Shown here: piece by piece, positions 1-53,302 of the stretch | Layout of the letters: each line of letters begins with the position of its first letter | Numbering within the stretch: the stretch's first letter is position 1 | Assembly: GCA_043807255.1 (NCBI GenBank) | Contig: JAZDGD010000010.1 | Location: 1-53,302, forward strand | Source of the DNA: Patescibacteria group bacterium | GTDB lineage: Bacteria; Patescibacteriota; Minisyncoccia; RBG-13-40-8-A | Direction of reading: 5' to 3' | Length of the DNA: 53,302 nucleotides | The notes under the pieces: model-generated | Seen by the model: only the letters and a program-made list of their open reading frames with translations | Databases searched by the model: none | What the model was told of the DNA's origin: nothing | Made by a program: the position numbers and the translations under genes

Positions 1-1
1 A

Positions 2-133
2 AAAATGCCCTTTGCTCAAATTAAGCAAGAAGACATCGATAAAACAATTAATTTATTAAACACCAGACCAAGAAAACGACTTAACTATCTTACTCCTAAA
101 GAAGTGTTTGCAGAAAATTGCACTTTGGATTAG
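2..133 (+). mobile_element. IS30-family transposase, C-terminal fragment (5' part lies outside the window)
   Basis: The frame from nt 2 reads KMPFAQIKQEDIDKTINLLNTRPRKRLNYLTPKEVFAENCTLD*, with stop TAG at 131-133. The NxRPRKxLxYxTPxEVF tail is the conserved C-terminus of IS30-type DDE transposases. No terminal inverted repeat was identified. Confidence 0.65.
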
Positions 134-153
134 AATTTAAATATAACCAATTT

Positions 154-182
154 AAAAACCACTCTTTTGAAGCGGTTTTTTT
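154..182 (-). terminator. Intrinsic terminator downstream of murG, between convergent genes
   Basis: The minus strand reads AAAAAA-ACCGCU-UCAAAAG-AGUGGU-UUUUU. This is a 6-bp stem with one G-U pair, flanked by an A-run and a U-run. On the plus strand the same position is an A-C mismatch. Confidence 0.45.
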
Positions 183-194
183 ATAGAGTTAAAT

Positions 195-1274
195 TTAGTT
201 TTTATTAAATTTTAATATTTCATCTCTAATCAATTCCGCGGTGGCGGGATTGTAGAATTGTTTTGCTTTTTGAGACATTTCGGATAATTTTTGCGGATTA
301 GATAATAAATTAGAAATTTGTTCTAATAACATGTTTGGTGTTAGGTTCTCTTGTTCTAGAATGACCGCTTCGCTAACCTTACTAAACTCATATGCATTCT
401 CTCTTTGGTGGTTTTGCGCAGAATTTGGCAACGGAATTAGGATCGACGGTTTGCCCAGTGCGGCAATTTCAAAGATTCCTCCCGCCCCAGCACGATTAAC
501 GATTAAATCGGCTAAGACATAGGCATGTTTCTCTTGTTCGGTATTTAAAAATGGATATAAATGATATTCTGGTGATTTTATTGCTTCTTTCTCCAGTTCT
601 TTAAAATTATTTTGTCCGCAGGCATGAATTATTTCTGCGATTTCAATTAATCTTGGCAAATTATTTATCACTGTTTCGTTTATCTTCTGTGCTCCTTGTG
701 ACCCACCAAGAATTAAAACAATTGGCTTTGCGGACGAAATTTTAAACATTTCTCTTCCAATATTTTTATCGCCATCTAACAATTCTCTTCTTATTGGGTT
801 TCCAATTACAATTATCTTGTTCTGATCTTTCGGTTTAAAATATTTTTTGCTTGCCTCGAACGAAAGGATTATTCTTTTTGCAAACTTAGCAGACTTTTTG
901 GTTACCAATCCCGGTACGGCATCAGAATCGTGAATAATAATCGGAATTCGATATAATCGTGCGGCAACCAATACCGGAAAACTCCCATATCCACCTTTCG
1001 AAAATACAACATCGGGGATCCAGACAAATAAATAAAAAAGTGATTGAATTATTCCGGCAAAAGATTTAAATAATTCCAAAATAATCATCGGATTAAAGTA
1101 TCGATGTAGCTTTCCGGCCAAGATGAATTTTGCCTTGATGCTGTCTAGATTTTCTTTCGCAAAACCATCCGGCCCAAGGTATCTGACCTCGCAATCAACA
1201 GGAAGAGATTCTTTGATTGCAATAATTGGAAAAATATGTCCTCCTGTTCCGCCACCTGTAAATAATATTCTCAT
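195..1274 (-). CDS. murG: UDP-GlcNAc:undecaprenyl-PP-MurNAc-pentapeptide GlcNAc transferase
   Basis: MRILFTGGGTGGHIFP N-terminal glycine loop, GGSQGA, and C-terminal NRAGAGGIFE. It overlaps ftsW by 4 nt in a dcw context. Confidence 0.93.
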   Translation of the reverse strand: MRILFTGGGTGGHIFPIIAIKESLPVDCEVRYLGPDGFAKENLDSIKAKFILAGKLHRYFNPMIILELFKSFAGIIQSLFYLFVWIPDVVFSKGGYGSFPVLVAARLYRIPIIIHDSDAVPGLVTKKSAKFAKRIILSFEASKKYFKPKDQNKIIVIGNPIRRELLDGDKNIGREMFKISSAKPIVLILGGSQGAQKINETVINNLPRLIEIAEIIHACGQNNFKELEKEAIKSPEYHLYPFLNTEQEKHAYVLADLIVNRAGAGGIFEIAALGKPSILIPLPNSAQNHQRENAYEFSKVSEAVILEQENLTPNMLLEQISNLLSNPQKLSEMSQKAKQFYNPATAELIRDEILKFNKN

Positions 1275-2359
1275 GTGTGTTTTGAAATGTTAACCAATAT
1301 TCCTGCCCCGACCATAGTAATAACTAGTGCCGAACTGCCATAACTCACAAATGGTAAGGGAATCCCAGTCAAAGGAATAATTCCAGAAATAGCGCTAACA
1401 TTAATTAATGTTTGAAAGCCGAACCAACTAATAATTCCACAAGCCAATAACTTACCAAAACTATCATTAACCTTTTTGCTAATTTTCAATCCTTTAAAAA
1501 CTAAAAATAAAATTAAGATTAAGAAAATAACACATCCCACAAAACCAATTTCTTCGGCCATAATCGCAAAGATAGAATCGTTCATTGGTTCGGGTAAATA
1601 ATTGTATTTTTGAATACTATGCCCTGGTCCTTTGCCAAATAACCCTCCAGAACCAATAGCTAAAAGCGCCTGATTGATCTGATAACTTATGCCTTGCGGA
1701 TCGGTGGAAGGATTCAAAAAAGTCATTAATCGTTCCATTCGATGCGGAAAAAACTTAATTAAAGCGAATAATCCAGCAATATAAATTAAAATAACAATTA
1801 TAACGTGTGGCATTTTTGCTCCACTTAGAAAAAACAATATAAGTCCGACAATTAAGATTAATCCCAATGTCCCGGCATCGTTTTGTAGTGCAATTAATCC
1901 GCCAACGACAGCAGTTATCGCTAAAAAAGGGATCAGAGTGTTGGTTGCTCCAGATTGAACCTCTTTCTTACTGAAGAACGTGGCCAGATAGATAATCAGA
2001 GCTAATTTTAGAAATTCTGATGGTTGAAAATTAATTGGGCCAATGATTAACCATCGTTGAGCCCCGCCATGCCTCACTCCGAATTGAGGAATGAAGACCA
2101 AAACGCAAAGAATTAATGCTAGAAAAAAAATCAATAGAGAAAATTTCTTATAAATCTTATAATCTATTTTTTGAGCGAAAAAGAAAAAAATTAATCCCAC
2201 AACCCCACCATATGTCAATTGATGAAGAAAGTAATAATATGGATTGCCGGTCTGTTCTTCGGAAACATTCATTGAAGCACTAAGGAGCATTCCCAGTCCG
2301 AGTGCCAATAAAACCAATATAAGAATTATTAATCCCTTGTCCGGCCTCTTTTCTTTCAT
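1271..2359 (-). CDS. ftsW: SEDS-family peptidoglycan polymerase/lipid II protein FtsW (RodA-like)
   Basis: Polytopic membrane protein with the FtsW/RodA pattern (PEPMNDSIFA, GIPLPFVSYGSS). Its position next to murG favours FtsW. Confidence 0.85.
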   Translation of the reverse strand: MKEKRPDKGLIILILVLLALGLGMLLSASMNVSEEQTGNPYYYFLHQLTYGGVVGLIFFFFAQKIDYKIYKKFSLLIFFLALILCVLVFIPQFGVRHGGAQRWLIIGPINFQPSEFLKLALIIYLATFFSKKEVQSGATNTLIPFLAITAVVGGLIALQNDAGTLGLILIVGLILFFLSGAKMPHVIIVILIYIAGLFALIKFFPHRMERLMTFLNPSTDPQGISYQINQALLAIGSGGLFGKGPGHSIQKYNYLPEPMNDSIFAIMAEEIGFVGCVIFLILILFLVFKGLKISKKVNDSFGKLLACGIISWFGFQTLINVSAISGIIPLTGIPLPFVSYGSSALVITMVGAGILVNISKHT

Positions 2360-3933
2360 GATCTTTTTAAAATTTTTCCTGCCCTTTTGTTTGTGTAATA
2401 ACCATTTTCAACCGCTATTTCACCATTAACGAGCACATATTCAATGCCCCCAGGATATTGATACGGATTTTGAAAGGTTGATTTATCGATTATGGTGTTG
2501 GGATTAATAATTGCCAAATCAGCCCAATAATCTTCTTTGATTAATCCCCTATTTTTAAGTCCAAGTTTAGTGGCGGGTCCGTGAGTTATTTTATAAATTG
2601 CTTCTTCCCAATTAATTAAATGTTCTTGTTCGACATATTTTCCTAAAAATCTTGGAAATGCACCAAAACATCTTGGATGTACTAAATCATTTTTTTTATG
2701 ATAATAATCAGTATTATAACCAACTCCATCAGACGCAATAAATCCTAATTCATCAGCAATACCCATCCTAACGTTTTCTTCATTTAAGGTATCAACAAAA
2801 ACAGTGATTCTTGCTTCGGAAATTAAAAGCATATTGATAACTGCTTCTTCAACGCTTACATTTTCTGCTTGAGCAATTTCTAATATGCTTTTGCCTATAA
2901 ATGATTTGCTGATTGGCGAAACAGCAATAGTGATTTTATTGTATTCGTAAGACTTTTTTTCTTGCATCTCCTTGATAATTTTTTCTTTAATGGATGGATC
3001 CTTTAGCCGTTTTAATAATTGTGTTTTTCCGCCTTCAGCAACCCAGTCTGGTAAAAGAATATATAAAACAGATCCAGTTATGGTGTAAGGATAAATATCA
3101 AAGTTAATATTGGTTTTAGTGGAGTTTTTAATTAATTCCAGCGCTTTTTTCATGTTTGGCCAATGATTTTTACCCATTGCCTTGAGGTGTGATATTTCCG
3201 TATTAACTCCGGTTTTTTTTGCCATTTCAATTGTTTCTTCAATTGCGGGAATTAATTCTTCTGCTTCTCCCCTAACGTGTGTTGTGTAAAGACCATCGAA
3301 ACTTTTAACTACTTTTGCTAATTCGGTTATTTCTTTGGTTGTGGCAATTTTTGCGTGACTATATGCTAATCCAGTAGAAAGTCCGAATGCTCCTTGTTTC
3401 ATTGCCGTCTTTAGCATGTCAGTCATTATTTTTAATTCTTTTGGCTCTAATTCTCTAAATTCATCACCCAGAAGCCCTCTTCTTAATGTCGAATGACCAA
3501 CTAAACTTGCAAAATTTACTCCGATTTTTAATTTTTCTAAAGACGTCAAAAATTCTTTAAATGTTAACCAGTTTAAATTTATTTCATTGGTATTTGACCA
3601 TTTTTGAATTGCCTTTAATCCTTCCTGGGAAACCAATGGTGCCAAAGAAGAACCACAATTTCCTCCCAGGATTGTGGTTATGCCTTGGCGCAGTAAACTT
3701 TCTTGGGCCGGGATTGTAAATAAAGTTAAATAAGTATCGGAGTGATTATTTAAATCAACGAACCCCGGAGTTAAATACATGTTTTCTGCATGAATAACTC
3801 TTTTGCCCTTTTTGGCATCAATGTTTCTTTTAATTCTGTCGATTCGGCCATTATAAATCCCTACGTCAGCTTTGTATTTGGCGTTTTTACTACCATCAAT
3901 AATAATTGCGTCTTTGATTAAAATGTCGTACAT
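2356..3933 (-). CDS. N-acyl-D-amino-acid deacylase (D-aminoacylase) family amidohydrolase
   Basis: Family landmarks are present: PGFVDLNNHSD (HxH position, first His replaced by Asn), GGNCGSSLAP (metal-binding Cys loop), YTTHVRGE, EISHLK and IASDG (catalytic Asp). Confidence 0.75.
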   Translation of the reverse strand: MYDILIKDAIIIDGSKNAKYKADVGIYNGRIDRIKRNIDAKKGKRVIHAENMYLTPGFVDLNNHSDTYLTLFTIPAQESLLRQGITTILGGNCGSSLAPLVSQEGLKAIQKWSNTNEINLNWLTFKEFLTSLEKLKIGVNFASLVGHSTLRRGLLGDEFRELEPKELKIMTDMLKTAMKQGAFGLSTGLAYSHAKIATTKEITELAKVVKSFDGLYTTHVRGEAEELIPAIEETIEMAKKTGVNTEISHLKAMGKNHWPNMKKALELIKNSTKTNINFDIYPYTITGSVLYILLPDWVAEGGKTQLLKRLKDPSIKEKIIKEMQEKKSYEYNKITIAVSPISKSFIGKSILEIAQAENVSVEEAVINMLLISEARITVFVDTLNEENVRMGIADELGFIASDGVGYNTDYYHKKNDLVHPRCFGAFPRFLGKYVEQEHLINWEEAIYKITHGPATKLGLKNRGLIKEDYWADLAIINPNTIIDKSTFQNPYQYPGGIEYVLVNGEIAVENGYYTNKRAGKILKRS

Positions 3934-3983
3934 ACAATATTATCCGAATGATACGAATATGTATCCGAATCAACGAATAATTC

Positions 3984-4016
3984 GTAGATTCGAATAACAA
4001 TTTGTAGATTCGAATA
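3984..4016 (+). repeat. Two exact 13-nt direct repeats GTAGATTCGAATA with 20-nt start-to-start spacing, in the mraY/deacylase intergenic region
   Basis: Copies at 3984-3996 and 4004-4016, within a CGAAT-rich tract (3945-4016). The same architecture recurs at 19348-19380. Confidence 0.7.
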
Positions 4017-4018
4017 TT

Positions 4019-5086
4019 TTATTTTATAAAATTTGAATCGATAAAGAACAATATTAACCCGATTACCGTTGTAACTCCAGCAATAATCCAAAATCTCATT
4101 GTAACTTTTGTTTCTGGCCATCCTTTTGCTTCGAAATGATGATGAATTGGCGTAGACAAAAATATTTTTTTATGACGGATTTTTTTGGACAACACTTGAA
4201 TAATTACGGACAAAGATTCAATCAATAAAATAAATCCAATGAATGGCAAAAAGAACAAAGTATTTGTGAGCATGGCAATTACTCCCAATGTAATGCCAAG
4301 AGACATTGATCCGGTGTCTCCCATAAAAAATCGAGCGGGGTGAATGTTGAACCAAAGAAAGGCCAATAATGCTCCGACAATTGCCCCGCATAATGTTGCT
4401 AATTCAATTTTTCCCTGGCTAAAGCAAATTACCCCATAAGCGGAAAATGCAGCCAAAAGAACTCCGCCCGCCAATCCATCCAATCCGTCGGTTTCATTTG
4501 TTGAGAATGCCGATGCGACAATGGCAAAAATAAAAACAGGAATATACCACAAACCAATATTAAAATTCCCTATAAATGGTATGTGAAGTAGGTCCCAGTC
4601 GAGTTTAAAATAAAACCAATAAGCGGCAATACAAGCAATGGCAGTATAAAGAAGAATCCTTTGTCTCATTTGTAACCCCTGACCACGTTTTCCCATTTTT
4701 TTTATGCCAGCAAAATCATCAACTAGTCCAATAAGGGCGGTAAAAAGTAATACTCCCAATGGCAATAATGTTTGTTTTCTAGTTAAAAAGTTATAATCAG
4801 AAAAAATTGTATCTGGACCAAATAATTTGGTTAGAACTAAAATACCAACTGCTAAAATAATTGTAGTTGTCCAGACCAATATTCCTCCCATTATTGGTGT
4901 GCCATCTTTCTTCTTGTGTAGTGCCGTAAAAACCGGAGTTGTGCCTTCATCTCGATTATCCTTGCCCAATTTATATTTATATAAAAAATGAGTTAGAATT
5001 GGTGTTGAAAACAATGCCACAATAAAAGAAATCGCAGCAATAGTTAAAATTTTTATTATTGGAAATATATTTATTGCCATATCCAT
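4019..5086 (-). CDS. mraY: Phospho-N-acetylmuramoyl-pentapeptide transferase
   Basis: VDDFAGI, NETDGLDGLAGG, MGDTGSMSLG and HHHFE motifs. The ORF opens with TTG at 5101 and the first ATGs are at 5086 and 5080, so the start is uncertain. Confidence 0.9.
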   Translation of the reverse strand: MDMAINIFPIIKILTIAAISFIVALFSTPILTHFLYKYKLGKDNRDEGTTPVFTALHKKKDGTPIMGGILVWTTTIILAVGILVLTKLFGPDTIFSDYNFLTRKQTLLPLGVLLFTALIGLVDDFAGIKKMGKRGQGLQMRQRILLYTAIACIAAYWFYFKLDWDLLHIPFIGNFNIGLWYIPVFIFAIVASAFSTNETDGLDGLAGGVLLAAFSAYGVICFSQGKIELATLCGAIVGALLAFLWFNIHPARFFMGDTGSMSLGITLGVIAMLTNTLFFLPFIGFILLIESLSVIIQVLSKKIRHKKIFLSTPIHHHFEAKGWPETKVTMRFWIIAGVTTVIGLILFFIDSNFIK

Positions 5087-6021
5087 GCATTTTGCGTCCA
5101 ATCAATGAGTTTTTCGGTGTCGTTTTCTCTTTGAGTTGAACCTAAAATTACTGTAATTAAATAATTATCATCATAAATTTTTGAAATCGTCATTAAGCAT
5201 CCGCCCGCTTCTTCGGTAAATCCAGTTTTTCCGCCAATCAATTGAGGAATTTTTCCTAAAAGCTTGTTGGTGCTGGTGATTTTATGGATCACGCTTTTAT
5301 CAATTGAATAAATTGTCGTTTCTGGAGTTTTTAAAATCTCGGCAAGCAAAGGAAACTTAAATGCATATTCAGCTAAAATGGCAATTTCTGAAACAGTGGA
5401 TTGATTATATGAATCGAGTCCTGCTGGCTCCACGAAGCTAGTGTTTTTTAATCCCAACTCTCTCGCCTTGTTGTTCATTTTAAAAATAAAGTCATCGTAA
5501 GTCATTTGAGGGTTGTCTTTCGCCAAAGACATCGCAGCATCATTTGATGATTCAACAAGCATTATATATAATAGATCTTTTGTCTTTAATTTTTCACCAT
5601 CAATTAATCCTCCATTTGTACTATCAACACTAATTGCTTCCTTGGAAACCTTAACAATTGTTTCTGGATCATAGTTTTCAATCGCAATAATTGCGGTCAT
5701 TAATTTCGTTAAACTGGCAATTGGTAAAACCTGATTGATATTTTTTTGAAATAAAGCACTATCCTTGCGGTCATTTCTAAAACTTAAAACGATCGCTGAT
5801 TTTGCAAAAATTTCTGGTTCTTCCACCGACCAGTTTCTAATTGGAAAAAATTTATTATCAATATCATTTGAGTTTGGTAGTTTTGATATTGTTTTGTCTC
5901 CCTGTGATTGATTAATATTTGCTTGAATTGGTTTATTGTCACTTTTAATCAATAACAATGCCCAAGCTATTCCAATTAATAACAAAACAATCAATATTTG
6001 TAGGAAATATTTTTTAATCAT
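5071..6021 (-). CDS. Serine-type D-Ala-D-Ala carboxypeptidase (peptidase S11, PBP5-like)
   Basis: N-terminal signal anchor, SxxK (ASLTK), SxN (SSND) and KTG (KTGFT). Confidence 0.85.
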   Translation of the reverse strand: MIKKYFLQILIVLLLIGIAWALLLIKSDNKPIQANINQSQGDKTISKLPNSNDIDNKFFPIRNWSVEEPEIFAKSAIVLSFRNDRKDSALFQKNINQVLPIASLTKLMTAIIAIENYDPETIVKVSKEAISVDSTNGGLIDGEKLKTKDLLYIMLVESSNDAAMSLAKDNPQMTYDDFIFKMNNKARELGLKNTSFVEPAGLDSYNQSTVSEIAILAEYAFKFPLLAEILKTPETTIYSIDKSVIHKITSTNKLLGKIPQLIGGKTGFTEEAGGCLMTISKIYDDNYLITVILGSTQRENDTEKLIDWTQNAWIWQ

Positions 6022-6036
6022 TTATCATTTGTTTGT

Positions 6037-6045
6037 ATTATAGCA
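6037..6045 (-). promoter_or_regulatory. Extended -10 element TGCTATAAT upstream of the dac-mraY gene string
   Basis: The minus strand reads TGCTATAAT, 15 nt upstream of the dac ATG and directly after the aspS terminator. No clear -35 was found. Confidence 0.45.
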
Positions 6046-6086
6046 CAAAAAAAATAATCCACATTAATCAACTGTGGATTATTTTA
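6046..6086 (-). terminator. Intrinsic terminator of aspS
   Basis: 10-bp stem ATAATCCACA/TGTGGATTAT (6054-6063 and 6073-6082) with a 9-nt loop, followed on the minus strand by T8. Confidence 0.8.
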
Positions 6087-6097
6087 ATTCAAATTGT

Positions 6098-7525
6098 TTA
6101 TTTTGTTTTTTTGTCTGGAATTCTGATTTTTAATTCTTTAAGTTGGGCGTCGTCAATTCTGCTTGGTGCGTTCATCATTAAATCGCGTCCGTCGCCTGCC
6201 TTAGGAAACGCAATCACTTCACGAATACTCGGTTCATTATTTAAAATCATAATTAATCGGTCAATGCCCATAGCTATTCCTCCGTGTGGCGGAACGCCAT
6301 AACTAAATGCTTCCAGCATGTGTCCGAATTTTTCCAAAACATCTTCAGTTTTGTTTCCCATTAATTCAAATGTCGCTTGTAGAATCTTTGGGCTGTGTTC
6401 TCTGATTGAACCACCGGCAATTTCATAACCATTACAAACAAAATCATATTGATGAGCTAGTGCTATTTTTTGGTTTTTGTTTAAATATTCAATAAATTCT
6501 TTTTCTGGAAGATTGTTCGGGTTTTGTGCTTTTGTGAATGGGTGATGGGTTGCGTCCCACCTCTTTTCGGTTTCTTTCCATTCAAACGCAGGAAAATCAA
6601 CAACAAAACAAAAAGCCAATTCGTTTTTTCCGCCCGAGGCGGATCCGCCCTGGGCGGAATCTTTCCTTAAATCTGGTTTGTCGGAATTATATTTTTCCAT
6701 TGCTTCCTTGTAGGTTAAGCGCGGGAAGGGAATTTGGGTAATGTGTTTTTCTGGACAAATTTTGGCGACCATTTCAATGGCCATTTTTTCCATTAATGCT
6801 AAAATTTCATCTTGTGTTGGAAACGACATCTCGACGTCTAACTGCGTAAATTCTGGCTGTCTATCTCCTCTTGCGTTTTCGTCTCTGAAGCATCGAGCAA
6901 TTTGAAAATATTTTTCAATTCCCCCAACCATTAACAATTGCTTGTATTGTTGTGGTGATTGCGGAAGCGCATAAAATGTTCCTTCTTGTAGTCGCGATGG
7001 CACAACATAATCACGCGCTCCTTCGGGAGTTGATTTGGTTAAAATCGGAGTTTCAATTTCTAAAAATCCTTTATCCGATAAAAAGTTTCGAATGTATTGT
7101 ATAATTTGATGTCTTAAAATCAAGTTATTTTTAATTCTCTCTCTGCGAATATCAAGATATCTGTATTTTAATCTAAGTTCCTCATTCACTTCGTAGCCAT
7201 CGGTGTCAATTGCAAATGGAGTCGTTTCTGCTTTGTTAATGATTTCTAATTTTTCTGCTTGCATTTCGACCGTTCCAGTTGACAAATTCAGATTAATCAT
7301 TTTGTCCGGTCGCTTATTAATTGTTCCTTCAATTGAAATTACCCATTCGGTTCTTACATCTTTGACCATTTCGGCGTCAGTAAAGACAACCTGTAACAAA
7401 CCAGATCTATCGCGTAAATCAATAAAAACAATTTTACCGTGATTTCTGCGGTTATGCACCCAGCCAAAAACTTTAACCTTTTCTCCTGCCTTATTAATTG
7501 TTTCAATAATATTAGTTCGTTCCAT
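6098..7525 (-). CDS. aspS: Aspartyl-tRNA synthetase, bacterial-type flanks but lacking the GAD insertion domain
   Basis: N-terminal OB fold, QSPQQYKQLLMV, motif 2 FRDENARGDRQPEFTQLD and motif 3 GGIAMGIDRLIM. SDKPDLR is joined to VVDFPAFEW by only about 20 residues. Confidence 0.93.
   Translation of the reverse strand: MERTNIIETINKAGEKVKVFGWVHNRRNHGKIVFIDLRDRSGLLQVVFTDAEMVKDVRTEWVISIEGTINKRPDKMINLNLSTGTVEMQAEKLEIINKAETTPFAIDTDGYEVNEELRLKYRYLDIRRERIKNNLILRHQIIQYIRNFLSDKGFLEIETPILTKSTPEGARDYVVPSRLQEGTFYALPQSPQQYKQLLMVGGIEKYFQIARCFRDENARGDRQPEFTQLDVEMSFPTQDEILALMEKMAIEMVAKICPEKHITQIPFPRLTYKEAMEKYNSDKPDLRKDSAQGGSASGGKNELAFCFVVDFPAFEWKETEKRWDATHHPFTKAQNPNNLPEKEFIEYLNKNQKIALAHQYDFVCNGYEIAGGSIREHSPKILQATFELMGNKTEDVLEKFGHMLEAFSYGVPPHGGIAMGIDRLIMILNNEPSIREVIAFPKAGDGRDLMMNAPSRIDDAQLKELKIRIPDKKTK
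6629..6658. repeat. Tandem GC hairpins inside aspS (TCCGCC-CGA-GGCGGA, TCCGCC-CTG-GGCGGA)
   Basis: Two adjacent 15-nt perfect hairpins encode SAQGG and SASGG in the aspS frame, in an otherwise AT-rich gene. Confidence 0.9.
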
Positions 7526-7529
7526 ATGT

Positions 7530-7979
7530 TTATTCGATATCTAAAATTTTATAATGAATTTTGCCGTTAGGGGTCAGAACAACAACTTCTTCGCCTTTCT
7601 TTTTGCCGAAAAATGCTCTGCCCAATGGTGATTCATTCGAAATCATCCCCTTTGATGGGTCTGCTTCTTCTGAACCGACCAAAGTAAATTCTTTTTTAGA
7701 ATCACTGTTTTTGACCGTAATTTTACAACCAACATCAACATAATCACATTTATGTTTTTTATCTACAAGTTTTGCTTCTCCCAAAAATTGTTCTAATTCT
7801 TTTATTTTTCCCTCATTAAAGGCTTGTGATTCTTTGGCTTCGGTATATTCAGCACTTTCAGAAATATCTCCCCTCTCTTGGGCTTCTTTTATTTGTTCAG
7901 AAATATCTTTTCGATTTTCTTTTAAGGCAGTTAATTTTTCGCGAAGTTCTTTATATTTTTCTGGGCTAATGTATTTCAT
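7530..7979 (-). CDS. greA: Transcription elongation factor GreA
   Basis: N-terminal coiled coil (EKYKELREKLTALKE) and a C-terminal domain with ISNESPLGRAFFGKKKGEEV. The start is placed at ATG 7979; the ORF extends to 8042. Confidence 0.88.
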   Translation of the reverse strand: MKYISPEKYKELREKLTALKENRKDISEQIKEAQERGDISESAEYTEAKESQAFNEGKIKELEQFLGEAKLVDKKHKCDYVDVGCKITVKNSDSKKEFTLVGSEEADPSKGMISNESPLGRAFFGKKKGEEVVVLTPNGKIHYKILDIE

Positions 7980-8038
7980 TGTGTAAATTAAATTATTCTT
8001 TTTATTAATAGTTAATATTAACGTAAATAAAACTAATG

Positions 8039-9916
8039 TCAAGGCCCGAAGTACGCCCTAAACGCTTCTTTGGCAACTGATGCCGATACCCCTCCAACCT
8101 CTGCGCCATTTTCAATTAACACAGTAATAACTATTTCTGGATTTTCATATGGCGCGAAACCAGTAAACCATGTATGTGCATAAGCTTTGCCTTTATAGGT
8201 TTCTGCGGTTCCAGTTTTTCCTGCAACGTGCACCGGTAAATCATTTAATGACTTAGCTGATCCGGAAATAATTGTTTCTCTCATCCCTTGTTTTACGACA
8301 TCAAAATATTTTTGTTCTGCAGGAATTTCTCTGATTAATTCTGGTTCAGAATCTAAAACTAATTGTGGTTTAAATAATTTTCCACCATTAGCAATGGCCG
8401 AAATTGCCGATGTTAATTGTAACGGACTTATGGTTGTACCGCCCTGACCAATAGAGGTATTATAAGTATCTCCAATGTACCACCTTTCTCCCGTGGTTTG
8501 TTGTTTCCAGTTTTCATCGGGCACAAGACCAGCTTTTTCTCCTGGCAAGTCAATGCCCGTTTTTTCTCCCCAACCGAACAATTGAAGATATTTTTTAATT
8601 CTTTCTATGCCCAATCCCTGTTGATCGCCATATCCTCCGCCAATCGTATAAAAATATACATCACAGGATTCAGCAATTGCTTTAATTAGGTTCACTGTGC
8701 CGTGTGTGTCCCAATCTTTATATGTCCAATAGACATTTCCTGAGCTATCATAAAGATTAATATATCCAGGACAATTTAATGTTTTTTCGGGAGTAATTAT
8801 TTTTTCTTGAAGCGCGGCGATTGCTAACATTGGTTTAATTGTTGAACCGGATGGGTAGCCACCAGAAATAGCTCGATTAATCAAAGGATAATCTTTATTT
8901 TGAAATAATTTATTAATATAATCAGAATCTCCTTTTATAAATTCATTATTGTCAAAACTGGGAAAATTAACCATTGCCAATATTTTTCCATTTCGTGGGT
9001 CCATTGCTACTGCCGATGCACGCGACGTAGACATAGTACTTAATTTTTCTTTTAGGGAGTTATAAAGAGTTGTTTGTAGTTTCGCATCGATGGACAAAAT
9101 TAAATCTTCTCCGGAAACTGAATTTTTTGTTGCAAGAATCTTTTGTGTTTTACCTAAATTATCTATTTCTGTTAATTCTTCTCCGCGGGTTCCTTTGACT
9201 GTGTTTTCGTAAATTTGTTCTAATCCGGTTCTGCCAATATAGTCATCTAAAAGATAATTATTATCATTAACCTCGTCTCGGGTTACTTTTCCTAAATATC
9301 CGAGAATGTGTGAGAAAACTATACCATTTTCATATTGCCTCCGGTTATTTTTTTGTATTTTAATTTCGGGAACATTAGAAAATTCTGACTCCAAAAGAAT
9401 TGCTTGATCTTTATTAATGTCTTCAATAATTATAATTGGATAAGCATAATCACTATTTTTTTCTAATTTTTCAGTTATCGTTTCTTCTGGGATTGTTAGG
9501 ATTTCAGATATTCTTTTAATAATTTCTTTTGAATTAAGATTTTTTGTAAAATCAACAGGAATAATTGTAAGATCTAATTTTGGCACATTAATTGCCAAGG
9601 GTGTTTTGTTGCGATCATAAATTATTCCCCTTAACGATTCAATGGGATATGAACGAATTCTGTTGTTTTCGGCTAAACTTTTCCAATAATTTCCCTTAAT
9701 GATTTGTAAATCAAATGCCTTAAAAAACAAAACAATCAAAACCATAGTTACAAAAAACAAAAAAAACCTCAAAACATTCTCTTTGATTGGTTTTTCTAAT
9801 TTTTCTTTTTCACTTTCAGGAGATTCTTTAAGCCGTCTGGAGTCCATTAAGATTTCTTCCGTGTCAATGTCTTGAAATTTGTGTTTGATCTTATATTTAT
9901 TTGATTTTATCCACAT
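8039..9916 (-). CDS. mrdA: Penicillin-binding protein 2 (class B transpeptidase)
   Basis: N-terminal TM and dimerisation domain, SxxK (SGSTIKP) and KTG (KTGTAE). It lies directly downstream of mreBCD. Confidence 0.82.
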   Translation of the reverse strand: MWIKSNKYKIKHKFQDIDTEEILMDSRRLKESPESEKEKLEKPIKENVLRFFLFFVTMVLIVLFFKAFDLQIIKGNYWKSLAENNRIRSYPIESLRGIIYDRNKTPLAINVPKLDLTIIPVDFTKNLNSKEIIKRISEILTIPEETITEKLEKNSDYAYPIIIIEDINKDQAILLESEFSNVPEIKIQKNNRRQYENGIVFSHILGYLGKVTRDEVNDNNYLLDDYIGRTGLEQIYENTVKGTRGEELTEIDNLGKTQKILATKNSVSGEDLILSIDAKLQTTLYNSLKEKLSTMSTSRASAVAMDPRNGKILAMVNFPSFDNNEFIKGDSDYINKLFQNKDYPLINRAISGGYPSGSTIKPMLAIAALQEKIITPEKTLNCPGYINLYDSSGNVYWTYKDWDTHGTVNLIKAIAESCDVYFYTIGGGYGDQQGLGIERIKKYLQLFGWGEKTGIDLPGEKAGLVPDENWKQQTTGERWYIGDTYNTSIGQGGTTISPLQLTSAISAIANGGKLFKPQLVLDSEPELIREIPAEQKYFDVVKQGMRETIISGSAKSLNDLPVHVAGKTGTAETYKGKAYAHTWFTGFAPYENPEIVITVLIENGAEVGGVSASVAKEAFRAYFGP

Positions 9917-10394
9917 ACTCTATTTTGTTTGTATACCACTTAATTAAATAAAATATTGGCAAAGAAAGAATTAATCCGTAGATGATTTTTGTAACAGATC
10001 CCAGCCAATAAAAATTAAATCCTAAGCGAAATAATTTTGAAAAAATAATTAATAAAATTTCGTTAAAAATCAAGGAAATTGTAAAAATTAAAATTAATGA
10101 TAATTTATTTTCTTTTTTTAAATATCTTTGGTTAAGAAATTCGGCCAGAATACAGACAAAAAGCATGATCAATGTGGATACTCCCAGAATATTGTTTAAA
10201 GAATAGAAATCAAGAAACAATCCAGCAACAATTATCCAAATTAAATTTTGTTTCCATCCCTTCAAAATTGTTAGAGCAATAAGAACCAATAAAATAAGAT
10301 TGGGATAATTGTTTACAATTTTAAAATTTGGCAAGATGCCAATTTGTAGAAACAATAACGCGACAACAAACAAAACAATAACAATATATTTCAT
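9897..10394 (-). CDS. mreD: Rod shape-determining protein MreD
   Basis: Small multi-TM protein immediately after mreC, overlapping both neighbours. Confidence 0.7.
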   Translation of the reverse strand: MKYIVIVLFVVALLFLQIGILPNFKIVNNYPNLILLVLIALTILKGWKQNLIWIIVAGLFLDFYSLNNILGVSTLIMLFVCILAEFLNQRYLKKENKLSLILIFTISLIFNEILLIIFSKLFRLGFNFYWLGSVTKIIYGLILSLPIFYLIKWYTNKIEYVDKIK

Positions 10395-11173
10395 TTAATA
10401 ATAATTACGTTTTCTAATTTAGAAAAATTAATTGCCGGAGAAATTATAATTTTTTGAAAAATTTGATTATCGGACGGATCGATACTTTCAATTGTGCCGA
10501 CAATGATCCCCCTGGGATATAAATTATCCATGCCAGAAGTAATTATTTTTTCGTTTATTTCAATCTTCTCTGTGTTGGGGATAAAGTCCATAAATAATCC
10601 CCCCTTATCACTTCTCTTTACCAGGCCTTCGATGCGACTACTTTCAAGCATTGCCGAAACCGTAGAATCCTTATGAGATATAAGCATTATCTTGGAAAAC
10701 CCCTCCAGAACCTCAGTGATTCGACCCACAAGAGCTTTTTCTGGTGAAATGGCCATCATCCCCTCTTTAATGCCATTGTTGCTTCCCCTGTTGATTAAAA
10801 TCCAATCTTGAATTCCTTGAATGTCCTTACTTACGATTGAAGCCACTTCCTCTATTGAGTATTCTTTTTTGTCTATTTTAAGCGCTTCTCTTAAAAAATC
10901 ATTTTCTTTTTTTATTTCTTTAAACTGCACAATCTCTGACTCGAGCGTTAAGTTTTTTTGCTTAAATTCAATATTTTCTTTATTCAAATCGCTAATAGAT
11001 GCTAATACTTGAAAGAAATTGGCGAATCCCTTACCAATATTTGAAAACAGTTTTTGAATTGGTGAAAATATTTTATAAACAAAATTCCCAAGTCCTTTAT
11101 TGAGACCAGGGATTAAATTTATTGTTACCAAAACAATCGCCAAGATTAAAAATATTAAAAATGTTTTTTTCAT
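10391..11173 (-). CDS. mreC: Rod shape-determining protein MreC
   Basis: N-terminal TM, coiled coil, then a beta-rich domain, between mreB and mreD. ATG 11173 lies 2 nt after the mreB stop; the ORF-track start at 11200 is GTG. Confidence 0.8.
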   Translation of the reverse strand: MKKTFLIFLILAIVLVTINLIPGLNKGLGNFVYKIFSPIQKLFSNIGKGFANFFQVLASISDLNKENIEFKQKNLTLESEIVQFKEIKKENDFLREALKIDKKEYSIEEVASIVSKDIQGIQDWILINRGSNNGIKEGMMAISPEKALVGRITEVLEGFSKIMLISHKDSTVSAMLESSRIEGLVKRSDKGGLFMDFIPNTEKIEINEKIITSGMDNLYPRGIIVGTIESIDPSDNQIFQKIIISPAINFSKLENVIIIK

Positions 11174-11174
11174 T

Positions 11175-12227
11175 TTATTTTGGCACTTCGCCGTAATCAC
11201 TTTCCACTAAAACATCTCTTAATTTATCTAAATCCTCTAAAATAATACCTGCACCACGAGCAACCGCAGTTAGTGGATCGTCGATAATTTTAACCGGCAT
11301 TTTTGTCTCTTCGTGAATTAATTTATCTAATCCGCGAAGCAAACTTCCGCCTCCGGCCAAAACAATTCCTCGAGTCATTAAATCAGAAATTAATTCCGGC
11401 GGAGTTTGTTCGATTGTTTCCTTGATTGCCGTAACGATTGCTTCGTTTGATGCATACAATGCTTCTCTGACTTGATCACTATTAACAATAACTTCTTTTG
11501 GCAGGCCGGTCGATAAATCCCTTCCTCTTACTGGCGCTTCTAATATTTCATCTAATTCATAGGCCGAACCAATGGTGATTTTAAGATCTTCGGCAGTTTT
11601 TTCTCCTAAAACAATTTTTAATTCATCGTGTGCATAATTGATAATGTCTTGATTCAATTTATCGCCAGCGATTTTTAGGGTTTGACTCGCGACAATTCCA
11701 CCCAAAGAAATAACTGCAATGTCGGTTGTTCCTCCGCCAACATCAACAATCATATTCCCCACGGCCTCTTGTACCGGCAATCTTGCGCCAATGGCAGCCG
11801 CCATTGCCTCTTCAACCAAATAAACTTCTCTTGCACCGGCGCTTAATGCCGCATCTTTAACTGCTTTTTTTTCTACTTCTGTAATTCCAGATGGAATGCC
11901 AATAATAATTCTTGGTCGAGGAAACAAACTAAAACTATCTTTATGAATTTTATGAATGAAGTAGCGAAGCATTTGTTCGGTTACCTCAAAGTCAGAAATG
12001 ACACCTTCGCGCAATGGTCGAGTTGCAGAAATATGTGCTGGCGTTCTGCCAACCATTCTCTTCGCTTCGACTCCAATTGCTAAAACTTGTCCAGTTTTTT
12101 GATTAATCGCAACGACTGATGGTTCATTAATAATAATTCCTTTTCCCTTAACATAAACAAGGGTAGTTGCGGTACCTAAATCAATTCCTACGTCTTTAGA
12201 AAATTTTCCCAGTATTTTATTAAACAT
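11175..12227 (-). CDS. mreB: Actin-like rod shape protein MreB
   Basis: GIDLGTATTLVY, DVGGGTTDIAVISLGG and LAGGGSLLRGLD. Confidence 0.95.
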   Translation of the reverse strand: MFNKILGKFSKDVGIDLGTATTLVYVKGKGIIINEPSVVAINQKTGQVLAIGVEAKRMVGRTPAHISATRPLREGVISDFEVTEQMLRYFIHKIHKDSFSLFPRPRIIIGIPSGITEVEKKAVKDAALSAGAREVYLVEEAMAAAIGARLPVQEAVGNMIVDVGGGTTDIAVISLGGIVASQTLKIAGDKLNQDIINYAHDELKIVLGEKTAEDLKITIGSAYELDEILEAPVRGRDLSTGLPKEVIVNSDQVREALYASNEAIVTAIKETIEQTPPELISDLMTRGIVLAGGGSLLRGLDKLIHEETKMPVKIIDDPLTAVARGAGIILEDLDKLRDVLVESDYGEVPK

Positions 12228-12228
12228 G

Positions 12229-13638
12229 TTAATATGACTTAGCGAATAATACTTCGAATTTCCCCTCCTTGTTACATTTTACACATTTACCCTTTTTATT
12301 TTTTTGATCGAAAGGAATACATCTAATTGTAGCTTTTGTTTGTTCTTGAATTTCTTTTTCGCATTTTGGATCACCGCACCAGTGAGTCTTAATAAGGCCA
12401 CCCTTTTCCTCTAAAACTTTTTTGAATTCGTCATAAGTTTTAACTTCGTAAGTATTTTCAATCGTAAACTTTTTAGATGTTTCGTATAGTCTTTTTTGCA
12501 TTTCCTCTAAAAGTTTTTCGGGCTTGAATTGCTTTAAACCAACGCTCTCTTTTTTTAGAACGTCTCTTAAAACATAAGTAATTTTGTTCTCTTTAGCTTC
12601 TCTTAATCCAATTTCGATTCTTAGTGGTGCGCCTTTCAATTCCCATTCATGAAATTTCCATCCCGGACTTTGTTGTTCGTTTTTGTCGGTATAGAAATAA
12701 TACATTTTTCTATCAATTAAATATTTTTCAATTTTTTTAACGTATTTTAATACTTTATCGTCAAAAGAAATTGGAATAATTACTATCGGATATTGAGCTA
12801 ATTTTGGTGGCAATACCAATCCTTTGTCGTCACCGTGACTCATAATTATTCCACCAATCATCCTCGTGCTAACACCCCAAGATGTTTGCCAGACATATTT
12901 TTTTTCACTCTTTTCGTCTAAAAACTGGATATTAAATGATTTAGCAAATCCTTGGCCTAATTGGTGAGAAGTCCCCATCTGTAAGGCTTTTCCATCTTTC
13001 ATTAATGCTTCGAAAGTAAGTGTATATTTTGCTCCTGGAAACTTTTCGGCATCGGTTTTTTTGCCCGGGACACAATAAATTCCTAAATATTCTTTTGCAA
13101 AATCATTATACATATTTAATGCTTCCATTGCCATTGCGTCTGCCTCTTTTTCAGTAGCGTGTGCAGTATGTCCTTCTTGCCATAAAAATTCCATTGTTCT
13201 CAAAAATAATCTAGTTCTCATTTCCCATCTTACAATATTTGCCCATTGATTTATTTTGAATGGCAAATCACGATGAGAATGAATCCAATTAGAAAATGAA
13301 TCATACATTATTGTTTCAGAGGTTGGTCGAATTGCAAGTTTTTCTTCTAATTTTTTACCTCCGCCGTGGGTAACCCAGGCAACTTGAGGATTAAATCCTT
13401 CAACATGTTCTGCTTCTTTTTTGAAAAATCTTTCAGGAATAAATAAAGGAAAATAGACATTATCTACGCCCATATTTTTAATCTTAATGTCCATCATTTT
13501 TTGGATATTTTCCCAAATAGCATAGCCATAGGGTCGAATAATCATACACCCTTTAATTGGTGCATAATCTGCTAGTTTTGCTTGTAAAATTACTTCATTA
13601 TACCATTTTGAAAAATCGTCCGATTGTTTTGTTAACAT
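12229..13638 (-). CDS. proS: Prolyl-tRNA synthetase, archaeal/eukaryote-like type with C-terminal zinc domain
   Basis: N-terminal FSKWYNEV...ADY...KGCMIIRPYGYAIWE, no bacterial INS editing domain, a Cys-rich C-terminal domain, and a ...AKSY terminus. Confidence 0.9.
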   Translation of the reverse strand: MLTKQSDDFSKWYNEVILQAKLADYAPIKGCMIIRPYGYAIWENIQKMMDIKIKNMGVDNVYFPLFIPERFFKKEAEHVEGFNPQVAWVTHGGGKKLEEKLAIRPTSETIMYDSFSNWIHSHRDLPFKINQWANIVRWEMRTRLFLRTMEFLWQEGHTAHATEKEADAMAMEALNMYNDFAKEYLGIYCVPGKKTDAEKFPGAKYTLTFEALMKDGKALQMGTSHQLGQGFAKSFNIQFLDEKSEKKYVWQTSWGVSTRMIGGIIMSHGDDKGLVLPPKLAQYPIVIIPISFDDKVLKYVKKIEKYLIDRKMYYFYTDKNEQQSPGWKFHEWELKGAPLRIEIGLREAKENKITYVLRDVLKKESVGLKQFKPEKLLEEMQKRLYETSKKFTIENTYEVKTYDEFKKVLEEKGGLIKTHWCGDPKCEKEIQEQTKATIRCIPFDQKNKKGKCVKCNKEGKFEVLFAKSY

Positions 13639-13642
13639 AAAT

Positions 13643-14731
13643 TTAAAATAATTTAATTACATCTCGCAAGGTTACAATGACCATTAAACCGATTAAAATT
13701 GCAAAACCAAGCGTATGTGCAATTCTTTCGGTTTTAACCCTTACTGGTTTGCCTTTAATTTTTTCGATCAACAAGAACAATAATCTCCCACCATCTAATG
13801 CTGGAAATGGCAAAATGTTTATGATTGCTAAATTAATCGATAGAATTGCTGCAAATTGTAAAACATAAACCCAACCCAATTGTACTACCTGCGAAGTTAA
13901 AACAGCGATACCAATTGGTCCAGCCACATCTCCGATCATTTTTCCTTGAAATAATAGGGTTTTAATTAACAACCAAAACATTGTGACCATGGTTACGGCC
14001 AACTTTCCAGTCGCTTCAAGTCCCTTCCAAATTGCCACATACCAAGGATATGAAATGGTTCCAGTTTTAGACATTGCAATGCCCAATGCTCCCTCTTCTT
14101 TTGGTGGATCAACTCGCGGGGTTAAATTTTTTTCTAATATTTCGTTTCCCCTATTGATTGTCATGGTGATTTCTTCTCCGACATGAAACGCAATAAATTT
14201 CTGAACATCCTCTATTTCGTTGATTTTTAATTTTTCATTTTTAATTTTTAATTCCAGTATGGTGTCCCCTACTTTAATGCCCGCATTTTCAGCTGGAGAA
14301 TTTTTGGCAGTTTCGACTATTTGTATTTGAACGTTTCGATAATTTGCTTCCTGTCCTTGTTCAACAAATGTTGGCACGCCGAGCATATGTACGATTGAAA
14401 GTAAAACTACGGCTAAAACTAAATTCATTACCACGCCCATAACTAAAATAATTGCTCTTTGCCAAATCGGTTTATTGTAGAATGCGAATTTGGAATCCGA
14501 ACGCTTATCGTCCTGTTCCTCGCCAAAGATTTTTACAAACCCTCCCAATGGAACAGCATTTATGGAATAGGTCGTATCACCTTTTTTAAAACCAAAAATT
14601 CTTGGCGGAAAACCAAAACCAAATTCTTCAACTCTAACTCCCGCTTTTTTTGCACTAATAAAATGTCCCAATTCATGGGCAAATATTAGCACCCCTAATA
14701 TTAATAAAAAAACGATAATAGTAAGAATCAT
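13643..14731 (-). CDS. rseP: Site-2 protease RseP (M50 zinc metalloprotease)
   Basis: HELGHF, a central PDZ-like segment, and NILPFPALDGG. Confidence 0.9.
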   Translation of the reverse strand: MILTIIVFLLILGVLIFAHELGHFISAKKAGVRVEEFGFGFPPRIFGFKKGDTTYSINAVPLGGFVKIFGEEQDDKRSDSKFAFYNKPIWQRAIILVMGVVMNLVLAVVLLSIVHMLGVPTFVEQGQEANYRNVQIQIVETAKNSPAENAGIKVGDTILELKIKNEKLKINEIEDVQKFIAFHVGEEITMTINRGNEILEKNLTPRVDPPKEEGALGIAMSKTGTISYPWYVAIWKGLEATGKLAVTMVTMFWLLIKTLLFQGKMIGDVAGPIGIAVLTSQVVQLGWVYVLQFAAILSINLAIINILPFPALDGGRLLFLLIEKIKGKPVRVKTERIAHTLGFAILIGLMVIVTLRDVIKLF

Positions 14732-14735
14732 AAAT

Positions 14736-15293
14736 TTATACTGTCATGATATCGGTTTCTTTGGCTTTTTTAAGATCGTCAATTTTTTTGTTGTAATCGT
14801 CAACTAATTTTTGTAAATCATCCTTAGCGCGGAATTTATCATCTTCTCTCATCTCCCCTTTCTTCTCCATTTCCTGAATTTCTTTCCAAATTTTTTCTCG
14901 ATGCAAGCGCATAGAAATTTTTGATTCTTCGGTTTTATCGGCAACAATTTTTACATATTCTTTTCTTTGTTCTTCGTTTAAAGAAGGGATATTAATCCTG
15001 ATAATGTCGCCATCAACAATTGGACTAAATGGTGATTTATTTCTTACCCCTTTTTCAATCTCAGCCATTACTGACTTGTCCCAGGGCTGAATTGTAATTA
15101 ATTGTGGTTGTGGCGCACTGATTGCCGCCAATTGTTTCAAAAGGAATTTTTGGTTGTTGTAACATTCAATTTCGATATCTTCAACCATTGCTGAATTTGC
15201 GCGACTGGTTTTAACCCTAGCTAATTCTGCTTTTAAAAACGCTAAAGTTTTTTCGAATTCTTGTTTTAAATTGTCTAATAATTGTTTATACAT
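14736..15293 (-). CDS. frr: Ribosome recycling factor
   Basis: 185 aa with the typical RRF layout (RVKTSRANSAMVEDI..., IPSLNEEQRKEYVK). Confidence 0.92.
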   Translation of the reverse strand: MYKQLLDNLKQEFEKTLAFLKAELARVKTSRANSAMVEDIEIECYNNQKFLLKQLAAISAPQPQLITIQPWDKSVMAEIEKGVRNKSPFSPIVDGDIIRINIPSLNEEQRKEYVKIVADKTEESKISMRLHREKIWKEIQEMEKKGEMREDDKFRAKDDLQKLVDDYNKKIDDLKKAKETDIMTV

Positions 15294-16018
15294 AAGATTA
15301 AATTTTCCAAGGCCAATCTCTGATTTACGTTCGTGCCAGAAATTAGGTCTTTAGTTTTTTGTATTTCTTTGAGAATTTTTACTAAATTCTCAGGCGATCC
15401 CGCATCGCGGGATTTAGCCTCAATTAATTTTTCTCGAAACCAGAATAACCAAGAGTTAAGAATGGGAAAGATTTCTGAATTATTTTCCCTGCCCTCCTTG
15501 TTTTCTTTGGCAATTTTTTCGATATATTTAAAAATATCGTTTAATGGTTTATTTAGTATATTAATATGTTCTTCGATGATGAAATCTTTGGCAATTTTAT
15601 TTAAGGATCCGGATTTAAATCTAATTTCTTGTAATCGAGAAAGGATTGTTTTAGACAATAAATCAGGATTAGATGTGATTAAAATTAAGATCGTATTTCC
15701 CAATGGCTCTTCAAGGGTTTTCAAGAGCGCATTTGACGCTTCGCTGTTCATCGTTTCGGCTCCATCGATAATCACAAATTTATAGAAACTATTATACGGT
15801 GATAAATTAAGGTGTTTTTTAACGTCCTTAATTTGGTCAATGGAAGTTTCCTTTTTCCCTTCCCTGGGGACAATATAAAGAATGTCAAATTTGTCAGTTT
15901 TTAAAAAATCAGCGAATTCAAGTGCAGTATTTTTCATTTCCTGACTTGTTCCATTGTAAAACAAATACGCATGAGCTAATTTTCCATTTTTAGCCGCATT
16001 TTTCAAAAACTCTAACAT
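15275..16018 (-). CDS. holB: DNA polymerase III delta' subunit (clamp loader)
   Basis: LAHAYLFYNG, AETMNSEASNALLKTLEEP and SRLQ sensor region, in a short 247-aa form. Confidence 0.75.
   Translation of the reverse strand: MLEFLKNAAKNGKLAHAYLFYNGTSQEMKNTALEFADFLKTDKFDILYIVPREGKKETSIDQIKDVKKHLNLSPYNSFYKFVIIDGAETMNSEASNALLKTLEEPLGNTILILITSNPDLLSKTILSRLQEIRFKSGSLNKIAKDFIIEEHINILNKPLNDIFKYIEKIAKENKEGRENNSEIFPILNSWLFWFREKLIEAKSRDAGSPENLVKILKEIQKTKDLISGTNVNQRLALENLILCINNY
15397..15413. repeat. GC hairpin ATCCCGC-ATC-GCGGGAT inside holB
   Basis: Perfect 7-bp stem encoding part of SRDAGSP. Confidence 0.85.
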
Positions 16019-16036
16019 GTATTTATGTTATCACAA

Positions 16037-17143
16037 TTAATGCTTGTCCGCAAATTGATCTATAAATTCCAAAATTTCTTTTTTGAAGCGGTCTTCGGAA
16101 AATTGTTGAGCGTGACGAGAAATAAATTGCGAGTCGTAATTTTTGAGGTTTAAGCGCAATCTGCGAATTCCATCTGCTAAAATTGCTGAATTTTGATAAT
16201 CAAAAAATTCTCCAGTTTTTCCCTCAATGACTGTTTCCAATGCTCCGCCTTTTCGATATGCCAAGACCGGCTTGCCACAACTCATTGCTTCAACTGGCGC
16301 AATTCCAAAATCATCATCTGACGGAAAAACAAATGCCGTACAATCTTGATAATATTTTTTCACAACTTCGTTTGATTGAAATCCCAGAAATTTAACATTT
16401 TTCCCATGCCTACCCATGCCTACCGGCAGGCAGGCGGCAGGCAGGTTGGCAATTCTTTGCAAATTTTCTTTTTCTGGTCCGTCCCCTATTATTACTAAAT
16501 CGAGTCCCAATTTATTAAACGCTTCAACCGCCAAATCAATCCGCTTGTATTTTTGTAATCGCGACACAATCAGATAGAATTCTGAATTTTGCTTGTCCTC
16601 CGAAGCCTTGGCGTAGGAGGAGATTTGAACGGGCGGGTATATTACTACCGACTCTCTTTTATAGTATTTTTTAATTCTATTTTGTACCGCTCTCGAACAT
16701 GCGATGAATTTATCCACCCGTTCCGATGCTTGCCTGTCCCACATTCTGAAATAATGTAACAAAATATTTTTTCTTGATTTGTCCCACAAATAACGCGTAG
16801 GACTAAAACAATACGAAATATGAATTGTTTTTGGTCGAGTAATAATTCCTTTTACAAATGAATGACTTGCCGAAATCACAATATCATAATCTCTTAAATC
16901 GATAGTTTCGGCGGCAATTGGTAAAAATGGTAGCAATAATTGATATCTTTTTCTAATAAACAATGGCAATCGCTGTAAAAAAGAAGTGTTCATTCTGTGA
17001 ATCGGAAACAGTTCTTTCTTTATTTTTGGGTCATAAAAAAGAGTATACAACTCGGCGTCAGGAAAAATATCAGACAATGTTTTAAATGTCTTCTCTGCTC
17101 CGCCATAATTCACTAAATAATCGTTTATAATTGCAATTTTCAT
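16037..17143 (-). CDS. Glycosyltransferase family 4
   Basis: GT-B fold C-terminal signature FPSDDDFGIAPVEAMSCGKPVLAYRKGGALETV. ATG 17143 forms an ATGA overlap with the upstream GT4. Confidence 0.85.
   Translation of the reverse strand: MKIAIINDYLVNYGGAEKTFKTLSDIFPDAELYTLFYDPKIKKELFPIHRMNTSFLQRLPLFIRKRYQLLLPFLPIAAETIDLRDYDIVISASHSFVKGIITRPKTIHISYCFSPTRYLWDKSRKNILLHYFRMWDRQASERVDKFIACSRAVQNRIKKYYKRESVVIYPPVQISSYAKASEDKQNSEFYLIVSRLQKYKRIDLAVEAFNKLGLDLVIIGDGPEKENLQRIANLPAACLPVGMGRHGKNVKFLGFQSNEVVKKYYQDCTAFVFPSDDDFGIAPVEAMSCGKPVLAYRKGGALETVIEGKTGEFFDYQNSAILADGIRRLRLNLKNYDSQFISRHAQQFSEDRFKKEILEFIDQFADKH
16403..16447. repeat. GC-rich low-complexity/imperfect palindrome inside the GT4 gene
   Basis: CCATGCCTAC x2 followed by GGCAGGCAGGCGGCAGGCAGG, encoding NLPAACLPVGMGRHG. 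Confidence 0.8.
16596..16621. repeat. GC hairpin TCCTCC...GGAGGA inside the GT4 gene
   Basis: 6-bp outer stem with an imperfect inner GCC/GGC stem, encoding SSYAKASEDK in a linker. Confidence 0.65.
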
Positions 17144-18279
17144 TTTAAAATTACATCTAATGTTTCTTTGGCGCATTTGGGCCAGGAGAAACGTTGAATA
17201 TTTTCATATCCCCTTTTAACTAATTCGTCGCTAAATGTTTGATTGCGAATAATTTGATGAATCCCCTCGGCAATTTCCGATGGTTTATATGGATTAACCA
17301 AAACCGCACTTGGCTCCTTTTGTGACGGATTAAAAACAATTTCCGGCATACTGGAGATACTTGAACAAACAACCGGTGTGCCAACTTTTTGTGCCTCTAA
17401 AATTGGAAGTCCGAATCCTTCATAAAAAGATGGATAAACAAAAACATCGGCATTCTTTAATAAATTCCATTTTTTCTCATCACTAACATACCCGGTGCAA
17501 ATTATTTCATTTTTTAAATCATTGGGAATTTTATATCCAGTATTTGGTCCAACTAAAATTAATTTATGTGGTATTTTATGATCGTTTTTTAAAATCCTGA
17601 GCGCTTTAATTAGGCCATTAATGTTTTTTCTTTTATCTTGTCTGCCAATATAAATTAGGTACGGGCCAAAATGATTTGTTTGGACCGCGTCAAACGCGGC
17701 CTGCGTCGCGTCAAACGCGACTTCGGGGTTCCCAACTCCGTGATACACAACAAAGATTTTGCCTGCCCCGACTTTTTTAAAAACATCGGGGTAATACCTT
17801 AATAAGTCTTGTTTTGTTGACTTTGATGGCACGATAATTCTATTTGCTCTTTTTGTATTTCTTTTCGTAATCCATCTTAAGAATTTTCTTTTTAAAAATG
17901 AATACATTTTAGGCAATTTCTCAAATTCTAATCCTTGAATTGTAACAATCAATTTTGTTTTTTTAGGCAAAAACGGATGTAAATGTGCTGGCGTAAATAA
18001 AATATCGTATTTATTTTTATGCACTTCCCAACTCAATCGAATAATTGTCCAAAACTTTTTAAATGGCCAATTCAGTTGTTTTAAAATGTATCTTTTATTG
18101 TCCGTCTTCGATCCTTCGGCGATTTCTTTTAAAACCGACGTAATTTGCGGAGTTAATATAAAAAATTGATGATTTTCAAAACCATCAACCGACGAGAGAT
18201 TCCAGAGTAAATGATAAATATATTCTTCAACTCCGGTTCTTTTTTCGAGAGGAATATTTACAGAAATTGCTATACGCAT
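17140..18279 (-). CDS. Glycosyltransferase family 4
   Basis: YPSFYEGFGLPILEAQKVGTPVVCS signature on a GT-B fold. Confidence 0.85.
   Translation of the reverse strand: MRIAISVNIPLEKRTGVEEYIYHLLWNLSSVDGFENHQFFILTPQITSVLKEIAEGSKTDNKRYILKQLNWPFKKFWTIIRLSWEVHKNKYDILFTPAHLHPFLPKKTKLIVTIQGLEFEKLPKMYSFLKRKFLRWITKRNTKRANRIIVPSKSTKQDLLRYYPDVFKKVGAGKIFVVYHGVGNPEVAFDATQAAFDAVQTNHFGPYLIYIGRQDKRKNINGLIKALRILKNDHKIPHKLILVGPNTGYKIPNDLKNEIICTGYVSDEKKWNLLKNADVFVYPSFYEGFGLPILEAQKVGTPVVCSSISSMPEIVFNPSQKEPSAVLVNPYKPSEIAEGIHQIIRNQTFSDELVKRGYENIQRFSWPKCAKETLDVILK
17685..17721. repeat. Tandem GC hairpins CCGCGT-CAA-ACGCGG and GTCGCGT-CAA-ACGCGAC inside the GT4 gene
   Basis: Two perfect hairpins 5 nt apart, each encoding AFDA (protein VAFDATQAAFDAVQ). 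Confidence 0.9.
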
Positions 18280-18283
18280 AGGT

Positions 18284-19291
18284 TTATTTCTTGCTCATAA
18301 TACTTCTTTTATAAATTTCCAAATTTTCTAAAACGGCGCCACATCCTTTGGCAACACAAGTTAACGGATCTTCGGTTACATAACAAGGCACGCCGGTTGT
18401 TTTAGATATCAAATCATCTAAATTTGAAAGCAATGCTCCACCCCCAGAAATGAACATTCCCCTGTCCATAACGTCAGCTGCTAATTCTGGCGGTGTAACC
18501 TGTAAAACACTTTTAATTGCACGGATAATTTCTTTTAATTCTCCAGAAATTGCCTCTACGACTTCTTTGTTGGTAATTTCAACAATTTTTGGCAAACCCT
18601 CAATTAGATCTCTGCCCTTTATTTTAATTGTGCCTCGTTCGGGATTGGGAATCGCACTGCCAATTTGAATTTTAATTTCTTCAGCAGTTCTTTCGCCAAT
18701 AGCTAAATTATGTTTTCTTTTGATGTGATCGGCAATTGCTCTATCTATTTTGTCTCCAGCAACTCTAACTGAAGACCAGGCAACGATTCCGCCTAAAGAA
18801 ATAATTGCCACGTCAGTTGTGCCACCGCCAATATCAATAATCATATTTCCAACGGGAGAATTTATGGGGATTCCTGCGCCAATAGCAGCTAAAACCGGTT
18901 GTTTGGCAATATATGCTGATTTAGCTCCAGATTGAATTGCTGCTTCAATTACAGCTCTTTTTTCGGTGGAAGTAATGCCTGCGGGTACAGAAATCAAAAC
19001 TTCGGGTCTAAATATCCTAAATTTTCCACTGGCTTTGTTAATAAAATACGAAAGCATTGCCTGAGTAATTCGATAATCAGCAATAACACCATCTCTCAAC
19101 GGCCTGGAAGCAACAATCGAGTCTGGAGTTTTACCGATCATTTCTCTGGCCTCGTTTCCAACTGCCAATATTCTGTTATCTTCAATTGAAACAGCAACAA
19201 CCGATGGTTCATTAATAACCACTCCTTTGCCCGGGATATAAACCAACGTATTGGCCGTTCCTAAATCAATGCCTATTTTCTTTATAAACAT
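18284..19291 (-). CDS. mreB: Second MreB/Mbl-type actin homologue
   Basis: GIDLGTANTLVY, DIGGGTTDVAIISLGG and ISGGGALLSNLD. It is clearly a paralogue of 11175-12227. Confidence 0.9.
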   Translation of the reverse strand: MFIKKIGIDLGTANTLVYIPGKGVVINEPSVVAVSIEDNRILAVGNEAREMIGKTPDSIVASRPLRDGVIADYRITQAMLSYFINKASGKFRIFRPEVLISVPAGITSTEKRAVIEAAIQSGAKSAYIAKQPVLAAIGAGIPINSPVGNMIIDIGGGTTDVAIISLGGIVAWSSVRVAGDKIDRAIADHIKRKHNLAIGERTAEEIKIQIGSAIPNPERGTIKIKGRDLIEGLPKIVEITNKEVVEAISGELKEIIRAIKSVLQVTPPELAADVMDRGMFISGGGALLSNLDDLISKTTGVPCYVTEDPLTCVAKGCGAVLENLEIYKRSIMSKK

Positions 19292-19315
19292 AATTAAATG
19301 CGAAAATTAATTTTA

Positions 19316-19380
19316 TGCCAATTATGCGAACTGCGAATTCGCAGTCTGTAGATTGGCATTTATATTAGTAGATTAGCATT
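19316..19380. promoter_or_regulatory. Divergent control region with a nested palindrome and 20-nt phased direct repeats
   Basis: TGCCAAT (19316-22) pairs with ATTGGCA (19352-58) around the perfect 16-nt palindrome ACTGCGAATTCGCAGT (19330-45). GTAGATTGGCATT (19348-60) and GTAGATTAGCATT (19368-80) follow. A possible TTGGCA-N17-TAAATT promoter ends 6 nt before the PEGA ATG. Confidence 0.5.
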
Positions 19381-19426
19381 ATTATTAAGTATTGGCAACT
19401 GTTTTTAAAAGTGCTAAATTGAATTT

Positions 19427-20383
19427 ATGACCCGAAAGACACGCAGAATAATTTTTTATCTTTTTGTGGTAATTTTTATCATTGTTGTTCCGATGATAAT
19501 TTTTTATGCCCTGGGATATAATTTTGATTTTGATAAAAAAACAATTGTTGCTACGGGTGGAATTTATTTGAAGTCAGATCCATCTAGAGCTGAAATATAT
19601 ATTAACGACAAATTAAAAACAACTACCAATAAATTAATTAAGCGATTAAGTCCCAAAATATATAATGTTAAAATTACAAAAGAAAATTTTTATCCTTGGG
19701 AAAAAAATTTAATAGTTCAGCCAAACCTTGTAACAAAGGCAAATAGCATTATATTGCTTCCCACAAATCCCAAAATTTCTTTAGTGGCTACTGAAAGTCA
19801 GGGATATATTGCTTTTACGGCCGAAAAAGAATCAGAGTCATATTATATTTTGGAAAACAATCTTTATCGAACAGAAAATAAAGAACTATTAATGCAAAAC
19901 GTGGCAAATTATGTTATTTACAGAGATGGGATTATTTATTTAGACAGCATAAATGGTGAAATTTTTGAACTAAATTTAACCACTCTAAAATCAGCACAGA
20001 TGTTTGATCAAGTATTTCCGAGTTTCAATAAGGGAAAATGGATTTTGTCTGAGGATAATAAAAAATTGCTATGTCAAAAAGATAAATCAGTAGAAATTTT
20101 ATGGTTGGATGACGTAACCAATAATTCAATCCCTCGAAAAAAAGGAGATTTAGATAAAATCGATTTTAATCAAACGATAAATGATGTTATTTGGTATTCA
20201 AAGACAGACGAACATTTAATTATTTCAACTGATAATTCGATTTTGTTTACGGAACTGGATAATCGTTTACCACGAAATACGGTAAACTATATTACCACAG
20301 AAAAACCAGAAATAAAATACGATTCGTCAAACAGAATGTTGTATTTTTTGAGTCAGGATAAATTATATCAAACAGAATTATAA
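19427..20383 (+). CDS. Membrane-anchored PEGA-domain protein
   Basis: N-terminal TM helix and a PEGA-like segment (SDPSRAEIYINDK...IYNVKITKENFYPWEKNL). The C-terminal beta-rich region has unknown function. Confidence 0.65.
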   Translation: MTRKTRRIIFYLFVVIFIIVVPMIIFYALGYNFDFDKKTIVATGGIYLKSDPSRAEIYINDKLKTTTNKLIKRLSPKIYNVKITKENFYPWEKNLIVQPNLVTKANSIILLPTNPKISLVATESQGYIAFTAEKESESYYILENNLYRTENKELLMQNVANYVIYRDGIIYLDSINGEIFELNLTTLKSAQMFDQVFPSFNKGKWILSEDNKKLLCQKDKSVEILWLDDVTNNSIPRKKGDLDKIDFNQTINDVIWYSKTDEHLIISTDNSILFTELDNRLPRNTVNYITTEKPEIKYDSSNRMLYFLSQDKLYQTEL

Positions 20384-20453
20384 TATAATCGGAATTATGG
20401 TTTTCTTCCACTCAAGACACGATCGTAGCTTGAGTTGAAGGTTGAATTTTGAA

Positions 20454-20493
20454 TAAAAAAATAGCGGGCAGGCACTCCATAGTACTCGCCCGC
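20454..20493 (-). terminator. Possible terminator of the lipoprotein gene
   Basis: GCGGGC/GCCCGC stem (20464-69 and 20488-93) with an 18-nt loop, followed on the minus strand by TAT-T7. Confidence 0.4.
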
Positions 20494-20519
20494 CTTGCGG
20501 TTCCGTGGTCGTGATCGTG

Positions 20520-20978
20520 TTACTTCTTGGGAGGGTTAATGAGGCGCCTGTTGTTGTCCAGGACCCCCTTGTATTCCACGGCCATGTAATAGCCCGAAAT
20601 AGTACCCTTGAGCATGTCTTGAGAAATGGCTACCGGATCGTCTCCGGTAGCAGAGATAAGTATAAAAAATATCTCATCTCCACACTTAATGTCACAATCC
20701 TCGACTACTCTGTTGCTCGGAGTAATCCCTATGCTCAGGATCATAACCTTCCTTTTGAAGTAGTAATCATCGTTGTCTTTGGGGTTTGTAACAATAACGA
20801 AACCCCACCCGGGCATTGATTTTCCCGTGTCCAGAACCCGGGCACGTACGACATCGATTCGCTCATAATTTGATTGGATCACGAGCTCTTCTCCGTCTTT
20901 CGGCTCGGCCCTGTGGCATCCGATGCCGATGACCACGAACATAATCAGAACCATTGAAAGAACGAACATTTTTTTCAT
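20520..20978 (-). CDS. Lipoprotein of unknown function in a GC-rich islet
   Basis: Signal peptide with lipobox (VVIGIGC), SD AAGGAGG upstream, and visibly higher GC than the flanks. Confidence 0.7.
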   Translation of the reverse strand: MKKMFVLSMVLIMFVVIGIGCHRAEPKDGEELVIQSNYERIDVVRARVLDTGKSMPGWGFVIVTNPKDNDDYYFKRKVMILSIGITPSNRVVEDCDIKCGDEIFFILISATGDDPVAISQDMLKGTISGYYMAVEYKGVLDNNRRLINPPKK

Positions 20979-21004
20979 CTTTACGCCTCCTTAGCGTTAT
21001 CGTA

Positions 21005-21034
21005 AGTATAGCATACTTCATGTTAAATTGTCAA
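21005..21034 (-). promoter_or_regulatory. Sigma70-type promoter TTGACA-N18-TATACT for the lipoprotein gene
   Basis: On the minus strand, TTGACA (21034-21029) and TATACT (21010-21005) precede TAAGGAGGCGTAAAG-ATG. Confidence 0.6.
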
Positions 21035-21139
21035 GTGGTAAAATGAAAAATAAAAATGGGGCCCGGATTGTTTCTCTGGACCCCTTCGTAGACAGCCGTC
21101 TGAACAGTGCGCTGTGCGCGGAACCATGAAGCGTTTCAT
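21023..21139 (-). CDS. Candidate 38-aa small ORF (MKRFMVPRTAHCSDGCLRRGPEKQSGPHFYFSFYHLTI)
   Basis: Strong SD AAAGGAGGTAAATC-ATG. The ORF is GC-rich, below the ORF-track cutoff, and has no recognisable family. Confidence 0.35.
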   Translation of the reverse strand: MKRFMVPRTAHCSDGCLRRGPEKQSGPHFYFSFYHLTI

Positions 21140-21172
21140 GATTTACCTCCTTTCATAAAGTGCATATCTGTT

Positions 21173-21203
21173 AAAAGATGACCACTAGCAGGGGTCATCT
21201 TTT
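21173..21203 (-). terminator. Terminator after the FAD/FeS oxidase gene
   Basis: AAAAGATGACC-9 nt-GGTCATCTTTT perfect inverted repeat. Confidence 0.75.
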
Positions 21204-21264
21204 AACTAAATGAAAAAATTTACCAGTTTTATTTTACAGATATTATTACGAAGATTGATTTAAT

Positions 21265-23100
21265 TTATTTCAATTTTCCCTCGCGGTAACTTTCATTAAA
21301 CTCTTTCAATTTTGCGCCGACGATTGTATCACAAGTTTTTGTACACATTCCGCACAGAACACATTTTCTGATTTGCTCTTCGATTTCCTCGGTTTCCCCC
21401 TCGACTAAGTTCGGGGCAAGCAGTTTGTACCTTATCAGGTTCTTAAACTGCTTGGGTCCAGTCTCCCCTTTCTTGGAAGTTATCCAGGCAGGACATTTGT
21501 TTTGACAATAAGCACATTCCATACATGGCCACTCTTCATTTCCTAATGGTTTCATCGGAAGTTTAATGTTGTCGTAAATTTTATCTTTGCTGAACATTGT
21601 GCTGGGATTTAAAATATCATCTTTATCAAAGATATTTTTAATTTCTTTCAAATATTTAACAATTTTTCCACCCCATTCTTTTTTCATATACATGCTTCGA
21701 CATCTCCCTCCACCATGTTCAGTTGCGGTTGTGCCATCATATTTAAAAACTGCGGAATAAACTCTATCGGCAATTTTTTTGATTGTTTTAATGTGTTTGG
21801 TTGTTGACGCCTCAATAACTGGGTCAATGTGAATCGTTCCTGTTCCGGCGTGACCATATAAGGCAACCTGAATATCCAAATCTTTAAATATCTTTCTTAG
21901 ATCTTTAAGCAAATCTGGAATGTCTTTTATTCTCACTCCAACATCATCAATCGAAACCAATGGTTTGGTTGTGGGAGAAAATTTTGCAGTTAATGGTAGT
22001 AAACATTTTCGCAGTTCCCAAATTTTTCCCATTTTGTCGGCATCTTTAATTACTTCGCCAACCAAACTAAAATTCTTTAATGAGTTTTCAAATTCTTTTA
22101 GGGTCGCCTCAATTTTTTCATCAAACTGAACAATAAACATCGCTTCTGCTTCTTTGGACAAACCAAGCATCGGAAAACAACTCGATGCAAGTTCAAGTGA
22201 AACTTTATCAACTAATTCTACTCCCGAGCAACCAAGTCGTTTAACTTCTTTAATAAAATTATCAATTTGATATAAGTCAGATAAAAATACTGCCCAAGAA
22301 ACTGGCTTCTCGGTTGGTTTCGGTATCACTTTTAATTTAATTTCCGTAAAAATCCCCAAAGTTCCAATACTGCCCATCATTAAATGTGCAATTAATTCAT
22401 TTGTGTCTGCATATTTATCGAAAGCAGAAATATTATAAACAGAAGCATTTTGTACATCCGCTTTTCGATTCATAATTGCCATCGATTTTTTATCATTCAA
22501 AATTTTTGTGCGCAATGTCTCTAATTTTGTTTTAAATTTTTCAACACCAGCTCCGGTTTCGGTATTTACGATATCTCCGTCAGCATCAACAAATTCAATC
22601 GCCAGCATAAAATCATCAAGCGTACCGTACTTTACGGCTCCTCCTCCACAGGCCTTAGTGGCAACATTTCCGCCAATCATACAAGCTCTTGATGAGGCTG
22701 GCACTGGAGGCAAAAATAGGCCCTTTTCAGCCAACTTTGCCTGTAAATCGTCGTAAATTACCCCAGGCTGAGTGCGAACGAAGCCTGCCCCGAGCGCAGT
22801 CGAGGGGCTGATCTCCAATACTTGATCGAAATATCGAGTAAAATCCATAATGATTCCTGGGCCCACTGCTGTGCCAGCAACAGATGTTCCTGCAGTGCGA
22901 CAAGTAATGCCAATTTGATTTTCTTTGGCGAATTTTACTGTTTGTTGAATATCGTTTTTTGTTTTCGGCAAAACAATTAATTCTGGAACGAATTTATATA
23001 AACTGGCATCAGTTGAATAAATTTCGCGCCAAAATCTTTGTGTTAATATATCGCCTTCAAACTCTTTTTTAAATTCTTCGATTTTTTGTTTTGATAGCAT
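21265..23100 (-). CDS. FAD-linked oxidase (GlcD/D-lactate dehydrogenase-like) fused to a 4Fe-4S dicluster domain
   Basis: PCMH-type FAD-binding N-terminal half. The C-terminus carries CMECAYCQNKCP and CVLCGMCTKTC. Confidence 0.85.
   Translation of the reverse strand: MLSKQKIEEFKKEFEGDILTQRFWREIYSTDASLYKFVPELIVLPKTKNDIQQTVKFAKENQIGITCRTAGTSVAGTAVGPGIIMDFTRYFDQVLEISPSTALGAGFVRTQPGVIYDDLQAKLAEKGLFLPPVPASSRACMIGGNVATKACGGGAVKYGTLDDFMLAIEFVDADGDIVNTETGAGVEKFKTKLETLRTKILNDKKSMAIMNRKADVQNASVYNISAFDKYADTNELIAHLMMGSIGTLGIFTEIKLKVIPKPTEKPVSWAVFLSDLYQIDNFIKEVKRLGCSGVELVDKVSLELASSCFPMLGLSKEAEAMFIVQFDEKIEATLKEFENSLKNFSLVGEVIKDADKMGKIWELRKCLLPLTAKFSPTTKPLVSIDDVGVRIKDIPDLLKDLRKIFKDLDIQVALYGHAGTGTIHIDPVIEASTTKHIKTIKKIADRVYSAVFKYDGTTATEHGGGRCRSMYMKKEWGGKIVKYLKEIKNIFDKDDILNPSTMFSKDKIYDNIKLPMKPLGNEEWPCMECAYCQNKCPAWITSKKGETGPKQFKNLIRYKLLAPNLVEGETEEIEEQIRKCVLCGMCTKTCDTIVGAKLKEFNESYREGKLK
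22764..22808. repeat. Two adjacent GC hairpins inside the oxidase gene
   Basis: CAGGCT-12 nt-AGCCTG (22764-86) and GCCCCGA...TCGAGGGGC (22787-808), encoding SPSTALGAGFVRTQPG. Confidence 0.75.
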
Positions 23101-23111
23101 CTTTTATGTTT

Positions 23112-23161
23112 GGAGGTTTAACCTCCCGAAATTATTTTTTAATATTATGAGGTTAAACCTC
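23112..23161. repeat. Double-hairpin module GGAGGTTTAACCTCC-N22-GAGGTTAAACCTC, ending 11 nt upstream of the oxidase start
   Basis: Perfect palindromes at 23112-26 and 23149-61. The AT-rich spacer contains ATATTAAAAAATAA (minus strand). A near-identical module lies at 36055-36108. Confidence 0.9.
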
Positions 23162-23186
23162 TTAACATTAATTATATCACGTCAAA

Positions 23187-23350
23187 CAAAAAAGAGCGAA
23201 TATCGAGTGAGTGCTGTCACAGAGCGATAGTGGCAACAATCATTTCAGCGGGAAAATGCTCTTTTTATCTCTCCTCTGTTTTGTCCTACAAAAGCAGATT
23301 CAAGTCGGACAAAAAGCTTCCGCCTCAATTACGATATTCGCTCTTTTTTG
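23187..23350. other. 19-bp perfect inverted repeat CAAAAAAGAGCGAATATCG enclosing 126 nt (candidate structured RNA or MITE-like element)
   Basis: Arms at 23187-23205 and 23332-23350. Internal stems are AGAGC/GCTCT (23221-25 and 23258-62) and TTTTGTCC/GGACAAAA (23279-86 and 23307-14). No ORF of note. Confidence 0.6.
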
Positions 23351-23419
23351 GCCCCTATCGCCAAATACGAGCATATTTATTATATGAAAACAATTTTTAA
23401 AAGTCAAGCGGTGCGTTTA

Positions 23420-23476
23420 CGAGGCTAAGCCTCGACGAATTTATTTTTTTAACTTTACGAGGCTTAGCCTCGTAAA
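23420..23476. repeat. Two copies of the CGAGGCTWAGCCTCG palindrome at the 3' end of the PAP2 gene
   Basis: CGAGGCTAAGCCTCG (23420-34) lies after the stop. TTTACGAGGCTTAGCCTCGTAAA (23454-76) lies inside the last codons. Confidence 0.9.
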
Positions 23477-23920
23477 ATGTACAATTATTCCCGACAAAAT
23501 TCCAATTAATGCACCACCAATAACATCTGATGGCCAATGAACACCGACATAAATTCTTGCAATTCCAACTAATATTGCAACCACGAAAGCAACAATTCCC
23601 CATTTTTTATTAAAAAAATAAATCGCCATTGCGATGGCAAAAACTATTGTGGCATGTCCCGATGGAAACGAAAACGGTTCGCCATTCGGTCTGGTTGTAT
23701 TTAAAATTCTTTTTAATGGTTCGGCAACAACGACACGAGCAAGGAGCGTTGTGACAGCAACAGAAATTGCCATCAATCGTGTTTTTTTGACAAATAGAGC
23801 GATAATGAAAACAATCCCCACAAGATACAATAAGTAGTCAGCAAAAAATAATCCCAAGAAATCAATAATCTTTGAAGTGTTTGCAATTCCATTAATTGTT
23901 TGAAAAATCGTTGCGTTCAT
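23441..23920 (-). CDS. PAP2-family phosphatase (undecaprenyl-diphosphatase-like)
   Basis: KRILNTTRP, PSGHA and HWPSDVIGG acid-phosphatase motifs in a multi-TM protein. Confidence 0.8.
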   Translation of the reverse strand: MNATIFQTINGIANTSKIIDFLGLFFADYLLYLVGIVFIIALFVKKTRLMAISVAVTTLLARVVVAEPLKRILNTTRPNGEPFSFPSGHATIVFAIAMAIYFFNKKWGIVAFVVAILVGIARIYVGVHWPSDVIGGALIGILSGIIVHFTRLSLVKLKK

Positions 23921-23966
23921 TACTATTATTTTATCAGATTTTTCTAAAAAATAAAAGAGCCCATGT

Positions 23967-26147
23967 CTAATTTTTGTATCGCTTCATTGATAAAGAATTG
24001 CTTACTACGCTTACTGATGAAAAAGCCATGGCCATCGCAGCAATAGCGGGATTTAAAAGCCAACCAGTTAAAGGATATAAAATTCCGGCTGCAACAGGAA
24101 TGCCAACCACGTTATAAATAAATGCCCAAAAAAGATTCTGTTTAATTTTCTTTAATGTAAATTTGCTTAAGTCAATTGCTCTTACTACATCACGCAAATC
24201 ATCTTTAATTAGAACGATGTCTCCTGTTTCCATGGCAATATCGGTGCCAGAGCCCAATGCAATGCCTAAATCAGCCTGTGCTAGTGCTGGAGAATCATTT
24301 ATCCCGTCTCCAACCATTGCTACAATATTTCCTTGGCTTTGTAATTTTTTAATTTCGTCTGATTTTCCTTGTGGTAAAACTTCTGCTAAAACTTTATCAA
24401 TTCCGAGCTCTTTGGCAATCGCCTCTCCTACGCGTTTATTATCGCCAGTGATTATGGCAACCTTCTTGCCAAGATTATGCAACATTTCTATTGCTTGTTT
24501 TGAAAAATCTTTTAGTGTGTCAGCCACTGCAATTAACCCCATTATTTTATTGTCAAAACTTAAAATCATTACTGTTTTTCCTTGGTTTTCTAATTCCTCC
24601 ATTCGTTTTTCAACTGATTGAATGTCAATGTTGTTATCTGCCATTAATTTTCTGTTTCCAAATAAAATTATTTTGCTATCCAGTTTGGCCAAAACTCCAT
24701 GACCAGGTATTGCTTGAAAGTCCCTAACTTCATCCAGTATAAGATTTTTATTTTTGGCCTCATTAACAATTGATTGCGCTAATGGGTGTTCAGAATTTTT
24801 CTCAATAGAGGCTGCTAATTGTAAAATATTTGCTGGCAAAACATCGGTTACAACTGGTTCTCCTTTTGTTAGGGTTCCAGTTTTATCAAAAACAATCATA
24901 TTTACATCGCGAGCAATTTCTAGTGCTTTTCCGCTTTTAATTAAAATTCCATTTTTTGCTGCAAGCCCAGTGCCCATCATAACTGCGGTTGGAGTTGCAA
25001 GCCCCAACGAACAAGGACAAGCAACAATTAAAATTGCTACAAAAATTGTAAGTGCAAAAGTAAATGATTGCCCAAAAATTAACCAAGCGATAAATGCGAT
25101 AACGGCAATAATCATAACCGCTGGCACAAAATAAAAAGCAACCTTATCAGCTAAAAGTTGAATTGGTGCTTTTGAGCCCATTGCCTCTTCAACAATTTTA
25201 ATAATTTGTGCAAGCATTGTATCTTTGCCAACGCGAGTTGCTTTAAATTTTAAAACCCCAGTTTTATTAATTGTTGCTCCGATCACTTCATCGCCAATCT
25301 TTTTTTCAACAGGGATACTTTCTCCTGTGATTGCTTTTTCGTCAACGCCAGAATACCCATCAATTACAATTCCATCAACTGGAATTTTTTCGCCAGGTTT
25401 AACTAAAATAATATCATTAACTTTTACTTCAGATATTGAAATTTTTATTTCTTCGCCATCTCTTAAAATAGTTGCTTCTTTTGGCTGAAGTCCCATTAAT
25501 TTTTTTATTGCATCGCCAGTTTTGCCTTTGGTTGCGGTTTCTAAATATTTTCCCAAAGAGATAAAAACTAAAATCAATGCTGCGCTTTCATAATATAAAT
25601 GTTCTCCAGAAAAATTTGGTTTAAATAAAATCATTAAAGATATAACTATACTATAAAAATAAGCAGCCAAAGTCCCGATTTCAATCAAAGAGTCCATATT
25701 TGGACTTCTTTTAATTAATTTTTTCAGTCCAGAGATATAAAGTGGATAATTTACAGCCATAATTGCTGTTGTGATTATAAATTGAATAATTACATTTAGC
25801 TTTATAGAAATATTAATTTGTGGAAGTCCAAGCATTTTGCCCATAGTTAAATAAAGAATTGGAATTCCCAAAATTAATGAAAAGATAAAAGCATTTTTTA
25901 ATTTTTTAATTTCATTTTTAATTTTATCTTTATCATCTTTCTCTTGTATCTTATATCCTAAATCATTAATTATTTTTTGTATTTTTAAAATATTAATTTT
26001 TTGTTCATCAAATTCTAAATAAGCCTTTTCCGTGGCAATATTAACATTTGCGGAATTTATTCCGCTTTCATTTTTTAATGCATTTTCAATTACGCTTGAG
26101 CAGGAAGCACAGTGCATGCCCAAAATATTTAATGTAATTTTTTCCAT
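23967..26147 (-). CDS. copA: Copper-translocating P1B-type ATPase
   Basis: N-terminal HMA GMHCASC, with CPC, DKTGTLT and [10 protein letters not shown]. Confidence 0.93.
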
Positions 26148-26151
26148 ATAT

Positions 26152-27543
26152 TTAAATTACTTCCATTACTCCAGAAACCATTCCCATCCAACAACTAAAT
26201 TTATATTTTCCAACTTTTGTTGGCGTAAATTCTTTCACGCTAGTTTTTCCAGGAGCAAGATCAATTGAACCACTAAATAGATTTCTTGAAATAACGGCAT
26301 TGGTACAACCACTTGTGCCAGTATCAGTAATTTCCCATCGCACAGGAACGTTGACTCTTACTTTAAAATAATTTGGCGTATATCTACTTGCCGATGCTTG
26401 CATTTTCAGAATTTGCTTGCCATTAACCATTGGCGCCAAGTCCTTAATTTCGCCTTTTGTGGTATTGTTGTCTTGAACACTATTTAAATTTAAATTACTT
26501 AAACTCGGAAGGCCCAATGCGTTTAATTGAGCATTCAAATTAAACAAGGCAAAAAACAAAACCAAAATTCCAGCAATTTTTAAAAACTTGCCAGCCAAAT
26601 GTGGCTTTTGAGAAAATTTAATTGAAGACAGGCCAATTGCAAATAATGCTGGCAATGTTCCTAATGCGAAGAAAAACATAATCAAAGCACCTTGTACTGC
26701 GCCACCAGAAATCAATGCCAGCCCTTGAGCAGTTATGGTGAATCCGCAGGGAAGAAAAAAGGTCAATGCTCCCATTATAAATGGCATATATTTGCCCTTA
26801 AATTTGGTTTCGTCAGCAATGCGTCGAGTTATAAATTTAGGCATTGTGAATTGAAATTTTCGAAATGCTTTTACTCCCAACATTTGTAATGACAAAAAAA
26901 ACATCATTATAGATACGGCAACAATTAGAATGGAGGTAAAGACCAAAGAAACTTGGAATTTACTGCCAATAGCGCCAATAAGTCCACCTAAAACAGTATA
27001 AGCAATAACTCTTCCAACATTAAACATGATATGTGGTTGAAGTTTTTTCTTGGTTGAGTCCTTTTCCGAATACATTTCCGTCCATTGTTTTGACATTGAA
27101 AGAATTAGTCCGCCGACTAAAGCTGCGCAACTAGAAACTCCAGCCAAAAGTCCCAAAAACAGAAAAGCCGGCAAAGACGATTTAGAGGTAACATTAATTA
27201 TGCCAGAGAGATTGCTATTTTTTATTAAGGAAAAACCGATGATTATAAATATTGCCACTCCAACAATCGTAGAAGTATCGTTTTTCTTTCCTTGTTCTTG
27301 TTCTTTCTCTTTTGTTTTTAGCATTTGATTAGAAAAAATATAATTTTCTTTTTCAAATATTTTGTTTAATTCATTTGTTTCTGGTAATTCTCCTTCAAAT
27401 TCAATTCTGATTTGTTCATTTTTGACGGATGCTTCAACTGATTTTACGTTTTTGAATTCCAACATTCTCTTTTCAATAATAAGCTCGCAAGATGCACAAT
27501 GCATCCCCTTTACGTGGTATATGTGTTCTTTAATGTTGCTCAT
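26152..27543 (-). CDS. HMA domain / DsbD_2-like membrane domain / C-terminal cupredoxin-like domain protein
   Basis: GMHCASC after ATG 27543, multi-TM core with SSCA and LPCG, and a C-terminal [16 protein letters not shown]. The ORF-track N-terminal extension overlaps ndk and is unlikely to be real. Confidence 0.75.
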
Positions 27544-27578
27544 AGATTTTAATACTCTTTTCTCTGTTAATATATTGC

Positions 27579-27609
27579 ATAATGCCCATACCAAGGGTAC
27601 GGGCATTAT
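27579..27609. promoter_or_regulatory. 31-nt palindrome upstream of the copper genes (candidate metal-sensor operator)
   Basis: ATAATGCCC-A-TACC-AAG-GGTA-C-GGGCATTAT lies 36 nt upstream of ATG 27543. Confidence 0.4.
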
Positions 27610-27635
27610 TTTAAGATAGTTATTTGGGTTTAATT

Positions 27636-28226
27636 TTAGAACATTATATCTTCTTCTGCGCGCTTGTAGTCGTGAATTTCTTCTGGTGAAAACCAAAATT
27701 CAATTTCGTGTTTTGCTTCTTCTGGCGTTTCTGATGCATGAATGAGATTTCTAATACCTCTCTTGCCTTTGTTCGCTGCAATTGGTGAATCAACTGAAAA
27801 ATCTCCCCTAATTGTTCCCATTTCAGCTAGCGCAGGAACTGTATTGCCAACCAATTTTCTTACCATGTCTATGGCGTGTATGCCCTTAATCACCATTTTA
27901 ACAACTGGGCCAGAGGTCATATAATCAATTAACCATCCCCTAACCATCTTGCCAATTTCTTCTGAACTATCTGTGCCAATTTCATCTTTAGCGTTGAAAC
28001 CATATTTATCATAAGTTGCTTTTGTTTTTTCGCCAATTCTTGTTATCCATTCAATGTTTTTTGGATAGTGGTCGTCAACCTGCTGTTTCGTTGGCCAGGC
28101 CATTTCCAAAGCAATAATTTTAAGTCCACGCCTTTCAATGCGCGAAACAACTTCTCCAACCAATCCCCTCTTTACTCCATCTGGTTTTATTAATACCAAT
28201 GTTTTTTCTTCTTTTGGTTCAATCAT
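27636..28226 (-). CDS. ndk: Nucleoside diphosphate kinase (long form with internal insertion)
   Basis: LVLIKPDGVKRGLVGEV, TIRGDF and NLIHASE (catalytic His). Confidence 0.88.
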   Translation of the reverse strand: MIEPKEEKTLVLIKPDGVKRGLVGEVVSRIERRGLKIIALEMAWPTKQQVDDHYPKNIEWITRIGEKTKATYDKYGFNAKDEIGTDSSEEIGKMVRGWLIDYMTSGPVVKMVIKGIHAIDMVRKLVGNTVPALAEMGTIRGDFSVDSPIAANKGKRGIRNLIHASETPEEAKHEIEFWFSPEEIHDYKRAEEDIMF

Positions 28227-28246
28227 GTTATTTATTTTAAATTATT

Positions 28247-28921
28247 TTAATTCTGAATGCAAATGTAGCGATATTTTTTAAATTGATCTTTGTAAATTTT
28301 ATAATTTGGATAATTTAATTCTTTTAACAATTTTTCTAAATCCATCTTTTGTAAACAATCAAACTCCATATATATTTTACCGCCCGGTTTTAAATATTTC
28401 CTCGCATCTTTTAAAAATTTTCTGATATATAGCAATCCGTCTTCTCCACCAAATAGGGCCAGATGTGGTTCATAATCAAGCACTGATTTTTGAATTAGGT
28501 GCTTGTTTTTTATCGATACGTATGGAGGATTGGCAAAAATATAGTTGTATCTTGTGCCCAATATTCGGTCCTTGAAGGACCGAAATATGTCCGATTGAAT
28601 TACTTTGTATTTGCGTGGGTTGATTTTATTTAATTTTAAGTTTAGCTGGATTTGTTTAATCAAATTTTTATCAATTTCTATAAAATCTACTTTTGAATTC
28701 TCGATATGTTTTAAAATTGAAATGCCAATACATCCAGAACCAGCAAACACGTCTAGCACGTTGACATCTCCAACAATTCCAGCGCTTCCAACATCTTGCA
28801 TTGTTTTTTTTATCCAAAATTCTGTTTCTTTTCTTGGAATTAGTGGCTTCATAGACAAATTAATTTTGCATCCAGCAAAATTAATATAATCTTTTTTATA
28901 TTCTTTTGGTATGTTATCCAT
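28247..28921 (-). CDS. prmC: Release-factor glutamine N5-methyltransferase (short form)
   Basis: VLDVFAGSGCIG SAM loop and NPPY. ATG 28921 is preferred over the GTG at 28960. Confidence 0.8.
   Translation of the reverse strand: MDNIPKEYKKDYINFAGCKINLSMKPLIPRKETEFWIKKTMQDVGSAGIVGDVNVLDVFAGSGCIGISILKHIENSKVDFIEIDKNLIKQIQLNLKLNKINPRKYKVIQSDIFRSFKDRILGTRYNYIFANPPYVSIKNKHLIQKSVLDYEPHLALFGGEDGLLYIRKFLKDARKYLKPGGKIYMEFDCLQKMDLEKLLKELNYPNYKIYKDQFKKYRYICIQN
28561..28588. repeat. 28-nt near-perfect palindrome inside prmC
   Basis: ATATTCGGTCCTT-GA-AAGGACCGAATAT gives a 13-bp stem and encodes IFRSFKDRIL just upstream of NPPY. Confidence 0.9.
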
Positions 28922-29495
28922 TAAAATTTTTACCAATAATAAATATTTCTCTGCTTTCACTGCGACTAGCCAATGGTTTGTAACGTTTTACGAAACTAAA
29001 ACTTTGTTCCATTTTTTTAAAAAATTCTTGTATCCCCTCGCCTTCAAATATTTTGCAAAGAAAATTGCCACCCTTATTTAAGCTGACTTTTGCAATTTCT
29101 AATGCCATTTCACATAATTCTATTGATCTTTGAACGTCCACAGAATGATCTCCGGAAGTGTTTGGTGCCATATCAGACATGATTACATTAAACTTTTTGG
29201 TAATTGAATTACCAAAATTTGATACATCCAATTTTAAAAATGTTGCATTAGAAGGAATTTCTGTTTTTAAATCTTCTAAATCAACCCCTGTTACTGCCCC
29301 CTTTTCTCCAATTTTTCGAGAAGCATACAGCAACCATGAGCCTGGAGCGCATCCCAAGTCCAAAACTTTATCATTTTTTTTAAATAAATTAAACTTTTCA
29401 TCAATTTGTTGAAGCTTGTAAACTGAACGAGCAGGATACTTATCCTGTTTCGCTTTTAATGTATAATATTCTTCTTTTAGGTCTTGTCTGTACAT
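28914..29495 (-). CDS. rlmE: 23S rRNA U2552 2'-O-methyltransferase (FtsJ/RlmE)
   Basis: RSVYKL, VLDLGCAPGSW and IMSDMAPNTSG. ATG 29495 is preferred over the TTG at 29522. Confidence 0.85.
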   Translation of the reverse strand: MYRQDLKEEYYTLKAKQDKYPARSVYKLQQIDEKFNLFKKNDKVLDLGCAPGSWLLYASRKIGEKGAVTGVDLEDLKTEIPSNATFLKLDVSNFGNSITKKFNVIMSDMAPNTSGDHSVDVQRSIELCEMALEIAKVSLNKGGNFLCKIFEGEGIQEFFKKMEQSFSFVKRYKPLASRSESREIFIIGKNFNG

Positions 29496-30280
29496 TTTAT
29501 TTTTCTCCAAGCCAAATAACAAATAATAATAACGATTATCAGCAACAAAAATAACAAATATTTGGAATATTTTTCAAAAAACCCCGGCTTATATGGCACG
29601 AAAATACCTTTTGGCATGGCAATGGAAACAGTAATGCCCTGATTTTTTTTCAGGGTTGTGGCACTATAAACTTGTAAAATATTATTAGTATACCAACCGT
29701 AACTTGCCAAACTATTGGTTTTTGCATTCAAATCTCCAGAATAAATAGAAATGGGGCTGTTTTCTTGTTTCGCCCCGCTGGGCAAAACAATTTCCGTAAA
29801 AGTACTATCAATTTCTAAATCCCAAAAAGCTCCGACAACATTCCAATACAATTCATCAAATTCAGGATTATCAAAACGAATTGTATTTTCAACTCGATAA
29901 ATTATTTTGTAATTATTTACACCGATAACGGTTCTGTTCGCATCACCAATCTTCCAGGTTACCGTGTTATTTTGTTTGGTTGTAGAATATTTATATGGCG
30001 TGCCATTAAAATCAGTAATACTAATTAATTTTACAGAGATAGAAATCGTTTTTCCCGAAGTTTTAATTTGTAATGGCAATGTTCTAAATATGCCATGCTT
30101 ATCTGGCAAGTTTCCGCAGTCGGCAGTAATATATTCTGTGATTAAAAGCGAAGAATCAGTATTTACAATGATTTCTGTTTTTAGATTTTTAACATACCAA
30201 TCATTAACCACGTCTCGAGCAAAAGACGTCGGCACAAATAAAAATAAACCAATAAAAAATATAAAAATAAATTTTCTCAT
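29477..30280 (-). CDS. DUF2207-like secreted/membrane protein (short form)
   Basis: Signal peptide, the N-terminal DUF2207 pattern (WYVKNLKTEIIVNTDSSLLITEYI...GIFRTLP), and a C-terminal TM. Confidence 0.6.
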   Translation of the reverse strand: MRKFIFIFFIGLFLFVPTSFARDVVNDWYVKNLKTEIIVNTDSSLLITEYITADCGNLPDKHGIFRTLPLQIKTSGKTISISVKLISITDFNGTPYKYSTTKQNNTVTWKIGDANRTVIGVNNYKIIYRVENTIRFDNPEFDELYWNVVGAFWDLEIDSTFTEIVLPSGAKQENSPISIYSGDLNAKTNSLASYGWYTNNILQVYSATTLKKNQGITVSIAMPKGIFVPYKPGFFEKYSKYLLFLLLIIVIIICYLAWRKIKCTDKT

Positions 30281-30303
30281 ATTTATAACCCGTTTGACGG
30301 GTT

Positions 30304-31326
30304 TTAGTCCTTTCTTTCAATTGCAAAATCAATAATTTTTTGGATTAAATCAGCATAAGTCATGTTTGCTGCTCTTGCCGAAGTGGCAATGTCAAATTCT
30401 TCAGAAACATCGGGATTGGGATTAATTTCAAGGGCATAAAGTTTTTTTTCTTTTTCGTCGTATCTAAAATCTATTCGCGCATATCCCCTGCAACCAAAAA
30501 TCTTATAACATTTTCTTGCAGTATCTTCTATTAATTTAATTGTTTTTTCATCTATATTTAGTGCTGGGCAAATTATTGGAGTGTGTTTATATGCCATACT
30601 TTGTTTTATCCATTTTGCTCGATAAGAAACGATTTTTGGTAAATGTTCTGGCATGCCAGCAAAATCAATCTCTGCAACAGGTAAAGCAATCGGTCTTTTG
30701 TTGCCAATTAAAGAAACTGTAAATTCTCTACCATCGATAAATTCTTCAACTAAGGCCTCTTGTTTATAAAAATTTACAATATGGGCAATTTCTTCCTTTA
30801 ATTGTTCTTCGTTTATAACCACAGATCGTTCCCTTATGCCAACGCTTCCATCTTCACGAATCGGTTTAACAATTAAGGGGTATTTTAATCCTGGATCAAC
30901 TTTTCTGTCAGCAGCTGCAAAAACTTGAAACTTAGGAGTTAAAACCCCGTTATAAGTTAAAATATCTTTTGCTCTGGCTTTGTTTTGACATAAAGCAATC
31001 GTGAAATAATTGTTCCCAGTATAAGGAACATTTAAAATATCAAACATTGCTGCAACGTGTGGCTCTAGATTATAATCACCACGAAAACCATCGTCACATA
31101 GATTAAAAACAACATCTGGTTTTTCAGCGCGAATTTGATAATAACTATCTTCGCTTAAAGAATAAATTTTTACATCATGATTCGGCAATGCTCTTTTAAT
31201 TGATAATGCGTCTTTAATGTTTTCTCTGCCATATCCGCCAGAGGCATCGGCTGTCTTACCGTTCATTTGTTTTGTGTTGGCGTCTTCAGCCGAACTTAGA
31301 TTTCTTGTCAAAATTAATACTCTCAT
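30304..31326 (-). CDS. ATP-grasp ligase of the D-Ala-D-Ala ligase-like family
   Basis: VVFNLCDDG...EPHVAAMFDILNVPYTGN, LIVKPIREDGSVGI and ALEINPNPD. Confidence 0.75.
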   Translation of the reverse strand: MRVLILTRNLSSAEDANTKQMNGKTADASGGYGRENIKDALSIKRALPNHDVKIYSLSEDSYYQIRAEKPDVVFNLCDDGFRGDYNLEPHVAAMFDILNVPYTGNNYFTIALCQNKARAKDILTYNGVLTPKFQVFAAADRKVDPGLKYPLIVKPIREDGSVGIRERSVVINEEQLKEEIAHIVNFYKQEALVEEFIDGREFTVSLIGNKRPIALPVAEIDFAGMPEHLPKIVSYRAKWIKQSMAYKHTPIICPALNIDEKTIKLIEDTARKCYKIFGCRGYARIDFRYDEKEKKLYALEINPNPDVSEEFDIATSARAANMTYADLIQKIIDFAIERKD

Positions 31327-31335
31327 AAAAATTAC

Positions 31336-31515
31336 TTAAATTTCTGGAAAGAAATCAGACGATAATTCGGTACCAATATTGAAAGTGTCCAAATTCATAT
31401 CTTCCAATCCAGAATCGGAAGATATTTTAATGTCTGATGCTTTTTTGTTAAGAATTAAAAAGTATCCTGCAATAATAATTATTAATAAAATTATAACTAT
31501 AATAATTTTTTTCAT
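31336..31515 (-). CDS. 59-aa membrane-anchored peptide with an acidic Ser/Thr-rich tail
   Basis: The ATG overlaps the upstream stop (ATGA). Sequence MKKIIIVIILLIIIIAGYFLILNKKASDIKISSDSGLEDMNLDTFNIGTELSSDFFPEI. It ends 10 nt before the ATP-grasp start and is below the ORF-track cutoff. Confidence 0.5.
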   Translation of the reverse strand: MKKIIIVIILLIIIIAGYFLILNKKASDIKISSDSGLEDMNLDTFNIGTELSSDFFPEI

Positions 31516-32189
31516 TGTTGATTTTCAATTAATTTTGTTTTAATTTCTTCTCTAATTGTGTCCCACTCTGTTTTAAGTTCGGAAATTGATAAGTTTAAGT
31601 TTTCTTCATCACTATTATTTAATGCTTCTTGAATTTGAGACCCGATTTTATCACGTAATGCTTGAAGTTTTTTGATAAATGCATTAGCGTCTTGTTGATT
31701 CAGCAATGTTCTGATTTTGTCAGTATTGTTTTTAATCTTTTCGTCTAACGTTTTTAAAATTAATTCTTTGCGTTTTTGAAATGCTTGTTTTTGATAAATT
31801 AAATAATCATTTTCTTTTTGAGGGATTGCTCGATTAATAGATTTTTTAATTTCTTGTTTTTGTTCTTTATCTAATTTATTCAAATTGTTTTTGATTTCCT
31901 GATAATAATTTAATAAATTGTTTATTGCTTGTTTTGATTCATTGTTATCAATTGAACTACAAATTGCATTAAGTTTCGATTGAATTTCTGATTTGTAAGT
32001 TTCAGCATTTGATATTTTTAAATCAATTAAAACATCTAATGCAATTAAAAAATTTTTACTTTTCCATTTAGTCATTAGGCAGTGTATTCCATTGACGTCT
32101 TTTTCTGAAGCAACCACAAAAAAACCAACAGATAAAAAAATCGTAGTCAAAATTACTATAAGTAAAATTTTTATGGCATTTTTTTTCAT
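31512..32189 (-). CDS. Membrane-anchored coiled-coil protein, unknown function
   Basis: N-terminal TM or signal sequence, then a K/E/Q-rich helical sequence. Confidence 0.6.
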   Translation of the reverse strand: MKKNAIKILLIVILTTIFLSVGFFVVASEKDVNGIHCLMTKWKSKNFLIALDVLIDLKISNAETYKSEIQSKLNAICSSIDNNESKQAINNLLNYYQEIKNNLNKLDKEQKQEIKKSINRAIPQKENDYLIYQKQAFQKRKELILKTLDEKIKNNTDKIRTLLNQQDANAFIKKLQALRDKIGSQIQEALNNSDEENLNLSISELKTEWDTIREEIKTKLIENQQ

Positions 32190-32773
32190 TGTTCTTCTTC
32201 GATTTTCTTGTTACCAATTTTTGTAAGAAAATGTGTTATTATCCAAAAAAGTATAATTCCAAACAACAAACCAATTTCTCCATACTTAATATATTTTTTT
32301 AATAAGTCAAAAGAAACGAAGGAAAAATACGCCAATCCACCAATTACGCTAGTCCAAAAAACAGCAGCACAAAACATGGTTATAATATATTTTTTAAAAG
32401 GAAGTTTTGTTGCTCCAGCCCTCAATAAAACAGCATGATGAATGCCATAGGTAAATTTAGTTATACAAAGCGTGCTTATTGGTCTTATTGCTAATCTCTT
32501 GTCTAGTGGTTTGGTTATTTTGGCTGCTATTTTTCTAAAGAATCCCGATCTTTTTTCTAAATGTTCTCCTAATTTATACCAAATTATGTCTCCGAAAATA
32601 ACTCCAATAATAGCCACTGCAATTAATGTCCAGACATTTAAATCGCCCAAACTCGCCAAATAAAAAGCAGTGAAAAGAATTGCGTCCCCCTCAACAAACA
32701 TACCAATAAAAATCAGGACATAAATCCACCCGCCAAGTAATGTTATATAGTGAAGAAAAAGTGTTTCTATCAT
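32186..32773 (-). CDS. DedA/VTT-family membrane protein
   Basis: GMFVEGDAILF and FGDIIWYKLG motifs in a 195-aa multi-TM protein. Confidence 0.8.
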   Translation of the reverse strand: MIETLFLHYITLLGGWIYVLIFIGMFVEGDAILFTAFYLASLGDLNVWTLIAVAIIGVIFGDIIWYKLGEHLEKRSGFFRKIAAKITKPLDKRLAIRPISTLCITKFTYGIHHAVLLRAGATKLPFKKYIITMFCAAVFWTSVIGGLAYFSFVSFDLLKKYIKYGEIGLLFGIILFWIITHFLTKIGNKKIEEEQ

Positions 32774-35101
32774 TTATTCCAATGCTTTTAATATTTTTTT
32801 CTTGAGGCCTTGTGGGTCGAATTCTGCGTATTCATAGACTTCTGCGGTTGTGCCTGATTTTAAGAATTTATTAATGCCAATTATTTTCTTTTCATAATCT
32901 TTTGGTAAGGCAAATGCATTTAAGAATCCTGGCCAACCATTATGAAGGGTAATTACAACTTCTCTATCTTTATCAGAAAATATTGAATTTGCTTTTTCTG
33001 AATCGGTTTGTCTTAATTCTTCAAACAATTCTGGCGAAGTTACAGCAAGAATTTTTACATCATAATTTTCTTCCAAATCTGGTAAAATCTCTAAAACGTT
33101 TGCTAAAACTTGTCCACCAGAAATTGCTAAACAGGTTTTCTTTTTTCCATTTTCGGAATAATTTTTAAATACATAGGCGCCATTTATTGCTTCCTTTGCC
33201 TCTGGAACTGTAAATCCTGAGCCCGTCGAAGGACCCCTTTTAAATACTGGCGTATTCGGTCGCATTACTGACAAAGCAATTGGTTCGCCTTTTTGCATCG
33301 CATAAAACAACATTTCAATTGTTTCGTTAGCATCAAGTGGTTTATAAACCTTAATTCCCGGATAAGCCATAAATAATGACATCCAAAACATTCCATGATG
33401 CGTTGGACCATCTTCTCCTGTTTCTGGGCCATCGTGTGCAGCTAACATTATATAAAATCCATTAAAATTGGGATTAGTATGATTATGAATTAACGACATT
33501 CTTACGGAATTGGCCATAATCGATGTAAACACTCCATAAGTCGCAAAAACACTCATCGCCTTAAATCCTCCAGGCAAAATGTCTTGCGTTAAAGACGTAG
33601 ACATCATTGCCATGTTTTGTTCAGCAATACCAAATCTAATTCCTCTCCCCAATGGATTTTCCTGATTTATAATTCCATAAACATTTTCTGCAGTACTAGT
33701 TAAAATTGATTTTGCTAAATCCCCTGACCCCAAATAGAAGAATGCCGTTTGTGACATCATCCATTTAAAAAATGCTTCTGTCGCTTTTCTCGTTGCAATT
33801 GGTTTGCCCTGCTCAAAAACTAATTCTGCTGGCAATGTTTCTGGTCGTTTTATGTTTTGGTAATCAATCATCGGCCTATCTCCTAATGATTTTTTCATCT
33901 GGCTTAATAATTCTTGTTCTGATTTTTGTTTTTTTGCACCAATTTCTAATCGTTCAATTAAATATTCAACAAATTCATTAGTTAGCTTTGATAAAACAAC
34001 ATCAATATCTTTTATTTGCTCACCTTCAATGCCAGGAATTTCAAATCCTAATTTCTTCATCACTTGCACATATTCTTCATGCGACAATGGCATACCATGC
34101 GAATCAGCAGTGTCATTAAGTTTTCCGTAATCCTTGCCCTTAATTGTGTGTGCAATGATTACAGTTGCTCGTTTATTATCGAATCCTTGAAATGCTTTTT
34201 TGTAAGCATAAATTAATTCTGTAACATTATGCCCATTAACCTCAATAACATTCCACCCCGCACCAAACCAGTGATTTATGTATGGAGAATTAATTACTTC
34301 TGTTGTTGGTCCATCAATACCAAATTTATTTAAATCCAAACTAACAACAATATTGTTCATACCCAATGATTGAATTAGATTTCTTGCCTCATAAGATATT
34401 CCTTCTTCGGTTTCGGCGTCTCCAGCTAAAACAAAAACTTTTGCATCTAATCCGTTTGATTTCTGTAATGTTGCCAATCCTAATGCCGCAGATAATCCGT
34501 GTCCAGAGGAACCAGTAGAGATGTCGGACAAGGGATAATTTGATTCAACATGACCGCTGGGACCGTTACAATGTCTAAATTTAACCAAGCAAGCAGGATA
34601 AAATGCTTCTAATTTTTCAATATCAAATTTTTCTCCTTTTCTTTTTAACGACTCATATATTAAAGATAAAATTGAATGAAATAATGGCGTGCAATGACCT
34701 GCCGCCCAAACAATTCTATCTCTGCCGGGATGATTTGGATTTAGTGGATCAAAAACGAAATCACCGGACAAAAGTAAGGATAAAATTTGTTCTACCTTTG
34801 AAGACGACCCACCAGGATGTCCAGATTTTATACTGTCGATTGCGCAAAATGCCATCGCTCTTAATATTTTCGCCAATTCGCTTGTTTTTTCTAAATCAAT
34901 TCCTTCAATTGGTTTTAAATTTAAATCTTGTAAATTAATATAGTTTCCACCCTCAGCTAAATATTTAAATCTCTTGGGTTCTTTTTTAATTAAAGAATCT
35001 AATTCCTTTTTATCTAAAATATTATAACCGGAGCCCCGTACCTTCGACAAAGTCGAAGCGTCGGGGTTGTTTTTTTTGATTGTGATTTTTTTAATTACCA
35101 T
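32774..35101 (-). CDS. tkt: Transketolase with an N-terminal extension of about 100 aa
   Basis: SGHPGGSSS, GDAETEEG, and pyrimidine-binding and C-terminal domains. At 775 aa it is longer than typical. Confidence 0.88.
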   Translation of the reverse strand: MVIKKITIKKNNPDASTLSKVRGSGYNILDKKELDSLIKKEPKRFKYLAEGGNYINLQDLNLKPIEGIDLEKTSELAKILRAMAFCAIDSIKSGHPGGSSSKVEQILSLLLSGDFVFDPLNPNHPGRDRIVWAAGHCTPLFHSILSLIYESLKRKGEKFDIEKLEAFYPACLVKFRHCNGPSGHVESNYPLSDISTGSSGHGLSAALGLATLQKSNGLDAKVFVLAGDAETEEGISYEARNLIQSLGMNNIVVSLDLNKFGIDGPTTEVINSPYINHWFGAGWNVIEVNGHNVTELIYAYKKAFQGFDNKRATVIIAHTIKGKDYGKLNDTADSHGMPLSHEEYVQVMKKLGFEIPGIEGEQIKDIDVVLSKLTNEFVEYLIERLEIGAKKQKSEQELLSQMKKSLGDRPMIDYQNIKRPETLPAELVFEQGKPIATRKATEAFFKWMMSQTAFFYLGSGDLAKSILTSTAENVYGIINQENPLGRGIRFGIAEQNMAMMSTSLTQDILPGGFKAMSVFATYGVFTSIMANSVRMSLIHNHTNPNFNGFYIMLAAHDGPETGEDGPTHHGMFWMSLFMAYPGIKVYKPLDANETIEMLFYAMQKGEPIALSVMRPNTPVFKRGPSTGSGFTVPEAKEAINGAYVFKNYSENGKKKTCLAISGGQVLANVLEILPDLEENYDVKILAVTSPELFEELRQTDSEKANSIFSDKDREVVITLHNGWPGFLNAFALPKDYEKKIIGINKFLKSGTTAEVYEYAEFDPQGLKKKILKALE
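35034..35066. repeat. GC hairpin inside the tkt N-terminal extension
   Basis: CCCCG-TAC-CTTCGAC-AAA-GTCGAAG-CGT-CGGGG encodes PDASTLSKVRGS. Confidence 0.85.
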
Positions 35102-35107
35102 ATGTTT

Positions 35108-36043
35108 TTATTTTTTACTTAACACCTCTAACATGTCTTTGGTCATGCTTGTTAAGTCATATTGTGGTTTCCATCCCCACTCTTTTTTGGCAATAGAATC
35201 ATCAATTGATTTTGGCCAGGAATCGGCAATTTTTTGACGAAAATCTGGCTTATATTCACATACGAATTCAGGAATATGTTTTTTAATTTCTTCCGCTAAT
35301 TCCCCTGCTGAAAAACTCATTGCAGAAAGATTGAAATCAGTGTGGTGTTCAAGAGAAGAAAAATCTGCCTCCATTAAATCTATAATCGATTTTAAACAAT
35401 CAGGCATATACATCATCGGAAGAACCGTATCTTCTTGCAAAAAACAAGTGTATTTTTTATTTTTTACTGCGGCAAAGAAAATTTCTACTGCATAATCAGT
35501 TGTGCCTCCTCCTGGCAATGTTTTATGGCTAATAATGCCAGGAAATCTACATCCTCGAACATCAAGATTAAATTTTTTTACATAATAATCACCAAGAAGT
35601 TCGCCAGCTACCTTGGTTAGGCCATACATTGTTTTTGGGCGCAAAATAGTTTCTTGCGGAGTATTGTCGCGAGGAGTTTCTGGTCCAAAAGCAGCAATAG
35701 AGCTTGGAATAAAAATTTTATTTATTTTATATTCGCGCGCAACTTCAAGAATATTATATGTTCCATTAATATTAACGTCCCAAGCAAGGGCAGGATTTTC
35801 TTCTCCTTTTGCTGAAAGTATGGCCGCTAAATGGTAAATTGTATCAATGTTATATTTTTTAACTGCCATCTCAATGCTTTCTTTTTTAACTACATCAACA
35901 ATCTCAAAAATACCAGTATTATCTTTTTTAATAATGTCAGTTGCTATAACATTGTCATCGCCGTATTTCTCTCTTAGAATCGGAATTAATTCGGAACCAA
36001 TCTGTCCCGACGCACCTGTTACCATAATTTTTTTGATTATCAT
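35108..36043 (-). CDS. NAD-dependent epimerase/dehydratase family SDR (L-threonine 3-dehydrogenase-like)
   Basis: VTGASGQIGSEL...YGDDNVIATDI and the catalytic YGLTK. Confidence 0.75.
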   Translation of the reverse strand: MIIKKIMVTGASGQIGSELIPILREKYGDDNVIATDIIKKDNTGIFEIVDVVKKESIEMAVKKYNIDTIYHLAAILSAKGEENPALAWDVNINGTYNILEVAREYKINKIFIPSSIAAFGPETPRDNTPQETILRPKTMYGLTKVAGELLGDYYVKKFNLDVRGCRFPGIISHKTLPGGGTTDYAVEIFFAAVKNKKYTCFLQEDTVLPMMYMPDCLKSIIDLMEADFSSLEHHTDFNLSAMSFSAGELAEEIKKHIPEFVCEYKPDFRQKIADSWPKSIDDSIAKKEWGWKPQYDLTSMTKDMLEVLSKK

Positions 36044-36054
36044 GTTTATATTTT

Positions 36055-36108
36055 GAGGTTAAACCTCCTTAAATTATTTATTTTTTAATATCGGGAGGTT
36101 TAACCTCC
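36055..36108. repeat. Double-hairpin module GAGGTTAAACCTC-N26-GGAGGTTTAACCTCC, ending 11 nt upstream of the SDR start
   Basis: Palindromes at 36055-67 and 36094-108. The spacer shares ATATTAAAAAATAA with the module at 23112-23161. Confidence 0.9.
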
Positions 36109-36139
36109 GCACATTTTTTATTATAACAGAATAAAAATT

Positions 36140-36172
36140 AAAATAAAAATAAAAGGGGCGGTTTCCCACCCC
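36140..36172 (-). terminator. Terminator of the zinc-ribbon gene
   Basis: On the minus strand, GGGGUGG-GAAA-CCGCCCC is followed by UUUUAUUUUU. Confidence 0.75.
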
Positions 36173-36189
36173 GGCGAATTCGCACGACA

Positions 36190-36372
36190 CTACCTGATTA
36201 TTACAATCAGGTTGCATGTCTCACACTTGTGCCCGTGTCTGACCACCGGACCGTTCGCTTCTGCATGGAGTTCCATCGTCTTGCCACATTCCGGACATTT
36301 GGGATATGTTACAAAAAAGTACTTCAATCCCCTCAAAGAACCAAAAGAAATCGTTCTGCTCGCCTTTTCCAT
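36190..36372 (-). CDS. 60-aa zinc-ribbon protein in a GC-rich islet
   Basis: CPECG...CETC four-Cys pattern and SD AAGGAGA 7 nt upstream. The last 7 codons lie in the hairpin ACCTGATT/AATCAGGT. Confidence 0.6.
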   Translation of the reverse strand: MEKASRTISFGSLRGLKYFFVTYPKCPECGKTMELHAEANGPVVRHGHKCETCNLIVIIR

Positions 36373-36404
36373 GTTTTTGTCTCCTTAAATTACATACTAC
36401 CACC

Positions 36405-37457
36405 TTATTTATTTTGCGTCAATTGACCGCAGGCAGCTTGAATCTCCGAGCCTAAACTTTTTCTAATTGTCGTGCTAATTTTATTTTTGATTAAAAAGTT
36501 TTTAATCCCCTGAACCTTGTTATAATCAGAAGCTTTTAGTTTTGAATCCGTAGAATTATATCGAATCAAATTAACATGCAATAAATAATTGTTTTGAATT
36601 GATTTTAAATATTTTAAAAGTTCTTCAACATCTTTTTCAGTATCGTTTATATCTTTGAGCAATAGATATTCAATAAATATTTTTCGTTTTGTAATTTGAA
36701 AATAATTCTCAATCCCCTGCTTTATTTTTTCTAAATCATATTCTTTATTAATCGGCATATATTGACTGCGTTTTTTGTTATTCGCAAAATGTAATGAAAT
36801 TGCCAAATTAATTTGTGAAAATTCTTTGGCAAAATCCTCAACTTTATCCATGACTCCCGAAGTTGAAACAGAAATACTACGCGAACCAAAACCAAACAAA
36901 TCTTCATTAATTAAGTCCAATAGTGCTTGTTCGACGTTCTCCCAATTTAAAAATGGTTCGCCCATGCCCATCAACACAATATTGCTAATCGCAATATTGG
37001 AATCTCTAATCTCTAATTTCGAATTTCTAATGTTACCCAAATATTGACGCCAAAATAAAATTTGATCAGTGATTTCTTCTGATGTGAGATTTCTTTTTAG
37101 ACCCATTTTGCCGGTGGCGCAAAATTCACAAGCCAGCGCACAACCTGCTTGCGACGAAACACATACTGACCACAATCCTGGCTTTGGTGAAATTAAAACC
37201 GTTTCAATAAAATTATCATCTTTTAGTCTTAATAATGCCTTAAACGATTTATTGTCTTTAGAAATTAAAAGATTCTCTTGTTTAAACGATAAAATTTGGA
37301 TTTCTTTGTCCAGTAATTCTCGCAAGTCCTTAGGAATATTTTTTATTTCTGAAAACGAACAAACGCCATCTTTATAGATGGCCTTTTTAATCTGTTCCAA
37401 CCTATATTTCGGCTGTTCATTCTCTTTCAAAATTTTCTCAAGTTTTTGTATATTCAT
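36405..37457 (-). CDS. rlmN: 23S rRNA/tRNA m2A methyltransferase (radical SAM)
   Basis: CALACEFCATG radical-SAM cluster, MGMGEP, and C-terminal AACGQL. Confidence 0.92.
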   Translation of the reverse strand: MNIQKLEKILKENEQPKYRLEQIKKAIYKDGVCSFSEIKNIPKDLRELLDKEIQILSFKQENLLISKDNKSFKALLRLKDDNFIETVLISPKPGLWSVCVSSQAGCALACEFCATGKMGLKRNLTSEEITDQILFWRQYLGNIRNSKLEIRDSNIAISNIVLMGMGEPFLNWENVEQALLDLINEDLFGFGSRSISVSTSGVMDKVEDFAKEFSQINLAISLHFANNKKRSQYMPINKEYDLEKIKQGIENYFQITKRKIFIEYLLLKDINDTEKDVEELLKYLKSIQNNYLLHVNLIRYNSTDSKLKASDYNKVQGIKNFLIKNKISTTIRKSLGSEIQAACGQLTQNK

Positions 37458-38549
37458 TTACGCATTGCTTTTAATTTCAATTACATCGCCATCTTTGATG
37501 ATGGCTTCCTTGCCTTCGGTGCGGATTAGACCTTTTTCGCGAGCATTTCCAAAACCGTTGGCATTTAGCAGGTCCTTCCAATTTACAACCTCTGCCTTAA
37601 TGAAACATCTTTCAAAATCAGTATGAATTACTCCGCCTGCTTGTGGTGCAGTACTGCCCCTGGTCAATGTCCAAGCACGAGTTTCATCTGCTCCTGTTGT
37701 TAAAAACGTGATCAAATCAAGCAATCTGTATGCTTCTTTAATCAATTCGTCCAACTTTGATAATTCTGATAAGCCCAATTCTTTCCTTTCTTCCGTGCCT
37801 AAATCGTTTGCCCCAAATTCACTTAAAATATCAATGATAATATATGGCCAATTTTTATCCTTGAAAACGTTTGTAATTTCGTCAGGAATTTCTTCTTCTT
37901 GACCATTCAATAAATACAAACGTTTTTTCATTGTCAAAAGTTGATAACTACGTAAAATAACTAATTCTTCTTCATCCCACCCCATTTCACTCAAAATTTT
38001 TCCAGTTTTTAAAAATTCCATCGCCTTCTTTAAAACCTCATTTTCTCCGCCAAAAGCTTTGCATTTTGACGGGCCCGCCTGCATCCCGCGGGTTGCGGCG
38101 GGCTTCTTCAGTCTCTCTAGGACATTCTCTACGGTCTCCAAGTCCTTCAAAGCCATTTCCGTATCTAAAATCTCTTTATCTTCTACTGGGTCAATTTTTT
38201 CACGAGTATTAATAATTTTTGCATTTTTAAAGCAACGCAAAACATATACAATAGCATCAACTTCTCTGATGTTGGCTAAAAATTTATTGCCCAATCCCTC
38301 GCCTTGACTCGCGCCCTTAACCAATCCAGCAATATCAACAAATTTTACGGTTGCATAAATCTTTTTTGCCGAATGAGTTAATTCCGCTAACTTATCAACT
38401 CGTTCGTCAGGAACAGCAACCACACCAATGTTTGGATCAATGGTGCAAAATGGATAATTTGCGCAATCTACTTGTTTTTTGGTGATCGCCTGAAACAGGG
38501 TTGATTTCCCCACATTCGGCAATCCCACAATTCCAATTGAGAGAGACAT
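37458..38549 (-). CDS. ychF: Ribosome-binding ATPase YchF
   Basis: GLPNVGKSTLF G1 motif, inserted helical domain, and C-terminal TGS-like HTDFERCFIKAEV. Confidence 0.93.
   Translation of the reverse strand: MSLSIGIVGLPNVGKSTLFQAITKKQVDCANYPFCTIDPNIGVVAVPDERVDKLAELTHSAKKIYATVKFVDIAGLVKGASQGEGLGNKFLANIREVDAIVYVLRCFKNAKIINTREKIDPVEDKEILDTEMALKDLETVENVLERLKKPAATRGMQAGPSKCKAFGGENEVLKKAMEFLKTGKILSEMGWDEEELVILRSYQLLTMKKRLYLLNGQEEEIPDEITNVFKDKNWPYIIIDILSEFGANDLGTEERKELGLSELSKLDELIKEAYRLLDLITFLTTGADETRAWTLTRGSTAPQAGGVIHTDFERCFIKAEVVNWKDLLNANGFGNAREKGLIRTEGKEAIIKDGDVIEIKSNA
38073..38103. repeat. 31-nt GC hairpin inside ychF
   Basis: GCCCGCC-T-GCA-T-CCCGCGGG-T-TGC-GGCGGGC encodes PAATRGMQAGP. Positions 38072-38085 are identical to 45628-45641. 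Confidence 0.9.
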
Positions 38550-38587
38550 ATCTTTATCCTATCAGAAATTATTAAAATTTGAAAGTT

Positions 38588-38625
38588 AAAAAAATCTTAC
38601 GAGGTTAAACCTCGTAAGATTTTTT
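38588..38625. terminator. Bidirectional-type terminator built on the GAGGTTAAACCTC core
   Basis: AAAAAATCTTACGAGGTT-A-AACCTCGTAAGATTTTTT is a perfect palindrome between rarA and ychF. Confidence 0.85.
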
Positions 38626-38628
38626 CCA

Positions 38629-38663
38629 ATAGATGCAATAGATGCATCTATAGATGCATCTAT
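38629..38663. repeat. ATAGATGCA x3, forming two overlapping ATAGATGCATCTAT palindromes
   Basis: Units at 38629, 38638 and 38650, immediately after the rarA stop. Confidence 0.8.
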
Positions 38664-38670
38664 CTTGTGC

Positions 38671-39894
38671 TTAATTTAAGTATTTTTTATTCTTTAATTT
38701 GTCCGGTAGATATTCTTGCTTTTCTTGATAATTGAAATCGGGAGAATATTTGTAGTCCTTTCCGTAATTTAAATCTTTCATTAATTTTGTTGGCGCGTTG
38801 CGGATATGCAGTGGCACGGGCAAATTTCCAAATTCTCTAACATCTTGCATTGCTTTTTCATAAGCCGTATATAATTCATTCGATTTTTTGCATTTTGCCA
38901 TATAAACAACTGCTTGTGCTAAAATTACTCCACATTCAGGCATTCCAATGAAATGACAGGCATTGTATGCGTCTACGGCCTGATTTAAGGCCATAGAATT
39001 AGCCAATCCTATATCTTCTGACGCAAATCTAACGATTCTTCGCGCAATATATAGTGGGTCTTCTCCGCCCTCTAACATTCTACAAAGCCAATAAATTGCT
39101 GCATTTGCATCGGACCCACGCATTGATTTGTGTAACGCAGAAATAATGTTGTAATGTTCATCGCCATTTTTATCATATAAAAGATGTGATTTTTGAAATG
39201 ATTCTTTAATAATTTCCGCAGTAATGTTTTTCGATAAAGATGAAGCATATTCCAAAACATTTAAAGCCGTTCGCGCATCGCCATTAGACATATGTGCCAA
39301 CAAATCAATCACCTTTTTGTCCATTTTCATTTTAAAATATCCCAATCCTTTTTCTTTATCCTTTATTGCCTGATTGATAATCTTAATTAAATGTTCTTTG
39401 GTTAATTGTTTTAAAACAAAAACTCTGCACCTCGAAAGCAGGGCTCCTACAACTTCGAAACTTGGATTTTCAGTTGTTGCGCCAATTAAAACAATCAATC
39501 CCCTTTCAACGTCCGGAAGCAAAGCGTCTTGTTGTTTTTTGTTCCAACGATGAATTTCATCAATAAATAGAATTGTTTTCTTGCCTAAACGTTCATTTTG
39601 TTTAGCAATTTCTACAATTTCTCTTAATTCTTTTAGTCCAGTATCAACAGCGCTAATTTTTTTAAAATCCGACTTTGTGGTTTTGGCAATAATATATGCC
39701 AAAGTTGTTTTACCGCTTCCCGGCGGACCCCAAAAAATCATTGAAGGCAATTGATCTGACTCAATCGCCTTTTTTAATAATTTATCATTACCAATAATTT
39801 CTTCTTGTCCAAGAAACCCATTCAACGTTTCTGGGCGCATTCTATCGGCTAATGGATTTGAAAAATGTTTCATAATTTTATAATTACAGGTCAT
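38671..39894 (-). CDS. rarA: Replication-associated recombination protein A (AAA+ ATPase)
   Basis: [26 protein letters not shown], and the MgsA C-terminal domain. An alternative start lies at 39873. Confidence 0.9.
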
Positions 39895-40591
39895 CTAGAT
39901 TGCACCCCCCACAGCCACAATTAAGCTTTCGGTAACTGGAAATATTGATTATTAAATCATCTTTGTTTCCAGTGAAAATAATTCTGTCTCCAGGCTCAAA
40001 TTCATTTTCTTTTAATCTGAACGACTCTGAAGGAAATATTGCATCTATAATTCTTCCATTTAAATCTATAATTTGTATTTCATTTTCATTAATTTTATGA
40101 ATTTGCCCTTGATAAGTATTGGGAAAATTAACTGGTTTTGGGCTATATAAGGAATCGTTAATTAAACAAGAGACTCCTCTGTGAAAAAATTCTCGGTGCA
40201 TTAAAACTCCACAAGCCGTACTAAAGATCAGCACAATTAACAAAGAATAAATTAATGGTCGTCTGTATGCAAATTTGAATCTTTTTACTAAATATTCAAT
40301 TAATAAAATTGCAAATAAAGTTACTGAAACAAAAACCCACGGCAAAGAATAAATTAAATATAAAACACCCATAAATCCTGTGGTTATTAAAAATTGAGCA
40401 CCATTATTTTTTAAGGAAAAAACCATAAAACTAATTAAAAACACCACAATCATAATTAAAATTATAATCGTCGCAACCATAAAAATAGCTTTTAGGGCAT
40501 AAGTAAATTTGGGATGCATTTTTAAATCACCCTTTTTGATTTCATTCAAAATTCTATCTTTTATTGAATTTTTTTCTTGATCATTGTTCAT
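39884..40591 (-). CDS. Membrane protein downstream of the ECF sigma (putative anti-sigma factor, by context only)
   Basis: The ATG at 40591 overlaps the sigma gene by 11 nt. It has several TM helices, a soluble C-terminal domain, and ends [11 protein letters not shown]. Confidence 0.4.
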   Translation of the reverse strand: MNNDQEKNSIKDRILNEIKKGDLKMHPKFTYALKAIFMVATIIILIMIVVFLISFMVFSLKNNGAQFLITTGFMGVLYLIYSLPWVFVSVTLFAILLIEYLVKRFKFAYRRPLIYSLLIVLIFSTACGVLMHREFFHRGVSCLINDSLYSPKPVNFPNTYQGQIHKINENEIQIIDLNGRIIDAIFPSESFRLKENEFEPGDRIIFTGNKDDLIINISSYRKLNCGCGGCNLDDL

Positions 40592-41147
40592 AGTCAATAT
40601 CAACGTTATTACAATTTAATTTTAACATTTCCTTGCCTCTTTTTAACCGAACTCCAACCGTTGAAACCGGAACGTGCATAATATCGGAAATTTCTTTATA
40701 GTCCATTTCTTCAAGATAGTACAACATTAAAACTTCACGATATTTGGGAGATATTTTTTCTAAACATTTATCGAGAATTCTTTTTGTCTCATCATCTTTT
40801 GTCCCACGATCCGTTTTTTCATTTGAGACCGGATGAGGGAAAATTGTATCTGGATCAAAAAACGGCAATGGCAATCTATCTTTTTTCCTTAAAACGTTTA
40901 TTAATTCATTATGCGCAATTCTATATGCCCATGGAGAAAATCTTTTGTCTATGTCAAAACTTTTAATATTAGAGTATATCTTGATAAAAATTTCCTGTGT
41001 TACATCTTTTATGTCTTCTGGGTTACTTAAAAACTTTCGCGCATATCTCTTAAATTTCTCTTCGTATCTCTCAATTAAAATTCCAAACGACTCAGGGTCG
41101 CCATTTTGCACTATTTTAACAATTTCCTCATCTGTGCGATTATCCAT
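40581..41147 (-). CDS. ECF-type RNA polymerase sigma-70 factor
   Basis: Region 2 (DVTQEIFIKIY...FSPWAYRIAHNELIN) and region 4 (YREVLMLYYLEEMDYKEISDIMHVPVSTVGVRLKRG). Confidence 0.88.
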   Translation of the reverse strand: MDNRTDEEIVKIVQNGDPESFGILIERYEEKFKRYARKFLSNPEDIKDVTQEIFIKIYSNIKSFDIDKRFSPWAYRIAHNELINVLRKKDRLPLPFFDPDTIFPHPVSNEKTDRGTKDDETKRILDKCLEKISPKYREVLMLYYLEEMDYKEISDIMHVPVSTVGVRLKRGKEMLKLNCNNVDIDYEQ

Positions 41148-41197
41148 ACTGCCATATATTATACATTAAATTAAATAAGATTGTTTCAAAAAAAACA

Positions 41198-42457
41198 TTA
41201 TTTGATGCCAGCACTTTCTCCTGCAATATATCCCGTTGTCCAGCAAACCTGTAAATTGTATCCGCCAGTTGGGCCGTCGAGGTCAAGTATTTCCCCAGCA
41301 AAATATAAATTATCTATTAATTTTGATTTCATCGTTTTTTGATCAATTTCACTCAATTTAACCCCGCCAGAAGTAATAATTGCTCTTTCGTGATCAGCCA
41401 ATGATTTCACTGTTAATGTAAATTCCTTTAAAAGATGGGTTAATCTTTTTCTTTCCTCCTTAACTATTGAACCAGATTTTTTACTGGGATTGATTTTAGA
41501 CAATTCTATGATAACGGGAATAAGTTTCTGTGGCAATAATTCATTCAAGCTATTTTTAAATAATTTTTTACAATCTTTTTGAAAATCATTTTGAATTCTT
41601 TGGTCGAGTTTTAAAAAATCTAATGCTGGTTTAAAATCTATTTTAATTTCAACATTGCCGGGTAGTTCTTGTCCAATTTTTTTACTCATATCGATGATAA
41701 TTGGTCCACTCATTCCGTCGTTTGTAAATATTGCCTCGCCAAACCTGGAGTCAATTTTTTTATTATCTTTATAAATACTGATTTCGACATTTTTTAAGCT
41801 CAATCCCTCTAATTCTTTAACTATTTTCTCTTTTACAATAATCGGCACAAGAGCCGACGAAAGTTTTGTAATTGTATGTCCCAATTTTTCGGCCCATTTA
41901 TATCCATCTCCGGTAGAACCAGTGCCAGAGTGCGACTTCCCTCCTGTAGCAATTATGAATTTATCTGCAATAATTTCTTCATTATCCGCAAGAATAATTT
42001 TTTCGATTTTATTGTTTACCCCGAGCACGATCGAGGGGTTTTTTATTATTTTTTTTACTTCTGAATTTAATTTTATTTTTACATTCGATTTTTTGAGATA
42101 GCCAACTAACGTTTCAAGCACATCTTCTGATTTATCGCTTATTGGAAAAACCCTCTCCCCTCTTTCAACTTTTGTTTTTAAATTAAGTTTTTCAAAAAAT
42201 TCTATTGTTTCCTTGGCCCCAAATCTAGAAAGAGCAGAAAAAAGAAATTCACCGTTTTTTCCGAGTTCATTTATAAATTTTCTCAAATTATTTTCTTTAT
42301 TTGTAATATTGCATCTCCCCTTGCCCGTAATCAAAAGTTTTTTCCCGAGATTCTTGTTTTTTTCAATCAAAACAACGCTGGCTCCTAATTCGCCAGCTTT
42401 TCCCGCAGAAATCATCCCCGCAGGTCCTCCGCCAATTACCGCTACATCGTATTTCAT
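41198..42457 (-). CDS. HI0933/YhiN-like FAD flavoprotein
   Basis: MKYDVAVIGGGPAGM from ATG 42457, with GKGRCNITN and the C-terminal AGEILDLDGPTGGYNLQ. Confidence 0.82.
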   Translation of the reverse strand: MKYDVAVIGGGPAGMISAGKAGELGASVVLIEKNKNLGKKLLITGKGRCNITNKENNLRKFINELGKNGEFLFSALSRFGAKETIEFFEKLNLKTKVERGERVFPISDKSEDVLETLVGYLKKSNVKIKLNSEVKKIIKNPSIVLGVNNKIEKIILADNEEIIADKFIIATGGKSHSGTGSTGDGYKWAEKLGHTITKLSSALVPIIVKEKIVKELEGLSLKNVEISIYKDNKKIDSRFGEAIFTNDGMSGPIIIDMSKKIGQELPGNVEIKIDFKPALDFLKLDQRIQNDFQKDCKKLFKNSLNELLPQKLIPVIIELSKINPSKKSGSIVKEERKRLTHLLKEFTLTVKSLADHERAIITSGGVKLSEIDQKTMKSKLIDNLYFAGEILDLDGPTGGYNLQVCWTTGYIAGESAGIK

Positions 42458-42550
42458 ACGTAATTTTATTGTATCAGATATTTCATCTATTGACAAGAAC
42501 TTATTTCTGATATATACTGTTATTATAATCAATAATTGAATCTCTTGATC

Positions 42551-42572
42551 GGGACCAATTGGTCCCTTTTTT
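42551..42572 (+). promoter_or_regulatory. Hairpin plus T-run in the leader of the DEAD-box helicase gene
   Basis: GGGACCAATTGGTCCC is followed by TTTTTT, 14 nt upstream of ATG 42586, in a divergent intergenic region. Confidence 0.45.
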
Positions 42573-42585
42573 ATTTACATAAAAT

Positions 42586-43788
42586 ATGAATAGAAGTTTC
42601 AACAACAAAAGAAGGCGTGTTGCATATCCCTCTCGATTCAAAACGAGTGGTTCTTCGGGTTACAGAAAAAGCAATCAACGTGGAGAATTTATAGATCCTC
42701 AAAAATTCATTAACAAGGCAATCATGAATCAAAAAGAAGAATGTTTTGTTGCTAAACATCAATTTCAAGATTTTAAAATTAATCAACAAATAATAAAAAA
42801 TATTGAGATCAAGGGATACGTTACCCCAACACCAATACAAGACCAAGTTATTCCGGCCGTACTTGATGGCCGTGACGTTGTTGGCATTGCCAATACCGGA
42901 ACAGGTAAAACGGCTGCCTTCCTTGTGCCACTTATTAATAAAATACTACTCAATCCAAAAGAAAAGGTTTTAATTGTTACTCCGACCAGAGAACTTGCCC
43001 TGCAAATAAATCAAGAATTTAAACTTTTTACTAAAAATATTAAAATCTTTTCTGTTTGTTGCGTGGGAGGTGCGAACCTTGCCAGACAGATCTCTGAGCT
43101 CAACTACAATTATAATTTAATCGTTGGAACAACTGGACGATTAAAAGATTTAATCGAAAGAAAGAAAATAAATTTATTTAAATTTAATACCGTCGTATTA
43201 GACGAAGTCGATCGAATGATGGACATGGGATTTATTAACGATACTCGTTTTATAATGAGCAACACTCCCAAAGAAAAACAGGTTCTTTTATTTTCGGCAA
43301 CTATTTCTAGTAAAATCGAAGATTTAATTAAAGATTTTCTTAAAAATCCAATTAAAGTTTCCGTTAAAACCAGAGATACCGCACAAAACATTGAACAAGA
43401 CATTATTAGAATAACAGATCGAACCAAAAAAGTGGACATTTTACACGATCTTTTAATCCAAGAAGAGTTTTGCAAAGTTCTTGTATTTGGACGAACAAAA
43501 CATGGAGTAGAGAATCTTTCTAAGATGCTTATACATCGAGGGCTAAAGGTGGAATCAATACACGGCAATAAAAATCAATCTCAACGACAACGAGCGCTTG
43601 AAATGTTCAAAGGAAATCGTATTCAGGTTTTAATAGCAACCGATGTTGCTGCTCGCGGACTTGATATTGACAACATAAGCCATGTAATAAATTACGATAA
43701 ACCCGCAACCTACGATGATTACGTTCATCGTATTGGAAGAACTGGCAGAGGAGACAAAAAAGGCAAATCACTGACATTCATCGAATAA
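42586..43788 (+). CDS. DEAD-box ATP-dependent RNA helicase
   Basis: Q motif, ANTGTGKTAAF, DEVD, SAT and HRIGRTGR. Confidence 0.92.
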   Translation: MNRSFNNKRRRVAYPSRFKTSGSSGYRKSNQRGEFIDPQKFINKAIMNQKEECFVAKHQFQDFKINQQIIKNIEIKGYVTPTPIQDQVIPAVLDGRDVVGIANTGTGKTAAFLVPLINKILLNPKEKVLIVTPTRELALQINQEFKLFTKNIKIFSVCCVGGANLARQISELNYNYNLIVGTTGRLKDLIERKKINLFKFNTVVLDEVDRMMDMGFINDTRFIMSNTPKEKQVLLFSATISSKIEDLIKDFLKNPIKVSVKTRDTAQNIEQDIIRITDRTKKVDILHDLLIQEEFCKVLVFGRTKHGVENLSKMLIHRGLKVESIHGNKNQSQRQRALEMFKGNRIQVLIATDVAARGLDIDNISHVINYDKPATYDDYVHRIGRTGRGDKKGKSLTFIE

Positions 43789-43808
43789 AAATCATAATCA
43801 ATCAAACT

Positions 43809-43842
43809 AAAAATCACCCCGATGTACATCGGGGTGATTTTT
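43809..43842. terminator. Bidirectional terminator between helicase and csp
   Basis: AAAAATCACCCCGATGTACATCGGGGTGATTTTT is a perfect palindrome. Confidence 0.88.
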
Positions 43843-43863
43843 ATTAACAAATTTAAAATAAAA

Positions 43864-44061
43864 TTAAATTCTATTTACATTTGTTGCGTTTGGTCCTTTT
43901 GGAGAATCTGCCTTGTCAAAAGACACAGCATCTCCGGTCTTCAACTCTTCGAAAGTTACGCCTTTAAGTTCATTTTTGTGAAAAAATAAATCTTTAGCCT
44001 CGCCTTCAACAGCAATGAATCCAAACCCTTTTTCGTTAAGGTTTTTGATTGTTCCGTTCAT
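43864..44061 (-). CDS. Cold-shock protein (CspA family)
   Basis: MNGTIKNLNEKGFGFI (RNP1) and DLFFHKNE (RNP2-like). The start is ATG 44061. Confidence 0.88.
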   Translation of the reverse strand: MNGTIKNLNEKGFGFIAVEGEAKDLFFHKNELKGVTFEELKTGDAVSFDKADSPKGPNATNVNRI

Positions 44062-44070
44062 GTTTTTTCG

Positions 44071-44088
44071 CCCCGATAGACATCGGGG
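44071..44088. promoter_or_regulatory. 5'-leader hairpin of csp, related to its terminator palindrome
   Basis: CCCCGATAGACATCGGGG lies 9 nt upstream of the csp ATG. Compare CCCCGATGTACATCGGGG at 43817-34. Confidence 0.55.
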
Positions 44089-44217
44089 TAAATTAATGAT
44101 TAACATTTTAAGGTCTTCCCTAAAGTTTGGTTTCAAAAATAAACTCGACTAAAATTTTATTAAGCAACCCACTTGTACTATATTAGTATAGCATACATTT
44201 AATAAACAATCAATGAT

Positions 44218-45189
44218 TTATGTCAAATATTTTTGTTTAATAATTTCTCTAAGGATTTCTTCCACTTTATCAATATTAATATTTTCTGTTGTTGAAATCG
44301 CAATTGCGTTTTTGCCAATAGCTTTTAGCTTTTCTGTTTTTTTATCAACTTCTTCCTTGCTCAATAAATCGCTTTTACTCAAAAAAACATATTCCGGTTT
44401 ATTTAACAATTCTTTGTTATGGGCCTTTAATTCATTTCTTACAATTTGATAATCTATAGTTGGCTCAATTGATTCTGCAGAAATAATATGAAATAAAATT
44501 TTAGTGCGTTCAATGTGACGCAAAAATTTAATTCCCAATCCCTTGCCCGTTGATGCTCCTTCTATAAGCCCAGGAATATCTGCTAAGATCAATTCATAAT
44601 AAACGCCAAGGTTTGGTTCAAGAGTTGTAAAGGCATAATTGGCCACCTTGCTCTTAGCATTGGTTAATTGATTCAATAAACTCGACTTACCAACGTTTGG
44701 TAGGCCAATAAAACCAATATCAGCGATTAATTTAAGTTCTAGGCGTAATTCACACTCTTCTCCTGGTTTTCCCTGTTCGGATTCGGTCGGACTAGTGTTT
44801 CTTGACGAACGAAATCTATAATTTCCTCGGCCACCCTTTCCGCCCCTTACAACCAACAAACGCTGACCAATAGAAACTATTTCCGTGTCTTCTTTGGTAG
44901 ATAAGTTATGAATTATTGTGCCAATGGGTATTTTTAAAATTAAATCTCCACCATTTGCTCCATCATTAAGTTGTGGTTTTCCTCTCTCTCCGTTTTCTGC
45001 TTTCAATTCTTTCTTGTGTTGAAATTGTCCCAATGCGCCCAGGTCTGACACGCCCTCAACGTAAACGCTACCACCGATGCCACCGCTTGAACCCGTTGGC
45101 CCTAACGACATCTTGTTAGTATTAAATGCCACAATTCCATCTCCACCATTGCCGGCTTTTACTTTAATTTTTACATCGTCAATTAACAT
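44218..45189 (-). CDS. obg: GTPase Obg/CgtA (short form)
   Basis: Obg fold (KVKAGNGGDG..., glycine-rich repeats) and G domain GLPNVGKSSLL, DIPGLIEGA. Confidence 0.92.
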   Translation of the reverse strand: MLIDDVKIKVKAGNGGDGIVAFNTNKMSLGPTGSSGGIGGSVYVEGVSDLGALGQFQHKKELKAENGERGKPQLNDGANGGDLILKIPIGTIIHNLSTKEDTEIVSIGQRLLVVRGGKGGRGNYRFRSSRNTSPTESEQGKPGEECELRLELKLIADIGFIGLPNVGKSSLLNQLTNAKSKVANYAFTTLEPNLGVYYELILADIPGLIEGASTGKGLGIKFLRHIERTKILFHIISAESIEPTIDYQIVRNELKAHNKELLNKPEYVFLSKSDLLSKEEVDKKTEKLKAIGKNAIAISTTENINIDKVEEILREIIKQKYLT

Positions 45190-45208
45190 ATATTCATTAT
45201 TTTAATGT

Positions 45209-45229
45209 TTACGAGGCTAAGCCTCGTAA
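45209..45229. repeat. TTACGAGGCTAAGCCTCGTAA palindrome 20 nt upstream of the obg start
   Basis: Perfect 10-bp stem. Same family as 23454-76 and 38595-38620. Confidence 0.9.
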
Positions 45230-45567
45230 GATTGCCATGCCACGACCTCGCAAGTCGTAATATTAATCTAAATTAAACTGTTTTTTCATCGCAACAAGTA
45301 CAACAAGGTTTTTTCCTACTAAAACCAAAAATGTATATGATTTTTGGGAAGTGCCATATATTCGCATTAAAAAATTGTTCCACCCCGTACTAGATTTTCG
45401 ACATATTTATGATAGTTCTGTCGAAAACTTATTAATGCTTATTATTTATAATTATCTATTATTCGTTTTATTGACCCCGATTGCGGTCCAATGTTCATCG
45501 GACCAGTCGAAAATTCAGTACCAGGGTTCCATACGTTAATCTTACCACGCCGCTAGTGTGTTCACAA

Positions 45568-45638
45568 GCAGGCGGGCAGGTTCCCTTTTTATTGTAATTT
45601 ACAATGTTTTGTGTTATCTTTAAATTAGGCCCGCCTGC
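45568..45638. repeat. 10-bp GC inverted repeat GCAGGCGGGC/GCCCGCCTGC enclosing 51 nt with an inner ATTGTAA-T-TTACAAT palindrome
   Basis: Arms at 45568-77 and 45629-38, immediately upstream of the SD of the 42-aa ORF. Confidence 0.8.
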
Positions 45639-45670
45639 ATCAAGATTGCGACGAGGCAAAGGAGGATGAG

Positions 45671-45799
45671 ATGAATCAAAAACCGTGCGATTGTGACTAC
45701 GAGATGGAGGAAGAAAAGTTATCGTTGTTGGCAGTTCTTTTGTGCACCGCCATTAGCGTCGTGATCTTTTTTCAAAACATTTTCAAGCGTTCCAAATGA
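45671..45799 (+). CDS. 42-aa single-TM peptide (MNQKPCDCDYEMEEEKLSLLAVLLCTAISVVIFFQNIFKRSK)
   Basis: SD AAAGGAGG lies 5 nt before the ATG. Stop TGA at 45797-99 runs directly into a terminator. The ORF overlaps the rsgA 3' end antisense by 28 nt and is below the ORF-track cutoff. Confidence 0.55.
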   Translation: MNQKPCDCDYEMEEEKLSLLAVLLCTAISVVIFFQNIFKRSK

Positions 45800-46905
45800 G
45801 AGCCACGGGGCTCTTTTTTCATTGTTTTTTTGGCTGTTTTAAGGAATTTTCCAAAATTACGATCTTTCTCCTTCTTTTCAAAATCAGACATTTCCTTAAA
45901 CTCGGCCTCTTTTTTTAAACTAACATAATTGCGATATTTTGCTTCGTCTATTTTACCAGATTTTAATGCAATCAATACTTCGCAATTGGGTTCGTGAACG
46001 TGTGTGCAATCGGCATACTTGCATTTTCTGCCAAGTTCGGTTATTTCATCAAACAAACTATCAATGCCTGCGCTAGCATCCGTCATTCCCACTTCCCGCA
46101 TTCCTGGATTGTCTATCACAATGCCTCCACTTTTCAAGAAATACATTTCTCGACTCGTAGTAATATGTTTGCCTCGGTTGCTGTAATCACTTATATCGCC
46201 AACTTTTATAGCATTTTCTTCAAGTAATTTATTGATTAAAGAAGATTTACCAACTCCCGACGAACCAAGAAAACAATAAGTTTTTCCCCTTAAAATGCAC
46301 GCTTTTAGCTCGGCTAACCCTTTATCGTTTATTGTGCTAGTCGAAATAATATCAACATCCTTAAATCTGTTTTTTATCTCAATTAATTTTGCATCCAATT
46401 CTTCTTTAGAAATTAAATCTATTTTATTTAATATAATTGCCGAATCTACGCCTCCGTCTTTGGCAATTGCGAAATATCTTTCAAAGCGATTTAAGTTGTA
46501 ATCTCTATCGATTGACTCAACCATAAATGCTACATCAATATTTGCTCCAATAACCTGCGTTCCGGTTTTTTCGCCAATTTTATTTTTATCGCCATATTTC
46601 CTTTTAATTATTGTTTTTCTCGGAAGTATTCCATGAATTACGGCTCGTTCGACATCGAGTTCGGTAATTGCTACCCAATCCCCCACGGCAGGATAATCTT
46701 CTCTTGAAGAAGCAATAAACATTTGCTTTCCGGTTATTTTTGCCAAAAATTCACCATTTTGATTTACCACTCTATATGCTCCCCTGTGTTCAGCAACAAC
46801 CCTTGCAATTGAAAAATTATCTAAACCTAATTTTTCTCGGTTAGATTCAAAAAAATCATTGTAGCCAAAATCTTCAATTTCCAGTTTTTTAATTTTGTTA
46901 TTCAT
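45772..46905 (-). CDS. rsgA: Ribosome small-subunit-dependent GTPase A
   Basis: OB fold, circularly permuted G domain (NKIDL...GSSGVGKSSLIN), zinc knuckle CKYADCTHVHEPNC, and a long basic C-terminal tail. Confidence 0.9.
   Translation of the reverse strand: MNNKIKKLEIEDFGYNDFFESNREKLGLDNFSIARVVAEHRGAYRVVNQNGEFLAKITGKQMFIASSREDYPAVGDWVAITELDVERAVIHGILPRKTIIKRKYGDKNKIGEKTGTQVIGANIDVAFMVESIDRDYNLNRFERYFAIAKDGGVDSAIILNKIDLISKEELDAKLIEIKNRFKDVDIISTSTINDKGLAELKACILRGKTYCFLGSSGVGKSSLINKLLEENAIKVGDISDYSNRGKHITTSREMYFLKSGGIVIDNPGMREVGMTDASAGIDSLFDEITELGRKCKYADCTHVHEPNCEVLIALKSGKIDEAKYRNYVSLKKEAEFKEMSDFEKKEKDRNFGKFLKTAKKTMKKEPRGSHLERLKMF
45799..45819 (+). terminator. Terminator of the 42-aa ORF, lying antisense inside rsgA
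   Basis: AGAGCC-ACGG-GGCTCT is followed by TTTTT on the plus strand. Confidence 0.65.
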
Positions 46906-48107
46906 TGTAAATATTTCTCAAATAAATTAAGCCAGTCCAACATTAATCGAGTAATTAAAAAATGTTTTTTAACATACTCTTTTCCGTTTTCTCCCATTTT
47001 TTTTCTTAGTTTATCGTTTTTTAAAAGTTTTACTATACTTTTAGCGAATCCATCAATATCATTCGGTTCGTGCAAAAACCCATTTTTTCCATGAATTATT
47101 TGTAAAGGAATTCCTCCAACGTTAGAGGCAACCACCGGCGTTCCTTTGTACAGCGCCTCCGAAATAGTTAAGCCAAATCCCTCTCTTAGGGATCTCTGAA
47201 TAATTACTGCCGACTTTCTTTGTAAACAATTAACCACCAAATCATTAGAACTTACATTTACTAAAATTTTAATATCTTTACGATTACCGAACTTTTTTAT
47301 TGTTTCAGCATAAACATTAATGCCTTCAGGATCATCAGTCGCCATATTCCCCAACAATACAAGCTGACAATCAACTTCTTTTTTTACTTTATCAAAAATT
47401 TCAATAACTCCTTCGGGGTCCTTCCATATATCATATCTAGAAATTTGAGCAATAATGGGTTTTTTAAAATCTATTCCATTTTTAGCTAAATATTTTTCAA
47501 TGGTTTTTTTCTGAACATAACAATTCTTTTGGGACAATGGATCTATAGCGGGATAAATTACGGTTTGAGAAATAGATAAATTCTTTTTGTATTCTTCAGC
47601 AGACACCACCAATTCATCGTATTTTTCAATAAAATTCTTTAGATAGTTCCAAATCACTGGATTGGAATTTGATAAATCAATATGACATCTGAAAATCCAT
47701 GGTTGTTTTTTCTTATAAAAATCAATCAAAGGCAAAGGTTGAGGATCGTGGACCACAACCAAGTCATGATCTAGATGATTAAACATCGCAAATCTTCTAT
47801 TTGTTTCACGATATATTGTCTTTTTGTTTTTAGATAAATGAATATCGGATCCTTGTAGTGCATTATGAAATTTTTTGGTAATTGCAAAAAAATCAGGAGT
47901 GCCGTGTATAATTCTCCAGCCAAATTTGATACCAATTTCATTAAATAAAAAAATGATACTATTAAGTATTTCGGCCACTCCCCCTCCTTGATAAGTAGAG
48001 CTAATACAGACAATGCGTTTATTTAAAAATTTTTTTGCCTTTTTATGGATTTCTTCTACGGTCTTCGCTCCAATAATCTTTTTATATTTTTCCAAACCTT
48101 TTTTCAT
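46902..48107 (-). CDS. treT: Trehalose glycosyltransferring synthase-like GT4 (TreT type)
   Basis: STYQGGGVAEIL and FFAITKKFHNALQG N-terminal signatures of TreT, plus a GT-B C-terminal EGFGLTISEAL. Confidence 0.7.
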   Translation of the reverse strand: MKKGLEKYKKIIGAKTVEEIHKKAKKFLNKRIVCISSTYQGGGVAEILNSIIFLFNEIGIKFGWRIIHGTPDFFAITKKFHNALQGSDIHLSKNKKTIYRETNRRFAMFNHLDHDLVVVHDPQPLPLIDFYKKKQPWIFRCHIDLSNSNPVIWNYLKNFIEKYDELVVSAEEYKKNLSISQTVIYPAIDPLSQKNCYVQKKTIEKYLAKNGIDFKKPIIAQISRYDIWKDPEGVIEIFDKVKKEVDCQLVLLGNMATDDPEGINVYAETIKKFGNRKDIKILVNVSSNDLVVNCLQRKSAVIIQRSLREGFGLTISEALYKGTPVVASNVGGIPLQIIHGKNGFLHEPNDIDGFAKSIVKLLKNDKLRKKMGENGKEYVKKHFLITRLMLDWLNLFEKYLQ

Positions 48108-50755
48108 TTTGAATAATTACTTAATTTTAATGGTTTAGCACAAAAAATTCTCTTTTTAAAAAATTCAATCAATATAATTTCTATTAAACTGATACCGAAT
48201 ATAATCAACCAGTCTGTTAATACTAATGGTTGGGTGGTCAAAAGTTTCTGTAGCATTGGAAGATACACGGCTCCGACAAGCAAAATGGCCGATATGACTA
48301 CTGCCCCAACTAAATAATGATTAGAAAATATATCTTTTCTGAAAATCGTTTTCTTAAATGAACGAACACTAAAAGCAAAAATCAAAGAATCAACACACAT
48401 AAGAGCAAAAACTATCGTCCGCGTCTTGTTTAAATCTCCTGTTGATTTCCAAAGAAAGGAAAACGAAAGAAATGCTGCCAAGCCAGTAATAAAGAAAATG
48501 GCAGTCATCCAAAGTTTTAATGGCTTATTTAATATCGGCTCTTTGGGATTTCTTGGTTTCTCGTCCATTACTCCTTTGGTCTCCTGTTCAGTGGTAAGGG
48601 CAATGTCGGGAAGACCGTCCTCAACAAGGTTTATCCAAAGAATCTGAGCTGCCAATAACGGAAGCGGAAATCCCATTGCCATGCCCCCTAAAAACAAAAA
48701 GAGTTCGGAAAAATCGTCCGCCACCAAATACACAAATACTTTCCGAATGTTTCCAAAAATCACTCTGCCCTGCTCAATCGCTTTAACTATTGTTTTGAAA
48801 TTGTCATCCAGTAATACTAAATCAGCCACTTCTTTTGCCACATCTGTGCCGGAACCCACAGCGACCCCAATGTCAGCGGATTTGAGGGCTGGGGCGTCAT
48901 TAACGCCATCACCAAGCATTGCCACCACCTCTCCGTTAGATTGCAGCGCATAAACAATTCTTAATTTATGACGAGGTGAGACACGAGCGTAAATAGAAAT
49001 ATGTTTTGCTTTTTCTTTTAATTCGTCATCGCTTATTATCTCTAATTCTTTGCCCTCAATTATGTTTTCATCTTTTGCTTCAATTCCAATTTCTTCGGCA
49101 ATAGCTTTGGCGGTAAGTTTGTGGTCTCCCGTGACGATGACTGTGCGAATACCCGCCTTTTTGGTGATAGCAATTGATTCCTTGGCGTCTTGACGAAGCG
49201 GATCTTTAAGGGCAATAAAACCGACAAGCGAAAGCCCCTCCACTAATTCCATAAGGTTTTGATATTTTGTTTCAGCATTATAATCTTTATGGGCACAAGC
49301 AAGAACTCGTAATCCTTTTTGTGTAAGCGTTTCCAGTTTTGCTATTAATTTATTTGCTTCCGCCGTGCCCAATTTTTCTTTTTCACCATCAACATCCATG
49401 TTAATAGAACGAGCAATAATTTCTTCTGGCGCGCCAAGAACATAAAGCATGTTTTTGTTTTCATTTTTACGGTGAAATGTTGCAGCAAATTTGTAATCTG
49501 ATTCGAAACTAATTCTGTCCAACACGGGATATTGTTTCTCCAACTCCTTTTTGTTCAAACCCGACTGCATTCCCGCCAGAAGTAACGCCTGTTCAGTTGG
49601 CCTGCCTCGCACTACCCATTTTTGCAATTCCGCTTCTGGATTTTCCACAAAAGCATCATTTGCCAAAATAGCTATTTTCAACGCCGAGATATGCGACTCA
49701 ACGCCATTGGCCTTTTCGCCCTTGGCAAGTCCGTTAATATTGTCGTTCATCAATTCTCTTGTGTTTGTTAAAATATGACTTACTTGCATTTTCCCTTCAG
49801 TAAGGGTGCCTGTTTTGTCAGTACAAATAACAGTTACGCTTCCCAATGTTTCTGTTGCAGAAAGTTTTCTCACTAAACCATTCTGTTTGAAAATGCGTCG
49901 CATTCCAAAGACAAGTATAATCGTAATAGCGGGAAGCAATCCTTCGGGTATTGCTGAAACTGCAAGAGCCAATGAGGTAACAAAAATATCGGCAAAAGAT
50001 TTTTCTGTAAAGCAGCCAATAATAACGATGGCAAATACAATAAAGAGGATGAATGCCCCCGTAATTCTTGAAAGTGAGGCAATTTTTTTCTGAAGCGGGG
50101 TTTTGCGTTCCTTGGTTTCCTTAAGAAGCGACACAATTTCACCAATTTGCGTATTGATTCCAATGGCGACAATCACTATTGTTGCTCGTCCTTCATCCAC
50201 AATCGTGCCCATAAAAGCCATATTTACTCTTTCGGAAAGCGGAGTTGATTCAGGAAGAATGTCAATAATTTTTTTTTCAACTGCTTGTGATTCTCCCGTA
50301 AGGCTTGCTTCGTTTATCTTTAATCCCTTTGATTCAATAATACGTCCATCGGCTGGCACCTTATCTCCTGATCTCAAAAATACCATATCTCCTACGACCA
50401 ACTCCTCGCTATCTATCTCTTTTTCGTAACCATCTCTCAAAACCTTCGTCCTGATTTTTACCATTTTTTTTAAGGCAAGAAGTGATTTATTGGCTTTATT
50501 TTCTTGATAAAAACCAACCGTGGTGTTAATGAATAACACGATAATAATGAAAATAGAATCCGAGTAATGCCCCAATAGAAAAGAAATTACAACAGTCGCA
50601 ATTAAAATATACATTAAGGAACTGTTGAATTGACTCAAAAACAGCCGTATTTTTGAATACGGTTTTTCTTGTGGGAGAATGTTTAGTCCATCTTTTTTAC
50701 CCGCCACCTCATTAAAAACTTTTTCTAATGGAATCGCGTGCCAATTTTTTCTCAT
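48104..50755 (-). CDS. P2-type cation (Ca2+/Mg2+-like) transporting ATPase
   Basis: TGES, IPEGLLPA, DKTGTLT, TGDH and GDGVNDAPAL. Confidence 0.9.
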   Translation of the reverse strand: MRKNWHAIPLEKVFNEVAGKKDGLNILPQEKPYSKIRLFLSQFNSSLMYILIATVVISFLLGHYSDSIFIIIVLFINTTVGFYQENKANKSLLALKKMVKIRTKVLRDGYEKEIDSEELVVGDMVFLRSGDKVPADGRIIESKGLKINEASLTGESQAVEKKIIDILPESTPLSERVNMAFMGTIVDEGRATIVIVAIGINTQIGEIVSLLKETKERKTPLQKKIASLSRITGAFILFIVFAIVIIGCFTEKSFADIFVTSLALAVSAIPEGLLPAITIILVFGMRRIFKQNGLVRKLSATETLGSVTVICTDKTGTLTEGKMQVSHILTNTRELMNDNINGLAKGEKANGVESHISALKIAILANDAFVENPEAELQKWVVRGRPTEQALLLAGMQSGLNKKELEKQYPVLDRISFESDYKFAATFHRKNENKNMLYVLGAPEEIIARSINMDVDGEKEKLGTAEANKLIAKLETLTQKGLRVLACAHKDYNAETKYQNLMELVEGLSLVGFIALKDPLRQDAKESIAITKKAGIRTVIVTGDHKLTAKAIAEEIGIEAKDENIIEGKELEIISDDELKEKAKHISIYARVSPRHKLRIVYALQSNGEVVAMLGDGVNDAPALKSADIGVAVGSGTDVAKEVADLVLLDDNFKTIVKAIEQGRVIFGNIRKVFVYLVADDFSELFLFLGGMAMGFPLPLLAAQILWINLVEDGLPDIALTTEQETKGVMDEKPRNPKEPILNKPLKLWMTAIFFITGLAAFLSFSFLWKSTGDLNKTRTIVFALMCVDSLIFAFSVRSFKKTIFRKDIFSNHYLVGAVVISAILLVGAVYLPMLQKLLTTQPLVLTDWLIIFGISLIEIILIEFFKKRIFCAKPLKLSNYSK

Positions 50756-50779
50756 GTATTAATTCTACCATAAACCCCG

Positions 50780-51952
50780 TCAATTAACATGATTTTTGAA
50801 CCTATCTTCGTGCTTTGCTACGGCAATAGAACTGTATAATGTCATAAGTTCGCGAGCAATGACATCGCTGGAGAACATAATGGCCGTCTTCGATGCTTCG
50901 ACAGAAAGTCGCTCACGTAACAACGTATCCCGAAGCAATTGTTCCACTCTTTCGAGTGCCTCTGCTTGCGACGAAACAAGAAAGCCGTTCTCTCCATTGC
51001 GAATAATCTCTGGAGCTACGCCAACGGGATATATAACCGGAACGAGTCCCTGGGACATTCCCTCAATGAGACTAAGAGAAAAACCTTCATATCGTGATGG
51101 AATAAATAGAATGCTTCCTCGGAATGGCTGAAGATAGGAAGGCAATCGATCCTTTGGAAGGTTTGCCCACATAGCATGATTAGGAATCTTGGAACGCATC
51201 CACGTAGCAAGTTTTTTGTTTTGTGTTATTGAGAATGTCAGTTTTGGCACATCGGGAAAATGTTGATAAAGATGAATTAATCGGTCCAGACCTTTCAGCT
51301 TGAGCGTAAACGCATCACTACCAAGACGACCAAGAAACACGATGCGAGGATTATCTGTCATTGGCCCTGGGGTTGCCGTAAACCAATAATCTTCAATAGC
51401 ATTATGGATGAGATGAATGTTCGCCGGCTCAACTCCCGTATCAATCAATTCCTCCCGCACCTTTTTCGAGGTAGCAATAACCGCAGTCGCATGAGAAGCT
51501 ACGTACTCTTCAATCTCTGCAATGTCCCGTAAGGGACGGCGCGTCTTTAAGTCAAGCTCCTGAATAACGCCCTGCCTTTTCAATCGGTACCATATCTTTC
51601 TCGTTTCATTTTCTAAGTCCTTCGCCTTCGGAGTTGCCTTAAGAAATCCTCGAGTTGTAGAACCGAAATGGCTCACTACGGGGACTGGATATGCCAAAAA
51701 TGGCAGTGGAGTATAGGTGGTGCCATGGATTATTTGGTATTTTAATATCTCCTTCCGGCGTTCAAGAAGAGAGTAGAAAAAAAGAATACTCTTTAGCCCA
51801 CCCAAATGGACAGGAATATCAACAAGAGAAGTGCGCGGATAAAAGTTTTTAACTTCCACGCATTGCTCTCGTAGTTTCGATGCCATAAGGTCGTTAATGT
51901 AATGCGCACCGGTGCCAAGTTTTTTGTCATTATGTATAAAAGCAACTTTCAT
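50780..51952 (-). CDS. Glycosyltransferase family 4, compositionally distinct (GC-richer)
   Basis: IPSRYEGFSLSLIEGMSQGLVPV signature. The start is taken at ATG 51952 (MKVAFIHND). Confidence 0.8.
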   Translation of the reverse strand: MKVAFIHNDKKLGTGAHYINDLMASKLREQCVEVKNFYPRTSLVDIPVHLGGLKSILFFYSLLERRKEILKYQIIHGTTYTPLPFLAYPVPVVSHFGSTTRGFLKATPKAKDLENETRKIWYRLKRQGVIQELDLKTRRPLRDIAEIEEYVASHATAVIATSKKVREELIDTGVEPANIHLIHNAIEDYWFTATPGPMTDNPRIVFLGRLGSDAFTLKLKGLDRLIHLYQHFPDVPKLTFSITQNKKLATWMRSKIPNHAMWANLPKDRLPSYLQPFRGSILFIPSRYEGFSLSLIEGMSQGLVPVIYPVGVAPEIIRNGENGFLVSSQAEALERVEQLLRDTLLRERLSVEASKTAIMFSSDVIARELMTLYSSIAVAKHEDRFKNHVN

Positions 51953-52046
51953 TTTTGAAAAATTTTTAGAAATTATAGCGACCCGTATCAATCACTTATA
52001 TTTTAGCACAAATTAAACAAACTTTCTAAATTTAACTCCAAATAAT

Positions 52047-52072
52047 ACAAAAATCGGGGCAAAATACCCCGA
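52047..52072 (-). terminator. Terminator ending the transcript of the 2-TM hypothetical gene
   Basis: On the minus strand, UCGGGG-UAUUUUG-CCCCGA is followed by UUUUUGU. It lies 155 nt downstream of the stop. Confidence 0.7.
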
Positions 52073-52115
52073 CTTAAATCCCGTGCTCCCAACTCGGGTT
52101 CAAGACCTATATTCA

Positions 52116-52227
52116 GGGTGTAAATTTAGTGTCTCATTGGACAGAGATGGGTCGCTTGAGGGCAATCAAAATGGAGCTAAATGAGACAAATGAGACAGTG
52201 CTTGGGGCTAATTTTGAGTGTCTCGTT
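52116..52227. repeat. Repeat cluster built on a GAGACA core in the 3' untranslated stretch
   Basis: Roughly 23-nt direct repeats GGGTGTAAATTTAGTGTCTCATT (52116-38) and GGGGCTAATTTTGAGTGTCTCGTT (52204-27) flank two inverted ATGAGACA copies (52181-88 and 52190-97). Confidence 0.75.
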
Positions 52228-53054
52228 TAGGGCTCGTAATACCAACTATTATCTTCTGGGTTATAAACGTAGGTTTGTGGCAATTTTTCCTCAACGGGTT
52301 TATTAAGCTCATCATGTATTTTACAGTTGATTTCTATTTTAATTCTTTTGCCTTGTCTGGCGGCATTTTTTATCTCTTCAGAGAACCCTAATCCCGGTGC
52401 CTGAATACCAGAATACGCGTTAAGTCTCCATGCCTTTAATCCATTATAGTAATCGCTCGTTGATTCTTCTTCAAGGTTATCGGTAATAAACTTAATTTTC
52501 ACGTAAGCAAGGTATTTTATCGGATCATAATTAAAAATCCGAAACCAAACTTTAAACTCTTTTAAAAAATTAAACTCTACCGAATTTGGTAAAACAGATG
52601 TAATTTTACAGGCAACTAATGCAATGTTATTTATCTTTTCCGATTTCTTTTCTAAGCTCTGTTTTATGGTCTGTTCTTTTGTTGCTACGCCATCAACTTC
52701 TTCTATCGCCGTGATTCTAACTTCTTCTGGCTTAATCGTGAATGGTTCGGGACCGATGAGCAATTTTAATCCTATTTTCTCCCTTTCAATTGAAAGCTTT
52801 TTTAGCTCACAATTTTTTTCTAAAATTTCGTCGGTTATTCTTTGATTTCTATACCATTTCCCCCCAGCACATATCATAATAAGAATACTTAAGACAAAAA
52901 TTAAAATACACAAAATTATAAAAAGTAATTGATAATTTGATATTAAATCATTTGTAATAGAAATTCCTAATCCTATACTGATCACAAATAAAATAATCCC
53001 TAAAGACATTAGAAATTTATAAAAATCATCATAAACCAATTTAGGAAACTCCAT
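52227..53054 (-). CDS. Hypothetical protein with an N-terminal TM hairpin, coiled-coil linker and unknown C-terminal domain
   Basis: 275-aa ORF with hydrophobic segments at about residues 15-37 and 43-65. I recognise no family. Confidence 0.55.
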   Translation of the reverse strand: MEFPKLVYDDFYKFLMSLGIILFVISIGLGISITNDLISNYQLLFIILCILIFVLSILIMICAGGKWYRNQRITDEILEKNCELKKLSIEREKIGLKLLIGPEPFTIKPEEVRITAIEEVDGVATKEQTIKQSLEKKSEKINNIALVACKITSVLPNSVEFNFLKEFKVWFRIFNYDPIKYLAYVKIKFITDNLEEESTSDYYNGLKAWRLNAYSGIQAPGLGFSEEIKNAARQGKRIKIEINCKIHDELNKPVEEKLPQTYVYNPEDNSWYYEP

Positions 53055-53120
53055 ATAATCGTTATATTAACACAAAATAAAATTTAATACAGCAGTTTGA
53101 ACTTTAAAAATATATTATCT

Positions 53121-53302
53121 CTATTTCAAATATTTCTCAATATTTGCTTTGTGTTCCCCGTAGGTCTTGGCACAGTGGATTTGTTTATTGTTGTCGTGGA
53201 GATAAAATAGGCATTCTGTTCCCGTCGGGTTTAAAACCGCATCTATGGCATTGATTCCTGGATTACAAATCGGGTGTGGCGGAAGTCCAGCATAAAAATA
53301 TG
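53121..53302 (-). CDS. mltG: Endolytic murein transglycosylase MltG/YceG, C-terminal fragment (5' end outside the window)
   Basis: Translation ...YFYAGLPPHPICNPGINAIDAVLNPTGTECLFYLHDNNKQIHCAKTYGEHKANIEKYLK* matches the conserved YceG C-terminus (LPPxPIxNPG...H.F..T..EH). Confidence 0.8.
   Translation of the reverse strand, partial: YFYAGLPPHPICNPGINAIDAVLNPTGTECLFYLHDNNKQIHCAKTYGEHKANIEKYLK

Follow-up and report, generated by a model that had tools for sequence, protein, structure and literature searches.

Short GC-rich palindromes inside intact genes of a Patescibacteria bacterium resemble intragenic REP elements

The GC clusters of yeast mitochondria are mobile, as was shown genetically. 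Rickettsia palindromic elements (RPE) of the RPE-1 type measure 100-150 bp and encode 30-50 amino acids, and the expression of RPE peptides has been shown. Sponge RHEs and coding palindromes of Nematomorpha are reportedly further related elements. In other phyla, GTAG- and CGTC-tagged palindromic repeats (REPs) are found inside genes, including RPE-4/6 of Rickettsia (Di Nocera et al. 2013, PMC3733652). A search of the literature gave no report of an intragenic palindromic element for Patescibacteria. An earlier note on the DNA analyzed here knew of no equivalent for such a genome, which agrees with our search for this group but overlooks the intragenic GTAG/CGTC REPs of other phyla (PMC3733652). 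Intragenic REPs are thus already described and the Patescibacteria elements are a variant thereof.

We analyzed a stretch of 53,302 nt, termed the window, from a Paceibacteria-like, AT-rich contig (Patescibacteria group bacterium, GCA_043807255.1 JAZDGD010000010.1:1-53302; 34.5% GC) and compared it with related loci and genomes, labelled L###, of which 2.2 Mb were sampled in total. The two GT4 genes are called GT4a and GT4b, and the two patches of the former GT4a-1 and GT4a-2. The window contains the following features.

6629-6658, minus strand: aspS, family A double unit, TCCGCC-CAG-GGCGGA plus TCCGCC-TCG-GGCGGA, encoding SAQGGSASGG
15397-15413, minus strand: holB, hairpin of family A2, ATCCCGC-GAT-GCGGGAT with stem TCCCGC, part of KSRDAGS
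16403-16444, minus strand: GT4a-1, family C element of 42 nt, LPAACLPVGMGRHG, a nested hairpin with two GTAG motifs
16596-16621, minus strand: GT4a-2, hairpin TCCTCC...GGAGGA in the inter-domain linker, SSYAKASED
17685-17721, minus strand: GT4b, two tandem hairpins of the CGCGT-TTG-ACGCG type in the inter-domain linker, VAFDATQAAFDAV
22764-22782, minus strand: FAD-linked oxidase, host codons (FVRTQPG) without insertion, pairing with the tail of the family B element
22783-22809, minus strand: FAD-linked oxidase, family B element, (A)GC CCC TCG ACT GCG CTC GGG GCA GGC, SPSTALGAG
about 23454-23476, minus strand: C-terminus of the PAP2 gene, family T hairpin of moderate GC in the reading frame, TTTACGAGGC-TAA-GCCTCGTAAA
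28564-28584, minus strand: prmC, hairpin of 21 nt with a perfect 9-bp stem and a 3-nt loop, TTCGGTCCT-TCA-AGGACCGAA
35034-35066, minus strand: N-terminal element of tkt, CCCC GACG CTTCGAC-TTT-GTCGAAG GTAC GGGG, NPDASTLSKVRG
38073-38103, minus strand: ychF, GCCCGCC-GCAACCCGCGGGATGC-GGCGGGC, KPAATRGMQAG, at the tip of the helical domain
about 38594-38620 and 45208-45230: other family T copies, both intergenic
42018-42039, minus strand: HI0933-like flavoprotein gene (41198-42532), additional family B element, CCCCTCGATCGTGCTCGGGG, PSIVLGV
45565-45641, no strand assigned: intergenic GC-rich inverted repeat, GCAGGCGGGC / GCCCGCCTGC, with an AT-rich loop of 52 nt

The earlier note had described nine GC-rich self-complementary patches in open reading frames. 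This pattern is real: every patch is a hairpin-forming palindrome within a long intact minus-strand reading frame, the peptides quoted are correct translations, and tandem hairpins with 3-nt loops are present in aspS and GT4b. The patches were called strikingly GC-rich, which holds for those with 62-84% GC but not for prmC with only 39% (28561-28588). As a full set the list falls short, since the tenth element in the HI0933-like flavoprotein gene and the family T hairpin of PAP2 were overlooked. The closest relatives, at 82-92% amino acid identity, lack the segments in aspS, holB, GT4a-1, tkt and ychF. Domain positions, structure comparison and AF2 pLDDT values agree with the proposed placement in linkers and variable loops.

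Like Rickettsia RPEs, these are palindromic repeats lying in frame in housekeeping genes, lineage-specific and tolerated in surface regions, with sequence families common to unrelated genes. Unlike RPE-1, they are 15-45 nt long (common units are 15, 21 and 42 nt), encode 5-15 amino acids and differ in phylum and sequence, and in contrast to the expressed RPE products their peptides are predicted. The GC clusters of yeast mitochondria and the double-hairpin elements of fungal mitochondria are likewise GC-rich hairpins of tens of nucleotides in a compact, very AT-rich genome; they, too, come in several families with tandem or double hairpins and presence/absence polymorphism, and occasionally insert in frame into coding or rRNA variable regions. 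These reside, however, in an organelle genome and not on a free bacterial chromosome, and for our elements mobility is deduced by comparing sequences. With REPs (PMC3733652) they share that they are short imperfect palindromes, occurring as singles and dimers, that they are mostly extragenic per base yet also found in known genes, in loops and linkers, that different elements sometimes occupy about the same site of one gene, and that termini can provide stop codons, as the TAA in the loop of the T hairpin does here. Family C carries GTAG, in the tkt element CGTC adjoins the stem and, as in REP/REPIN-RAYT systems, RAYT-like genes of the clade are flanked by a cognate hairpin. In contrast to REPs, the host group (Patescibacteria/CPR) is absent from the list of the survey (PMC3733652), the units are smaller, at 15-21 nt, low-copy families are numerous in place of a single abundant one, most families have neither a GTAG nor a CGTC tag, the elements differ strongly in GC from the host genome, and no RAYT gene was seen flanked by GC-rich families in the clade loci.

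Three or more of the patches are members of sequence families that also occur in other genes and genomes. The family A unit has 15 nt with a 6-bp stem and a one-codon loop and reads S-A-x-G-G. Four relatives (L081, L082, L085, L001) lack the aspS element and have 9 nt (AAAAATGAT) instead; it lies at the junction that harbours the GAD domain in bacterial AspRS, and residues 291-297 have an AF2 pLDDT below 50. The 30-mer TCCGCC-CAR-GGCGGA-TCCGCC-TCK-GGCGGA is also present in aspS of L169 (same site) and L071 (a second site) and in tkt of L087 and L095, the tkt site being empty in the window and four other relatives. Between L087 and L095 all 30 positions are identical, whereas 600 nt of flank are 78% identical (0.78^30 is about 6e-4). 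The window and L169 agree in all 24 stem positions, with the four differences confined to the loops and flanks of about 66% identity, and near-identical 30-mers in unrelated genes match in 28 of 30 positions. TCCGCC-N3-5-GGCGGA occurs 31 times in the 2.2 Mb versus 0-2 times for mirror, direct or swapped-arm controls. Among the 12 listed non-redundant units, 10 lie in long open reading frames and all of these read S-A-x-G-G; the other two are in phase 2. The AspRS site is a hot spot, carrying family A, family B and other inserts in 8 of 120 homologues; the remaining 112 have no insert there. The family A2 hairpin of holB lies beyond the Pfam domain (aa 2-136), in a C-terminal part that is variable, and is absent from L081 and L082; TCCCGC-N3-5-GCGGGA is found 17 times in 2.2 Mb, mostly in non-coding DNA, versus 0-1 for control arrangements.

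The FAD-oxidase patch had been taken as one element. Its 5' half is indeed an insert, in place of an ancestral G-(P/D)-(D/N) turn with a net gain of 6 amino acids, but its 3' half consists of host codons, as every one of the 77 homologues aligned has (F/Y)(V/I)(R/K)TQPG there. Of seven full-length homologues with 85-90% identity, the six P0122-P0127 are devoid of a family B element, and P0128 (85%) has one, SPSTTLGTA, in the same place. The site is a further recurrent hot spot: inserts of 6-9 amino acids are present in about 25 of the 77 homologues, patchily with respect to identity, and absent from about two thirds. The recurrence of the same family in the same codon position and frame is not easily explained by random insertion plus selection and may reflect target preference, repeated loss or recombinational allele exchange. 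The core CCCTCGA-N5-CTCGGGG (PSTxLG) was found in five different genes; besides in the FAD oxidase, it occurs at position 42020 of the window, where the element is a 7-amino-acid insert compared with L097, in murG of L085 and in aspS of L167 and L170.

Compared with L081 and L082, the family C element of GT4a-1 is cleanly inserted, adding 42 nt immediately 5' of AAAAAT with no target duplication. The prmC gene of L095 contains a family C element of equal frame and size (an alignment gives 42 nt, of which 41 form the core), which likewise immediately precedes an A-tract, read as AAAAT in the alignment and as AAAAAT when counted from the core. Single-unit relatives (ACLPVGK, PACRQAG) are present in FAD-oxidase homologues and intergenic copies in L101, L104, L113 and L157. 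Related genomes thus contain the same 30-mer, 42-mer and approximately 20-mer in genes unrelated to each other. This is the hallmark of copied, mobile-type DNA and supports the reading of the earlier note, namely mobile-type hairpins tolerated in frame. We favour, as a fairly probable explanation, that the patches are selfish GC-rich palindromic repeats similar to REPs, RPEs and mitochondrial GC clusters, which entered by copying and then passed a filter of selection.

For four or five of the nine patches the 2.2 Mb contained no family member, namely the hairpins of GT4b, prmC and GT4a-2 and, beyond direct orthologues, the ychF and tkt elements. GT4a-2 is a replacement rather than a clean insertion, the linker of the relatives being longer, AT-rich and unalignable. 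Among 50 representatives of up to 50% identity, with no close orthologue among them, the length of the GT4b linker is hypervariable. The prmC hairpin, 14 amino acids upstream of the NPPY motif, lies in a variable loop with a net gain of 5 amino acids over L095. In the tkt element, which precedes the Transketolase_N domain (from aa 74), CGTC abuts the inner stem on the opposite strand, enclosed by an outer CCCC/GGGG clamp. The element is absent from L090, whose conserved start MVIKKITIK places it within the reading frame, while the N-termini of L087 and L092 are unalignable. The ychF insert makes the protein about 8 residues longer than PDB YchF and than its relatives of 85-92% identity, and about 60 nt around it are likewise replaced. 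L091 keeps the outer stem around a different palindrome, and L108 and L145 have other GC-rich inserts at this site. The intergenic repeat (z = -4.3 versus shuffles) contains at 45628-45641 the 14-mer GGCCCGCCTGCATC of the ychF patch, as claimed before.

The private hairpins of GT4b, prmC and GT4a-2 fit an origin in place, as do the tandem unit duplications in aspS, GT4b and GT4a-1, the exchange of the ychF centre under a retained outer stem, the segment replacements at several sites and the about equal stability on both strands, which points to DNA-level palindromes. Non-mobile palindromes would then arise by replication or repair errors (template switching, hairpin-primed synthesis, centre-out growth or rewriting, tandem slippage) and gather in tolerant loops, and the apparent families would be due to gene conversion or convergence. 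We regard this as rather unlikely. Template switching copies neighbouring sequence, but the arms, with 62-84% GC, are unrelated to the flanks of about 34% GC. Convergence is impossible for the near-identical 30-mers and the related family C 42-nt elements, which sit in unrelated genes with flanks of 66-78% identity, and the stem sequence itself is invariant, beyond mere pairing.

The conservation of stems far above flanks might instead suggest selected RNA- or DNA-level signals with the peptide as a by-product, such as ribosome-pausing or transcript-stabilising mRNA structures, nuclease or protein binding sites, DNA-uptake or recombination signals, or antisense terminators. In the tkt element of L089 (31 of 33 positions identical) the two differences form a compensatory change from a T-A to a C-G pair, a T-run follows the tkt hairpin on the antisense strand, and REPs elsewhere have been proposed to be RNA elements (PMC3733652). 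However, presence varies between close relatives in essential genes, sequences and positions are many and unrelated, no hairpin is followed by a sense-strand U-tract or matches Rfam, and there is no dominant uptake-type k-mer, the top 8- to 10-mers occurring only 4-10 times in the 53 kb. Moreover, G-U asymmetry between the equally stable strands is almost nil except for family C. Such a role thus seems distinctly improbable to us.

In the comparison that the earlier note proposed, palindromes in coding DNA exceed codon-preserving shuffles, and none of the three outcomes that it named as refuting was observed. Perfect GC-rich stems of at least 6 bp number 11 versus 3.5 +/- 1.9 in 100 synonymous-codon shuffles (maximum 9) and 2.9 +/- 1.8 in within-gene codon permutations. 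Coding regions with a 40-nt minimum free energy of -16 kcal/mol or lower also number 11, versus 2.2 +/- 1.5 (maximum 6, 40 shuffles), and those at -20 or lower 3 versus 0.12. Stable hairpins are thus about 5-fold commoner than in synonymous-codon shuffles, with a 3- to 25-fold excess across the counts. An unbiased census of lineage-restricted inserts (5 amino acids or more, 60 without redundancy) gave 10 that are both GC-rich and strongly folding, compared with 1.6% of control segments. The density of GC-rich hairpins per base is 5.6-fold higher in non-coding than in coding DNA of the sampled loci, as expected for REP-like elements. It is very unlikely that the inserts were selected as flexible Gly/Ser/Ala linkers with incidental palindromy: small flexible peptides such as SAQGGSASGG do lie in loops and family A nearly always keeps its frame, but synonymous shuffling destroys the hairpins, so palindromy is not forced by the amino acids, identical nucleotide sequences occur in non-coding DNA, and the closest relatives function without inserts. 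Chance pairing of GC-rich codons (Gly, Ala, Pro, Arg), which yields the few short perfect stems of the shuffles, and assembly or polishing artefacts are effectively refuted by this excess and by L089 and L091, independent assemblies of other samples in which the tkt and ychF elements reappear.

Copying of mobile mini-palindromes, in contrast, agrees with lineage-specific presence, loop location, hot spots and the frame preference of family A, with families whose stems outlast their flanks, with arms foreign to the local sequence and clean cases free of target duplication, and with the precedent of intragenic REPs (PMC3733652). RAYT-like Y1 transposase genes, common in the clade and flanked in relatives by cognate hairpins, also speak for it, although these hairpins are of the moderate-GC family T and not of families A, B or C. 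Against it stand the low copy number per family in the sample, the segment replacements in ychF, holB, GT4a-2 and proS of L081, and that for the GC-rich families we found no transposition event, donor copy or enzyme; a search of the window revealed no transposase gene. A speculative and tentative suggestion is that an HUH/Y1 (RAYT-like) transposase would mobilise the elements in the form of single-stranded hairpins.

We suggest that selfish or neutral elements would be copied as DNA into new sites, mostly non-coding, and that in genomes which, as in the sampled clade, are about 88% coding many copies would also land in genes. Purifying selection would keep those intragenic copies whose length is a multiple of three, whose frame is tolerable, giving small or neutral residues (S-A-x-G-G, P-S-T-x-L-G, LPAACL...), and which lie in a surface loop or linker. 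The survivors would be translated in frame as short disordered loop extensions, and may later decay, duplicate in tandem or be partially rewritten.

The window (53,302 bp, 34.5% GC) carries 43 of its 45 long ORFs on the minus strand. A Pfam scan of 44 long ORFs reveals a cell-envelope and translation neighbourhood with murG, ftsW, mraY, aspS, greA, PBP2, mreBCD, proS, holB, two GT4 genes, a FAD-linked oxidase gene, copA, ndk, prmC, ftsJ, ddl, tkt, rlmN, ychF, mgsA, obg and rsgA; among these 44 ORFs there is no transposase and no Y1_Tnp gene. The best AspRS homologues carry the labels Candidatus Portnoybacteria, Paceibacterota or Patescibacteria, which identifies the host as a CPR bacterium. 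Three genes were identified solely via the Pfam annotation of their orthologues:

12229-13638, proS
13643-14731, M50 peptidase gene
14736-15293, RRF gene

Some further features of the window are noted here. The nucleoside diphosphate kinase (27636-28226) is a long form of 196 aa, whose insertion of about 45 aa has normal AT-rich composition and is not a hairpin element. The region 20400-21260 (about 860 nt, 39% GC) gave no match in Pfam, Rfam and tRNA searches; it has ORFs overlapping on both strands, without family match, and strong hairpins at 20457-20500, 20629-20651 and 21165-21212. The 9-mer GAAATTGCC occurs ten times, always within coding sequence and in both orientations (e.g. at 8400, 18546, 23763 and 36796), where about 0.3 copies are expected from base composition.

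The nine self-complementary patches which the earlier note had described within intact ORFs are all present, and all of them fold (minimum free energy -10 to -29 kcal/mol over 17-45 nt). They were also said to be GC-rich. This applies with 62-84% GC, against 34.5% for the window, but not to the prmC patch, which has only 39% GC and yet a 9-bp stem without mismatch, closed by 3 nt of loop. A tenth element, not on that list, lies in an HI0933-like gene. The elements measure 15-45 nt; their lengths are all multiples of three, they contain no stops and they show a frame bias. The encoded peptides include ...LRKDSAQGGSASGGK....

The GTDB species representatives are too distant for an empty-site test, the nearest AspRS being only 76% identical, and we therefore took relatives from an exact-protein look-up and from JGI metagenomes. 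The comparison set consisted of the syntenic contigs L081, L082 and L085 (AspRS 87% identical), L087 and L088 (YchF 91-92% identical) and the further relatives L089-L097. All indels of at least 3 aa between orthologues were listed blind to the patch positions. The window-specific insertions in this list are exactly the patches and a few small AT-normal indels, and the suspected lineage-specific insertion was thus found for aspS, holB, the first patch of the first GT4 gene, tkt and ychF. The elements and their differences from the orthologues are:

6629-6658, aspS: net +7 aa; in the DNA alignment 30 nt in place of 9 nt
15397-15413, holB: +6 aa; adjoining sequence also replaced
16403-16444, first GT4 gene, first patch: +14 aa; clean 42-nt insertion in the DNA alignment, without target duplication
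16596-16621, first GT4 gene, second patch: neighbouring sequence replaced as well (DNA alignment); orthologues too distant to call a clean insertion
17685-17721, second GT4 gene: best orthologue in the representative search 50% identical, so that "hypervariable linker" is all that can be said
22764-22809, FAD oxidase: partly inserted (see below)
28564-28584, prmC: 9-bp stem
35034-35066, tkt: +7 aa
38073-38103, ychF: +7-8 aa; adjoining sequence also replaced
42018-42039, HI0933-like gene (tenth element): +7 aa (indel at 42017-42037)

The relatives carry GC-rich inserts of their own in other genes, and several match the window elements in sequence. The unit of family A, TCC GCC nnn GGC GGA, encodes S-A-x-G-G and forms a 6-bp stem with the middle codon as loop. 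A double unit is found in aspS of the window (SAQGGSASGG), at the same aspS site in L169 (SARGGSAFGG), at a different aspS site in L071, and in tkt of L087 and L095, where the orthologous site is empty in the window and in four other relatives. Family C is a 42-nt nested hairpin which encodes LPAACLPVGMGRHG and contains GGTAGGCA (GTAG) twice. It is present in GT4 of the window and, in the same frame and again 42 nt long by alignment, in prmC of L095; in both cases an A-tract follows directly 3′ (AAAAAT in the window, AAAAT by alignment in L095). Single 21-nt family C units (ACLPVGK, PACRQAG, GLPAGKA) occur in FAD-oxidase homologues, and intergenic copies exist. Family B has the core CCCTCGA-N5-CTCGGGG, often followed by CAAGC, and encodes P-S-T-x-L-G; it is located in the FAD oxidase and the HI0933-like gene of the window, in murG of L085 and at the AspRS junction of L167 and L170. 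Family A2, with the stem TCCCGC as in holB, recurs mostly in non-coding DNA.

In 2.2 Mb of related loci we counted TCCGCC-N3-5-GGCGGA 31 times and TCCCGC-N3-5-GCGGGA 17 times, whereas mirror, direct-repeat and swapped-arm controls gave 0-2; the stems of families A and A2 are the two commonest GC-rich stems overall. The window, only 53 kb of the genome, holds one to three copies per family. In an unbiased census of lineage-restricted inserts (60 non-redundant ones, each 5 aa or longer), ten are both GC-rich and strongly folding, compared to 1.6% of the control segments, and seven residues (21 nt) is the commonest insert length. A family A double unit (SALGGSASGG) also makes up the C-terminus of an ORF resembling group II intron reverse transcriptases, on the viral IMG/VR contig L172 (390-419), which with 53% GC is not AT-rich.

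The 14-mer which one patch was said to share with an intergenic copy is real; it is common to the ychF patch and 45628-45641. The intergenic region (45190-45771) is unusually long with 580 nt, and at 45565-45641, including this 14-mer, a GC stem of 10 bp encloses 52 nt of AT-rich loop (z = -4.3 versus shuffles). This inverted repeat could be a split or expanded copy of the element, or a small RNA.

As judged from the alignments, the elements are far more conserved than their host genes. The family A 30-mer in tkt is identical at 30 of 30 positions between L087 and L095, whose 600 nt of flank are 78% identical. Between the window and L169 all 24 stem positions of the family A element agree and the four differences all fall in the two loops; identity in the flanks is about 66%. 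The N-terminal tkt element differs from its L089 orthologue solely by one compensatory pair (T-A to C-G). GC-rich perfect hairpins amount to 6.3 per 10 kb in non-coding and 1.1 per 10 kb in coding DNA (5.6-fold; AT-rich loci), and more than half of them nevertheless lie in ORFs because the coding density is about 88%. We consider it probable that the elements are selfish mini-palindromes akin to REPs and RPEs. These would be copied into new sites, and inside genes only those copies would persist which keep the frame, have a harmless sequence and lie in a loop. The mobile-hairpin interpretation of the earlier note is supported in its main part; it had counted in host sequence (the FVRTQPG half of the FAD-oxidase patch) and missed the tenth element.

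Alternatively, palindromes might arise in place by replication or repair. The stem cores of the GT4b (second GT4 gene), prmC and ychF patches are essentially private, and the L091 ychF element keeps the outer stem with a different palindromic centre. Genesis in place probably contributes to such private and rewritten hairpins; as the explanation of the elements, among them the near-identical copies in different genes, it is doubtful.

A selected function of the RNA or DNA appears unlikely to us. With family C as an exception, most hairpins have the same stability on both strands and are therefore DNA palindromes and not G-U-dependent RNA structures. Rfam (gathering thresholds) and ARAGORN gave no match in the window, which excludes known RNA genes and parts of riboswitches. 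Intrinsic terminators within genes were dismissed as the sense strand has no U-tract after any hairpin, and a DNA-uptake sequence as no 8- to 10-mer is dominantly over-represented. A scan for a link to phages was uninformative: the family A double unit had only two matches in 2.9 M viral contigs, both on contigs of 53-55% GC. Nor did we find a common target motif. Many elements abut A-tracts: of about 19 distinct sites, 5 have AAAAA immediately 3′ of the element and most are A-rich. In an AT-rich genome this abutment is inseparable from the Lys/Asn richness of loops.

It had been supposed that the encoded residues fall into linkers and variable loops, and this proved correct for the AspRS junction, the YchF helical-domain tip and the GT4 inter-domain linker. 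The AspRS of the whole clade (window gene 6098-7525; 457-487 aa) has no GAD domain, an insertion domain of about 120 residues in bacterial AspRS, and in comparison with solved structures the aspS patch coincides with its position. The ancestral junction reads DLRKD-KND-KNELAF and only 8 of 120 homologues have an insert there; the deletion junction is a hot spot, and its hairpin inserts come from at least three families. In the AlphaFold model residues 291-297 have a pLDDT below 50 between blocks at 82 and 95. Likewise, the ychF patch occupies a gap at the helical-domain tip of solved structures, and both the GT4a-2 (second patch of the first GT4 gene) and GT4b positions belong to the hypervariable inter-domain linker of GT4 enzymes.

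In the FAD oxidase only the first half of the patch is inserted, the second half (FVRTQPG) being conserved host sequence. The ancestral turn is G-(P/D)-(D/N) (77 homologues). Of the seven full-length homologues at 85-90% identity, six (P0122-P0127) are without the insert; at the same site P0128 has a family B insert of its own. Inserts of 6-9 aa are found at precisely this site in about 25 scattered lineages of the 77 homologues. At other positions, other lineages have inserts of 7-8 aa (GLPAGKA, PACRQAG, ACLPVGK, RGESTRGG and HS(R/Q)KPGA in P0133, P0135, P0193, P0128, P0134, P0181 and P0191), several of which are single family C units. As to the reading frame, 10 of the 12 listed non-redundant family A units lie in long ORFs and all of these read S-A-x-G-G; the other two are in phase 2, one in a 79-aa ORF and one at residue 8 of a 351-aa ORF. 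Family B almost always reads P-S-T-x-L-G, and once it is reversed (SRAKSRE). That selection for protein linkers has produced the elements we regard as very unlikely.

Chance or artefact is hardly credible. Two independent shuffle tests which preserved the protein sequences and the codon usage of each gene revealed the suspected excess of palindromes in coding sequence: 11 perfect GC-rich stems of at least 6 bp against 3.5 ± 1.9 (none of 100 shuffles reached 11), 11 regions with a 40-nt minimum free energy of -16 or below against 2.2 ± 1.5, and three at -20 or below against 0.12.

A further hairpin family of moderate GC content, T (ATCTTACGAGGTTnAACCTCGTAAGATT), is associated with a possible enzyme. 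The contig L170 encodes a Y1_Tnp protein (PF01797) of 237 aa, whose best NCBIfam match is the REP-associated tyrosine transposase model (45 bits, cut-off 80). Nearly all of 8,000 scored database candidates are homologues at E ≤ 1e-5, and the named sources among the top matches are Patescibacteria, Parcubacteria, Wolfebacteria and Colwellbacteria with one exception, Spirochaetia. RAYT-like genes of this type (231-256 aa) were found in five different contexts:

L170, 17027-17990: T upstream and downstream
L173, L174 and L175, about 9960-10760: T upstream and downstream
L176, 1489-2259: T variant upstream, different hairpin downstream

Thus T or a variant lies upstream in five of five contexts, and a conserved in-frame T copy within the gene encodes (S)YEVKPRK. 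L176 is more distant; there the copy ahead of the gene and the one inside it have the identical compensated stem variant CCGAGG/CCTCGG. By gene and flanking repeats, the RAYT-like gene with hairpin T is a putative REPtron in Paceibacteria. The window has no Y1 gene but three T copies, one within the C-terminus of PAP2 (about 23454-23476; predicted to be translated) and two intergenic and terminator-like ones (about 38594-38620 and 45208-45230); the homologous 20-kb regions of the closest sampled relatives have none. The stretch 38622-38660, which separates the T hairpin from the start of ychF, has AT-rich palindromic repeats (ATAGATGCA / TGCATCTAT) and might serve as an operator or promoter.

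T is unlike the GC-rich families, and we saw no Y1 gene with family A, B or C at its flanks, the RAYT-like genes of L170 and L173-L176 being flanked by T. The link of the GC-rich elements to a Y1 enzyme is therefore only circumstantial: hairpin substrates, clean cases without target duplication and frequent abutment of A/T-tracts.

In-frame palindromic repeats are classic for Rickettsia (RPE), and yeast mitochondrial GC clusters and fungal double-hairpin elements are compositional analogues. The elements described here appear to work like RPEs, intragenic REPs and GC clusters but depart from these systems in several features. With RPEs they share the lineage-specific in-frame insertion of a palindrome into conserved protein genes. 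However, RPEs have about 100-150 bp with an RPE consensus, whereas our elements are unrelated in sequence, have 15-45 nt and come from a Patescibacteria host. RPE inserts are kept in mRNA and protein; the present ones are predicted to be translated, from their lengths, lack of stops and frame bias. Mitochondrial GC clusters are also GC-rich palindromes of several classes in an AT-rich genome (here at least three families). Those clusters belong to an organelle and move by conversion of empty alleles in crosses; for our bacterial contig, mobility is suggested by the comparison of filled and empty sites.

The REP/REPIN-RAYT system has short (about 20-40 nt) imperfect stem-loop palindromes, as which our elements also qualify. 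REPs are defined by a GTAG or CGTC tag at one end of the stem-loop, and such tagged REPs reside inside known genes of several phyla, often as dimers in loops or linkers and sometimes as different REPs at about one gene site; an intragenic location is known minority behaviour (Di Nocera et al. 2013, PMC3733652). Here a tag is seen in family C (GGTAGGCA twice) and in the tkt element (CGTC adjoining the inner stem), but in none of families A, A2 and B nor in the ychF, GT4b and prmC hairpins. REPs reach tens to thousands of copies per genome; our 31 family A and 17 A2 hairpins come from 2.2 Mb of related loci, and this genome was covered over 53 kb. REPs are mostly extragenic; the hairpins of the clade are denser per base in non-coding DNA, and the patches themselves are intragenic. 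A cognate RAYT-like gene flanked by the repeat is found for T but not for families A, B and C. Although the concept is not new, our literature search on CPR, Patescibacteria and Parcubacteria gave no description of such elements, in agreement with the view that no equivalent was known for this kind of genome.

Few known genomes are as reduced and gene-dense as those of CPR/Patescibacteria, which are usually described as repeat-poor. Our results point to copied GC-rich hairpins as a sizeable share of the lineage-specific indels in their housekeeping proteins, to the AspRS junction, the FAD-oxidase turn and the YchF tip as loops which receive inserts repeatedly, and to REPtron-like units as common in the clade. 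Odd low-complexity inserts are thereby explained for aligners, gene callers and phylogenomic pipelines, and can be used as presence/absence markers in strain typing. As a natural experiment, the inserts further indicate which loops of proteins can accommodate 5-15 additional residues, and they are a tractable system for how REP-like elements move.

Very tentatively, these might be ultra-small (15-42 nt) hairpins of an active class not yet described, carried by Patescibacteria, which would enter single-stranded DNA beside A/T-tracts without target duplication, via a HUH/Y1 (RAYT-like) or other enzyme, and repeatedly at the same permissive codons of the essential AspRS, the FAD oxidase and YchF. 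If so, much of the evolution of loop length in these minimal proteomes would go back to them, and the cell might also use them as a signal at the DNA or RNA level.

Follow-up and report, generated by a model that had tools for sequence, protein, structure and literature searches.

REPs are extragenic and specific to a lineage, with hundreds of copies in one genome and a RAYT (Y1 HUH) gene that is itself flanked by REPs; two REPs in inverted orientation constitute a REPIN. Described MITEs have a lower size bound of roughly 50 bp, and palindromic repeats with coding potential were reportedly found in M. jannaschii by Suyama et al. in 2005. PARCEL elements are palindromic coding repeats of Mollicutes (PMC2996958). 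We regard Rickettsia palindromic elements (RPEs) and mitochondrial GC-cluster/double-hairpin elements as the closest analogues of the repeat analyzed here. RPEs are about 150 bp long and have integrated 44 times in R. conorii genes (PMC10969869). The mitochondrial elements, including yeast var1 GC clusters, Allomyces DHEs and sponge RHEs, are GC-rich hairpins in AT-rich compact genomes; they are found in intergenic and variable rRNA regions and occasionally in protein genes, are kept in transcripts, vary between close relatives and show complementary substitutions, and their mobility is debated (PMC2800124).

The repeat described here, a GC-rich 30-bp double hairpin (DH), occupies positions 6629..6658 of a 53,302-nucleotide stretch of Patescibacteria DNA (hereafter the window). 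On the minus strand it encodes SAQGG-SASGG within an intact bacterial-type AspRS gene of 475 aa (6098..7525, minus strand) that is devoid of the GAD insertion domain. A Pfam scan of this ORF returned PF01336 tRNA_anti-codon (E 1e-17) and PF00152 tRNA-synt_2 (E 2.5e-117) and no match to GAD (PF02938), and no domain of roughly 120-130 residues lies between motif 2 and motif 3. In a PDB sequence search, residues 12-287 and 303-468 aligned with residues 14-294 and 418-576 of T. thermophilus AspRS (1EFW), respectively. By this split (287/303), T. thermophilus residues 295-417, the 123 residues of GAD, are replaced by a linker of only 15 residues (288-302, KDSAQGGSASGGKNE; 6620..6664, minus strand), so the absence of the domain at this junction, claimed in the original prediction, was borne out. 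The enzyme belongs to the bacterial type, being nearer to bacterial than to archaeal or eukaryotic AspRS in both sequence and fold. Among PDB sequences, bacterial AspRS matched with E values of 1e-135 to 1e-102 and archaeal AspRS with 1e-47, and the AlphaFold2 model (pLDDT 86.1) gave query-normalised Foldseek TM-scores of 0.84-0.86 with bacterial and about 0.69 with archaeal AspRS. The gene context of the window is also bacterial (MreBCD, PBP2, MurG, FtsW, MraY). GAD was absent in 120 out of the 120 best homologues, from Patescibacteria. As GAD touches GatCAB in bacterial transamidosomes, its absence throughout the AspRS of this clade bears, as a separate point, on tRNA-dependent Asn synthesis.

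The DH consists of two abutting perfect 6-3-6 hairpins, TCCGCCCGAGGCGGA (6629-6643) and TCCGCCCTGGGCGGA (6644-6658), that is TCCGCC-CGA-GGCGGA / TCCGCC-CTG-GGCGGA, which together form an imperfect palindrome with the center GGATCC. The back-to-back 15-nt hairpins predicted to code for SAQGG and SASGG are indeed present in the sequence. They encode AspRS residues 290-299 in the context ...SDKPDLRKD-SAQGGSASGG-KNELAFCFVVDFPAFEW..., and this pair is the only exact match to the hairpin pattern in the 53-kb window. An origin on the spot, in which a Gly/Ser-rich loop acquired the sequence through chance palindromy, slippage or the tandem duplication of 15 nt, would fit the two 15-mers, which differ in their loops only in the manner of a tandem duplication, and the repetitive linker that surrounds them (AAA GAT AAA AAT GAT AAA AAC). 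We consider such an origin very improbable, however, as about 3e-13 double hairpins (and about 1.3e-4 single hairpins) are expected per window from base composition. Moreover, the DH has a GC content of 80% compared with 34.5% for the window, and it employs minority codons (TCC, 9.7% of Ser; GCC, 19% of Ala; GGC, 25% of Gly; CAG, 19% of Gln) in a 34% GC genome. An identical but inverted 30-mer is also found in another species (L004), and at least 126 further copies exist elsewhere. On either strand the hairpins carry a T-run on the 5' side and an A-run on the 3' side; with the T-run on the 5' side and the DH located mid-ORF, an intrinsic terminator was rejected. There were no tRNA or tmRNA genes and no Rfam matches at gathering thresholds in the window, and a permissive Rfam search of the GC-rich intergenic region 35950-36450 gave nothing but noise; the GC-rich islands are therefore not structured-RNA genes.

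Comparison of AspRS genes among relatives revealed both filled and empty alleles of the junction. In the window, the native codons AAA GAT precede the insert and AAA AAC GAA follow it (AAA GAT-[30 nt]-AAA AAC GAA), while empty alleles reading AAA GAY AAA AAY GAY AAA AAY GAA are found in three clades (L001, L253, L252 and L251). The three nearest AspRS sequences (P0003, P0002 and P0004, 88-89% identical outside the junction) have an AT-rich, hairpin-free KD/KN-KND/KDD-KNE linker. A plain AT-rich 8-residue junction was found in 112 of the 120 best homologues and an insertion of any kind in only 8, and all 8 carriers have nearest neighbours with an empty junction. Since the 87-89% identical relatives close the same GAD-less junction with an 8-residue AT-rich linker, the DH was added to a pre-existing linker. 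The alignments thus show an insertion into the existing short linker of a GAD-less AspRS, derived with respect to its closest relatives.

Two readings had been offered for the hairpins in the original prediction, either co-option of a palindromic element to serve as a Gly/Ser linker or the scar of the deletion or recombination that removed GAD. The former stands insofar as a widespread palindromic repeat is read in-frame as SAxGG-SAxGG, but this segment is not needed for joining the two halves of the enzyme, which the 87-89% identical relatives connect by K-D-K-N-D-K-N-E. The latter did not survive the comparison. The DH does lie exactly where T. thermophilus residues 295-417 are missing, and palindromes are able to promote deletions, yet every one of the best homologues lacks GAD, the junction is empty in the nearest relatives of the window and in the neighbours of all carriers, and the same DH is present in dozens of unrelated genes that never possessed GAD. 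A scar of GAD loss is accordingly a highly improbable explanation. The alignment that had been suggested as a check for chance palindromy gave a divided answer: the linker of close relatives is indeed AT-rich and unrelated, yet other AspRS variants carry hairpins, among them the identical 30-mer in inverted form, and chance palindromy is thereby excluded.

These variants are found in several lineages. The AspRS of L004 (76% identical) carries the exact reverse complement of the coding-strand 30-mer of the window, located two codons further 5', and the AspRS of L003 (65% identical) carries the same DH stems with loops CGA/TTT. The residues that precede the DH differ (RKD in the window, R in L004, RKN in L003), and its insertion is accompanied by the loss of 9 linker nt in the window and 15 in L004. 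Every carrier is surrounded by neighbours with an empty site, in three separate clades. In other lineages this AspRS position is taken by two further families of GC-rich hairpins, making three unrelated families in total; copies of the CCCTCGA family described below were found there in L005, L007 and L008 and look decayed. Overall, this comparison shows the DH at the same AspRS position, in both orientations, in independent lineages. An ancestral DH, inherited vertically with many precise losses and one inversion and with no repeated gain, would be in keeping with the rare loop pair CGA/CTG common to the window and L004, with the A-rich repeats that flank the site and with the established instability of palindromes between short direct repeats. 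It is at odds with the differing boundaries, with the nesting of carriers in three clades and with the three unrelated families at one position, and the near-identical empty alleles of three clades would need many precise excisions restoring the same 24 nt. We therefore consider common ancestry of these copies improbable.

The most probable explanation is that the segment at 6629-6658 is a copy of the DH repeat inserted secondarily into the AT-rich linker of a GAD-less AspRS. In this Patescibacteria lineage the element would have entered AT-rich codons of a linker that was already closing the enzyme, and it would only lengthen a disordered surface loop where other bacteria hold GAD. The predicted structure agrees with the surface loop anticipated earlier, as residues 291-297 are modelled as coil with pLDDT below 50 within an otherwise confident AlphaFold2 model, at the point where GAD departs from the catalytic core. 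The DH may be tolerated in AspRS because a longer disordered loop would be its sole effect.

The DH is not limited to AspRS. A search for its pattern, with 24 specified bases, found no fewer than 120 genome stretches and in them at least 126 copies with exact stems, where chance would give 5e-6 to 0.1 in 596 Gb; exact stems were required, so that the family size and taxonomic range are lower bounds. According to MAG labels, the hosts belong to Patescibacteria, Omnitrophota, Ignavibacteriota, Kiritimatiellae, Lentisphaerae and Planctomycetes, and DH-bearing contigs reach 1.6 Mb. The family consensus, ttT-TCCGCC-nRA-GGCGGA-TCCGCC-TYn-GGCGGA-Aaa, is self-complementary. It is free of stop codons when read in the usual frame and equals its reverse complement codon for codon, and hence encodes Ser-Ala-x-Gly-Gly twice in whichever orientation it is inserted. 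Because of this symmetry, orientation relative to transcription (28:27) is uninformative and the frame bias alone stands. Among the 126 copies listed, 63 lie in unambiguous long ORFs, 55 of these are read as SAxGG (binomial P about 1e-18), and only 23 are without an ORF of at least 100 codons. The DH corresponds to a clean 8-10-residue gap in homologues of RF, RecJ, TsaD, MraY, a FolD-like protein and RpoB-sized proteins, and further clean insertions are found beside KMSKS of a class I aaRS and at two further sites of AspRS. Three Ignavibacteriota proteins share orthologous copies. Orthologous genes do not carry the DH at conserved positions, and close relatives have it only sporadically. Copies in non-coding DNA form the tips of longer palindromes or lie within short tandem-repeat arrays. 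With one DH in the 53 kb of the window and some 7 additional copies per Mb near the matches, the density appears low.

Stem sequences vary in a coordinated manner. Nine non-canonical copies retain the 6-3-6/6-3-6 layout with co-varying stems (for instance CCAGCC/GGCTGG, TCACCC/GGGTGA, TTCGCC/GGCGAA), and 140 such double hairpins were counted in 1.65 Mb compared with 0-1 in shuffles. The minimum-energy DNA fold of the 30-mer is a single long imperfect hairpin on GGATCC (-13.5/-13.8 kcal/mol, z about -3.2/-3.4), and in RNA the long hairpin (-23.4 kcal/mol) is likewise favored over the two-hairpin form (-18.7 kcal/mol). Despite this optimum, the covariation in relatives shows the individual 15-nt hairpin to be the conserved unit. 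The perfect 30-nt palindrome was rejected as the selected unit, as loops are fully complementary in 24 of the 124 copies listed compared with about 18 expected from loop composition, and the two hairpins of one element sometimes have different stems. Taken together, the matches show a large repeat family that, by its MAG labels, spans several phyla, with a strong SAxGG frame bias and compensatory stem changes. Within the full-text literature, which leaves most subscription journals outside, we found analogues and no description of this family.

Two further explanations can be weighed against these data. A laboratory or assembly artefact (a synthetic Gly/Ser linker with a BamHI site, an adaptor or a chimera) is hinted at by the central GGATCC and by the similarity of SAxGG-SAxGG to engineered flexible linkers. 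We give it hardly any credence, given that the DH is found in-frame in intact essential genes of at least 120 assemblies that are independent of one another, come from different assemblers and include contigs as long as those above. Loops are variable and stems co-vary, the frame bias is extreme, and orthologous copies are present in Ignavibacteriota. Alternatively, the DH could be a functional cis-element that spreads by its usefulness, such as a site for a dimeric protein, an uptake or recombination signal or an orientation-free mRNA hairpin, with coding regions serving as the available room in compact genomes. Several features would suit this explanation: the consensus has a two-fold symmetry that includes the flanks ttT...Aaa and the loops nRA/TYn and resembles a dimeric-protein operator, compensatory changes maintain the stems, GC-rich stems persist in genomes of 33-40% GC, non-coding copies occur at palindrome tips and in tandem-repeat arrays, and palindromy yields identical RNA stems in both orientations. 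On the other hand, the stems are common to several phyla, unlike species-specific uptake signals or operators, the copy density is low, and positions in orthologues are unconserved with sporadic presence among close relatives. The decayed-looking copies at the AspRS site (L005, L007 and L008) would be expected without selection, and neither an associated binding protein nor a regulated gene set was found. A functional cis-element of this kind is thus unlikely, although less so than the explanations set aside above.

The AspRS insert is accompanied in the window by at least four additional GC-rich hairpin islands in other ORFs. A 42-nt palindromic insertion of 71% GC (LPAACLPVGMGRHG) is located at 16403..16444 (minus strand) within a GT4 glycosyltransferase ORF (16037..17176) and the orthologues in L253 and L006 do not have it. 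Another glycosyltransferase ORF (17140..18279) contains two tandem hairpins with 7-bp stems, G[T/C]CGCGT-TTG-ACGCG[A/G]C, at 17680..17728 (minus strand); they display one compensatory pair, encode VAFDAT/AAFDAV and fold with -18.1 kcal/mol (z -3.7). At 22786..22806 (minus strand), a putative FAD-linked oxidase ORF (21265..23100) harbors a copy of the CCCTCGA-N5-CTCGGGGCA family read as PSTALGA, which is followed by another hairpin extending to 22761. This is a second widespread family and is also matched in metagenomes. Similarly, the YchF ORF (37458..38549) encloses a GC-rich nested hairpin, GCCCGCC...GGCGGGC, at 38061..38115 (minus strand), which encodes PAATRGMQAGP and folds with -15.9 kcal/mol (z -2.4); at this site the YchF of the window has about 8 residues more than that of H. 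influenzae. In a comparison of syntenic orthologues, nearly all indels of at least 7 residues were palindromic, with 50-81% GC.

How such elements spread can be considered from their sequence and surroundings. The DH probably spread as DNA, either through a trans-acting enzyme that recognizes hairpins or palindromes or through template switching at the replication fork, and is probably selfish or neutral and of no use to AspRS. No mobilising enzyme was found at the loci, and a Y1/HUH transposase is absent from the window. A tblastn search with the L007 Y1_Tnp protein, covering loci and not whole genomes, found a Y1 gene at only 2 of about 130 loci (L007 and L044). With this homologue missing in the window and only one more among the loci, a link to RAYT is unsupported. 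Similarly, a viral vector was rejected, as the DH pattern occurs in only 2 of 2.9 million IMG/VR contigs. Neither the DH copies nor the AspRS sites exhibit a fixed-length target-site duplication. Flanking direct repeats are enriched (the longest shared word is at least 6 nt in 28% of cases compared with 11% of controls), but they are variable, from 6 to 15 nt, and restricted to a minority of copies, and the AspRS target is itself repetitive. Loops vary between DH copies of one genome, which would be unusual for simple copy-and-paste, and the perfect stems could stem from a templating mechanism instead of selective maintenance. The intact frame and the frame bias suggest that the insert is translated, and purifying selection acting on the peptide is the likely cause of the bias itself. 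With age, copies would presumably decay under AT mutation pressure to ordinary linker sequence.

A broader proposal, which we put forward tentatively as plausible but somewhat short of probable, is that the DH and its sisters such as CCCTCGA-N5-CTCGGGGCA represent an undescribed superfamily of ultra-short, GC-rich, 30-bp double-hairpin mobile elements. They would be mobile within genomes and from one genome to another in several uncultivated bacterial phyla, land either way round as a SAxGG-SAxGG linker, be a main source of new loops in streamlined Patescibacteria proteins and constitute the smallest known translated mobile insertions. If the elements are mobile, palindromic repeats inserted in proteins, which are known from Rickettsia and mitochondria, would also occur in ultra-small bacteria, both free-living and episymbiotic, and in several other phyla, and they would be smaller than any described MITE. 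Such mobility would account for much of the indel variation among orthologous Patescibacteria proteins and would flag insertion-tolerant loops of essential enzymes, as in the vestigial GAD junction struck independently by three families. SAxGGSAxGG and PSTxLGA would then be signatures by which annotators could distinguish selfish inserts of recent origin from native sequence. With its codon symmetry, which gives the same peptide both ways, the DH would be a natural analogue of engineered Gly/Ser linkers.

Set beside known systems, the DH shares with MITEs a non-autonomous character, terminal inverted symmetry, occasional in-frame fusion to ORFs and presence/absence among relatives, but it is shorter and has no fixed-length target-site duplication. 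REPs and REPINs resemble it as short imperfect palindromes in inverted doublets, the DH being two inverted 15-mers, with a potential to form hairpins in single-stranded DNA. In contrast to REPs, the DH is mostly intragenic, is found at low density with stems that cross phyla and has no Y1 gene in the window. The M. jannaschii repeats and PARCEL are likewise palindromic and readable in both orientations within ORFs. PARCEL, however, consists of long tandem coding repeats of surface proteins, whereas a DH adds 10 codons once to a housekeeping enzyme and is unrelated in sequence to either. RPEs and the DH are both repeated palindromic DNA found in-frame in unrelated housekeeping genes of a small AT-rich genome and translated, presumably also for the DH, as extra fold-compatible surface segments. 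They differ in length (30 bp for the DH and about 100-150 bp for RPEs) and in range, with the DH spread across several phyla and RPEs confined to one genus; the DH is GC-rich, unrelated in sequence and exactly codon-symmetric, and its copy number per genome is apparently low. Finally, like the mitochondrial DHEs, the DH is a GC-rich double hairpin with complementary substitutions in an AT-rich compact genome, but it is bacterial where the GC clusters are organellar, has a fixed 6-3-6/6-3-6 layout, resides mostly in ORFs and in one frame, and keeps its stems across phyla.

The 30-nt element at 6629-6658 consists of TCCGCC-CGA-GGCGGA and, abutting it, TCCGCC-CTG-GGCGGA. The window has no other exact match to TCCGCC-N3-GGCGGA. 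The tandem of perfect 15-nt hairpins of the original prediction is borne out. From base composition, the chance expectation per window is ~1e-4 for a single hairpin and 3e-13 for the double hairpin (DH). The 30-mer has a GC content of 80% against 34.5% for the window, and encodes SAQGG-SASGG, residues 290-299 of a minus-strand ORF of 475 aa (6098..7525), flanked by SDKPDLRKD on one side and KNELAFCFVVDFPAFEW on the other. Its codons are minority codons in the window: TCC (9.7% of Ser), GCC (19% of Ala), GGC (25% of Gly) and CAG (19% of Gln). The 30-mer as a whole is also an imperfect palindrome, and as a single strand it folds most stably into one long, imperfect hairpin with GGATCC at its centre (DNA fold energy -13.5/-13.8 kcal/mol, z about -3.2/-3.4; RNA energy -23.4 kcal/mol versus -18.7 kcal/mol for two separate hairpins).

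The host ORF is an AspRS in which Pfam detects the OB anticodon-binding domain and the class II core and no GAD domain, the insertion domain of bacterial AspRS. Its best solved-structure matches are bacterial AspRS, and the alignment to the T. thermophilus enzyme is split (query 12-287 to 14-294; query 303-468 to 418-576); 15 residues therefore stand in place of a 123-residue insertion domain, as had been read from the sequence. The AlphaFold2 model, for which 89 homologues were used, has a mean pLDDT of 86.1 and is confident except at residues 291-297, a coil with pLDDT below 50, and at two mobile loops known from the active site. TM-scores normalised to the query were 0.84-0.86 for bacterial AspRS, the best matches, versus ~0.69 for archaeal enzymes. 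The insert thus lies in a disordered loop where GAD leaves the catalytic core; of the predicted surface loop, the disorder is seen in the model, while solvent exposure is presumed from the geometry of the GAD exit point. All 120 best homologues, labelled at source as Portnoybacteria, Paceibacterota or Patescibacteria, are 457-487 aa long and devoid of GAD, and loss of this domain appears to be general among the bacterial-type AspRS of this Patescibacteria clade. We found no paper describing it in the literature searched, the coverage of which was incomplete, so that an earlier description is possible. The loss may have a bearing on interaction with the transamidosome (GatCAB).

In 112 of these 120 homologues, a plain AT-rich linker joins the two landmarks, typically RKD-KND-KNELAF, and the junction is empty in the nearest relatives of the window AspRS (87-89% identity). 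In nucleotide sequence, the empty alleles of three clades (L001 and L253; L252; L251) all read AAA GAY AAA AAY GAY AAA AAY GAA, versus AAA GAT-[30 nt]-AAA AAC GAA in the window. The GAD-less junction is therefore older than the hairpins, and the proposal that they mark the deletion or recombination event that removed the domain is rejected. The hairpins were inserted later, at an existing junction, with loss here of 9 nt of repetitive linker. The other half of the proposal, a palindromic element serving as a Gly/Ser linker, is upheld with the correction that the element is a secondary, probably neutral insertion of a widespread repeat.

The junction carries an insertion in 8/120 homologues, and the nearest neighbours of each carrier have the empty site. 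Carrier DNA was examined for seven (the window and six relatives), the eighth, P0080, being judged on its protein sequence. The original prediction held that an unrelated AT-rich linker in close relatives, with no hairpin-bearing variants, would speak for chance palindromy; the nearest relatives do have such a linker, but hairpin-bearing variants exist at the same junction. In L004, which encodes a 76% identical protein, TCCGCC-CGA-GGCGGA-TCCGCC-CTG-GGCGGA is found on the coding strand, two codons further 5'; it equals the plus strand of the window and is therefore the exact reverse complement of the window coding strand. In the gene of L003 (65% identical) the same stems recur with the loop pair CGA/TTT, and the element forms a clean insertion with AAA AAC before it and AAA AAA GAT after it. 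A different hairpin, (T/C)CC-T-CGA-N6-TCGG(A/G)(A/G), occupies the same AspRS position in L005, L008 and L007. A third hairpin element, 36 nt long, lies in L006, and its insertion point matches that of L003 to the nucleotide; P0080 has a related peptide. Because boundaries differ, orientations are opposite, the three sequences are unrelated and the carriers are polyphyletic, the sequences speak for an A-rich site, permissive and possibly preferred, that gained inserts repeatedly and independently. Apart from its junction element, the L006 gene (AspRS P0060) has a second hairpin insert at 10144-10173, in the anticodon-binding domain: a non-canonical double hairpin, CCAGCC-TAC-GGCTGG|TCACCC-GCA-GGGTGA, encoding QPTAGHPQGD.

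The DH pattern is not confined to AspRS. A scan of 185,579 species-representative genomes for exact TCCGCC-N3-GGCGGATCCGCC-N3-GGCGGA returned at least 120 stretches, against a chance expectation of 5e-6 to 0.1. All matches listed are MAGs, mostly labelled Patescibacteria, the other labels being Omnitrophota, Ignavibacteriota (1.6-Mb contigs included), Kiritimatiellae, Lentisphaerae and Planctomycetes; the few high-GC Chloroflexota among them may be chance matches. Viral contigs matched only twice. The consensus of 124 fully flanked copies, ttT-TCCGCC-nRA-GGCGGA-TCCGCC-TYn-GGCGGA-Aaa, is its own reverse complement, and because each 15-mer is five codons symmetric about the middle one, S-A-x-G-G is encoded twice on both strands. 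Among copies within an unambiguous long ORF, 55/63 use the SAxGG frame (binomial P ~1e-18), whereas the remaining frames would yield Arg-rich or Pro-rich peptides. In a local all-against-all comparison, the insert forms a clean gap of 8-10 residues relative to homologues in many proteins. Named from motifs visible in the gap alignments rather than from Pfam, they include a release factor, RecJ, TsaD, a class I synthetase (adjoining KMSKS), MraY, a FolD-like protein, two RpoB-sized proteins and secreted proteins of Ignavibacteriota, and AspRS itself has two more insertion sites, one following DFPFF (L046) and one preceding QYD (L019). In one Kiritimatiellae MAG (L013 4587-4616 and 6408-6437, L058, L010), DH is a module of a longer composite repeat that also holds other GC-rich hairpin modules, e.g. 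...CCTTCGACTTCGCTCAGGGCAGGC..., reminiscent of mosaic REP clusters.

Seemingly solitary hairpins were mostly double hairpins with a partner altered on both arms. A sequence-blind scan of 1.65 Mb found 140 pairs of abutting perfect 6-3-6 hairpins versus 0-1 in shuffles. Nine of the 140 have non-canonical, co-varying stems (among them CCAGCC/GGCTGG, TCACCC/GGGTGA, CCACCC/GGGTGG, TTCGCC/GGCGAA, CCCTCC/GGAGGG and CCCGCC/GGCGGG), and all retain the nRA/TYn loops. Since stems can differ between both hairpins of one element, the conserved unit is the 15-nt hairpin and not the 30-nt palindrome. Covariation could reflect selection on structure, which bears on the main rival explanation, that DH has a function and serves as a symmetric site for binding or forms an RNA hairpin; it could equally arise when one arm is templated from the other.

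Other ORFs of the window contain at least four more palindromic islands rich in GC. A palindromic 42-nt insertion of 71% GC (16403-16444, minus strand), encoding LPAACLPVGMGRHG in a GT4 glycosyltransferase ORF (16037..17176), does not occur in either orthologue of the two closest syntenic genomes, L253 and L006. A second glycosyltransferase ORF (17140..18279) contains two tandem hairpins at 17680-17728 (minus strand), GTCGCGT-TTG-ACGCGAC and GCCGCGT-TTG-ACGCGGT, which are one compensatory pair apart, encode VAFDAT/AAFDAV and are another double-hairpin family. In a putative FAD-linked oxidase ORF (21265..23100), the hairpin at 22786-22806 belongs to a second, very widespread family, CCCTCGA-N5-CTCGGGGCA; the copy in 22761-22817 reads CCCTCGA-CTGCG-CTCGGGGCA-GGC and encodes PSTALGAG. 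This family occurs in at least 120 metagenome stretches (L131-L250), in sequence of 35-73% GC and sometimes in 24-nt tandem arrays (L184, L225, L244), and the elements at the AspRS junction of L005, L007 and L008 are decayed copies of it. The YchF ORF (37458..38549) has a nested GC-rich hairpin, GCCCGCC...CCCGCGGG...GGCGGGC, at 38061-38115, encoding PAATRGMQAGP at a place where the window protein is ~8 residues longer than H. influenzae YchF. Across ~20 kb of synteny with L253, L001, L005 and L006, indels of at least 7 residues are nearly all palindromic with 50-81% GC, whichever genome carries the insert; inserting GC-rich hairpins is thus a general way in which proteins of these bacteria change length. 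A 60-aa ORF (36190-36372, minus strand) with two CxxC pairs (CPEC...CETC), resembling a zinc-ribbon protein, sits in a locally GC-rich, intergenic-looking gap (GC-rich stretch 36154-36258). The hairpin GGGGCGGTTTCCCACCCC comes after this ORF, the AT-rich palindrome GAGGTTAAACCTCC...GGAGGTTTAACCTCC is located at about 36054-36108, and Rfam gave no match. Between the convergent ORFs 19427..20383 (plus) and 20520..20978 (minus), the GC-rich hairpin GCGGGCAGGC...GCCCGCC at 20464-20517 may terminate transcription in both directions or be one more hairpin element.

For the host genome, the evidence covers the 53-kb window. From the sequences, we infer that the insert is translated and mobile, and the observations fit a selfish or neutral mini-element. 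Copies would be gained sporadically, survive where ten flexible residues are harmless and the frame gives Ser/Ala/Gly, and then decay under AT mutation pressure; the AspRS junction copies of L005, L007 and L008 look eroded. We tentatively favor spread at the DNA level, in which single-stranded DNA at replication forks would form the hairpins or present them for recognition, possibly via a trans-acting enzyme or template switching. The flanks of DH copies show no target-site duplication of fixed length. Direct repeats of varying length are enriched there, a shared word of at least 6 nt occurring in 28% versus 11% of controls and of at least 9 nt in 4.3% versus 0.4% (P = 3e-7). In L044, L067, L068, L069, L110 and L126 the copy lies between the same 9-15-nt words or within short tandem repeats, which could represent either target duplication of variable length or a bias toward repetitive targets; the L044 copy is in an apparent UvrC N-terminus (GIY-YIG-like motif). 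Some non-coding copies form the tip of a longer palindrome or are embedded in short tandem repeats. Loops vary among the copies of one genome, but one MAG can also have the same loop pair at different loci. Y1 (HUH, IS200/RAYT-like; PF01797) transposase genes are absent from the window and present in only 2 of ~130 loci, L007 (17255-17968) and L044 (561-1016); both loci carry hairpin elements, and these enzymes are candidate mobilisers.

No description of the DH family was found in the literature searched, which was incompletely covered and may hold an earlier one; its reach across phyla, minimal size and codon symmetry are points of note. REP/REPIN sequences are extragenic, high-copy and RAYT-linked, and a MITE has a parent IS besides a target-site duplication of fixed length; DH departs from defining features of both classes, its copies being mostly intragenic and seemingly few per genome and its flanks showing no fixed-length duplication. 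Rickettsia palindromic elements, ~150 bp long, have 44 in-frame integrations in the genes of R. conorii (PMC10969869). Mitochondrial GC clusters, double-hairpin elements and repetitive hairpin-forming elements, likewise rich in GC, consist of one to multiple hairpins and show complementary substitutions; they are found occasionally in protein genes and retained in transcripts, and their mechanism is debated (PMC2800124). In behaviour DH is closest to these two groups, yet it is a member of neither, since size, sequence and host differ.

Follow-up and report, generated by a model that had tools for sequence, protein, structure and literature searches.

Dispersed hairpins at gene boundaries of a patescibacterial genome: probable REP and REPIN elements of a REP-RAYT system widespread in Patescibacteria

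The palindrome GAGGYTWARCCTC, which is found dispersed over a 53-kb stretch of DNA from a Patescibacteria group bacterium (53,302 nucleotides, 34% GC, hereafter the window), is very probably the conserved top of a REP, its three pairs being REPINs, in a REP-RAYT system widespread in Patescibacteria (CPR). The element type itself is already known (REP/REPIN with RAYT), and the CPR transposase is a distant RAYT clade; no published description of REP/REPIN elements in Patescibacteria was found. CPR genomes are very small and tightly packed, repeats are thought to be rare in them, and their mobile DNA has been little studied.

An exact search of the window returned eight matches to the core, at 23113, 23149, 23421, 23459, 36055, 36095, 38601 and 45213, bearing out the eight copies listed in the initial annotation; the number expected by chance is 0, and the core was absent in 100 dinucleotide-preserving shuffles. 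With 2 mismatches allowed, only two weak extra sites can be found in the window (15409 and 16145). The longer form TTACGAGGYTWARCCTCGTAA, already attributed to three copies, is exact at 23455, 38597 and 45209, and comes close at 23145 and 23417, with 2 and 3 mismatches, respectively. Half-sites, e.g., TACGAGG, are confined to the palindromes in the window and never occur alone. Although 92.6% of the window is coding, seven of the eight core copies are intergenic (binomial P = 9e-8), and counting the copies as five insertion events gives P = 1.4e-4 for at least four of five being intergenic. As noted earlier, copies are placed upstream of the oxidase, SDR and obg starts and at the PAP2 and rarA 3' ends: a core copy lies 11-12 nt upstream of the ATG of both the FAD oxidase (23100) and the SDR epimerase (36043), another lies 23 nt upstream of that of obg, the copy at 38601 is found between rarA and ychF, and a further one at the PAP2 3' end. 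The initial annotation had placed all copies at gene boundaries and none in the body of a gene. The first statement is valid for the window but not across Patescibacteria, where about 30% of copies sit deep in real genes, in frame; the second is correct for the seven intergenic copies but not for that at 23459, which falls within the PAP2 ORF, in its final 12 codons (end ..HFTRLSLVKLKK*). The last residues of PAP2, TRLSLVKLKK, and its stop codon (23441-23443) are in fact supplied by a doublet. Altogether, six of the eight copies form three inverted doublets (Table 1).

Table 1. Palindromic elements of the window and two of the genes that host them (fold values are for single-stranded DNA; dG in kcal/mol).
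Feature	Coordinates	Strand	Composition	Position	dG	z
REPIN-like doublet A	23107..23168	-	REPs 23112-23126 (GGAGGTTTAACCTCC) and 23145-23165 (TTATGAGGTTAAACCTCTTAA); spacer A-rich on the - strand; one long hairpin	between the TGATATAAT extended -10 box (23179-23171, - strand) and the oxidase ATG (23100)	-15.2	-7.3
REPIN-like doublet B	23417..23476	-	REPs 23417-23437 and 23455-23475 (TTACGAGGCTTAGCCTCGTAA)	overlaps the PAP2 3' end	-22.5	-8.0
REPIN-like doublet C	36054..36109	-	REPs 36055-36067 and 36094-36108 (GGAGGTTTAACCTCC); spacer type as in doublet A	between TGTTATAAT (36128-36120, - strand) and the SDR epimerase ATG (36043)	-14.8	-6.5
Single REP, long genome-typical stem	38589..38625	.	AAAAAATCTTAC-GAGGTTAAACCTC-GTAAGATTTTTT; 17-bp hairpin	in the rarA-ychF gap (rarA stop 38671, ychF start 38549); bidirectional-terminator shape	-16.7	-8.3
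Single REP	45209..45229	.	TTACGAGGCTAAGCCTCGTAA	ends 19 nt upstream of the obg ATG (45189)	-8.7	-5.3
FAD-linked oxidase/Fe-S gene	21265..23100	-	homologs 85-90% identical	5' leader now holds doublet A		
PAP2 phosphatase gene	23441..23920	-		C-terminus rewritten by doublet B		

Regarding the form of the element, the REPs of the window are perfect palindromes of 13-37 nt, with single-stranded DNA folds at z -5.3 to -8.3. Core positions 5 and 9 are complementary in all eight copies, Y5/R9 being T:A in five and C:G in three. The two members of each window doublet have opposite central bases, the three doublets have a common spacer, and each folds, at minimum energy, into one long hairpin (z -6.5 to -8). 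Among metagenome doublets, 83 of 129 are likewise inverted, as judged from opposite central bases, and the inner flanks are inverted in many. At 84 other loci the core sits on top of longer perfect stems, the lower parts of which differ in sequence while complementarity is kept. These lower stems are genome-specific, namely AAGTAC..GTACTT (JAZKFU), TCTAC..GTAGA (WFZM, JBBTVQ) or CAATCTTAC..GTAAGATTG (many others), and pairing is also retained in the core variants GAAGTTSAACTTC and GAGGCGAAGCCTC. The stem is thus maintained by compensatory changes within and between genomes, and the element is a hairpin. TTAC..GTAA, CTAC..GTAG or GTAC..GTAC forms the foot of its conserved part, on both sides and base-paired. 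The unpaired tetranucleotide tag of classical REPs (GTAG/CGTC) is absent; GTAG is present in some genomes, but inside the stem.

Since the lower stems vary yet remain complementary, a nucleic-acid hairpin is favoured over a fixed protein-binding site. This bears on the second reading offered by the initial annotation, a palindromic operator through which one dimeric DNA-binding regulator would control the neighbouring genes. A perfect 13-21 bp palindrome near the start codons and promoters of several genes speaks for such a regulator, but variable flanking extensions that stay complementary are not required of a protein site. Copies at 3' ends and deep in coding regions, neighbouring genes unrelated in function, half-sites that never stand alone, and the gain of copies by insertion, with orthologous promoters of relatives lacking the site, all speak against an operator, which is therefore extremely improbable.

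The REP reading finds its counterpart in an enzyme. Many CPR genomes harbor a gene for a RAYT-type Y1/HUH tyrosine transposase, with copies of precisely this element on both sides. In two independent collections, this transposase (185-240 aa) adjoins the element at about 15-20% of the element-anchored loci, homologs being found at 16-17 of 84 genome loci and 18 of 120 independent metagenome loci, each only about 5-8 kb long. The RAYT-like gene, a search for which had been proposed with the initial annotation, is thus found palindrome-flanked in related genomes, and also when loci are fetched from the transposase side, where all three show the same layout: a copy before the ATG, an in-frame copy inside the gene and a copy at the stop. 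The upstream copy is located 23-33 nt ahead of the transposase ATG in 10/13 genes, the internal one at nt +156 to +195, and the last one at the stop in 7/8 complete genes; in 5/7 complete genes the flanking copies are inverted relative to each other. All six neighbouring proteins that were compared with Pfam pass Y1_Tnp (PF01797; 24-39 bits, cut-off 23). Their sole NCBIfam match is NF047646, REP-associated tyrosine transposase (REP_Tyr_transpos), and since its scores of 20-43 bits are far under the equivalog cut-off of 80, they point to a distant RAYT clade. In sets of 7 and of 35 sequences, neither the HUH motif (NHFH) nor the tyrosine of YIHLNP varies. No PDB relative was obtained with a sequence profile of the transposase. 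With a structure model of moderate confidence (pLDDT 61, pTM 0.52), the best Foldseek match is 4er8_A, the E. coli RAYT in complex with a REP hairpin (E 6e-4); the TnpA of IS608 and ISDra2 come next, and the top 30 are all Y1 transposases. The 53-kb window holds no RAYT gene detectable by tblastn, so that for this organism the link to a RAYT is one of element homology only.

Proximity to the Y1 gene would be incidental if the element were a MITE or another array-type repeat (e.g., TIGR, CRISPR-like) that a different protein moves or uses. The ends of the doublets are inverted like the terminal repeats of MITEs, and TIGR-Tas stem-loop arrays do occur in CPR. However, target-site duplication is not evident, no Tas/Cas genes are nearby, and the transposase association recurs in two collections as well as in loci approached from the protein side, which leaves this possibility hardly credible. 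A TIGR-Tas array as such was rejected: box C/D motifs are absent, arrays never exceed 2-3 units, and no Nop/Tas gene is present among those ORFs of the window and of the multi-copy loci that were listed or scanned.

Evidence for mobility comes from close relatives. Four orthologous loci (69 kb) from relatives with an 85-90% identical oxidase, one homolog of which is named Candidatus Paceibacterota, contain zero copies of the element, and around the insertion points their promoter, RNA gene and coding sequence align with the window. At the orthologous site of L085 and L087, doublet A is absent, with 6 nt between the -10 box and the ATG; PAP2 of L085 has an element-free C-terminal end, ..IGIVVHLLI*. 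As every copy is missing at the orthologous locus of close relatives, the comparison that had been suggested earlier, the window copies are recent insertions. The element is gained and lost between close relatives, and it enters intergenic DNA plus, in frame, coding DNA; relative to solved homologs, PGK has gained 5 residues and TsaD 9 residues from in-frame copies. The copy-free orthologous loci, together with the RAYT-like gene of related genomes, support the reading as a REP/BIME-type family.

Beyond the window, a 19-base form matches 84 stretches, of which about 70 belong to Patescibacteria MAGs, and in other CPR MAGs copies can be found on many contigs, 56-64% being intergenic as against about 15% of non-coding DNA. 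The intragenic share given above is high for REPs. The single REP upstream of obg has 26-27 nt of identity to REPs of other CPR MAGs, e.g., L072, L005 and L084. The family is therefore not genome-specific, its core being common to many CPR lineages. REPs are normally lineage-specific; a single core across CPR lineages is unusual for them and could also point to a host function.

A further reading takes the palindrome for an inverted pair of DNA-uptake sequences (as in Neisseria and Haemophilus) that became enriched through the reliance of CPR bacteria on natural competence. A core common to many lineages, its location between and inside genes, and an inverted form like that of terminator-type DUS pairs would all suit this proposal. 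Uptake sequences are, however, mostly single copies, whereas single half-sites are absent here; copies arise by insertion adding residues and not by substitution, none is present in the 69 kb of close relatives, and uptake signals would not be expected to bracket a Y1 transposase gene specifically. The proposal has next to no probability.

The copy-free relatives and the in-frame copies within ORFs also count against hairpins that would serve as functional RNA elements (intrinsic terminators, mRNA 5'-stabilisers, processing sites), conserved by selection and not mobile. Two doublets are indeed found in predicted 5' leaders, transposase genes likewise carry a copy 10-20 nt ahead of the ATG, and secondary roles as terminators or stabilisers are described for REPs of other bacteria (PMC3733652). 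The copy at 38589-38625, for which the initial annotation (38588-38625) had noted the flanks of a classical terminator, does have A-run and T-run flanks, with which its 17-bp stem is made, but was not called in a simple terminator scan, being missed because the T-run is itself paired. In most copies the T-run is missing, sequence and not structure alone is conserved, and the transposase association is strong. RNA roles could exist alongside the REP explanation, as secondary effects, but do not account for where the copies came from, and on their own are very improbable.

Under the REP-RAYT explanation, and by analogy with E. coli TnpA-REP (4er8) and IS608 TnpA, the RAYT would bind the folded hairpin on single-stranded DNA. 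As is the case for RAYT and IS200/IS605 enzymes, it would cut beside the hairpin via an HUH-bound metal and the catalytic tyrosine, and paste the REP or REPIN elsewhere; the tetranucleotide at the foot (TTAC/GTAA, or CTAC/GTAG, GTAC/GTAC) probably aids recognition or cleavage. The window copies would be passengers that landed where insertion was tolerated, i.e., in two 5' leaders just past the promoter, at one gene 3' end, between two genes and upstream of obg. The copy between two genes could act as a putative bidirectional terminator-like hairpin, and effects of the window copies on expression, if any, would be secondary.

Compared with the REP/REPIN-RAYT systems of Proteobacteria (E. coli REP/BIME with TnpA-REP 4er8; Pseudomonas fluorescens REPINs), the CPR system has the same short hairpins, dispersed in apparently many and mostly extragenic copies, inverted doublets folding into one hairpin, a Y1/HUH transposase gene with these repeats on either side, a conserved tetranucleotide at the hairpin foot and some terminator-like copies. 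It differs in its streamlined, AT-rich host, in a perfect, short palindrome with a 3-nt loop, in a tag (TTAC/GTAA, CTAC/GTAG, GTAC) that is stem-paired instead of an unpaired GTAG, in one core found in many named lineages, and in the roughly 30% of copies inside ORFs. Its enzyme is longer (185-240 aa), very divergent, and usually has an in-frame element in its own gene. In-frame insertion into functional genes of small genomes, with short peptide segments added in loops, is also known from Rickettsia palindromic elements (RPE) and intragenic GTAG/CGTC REPs (Di Nocera et al., 2013, PMC3733652). RPE are 100-150 bp long with a CGTC tag, whereas the CPR unit has 21-35 bp and adds about 5-9 residues (..TRLSLV.., ..YEAKPRK..). 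RPE are not known to have an adjacent RAYT, unlike the CPR element with its identified transposase family. With IS200/IS605 (IS608, ISDra2) the CPR transposase shares the enzyme fold and catalytic motifs, and probably also the recognition of subterminal hairpins on single-stranded DNA. The target/cleavage tetranucleotide of IS608 is TTAC, the same four bases that border the CPR conserved core, where a role as cleavage site is putative. Unlike IS200/IS605, the CPR system has no TnpB partner, and its transposase is found once per locus set, the short hairpins multiplying rather than the gene.

It can be hypothesized, although this is unlikely, that the patescibacterial REP-RAYT pair is an old, largely vertically kept and domesticated system rather than a simple parasite, in which in-frame and pre-start hairpins let the enzyme sense or control its own gene and dispersed hairpins are reused as leaders, terminators and protein loop segments. 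If so, one core would persist in many CPR lineages because minimal genomes reuse hairpins.

The REP/REPIN and RAYT identity explains the frequent 'mystery hairpin' at CPR gene boundaries, as well as the short, unusual peptides (..TRLSLV.., ..YEAKPRK..) inserted into otherwise conserved proteins of CPR, among them TsaD, PGK, CysRS, SerRS and MiaA. REP copies may also explain assembly breaks, many retrieved transposase contigs being short (about 1-7 kb). Thousands of proteins labelled just 'transposase' (5388 clusters) gain an annotation name. The promoter-to-ATG junction, leaderless-looking in relatives and split in the window by a hairpin of about 60 nt, constitutes a natural expression experiment. 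REPIN biology, finally, gains a system far from Proteobacteria, with the oddity of a hairpin in the transposase's own reading frame.

The palindromic core GAGGYTWARCCTC matches the window exactly eight times (at 23113, 23149, 23421, 23459, 36055, 36095, 38601 and 45213), just as the initial annotation had it, and not once across 100 dinucleotide-preserving shuffles of the window; when two mismatches are permitted, only two more sites appear, both weak. The longer form that had been ascribed to three copies, the 21-base TTACGAGGYTWARCCTCGTAA, has perfect matches at 23455, 38597 and 45209; those at 23145 and 23417 are near-exact. Core positions 5 and 9 are complementary in every window copy (T:A in five, C:G in three). 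Seven of the eight copies are intergenic despite a coding share of 92.6% (P = 9e-8), 44 of the 46 genes being on the - strand in a simple longest-ORF call. Given these exact matches and placements, the annotated positions are correct with one qualification: that no copy lies in the body of a gene is true of seven, while the copy at 23459 is within the final 12 codons of the PAP2 ORF, ending ..HFTRLSLVKLKK*.

Six of the copies pair into three doublets with centre spacings of 36, 38 and 40 bp, namely A (upstream of the oxidase gene), B (at the PAP2 3' end) and C (upstream of the SDR gene). The central bases are opposite in each doublet, so that its two palindromes are mutually reverse complementary, and an A-rich spacer (- strand) of the type TTAAAAAATAA(A)TTYCG is common to all three. 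The element is a hairpin: as single-stranded DNA each doublet folds into a single long one (dG -14.8 to -22.5 kcal/mol, z -6.5 to -8.0), and the single copies form stems of 9 bp and 17 bp with a loop of 3 nt. Doublets A and C end 11-12 nt ahead of the ATG (- strand) and lie in the gap between a TGnTATAAT box and the start codon; no Shine-Dalgarno sequence is found near the ATG behind an inserted doublet in the window. In the copy at 38589-38625 the A-run is paired with the T-run, and it looks like a bidirectional terminator. The terminator-like flanks noted at 38588-38625 are present. A simple terminator scan gives no call, since the T-run sits within the stem. Neighboring features are collected in the table; among them, the hairpin ACGACCTCGCAAGTCGT, at a distance of a few bases from a repetitive extragenic palindrome (REP), may represent a second type of small repeat.

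Positions of the doublets, their neighbors and related features (L-numbers are handles of related-genome loci; other positions are those of the window)
Feature	Position	Strand	Remark
Doublet A	23107-23168	-	between extended -10 box TGATATAAT (23179-23171) and oxidase ATG
Doublet C	36054-36109	-	between TGTTATAAT (36128-36120) and SDR ATG
Near-perfect TTGACT-N17-TATAAT	23407-23379	-	promoter-like; after doublet B, ahead of structured RNA-like region
Structured RNA-like region	23165-23345	-	~165-180 nt; 19-bp closing stem AAAAAAGAGCGAATATCG...CGATATTCGCTCTTTTTT
60-aa ORF	36190-36372	-	two CxxC pairs; zinc-ribbon-like small protein; between rlmN and doublet C
G+C-rich intrinsic terminator	36172-36155		after 60-aa ORF; between rlmN and doublet C
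Short tandem repeats ATAGATGCA(TCT)	38629-38663		directly adjoin REP between rarA and ychF
Hairpin ACGACCTCGCAAGTCGT	45242-45258; L048 284-300		identical beside REP in L048, an unrelated Patescibacteria MAG
rsgA-obg gap	45230-45771		540 bp; no long ORF on gene strand, no Rfam match
42-aa ORF	45671-45799	+	strong GGAGG ribosome-binding site; overlaps rsgA end
TGnTATAAT box to oxidase ATG in relatives	L085 9975-10003; L087 9978-10003		
Lower stem AAGTAC..GTACTT	JAZKFU		
Lower stem TCTAC..GTAGA	WFZM, JBBTVQ		
Lower stem CAATCTTAC..GTAAGATTG	many other genomes		
Partial tandem duplications of one arm	L005 1585-1665; L024 5060-5115; L072 2850-2925; L016 5275-5315; L077 3525-3585		e.g. gcctcgtaaacttgt x3
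TsaD genes with in-frame element	L018 6366 (Parcubacteria); L032 7342 (Saccharibacteria)		same loop, just after HxxxH metal-binding motif
RAYT genes with internal REP	L016 5298-5939; L072 2923-3642; L082 5398-6102; L008 12-710; L090-L092 10001-10717		

The initial annotation had proposed comparing orthologous loci for the presence or absence of copies. Homologs of the window oxidase are 85-90% identical, one of them being named Candidatus Paceibacterota, and the orthologous PAP2 - small RNA - oxidase locus was compared in three relatives (four loci, 69 kb in all). These 69 kb hold zero copies, even with the five central bases left free (GAGG-N5-CCTC), and the promoter, RNA gene and coding sequences align between window and relatives around the copy sites. 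In the relatives' loci L085 and L087, 6 nt separate the -10 box from the oxidase ATG (..gtgatataattaaaatATG), an arrangement that suggests a leaderless mRNA; in the window, doublet A occupies this gap. Likewise, PAP2 ends in ..IGIVVHLLI* in L085, and the window version gets its last residues and stop codon from doublet B. Copies are gained and lost between relatives, the closest of which (85-90% protein identity) are too diverged at the insertion points to fix exact boundaries or a target-site duplication.

The structured RNA-like region at this locus keeps ~79% identity in the relatives' loci L085 and L087/L088, with 10 predicted pairs preserved via two-sided changes. It matches no Rfam family and could be a CPR small RNA not described so far; that it is 6S-like is only a guess. 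Rfam at gathering scores gives zero matches in the whole window, and in E-value mode the three intergenic regions give only chance microRNA-type matches, owing to the long hairpins. No Rfam family matches the palindromic element, and no tRNA or tmRNA genes were found in the window search. A search for a protein identical to the window's Obg gave no match.

Outside the window, a pattern scan with the 19-base TACGAGGYTWARCCTCGTA, taking one genome per species, returned 84 stretches. About 70 are Patescibacteria MAGs, with record titles naming Parcubacteria, Wolfebacteria, Saccharibacteria, Kaiserbacteria, Sungiibacteriota, Yanofskybacteria, Jorgensenbacteria and Paceibacterota; a few matches are apparent chance, e.g., those in two Burkholderiales MAGs (L020 1700-1790, L034 4300-4400), which fall on a tRNA's long variable arm. 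In these loci the core caps longer perfect hairpins, the lower stem of which is constant inside one genome, different between genomes and complementary throughout. Such genome-constant stems look like those of a family multiplying inside each genome. The initial annotation had alternatively proposed a palindromic operator for one DNA-binding protein. This is unlikely: stems that vary yet remain complementary favor a nucleic-acid hairpin over a protein operator, copies also occur at 3' ends and inside genes, the neighboring genes are unrelated, and the sites are missing in relatives. An independent doublet scan of metagenome contigs gave at least 120 loci with at least 129 doublets; among the matches listed, 83 of 129 doublets are inverted, many with inverted inner flanks (e.g., GAACA...TGTTC). 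Partial tandem duplications of one arm flank some copies, possibly the result of slippage at the hairpin or of its abortive processing. IMG/VR holds just one match to the element, so phages are no evident vehicle.

Copies have inserted into both non-coding and coding DNA. Many copies in other CPR genomes lie in frame deep within real genes, where their translation gives ..TRLSLV.. or ..YEAKPRK..; the genes concerned include those for MiaA, PGK, CysRS, SerRS, TsaD, glutamate dehydrogenase, leucyl aminopeptidase, a DegT aminotransferase, glycerate kinase and prepilin peptidase. At the element, PGK is 5 residues and TsaD 9 residues longer than solved homologs. The TsaD site shared by two differently labelled MAGs is either an old common insertion or repeated insertion at a favored site. 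Among loci with at most 50% GC, 57 copies in the genome loci are intergenic, 12 at ORF edges and 32 deep in ORFs (85% coding), the corresponding figures for the metagenome matches listed being 153, 20 and 66 (84% coding). These counts amount to an approximately four-fold intergenic preference, yet some 30% of copies are intragenic, and placement "always at gene boundaries" thus describes the window but not the family. Intragenic REPs are already known from other phyla (PMC3733652).

Regarding the enzyme, loci with several copies repeatedly hold an ORF of 185-240 aa starting ..YH[IV]YNRG... All six proteins tested pass Pfam Y1_Tnp (24-39 bits, cut-off 23), and their sole NCBIfam match is NF047646, REP-associated tyrosine transposase (RAYT), with scores of 20-43 bits where the equivalog cut-off is 80. 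Neither the HUH motif (NHFH) nor the tyrosine of YIHLNP varies among the sequences compared. A search of the PDB with the sequence profile gave nothing at E <= 1, so that a fold search was needed to reveal the RAYT relationship: the best match of an AlphaFold model (moderate confidence, pLDDT 61) is 4er8, the E. coli RAYT with its REP hairpin, followed by the IS608 and ISDra2 transposases, and all of the 30 best matches share this fold. Homologs occur in 16-17 of the 84 element-anchored genome loci and, among the matches listed, in 18 of the 120 doublet-anchored metagenome loci, each locus spanning only ~5-8 kb, with at most two homologs per MAG among these loci; a rough chance expectation, assuming one gene per ~1 Mb genome, is below one transposase locus per set.

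The transposase gene is reproducibly bracketed by the element in a constant layout, one copy preceding the ATG by 23-33 nt, another lying in frame at nt +156 to +195 and a third at the stop. Against circularity, three family members on long contigs were fetched starting from the protein side, where the family comprises 5388 homolog clusters, labelled only "transposase" if named, in hosts such as Wolfebacteria, Parcubacteria, Azambacteria, Colwellbacteria and Nealsonbacteria. In all three loci these three positions are again occupied by hairpins, with the window core in one and with GAAGTTSAACTTC and GAGGCGAAGCCTC in the others. The latter two share one foot (AATCTTAC..GTAAGATT), and in each the internal copy matches the flanking ones. 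YE[AV]KPR stands at residues 53-65 in 55 of the 120 closest homologs. RAYT genes of the clade usually carry their own REP in frame. It encodes YEAKPRK-like residues that follow the first strand and precede the HUH motif, and it changes in sequence in step with the flanking REPs; to our knowledge, no described RAYT has this feature. The RAYT-like gene sought elsewhere is thus found at element loci of related genomes. Inside the window there is none: tblastn with six CPR RAYTs gave zero matches in the window and the relatives' loci, and a Pfam scan of the window's + strand genes and unannotated ORFs found no transposase (a DEAD-box helicase, a PEGA protein, a sigma factor, a cold-shock protein and others were detected).

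An explanation as DNA-uptake sequences is unlikely: half-sites were never found alone in the window search, copies add length rather than being formed by substitution, close relatives have none, and it is a transposase gene in particular that the element brackets. If the hairpins were functional RNA only, neither the insertions nor the link to the transposase would be accounted for, although the hairpins may have secondary roles as terminators or leaders. TIGR-Tas arrays, which are present in CPR and have palindromic stems (2026 preprint), were rejected, since box C/D motifs, arrays and a Tas gene are all missing here.

The hairpin, the gain and loss of copies between relatives and a bracketed Y1/HUH transposase in related genomes uphold the REP/BIME-type reading: the element is a REP, its doublets are REPINs (inverted REP pairs) and the enzymes are a distant clade of RAYTs. 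By analogy with known RAYTs and IS200/IS605, the RAYT would bind the folded hairpin on single-stranded DNA and would cut and rejoin beside it, the TTAC/GTAA-type foot of the hairpin (AATCTTACGAGGCTAAGCCTCGTAAGATT) probably taking part in recognition or cleavage. No published description of the element was found in the open-access literature, which is absence of evidence; this covered the element sequences, palindromic, hairpin or intergenic features of Patescibacteria/CPR, REPs in Saccharibacteria and RAYT/REPIN in Patescibacteria. Two RAYT/HUH surveys make no mention of candidate phyla. The CPR system works like the proteobacterial REP/REPIN-RAYT system and shares most of its defining features. 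However, whereas proteobacterial REPs have an unpaired GTAG or CGTC tag, the tetranucleotide is paired in the CPR element; the CPR system also differs in its host group, the Patescibacteria, in having one core common to many lineages, in its high intragenic fraction and in a transposase gene that itself holds an in-frame hairpin.
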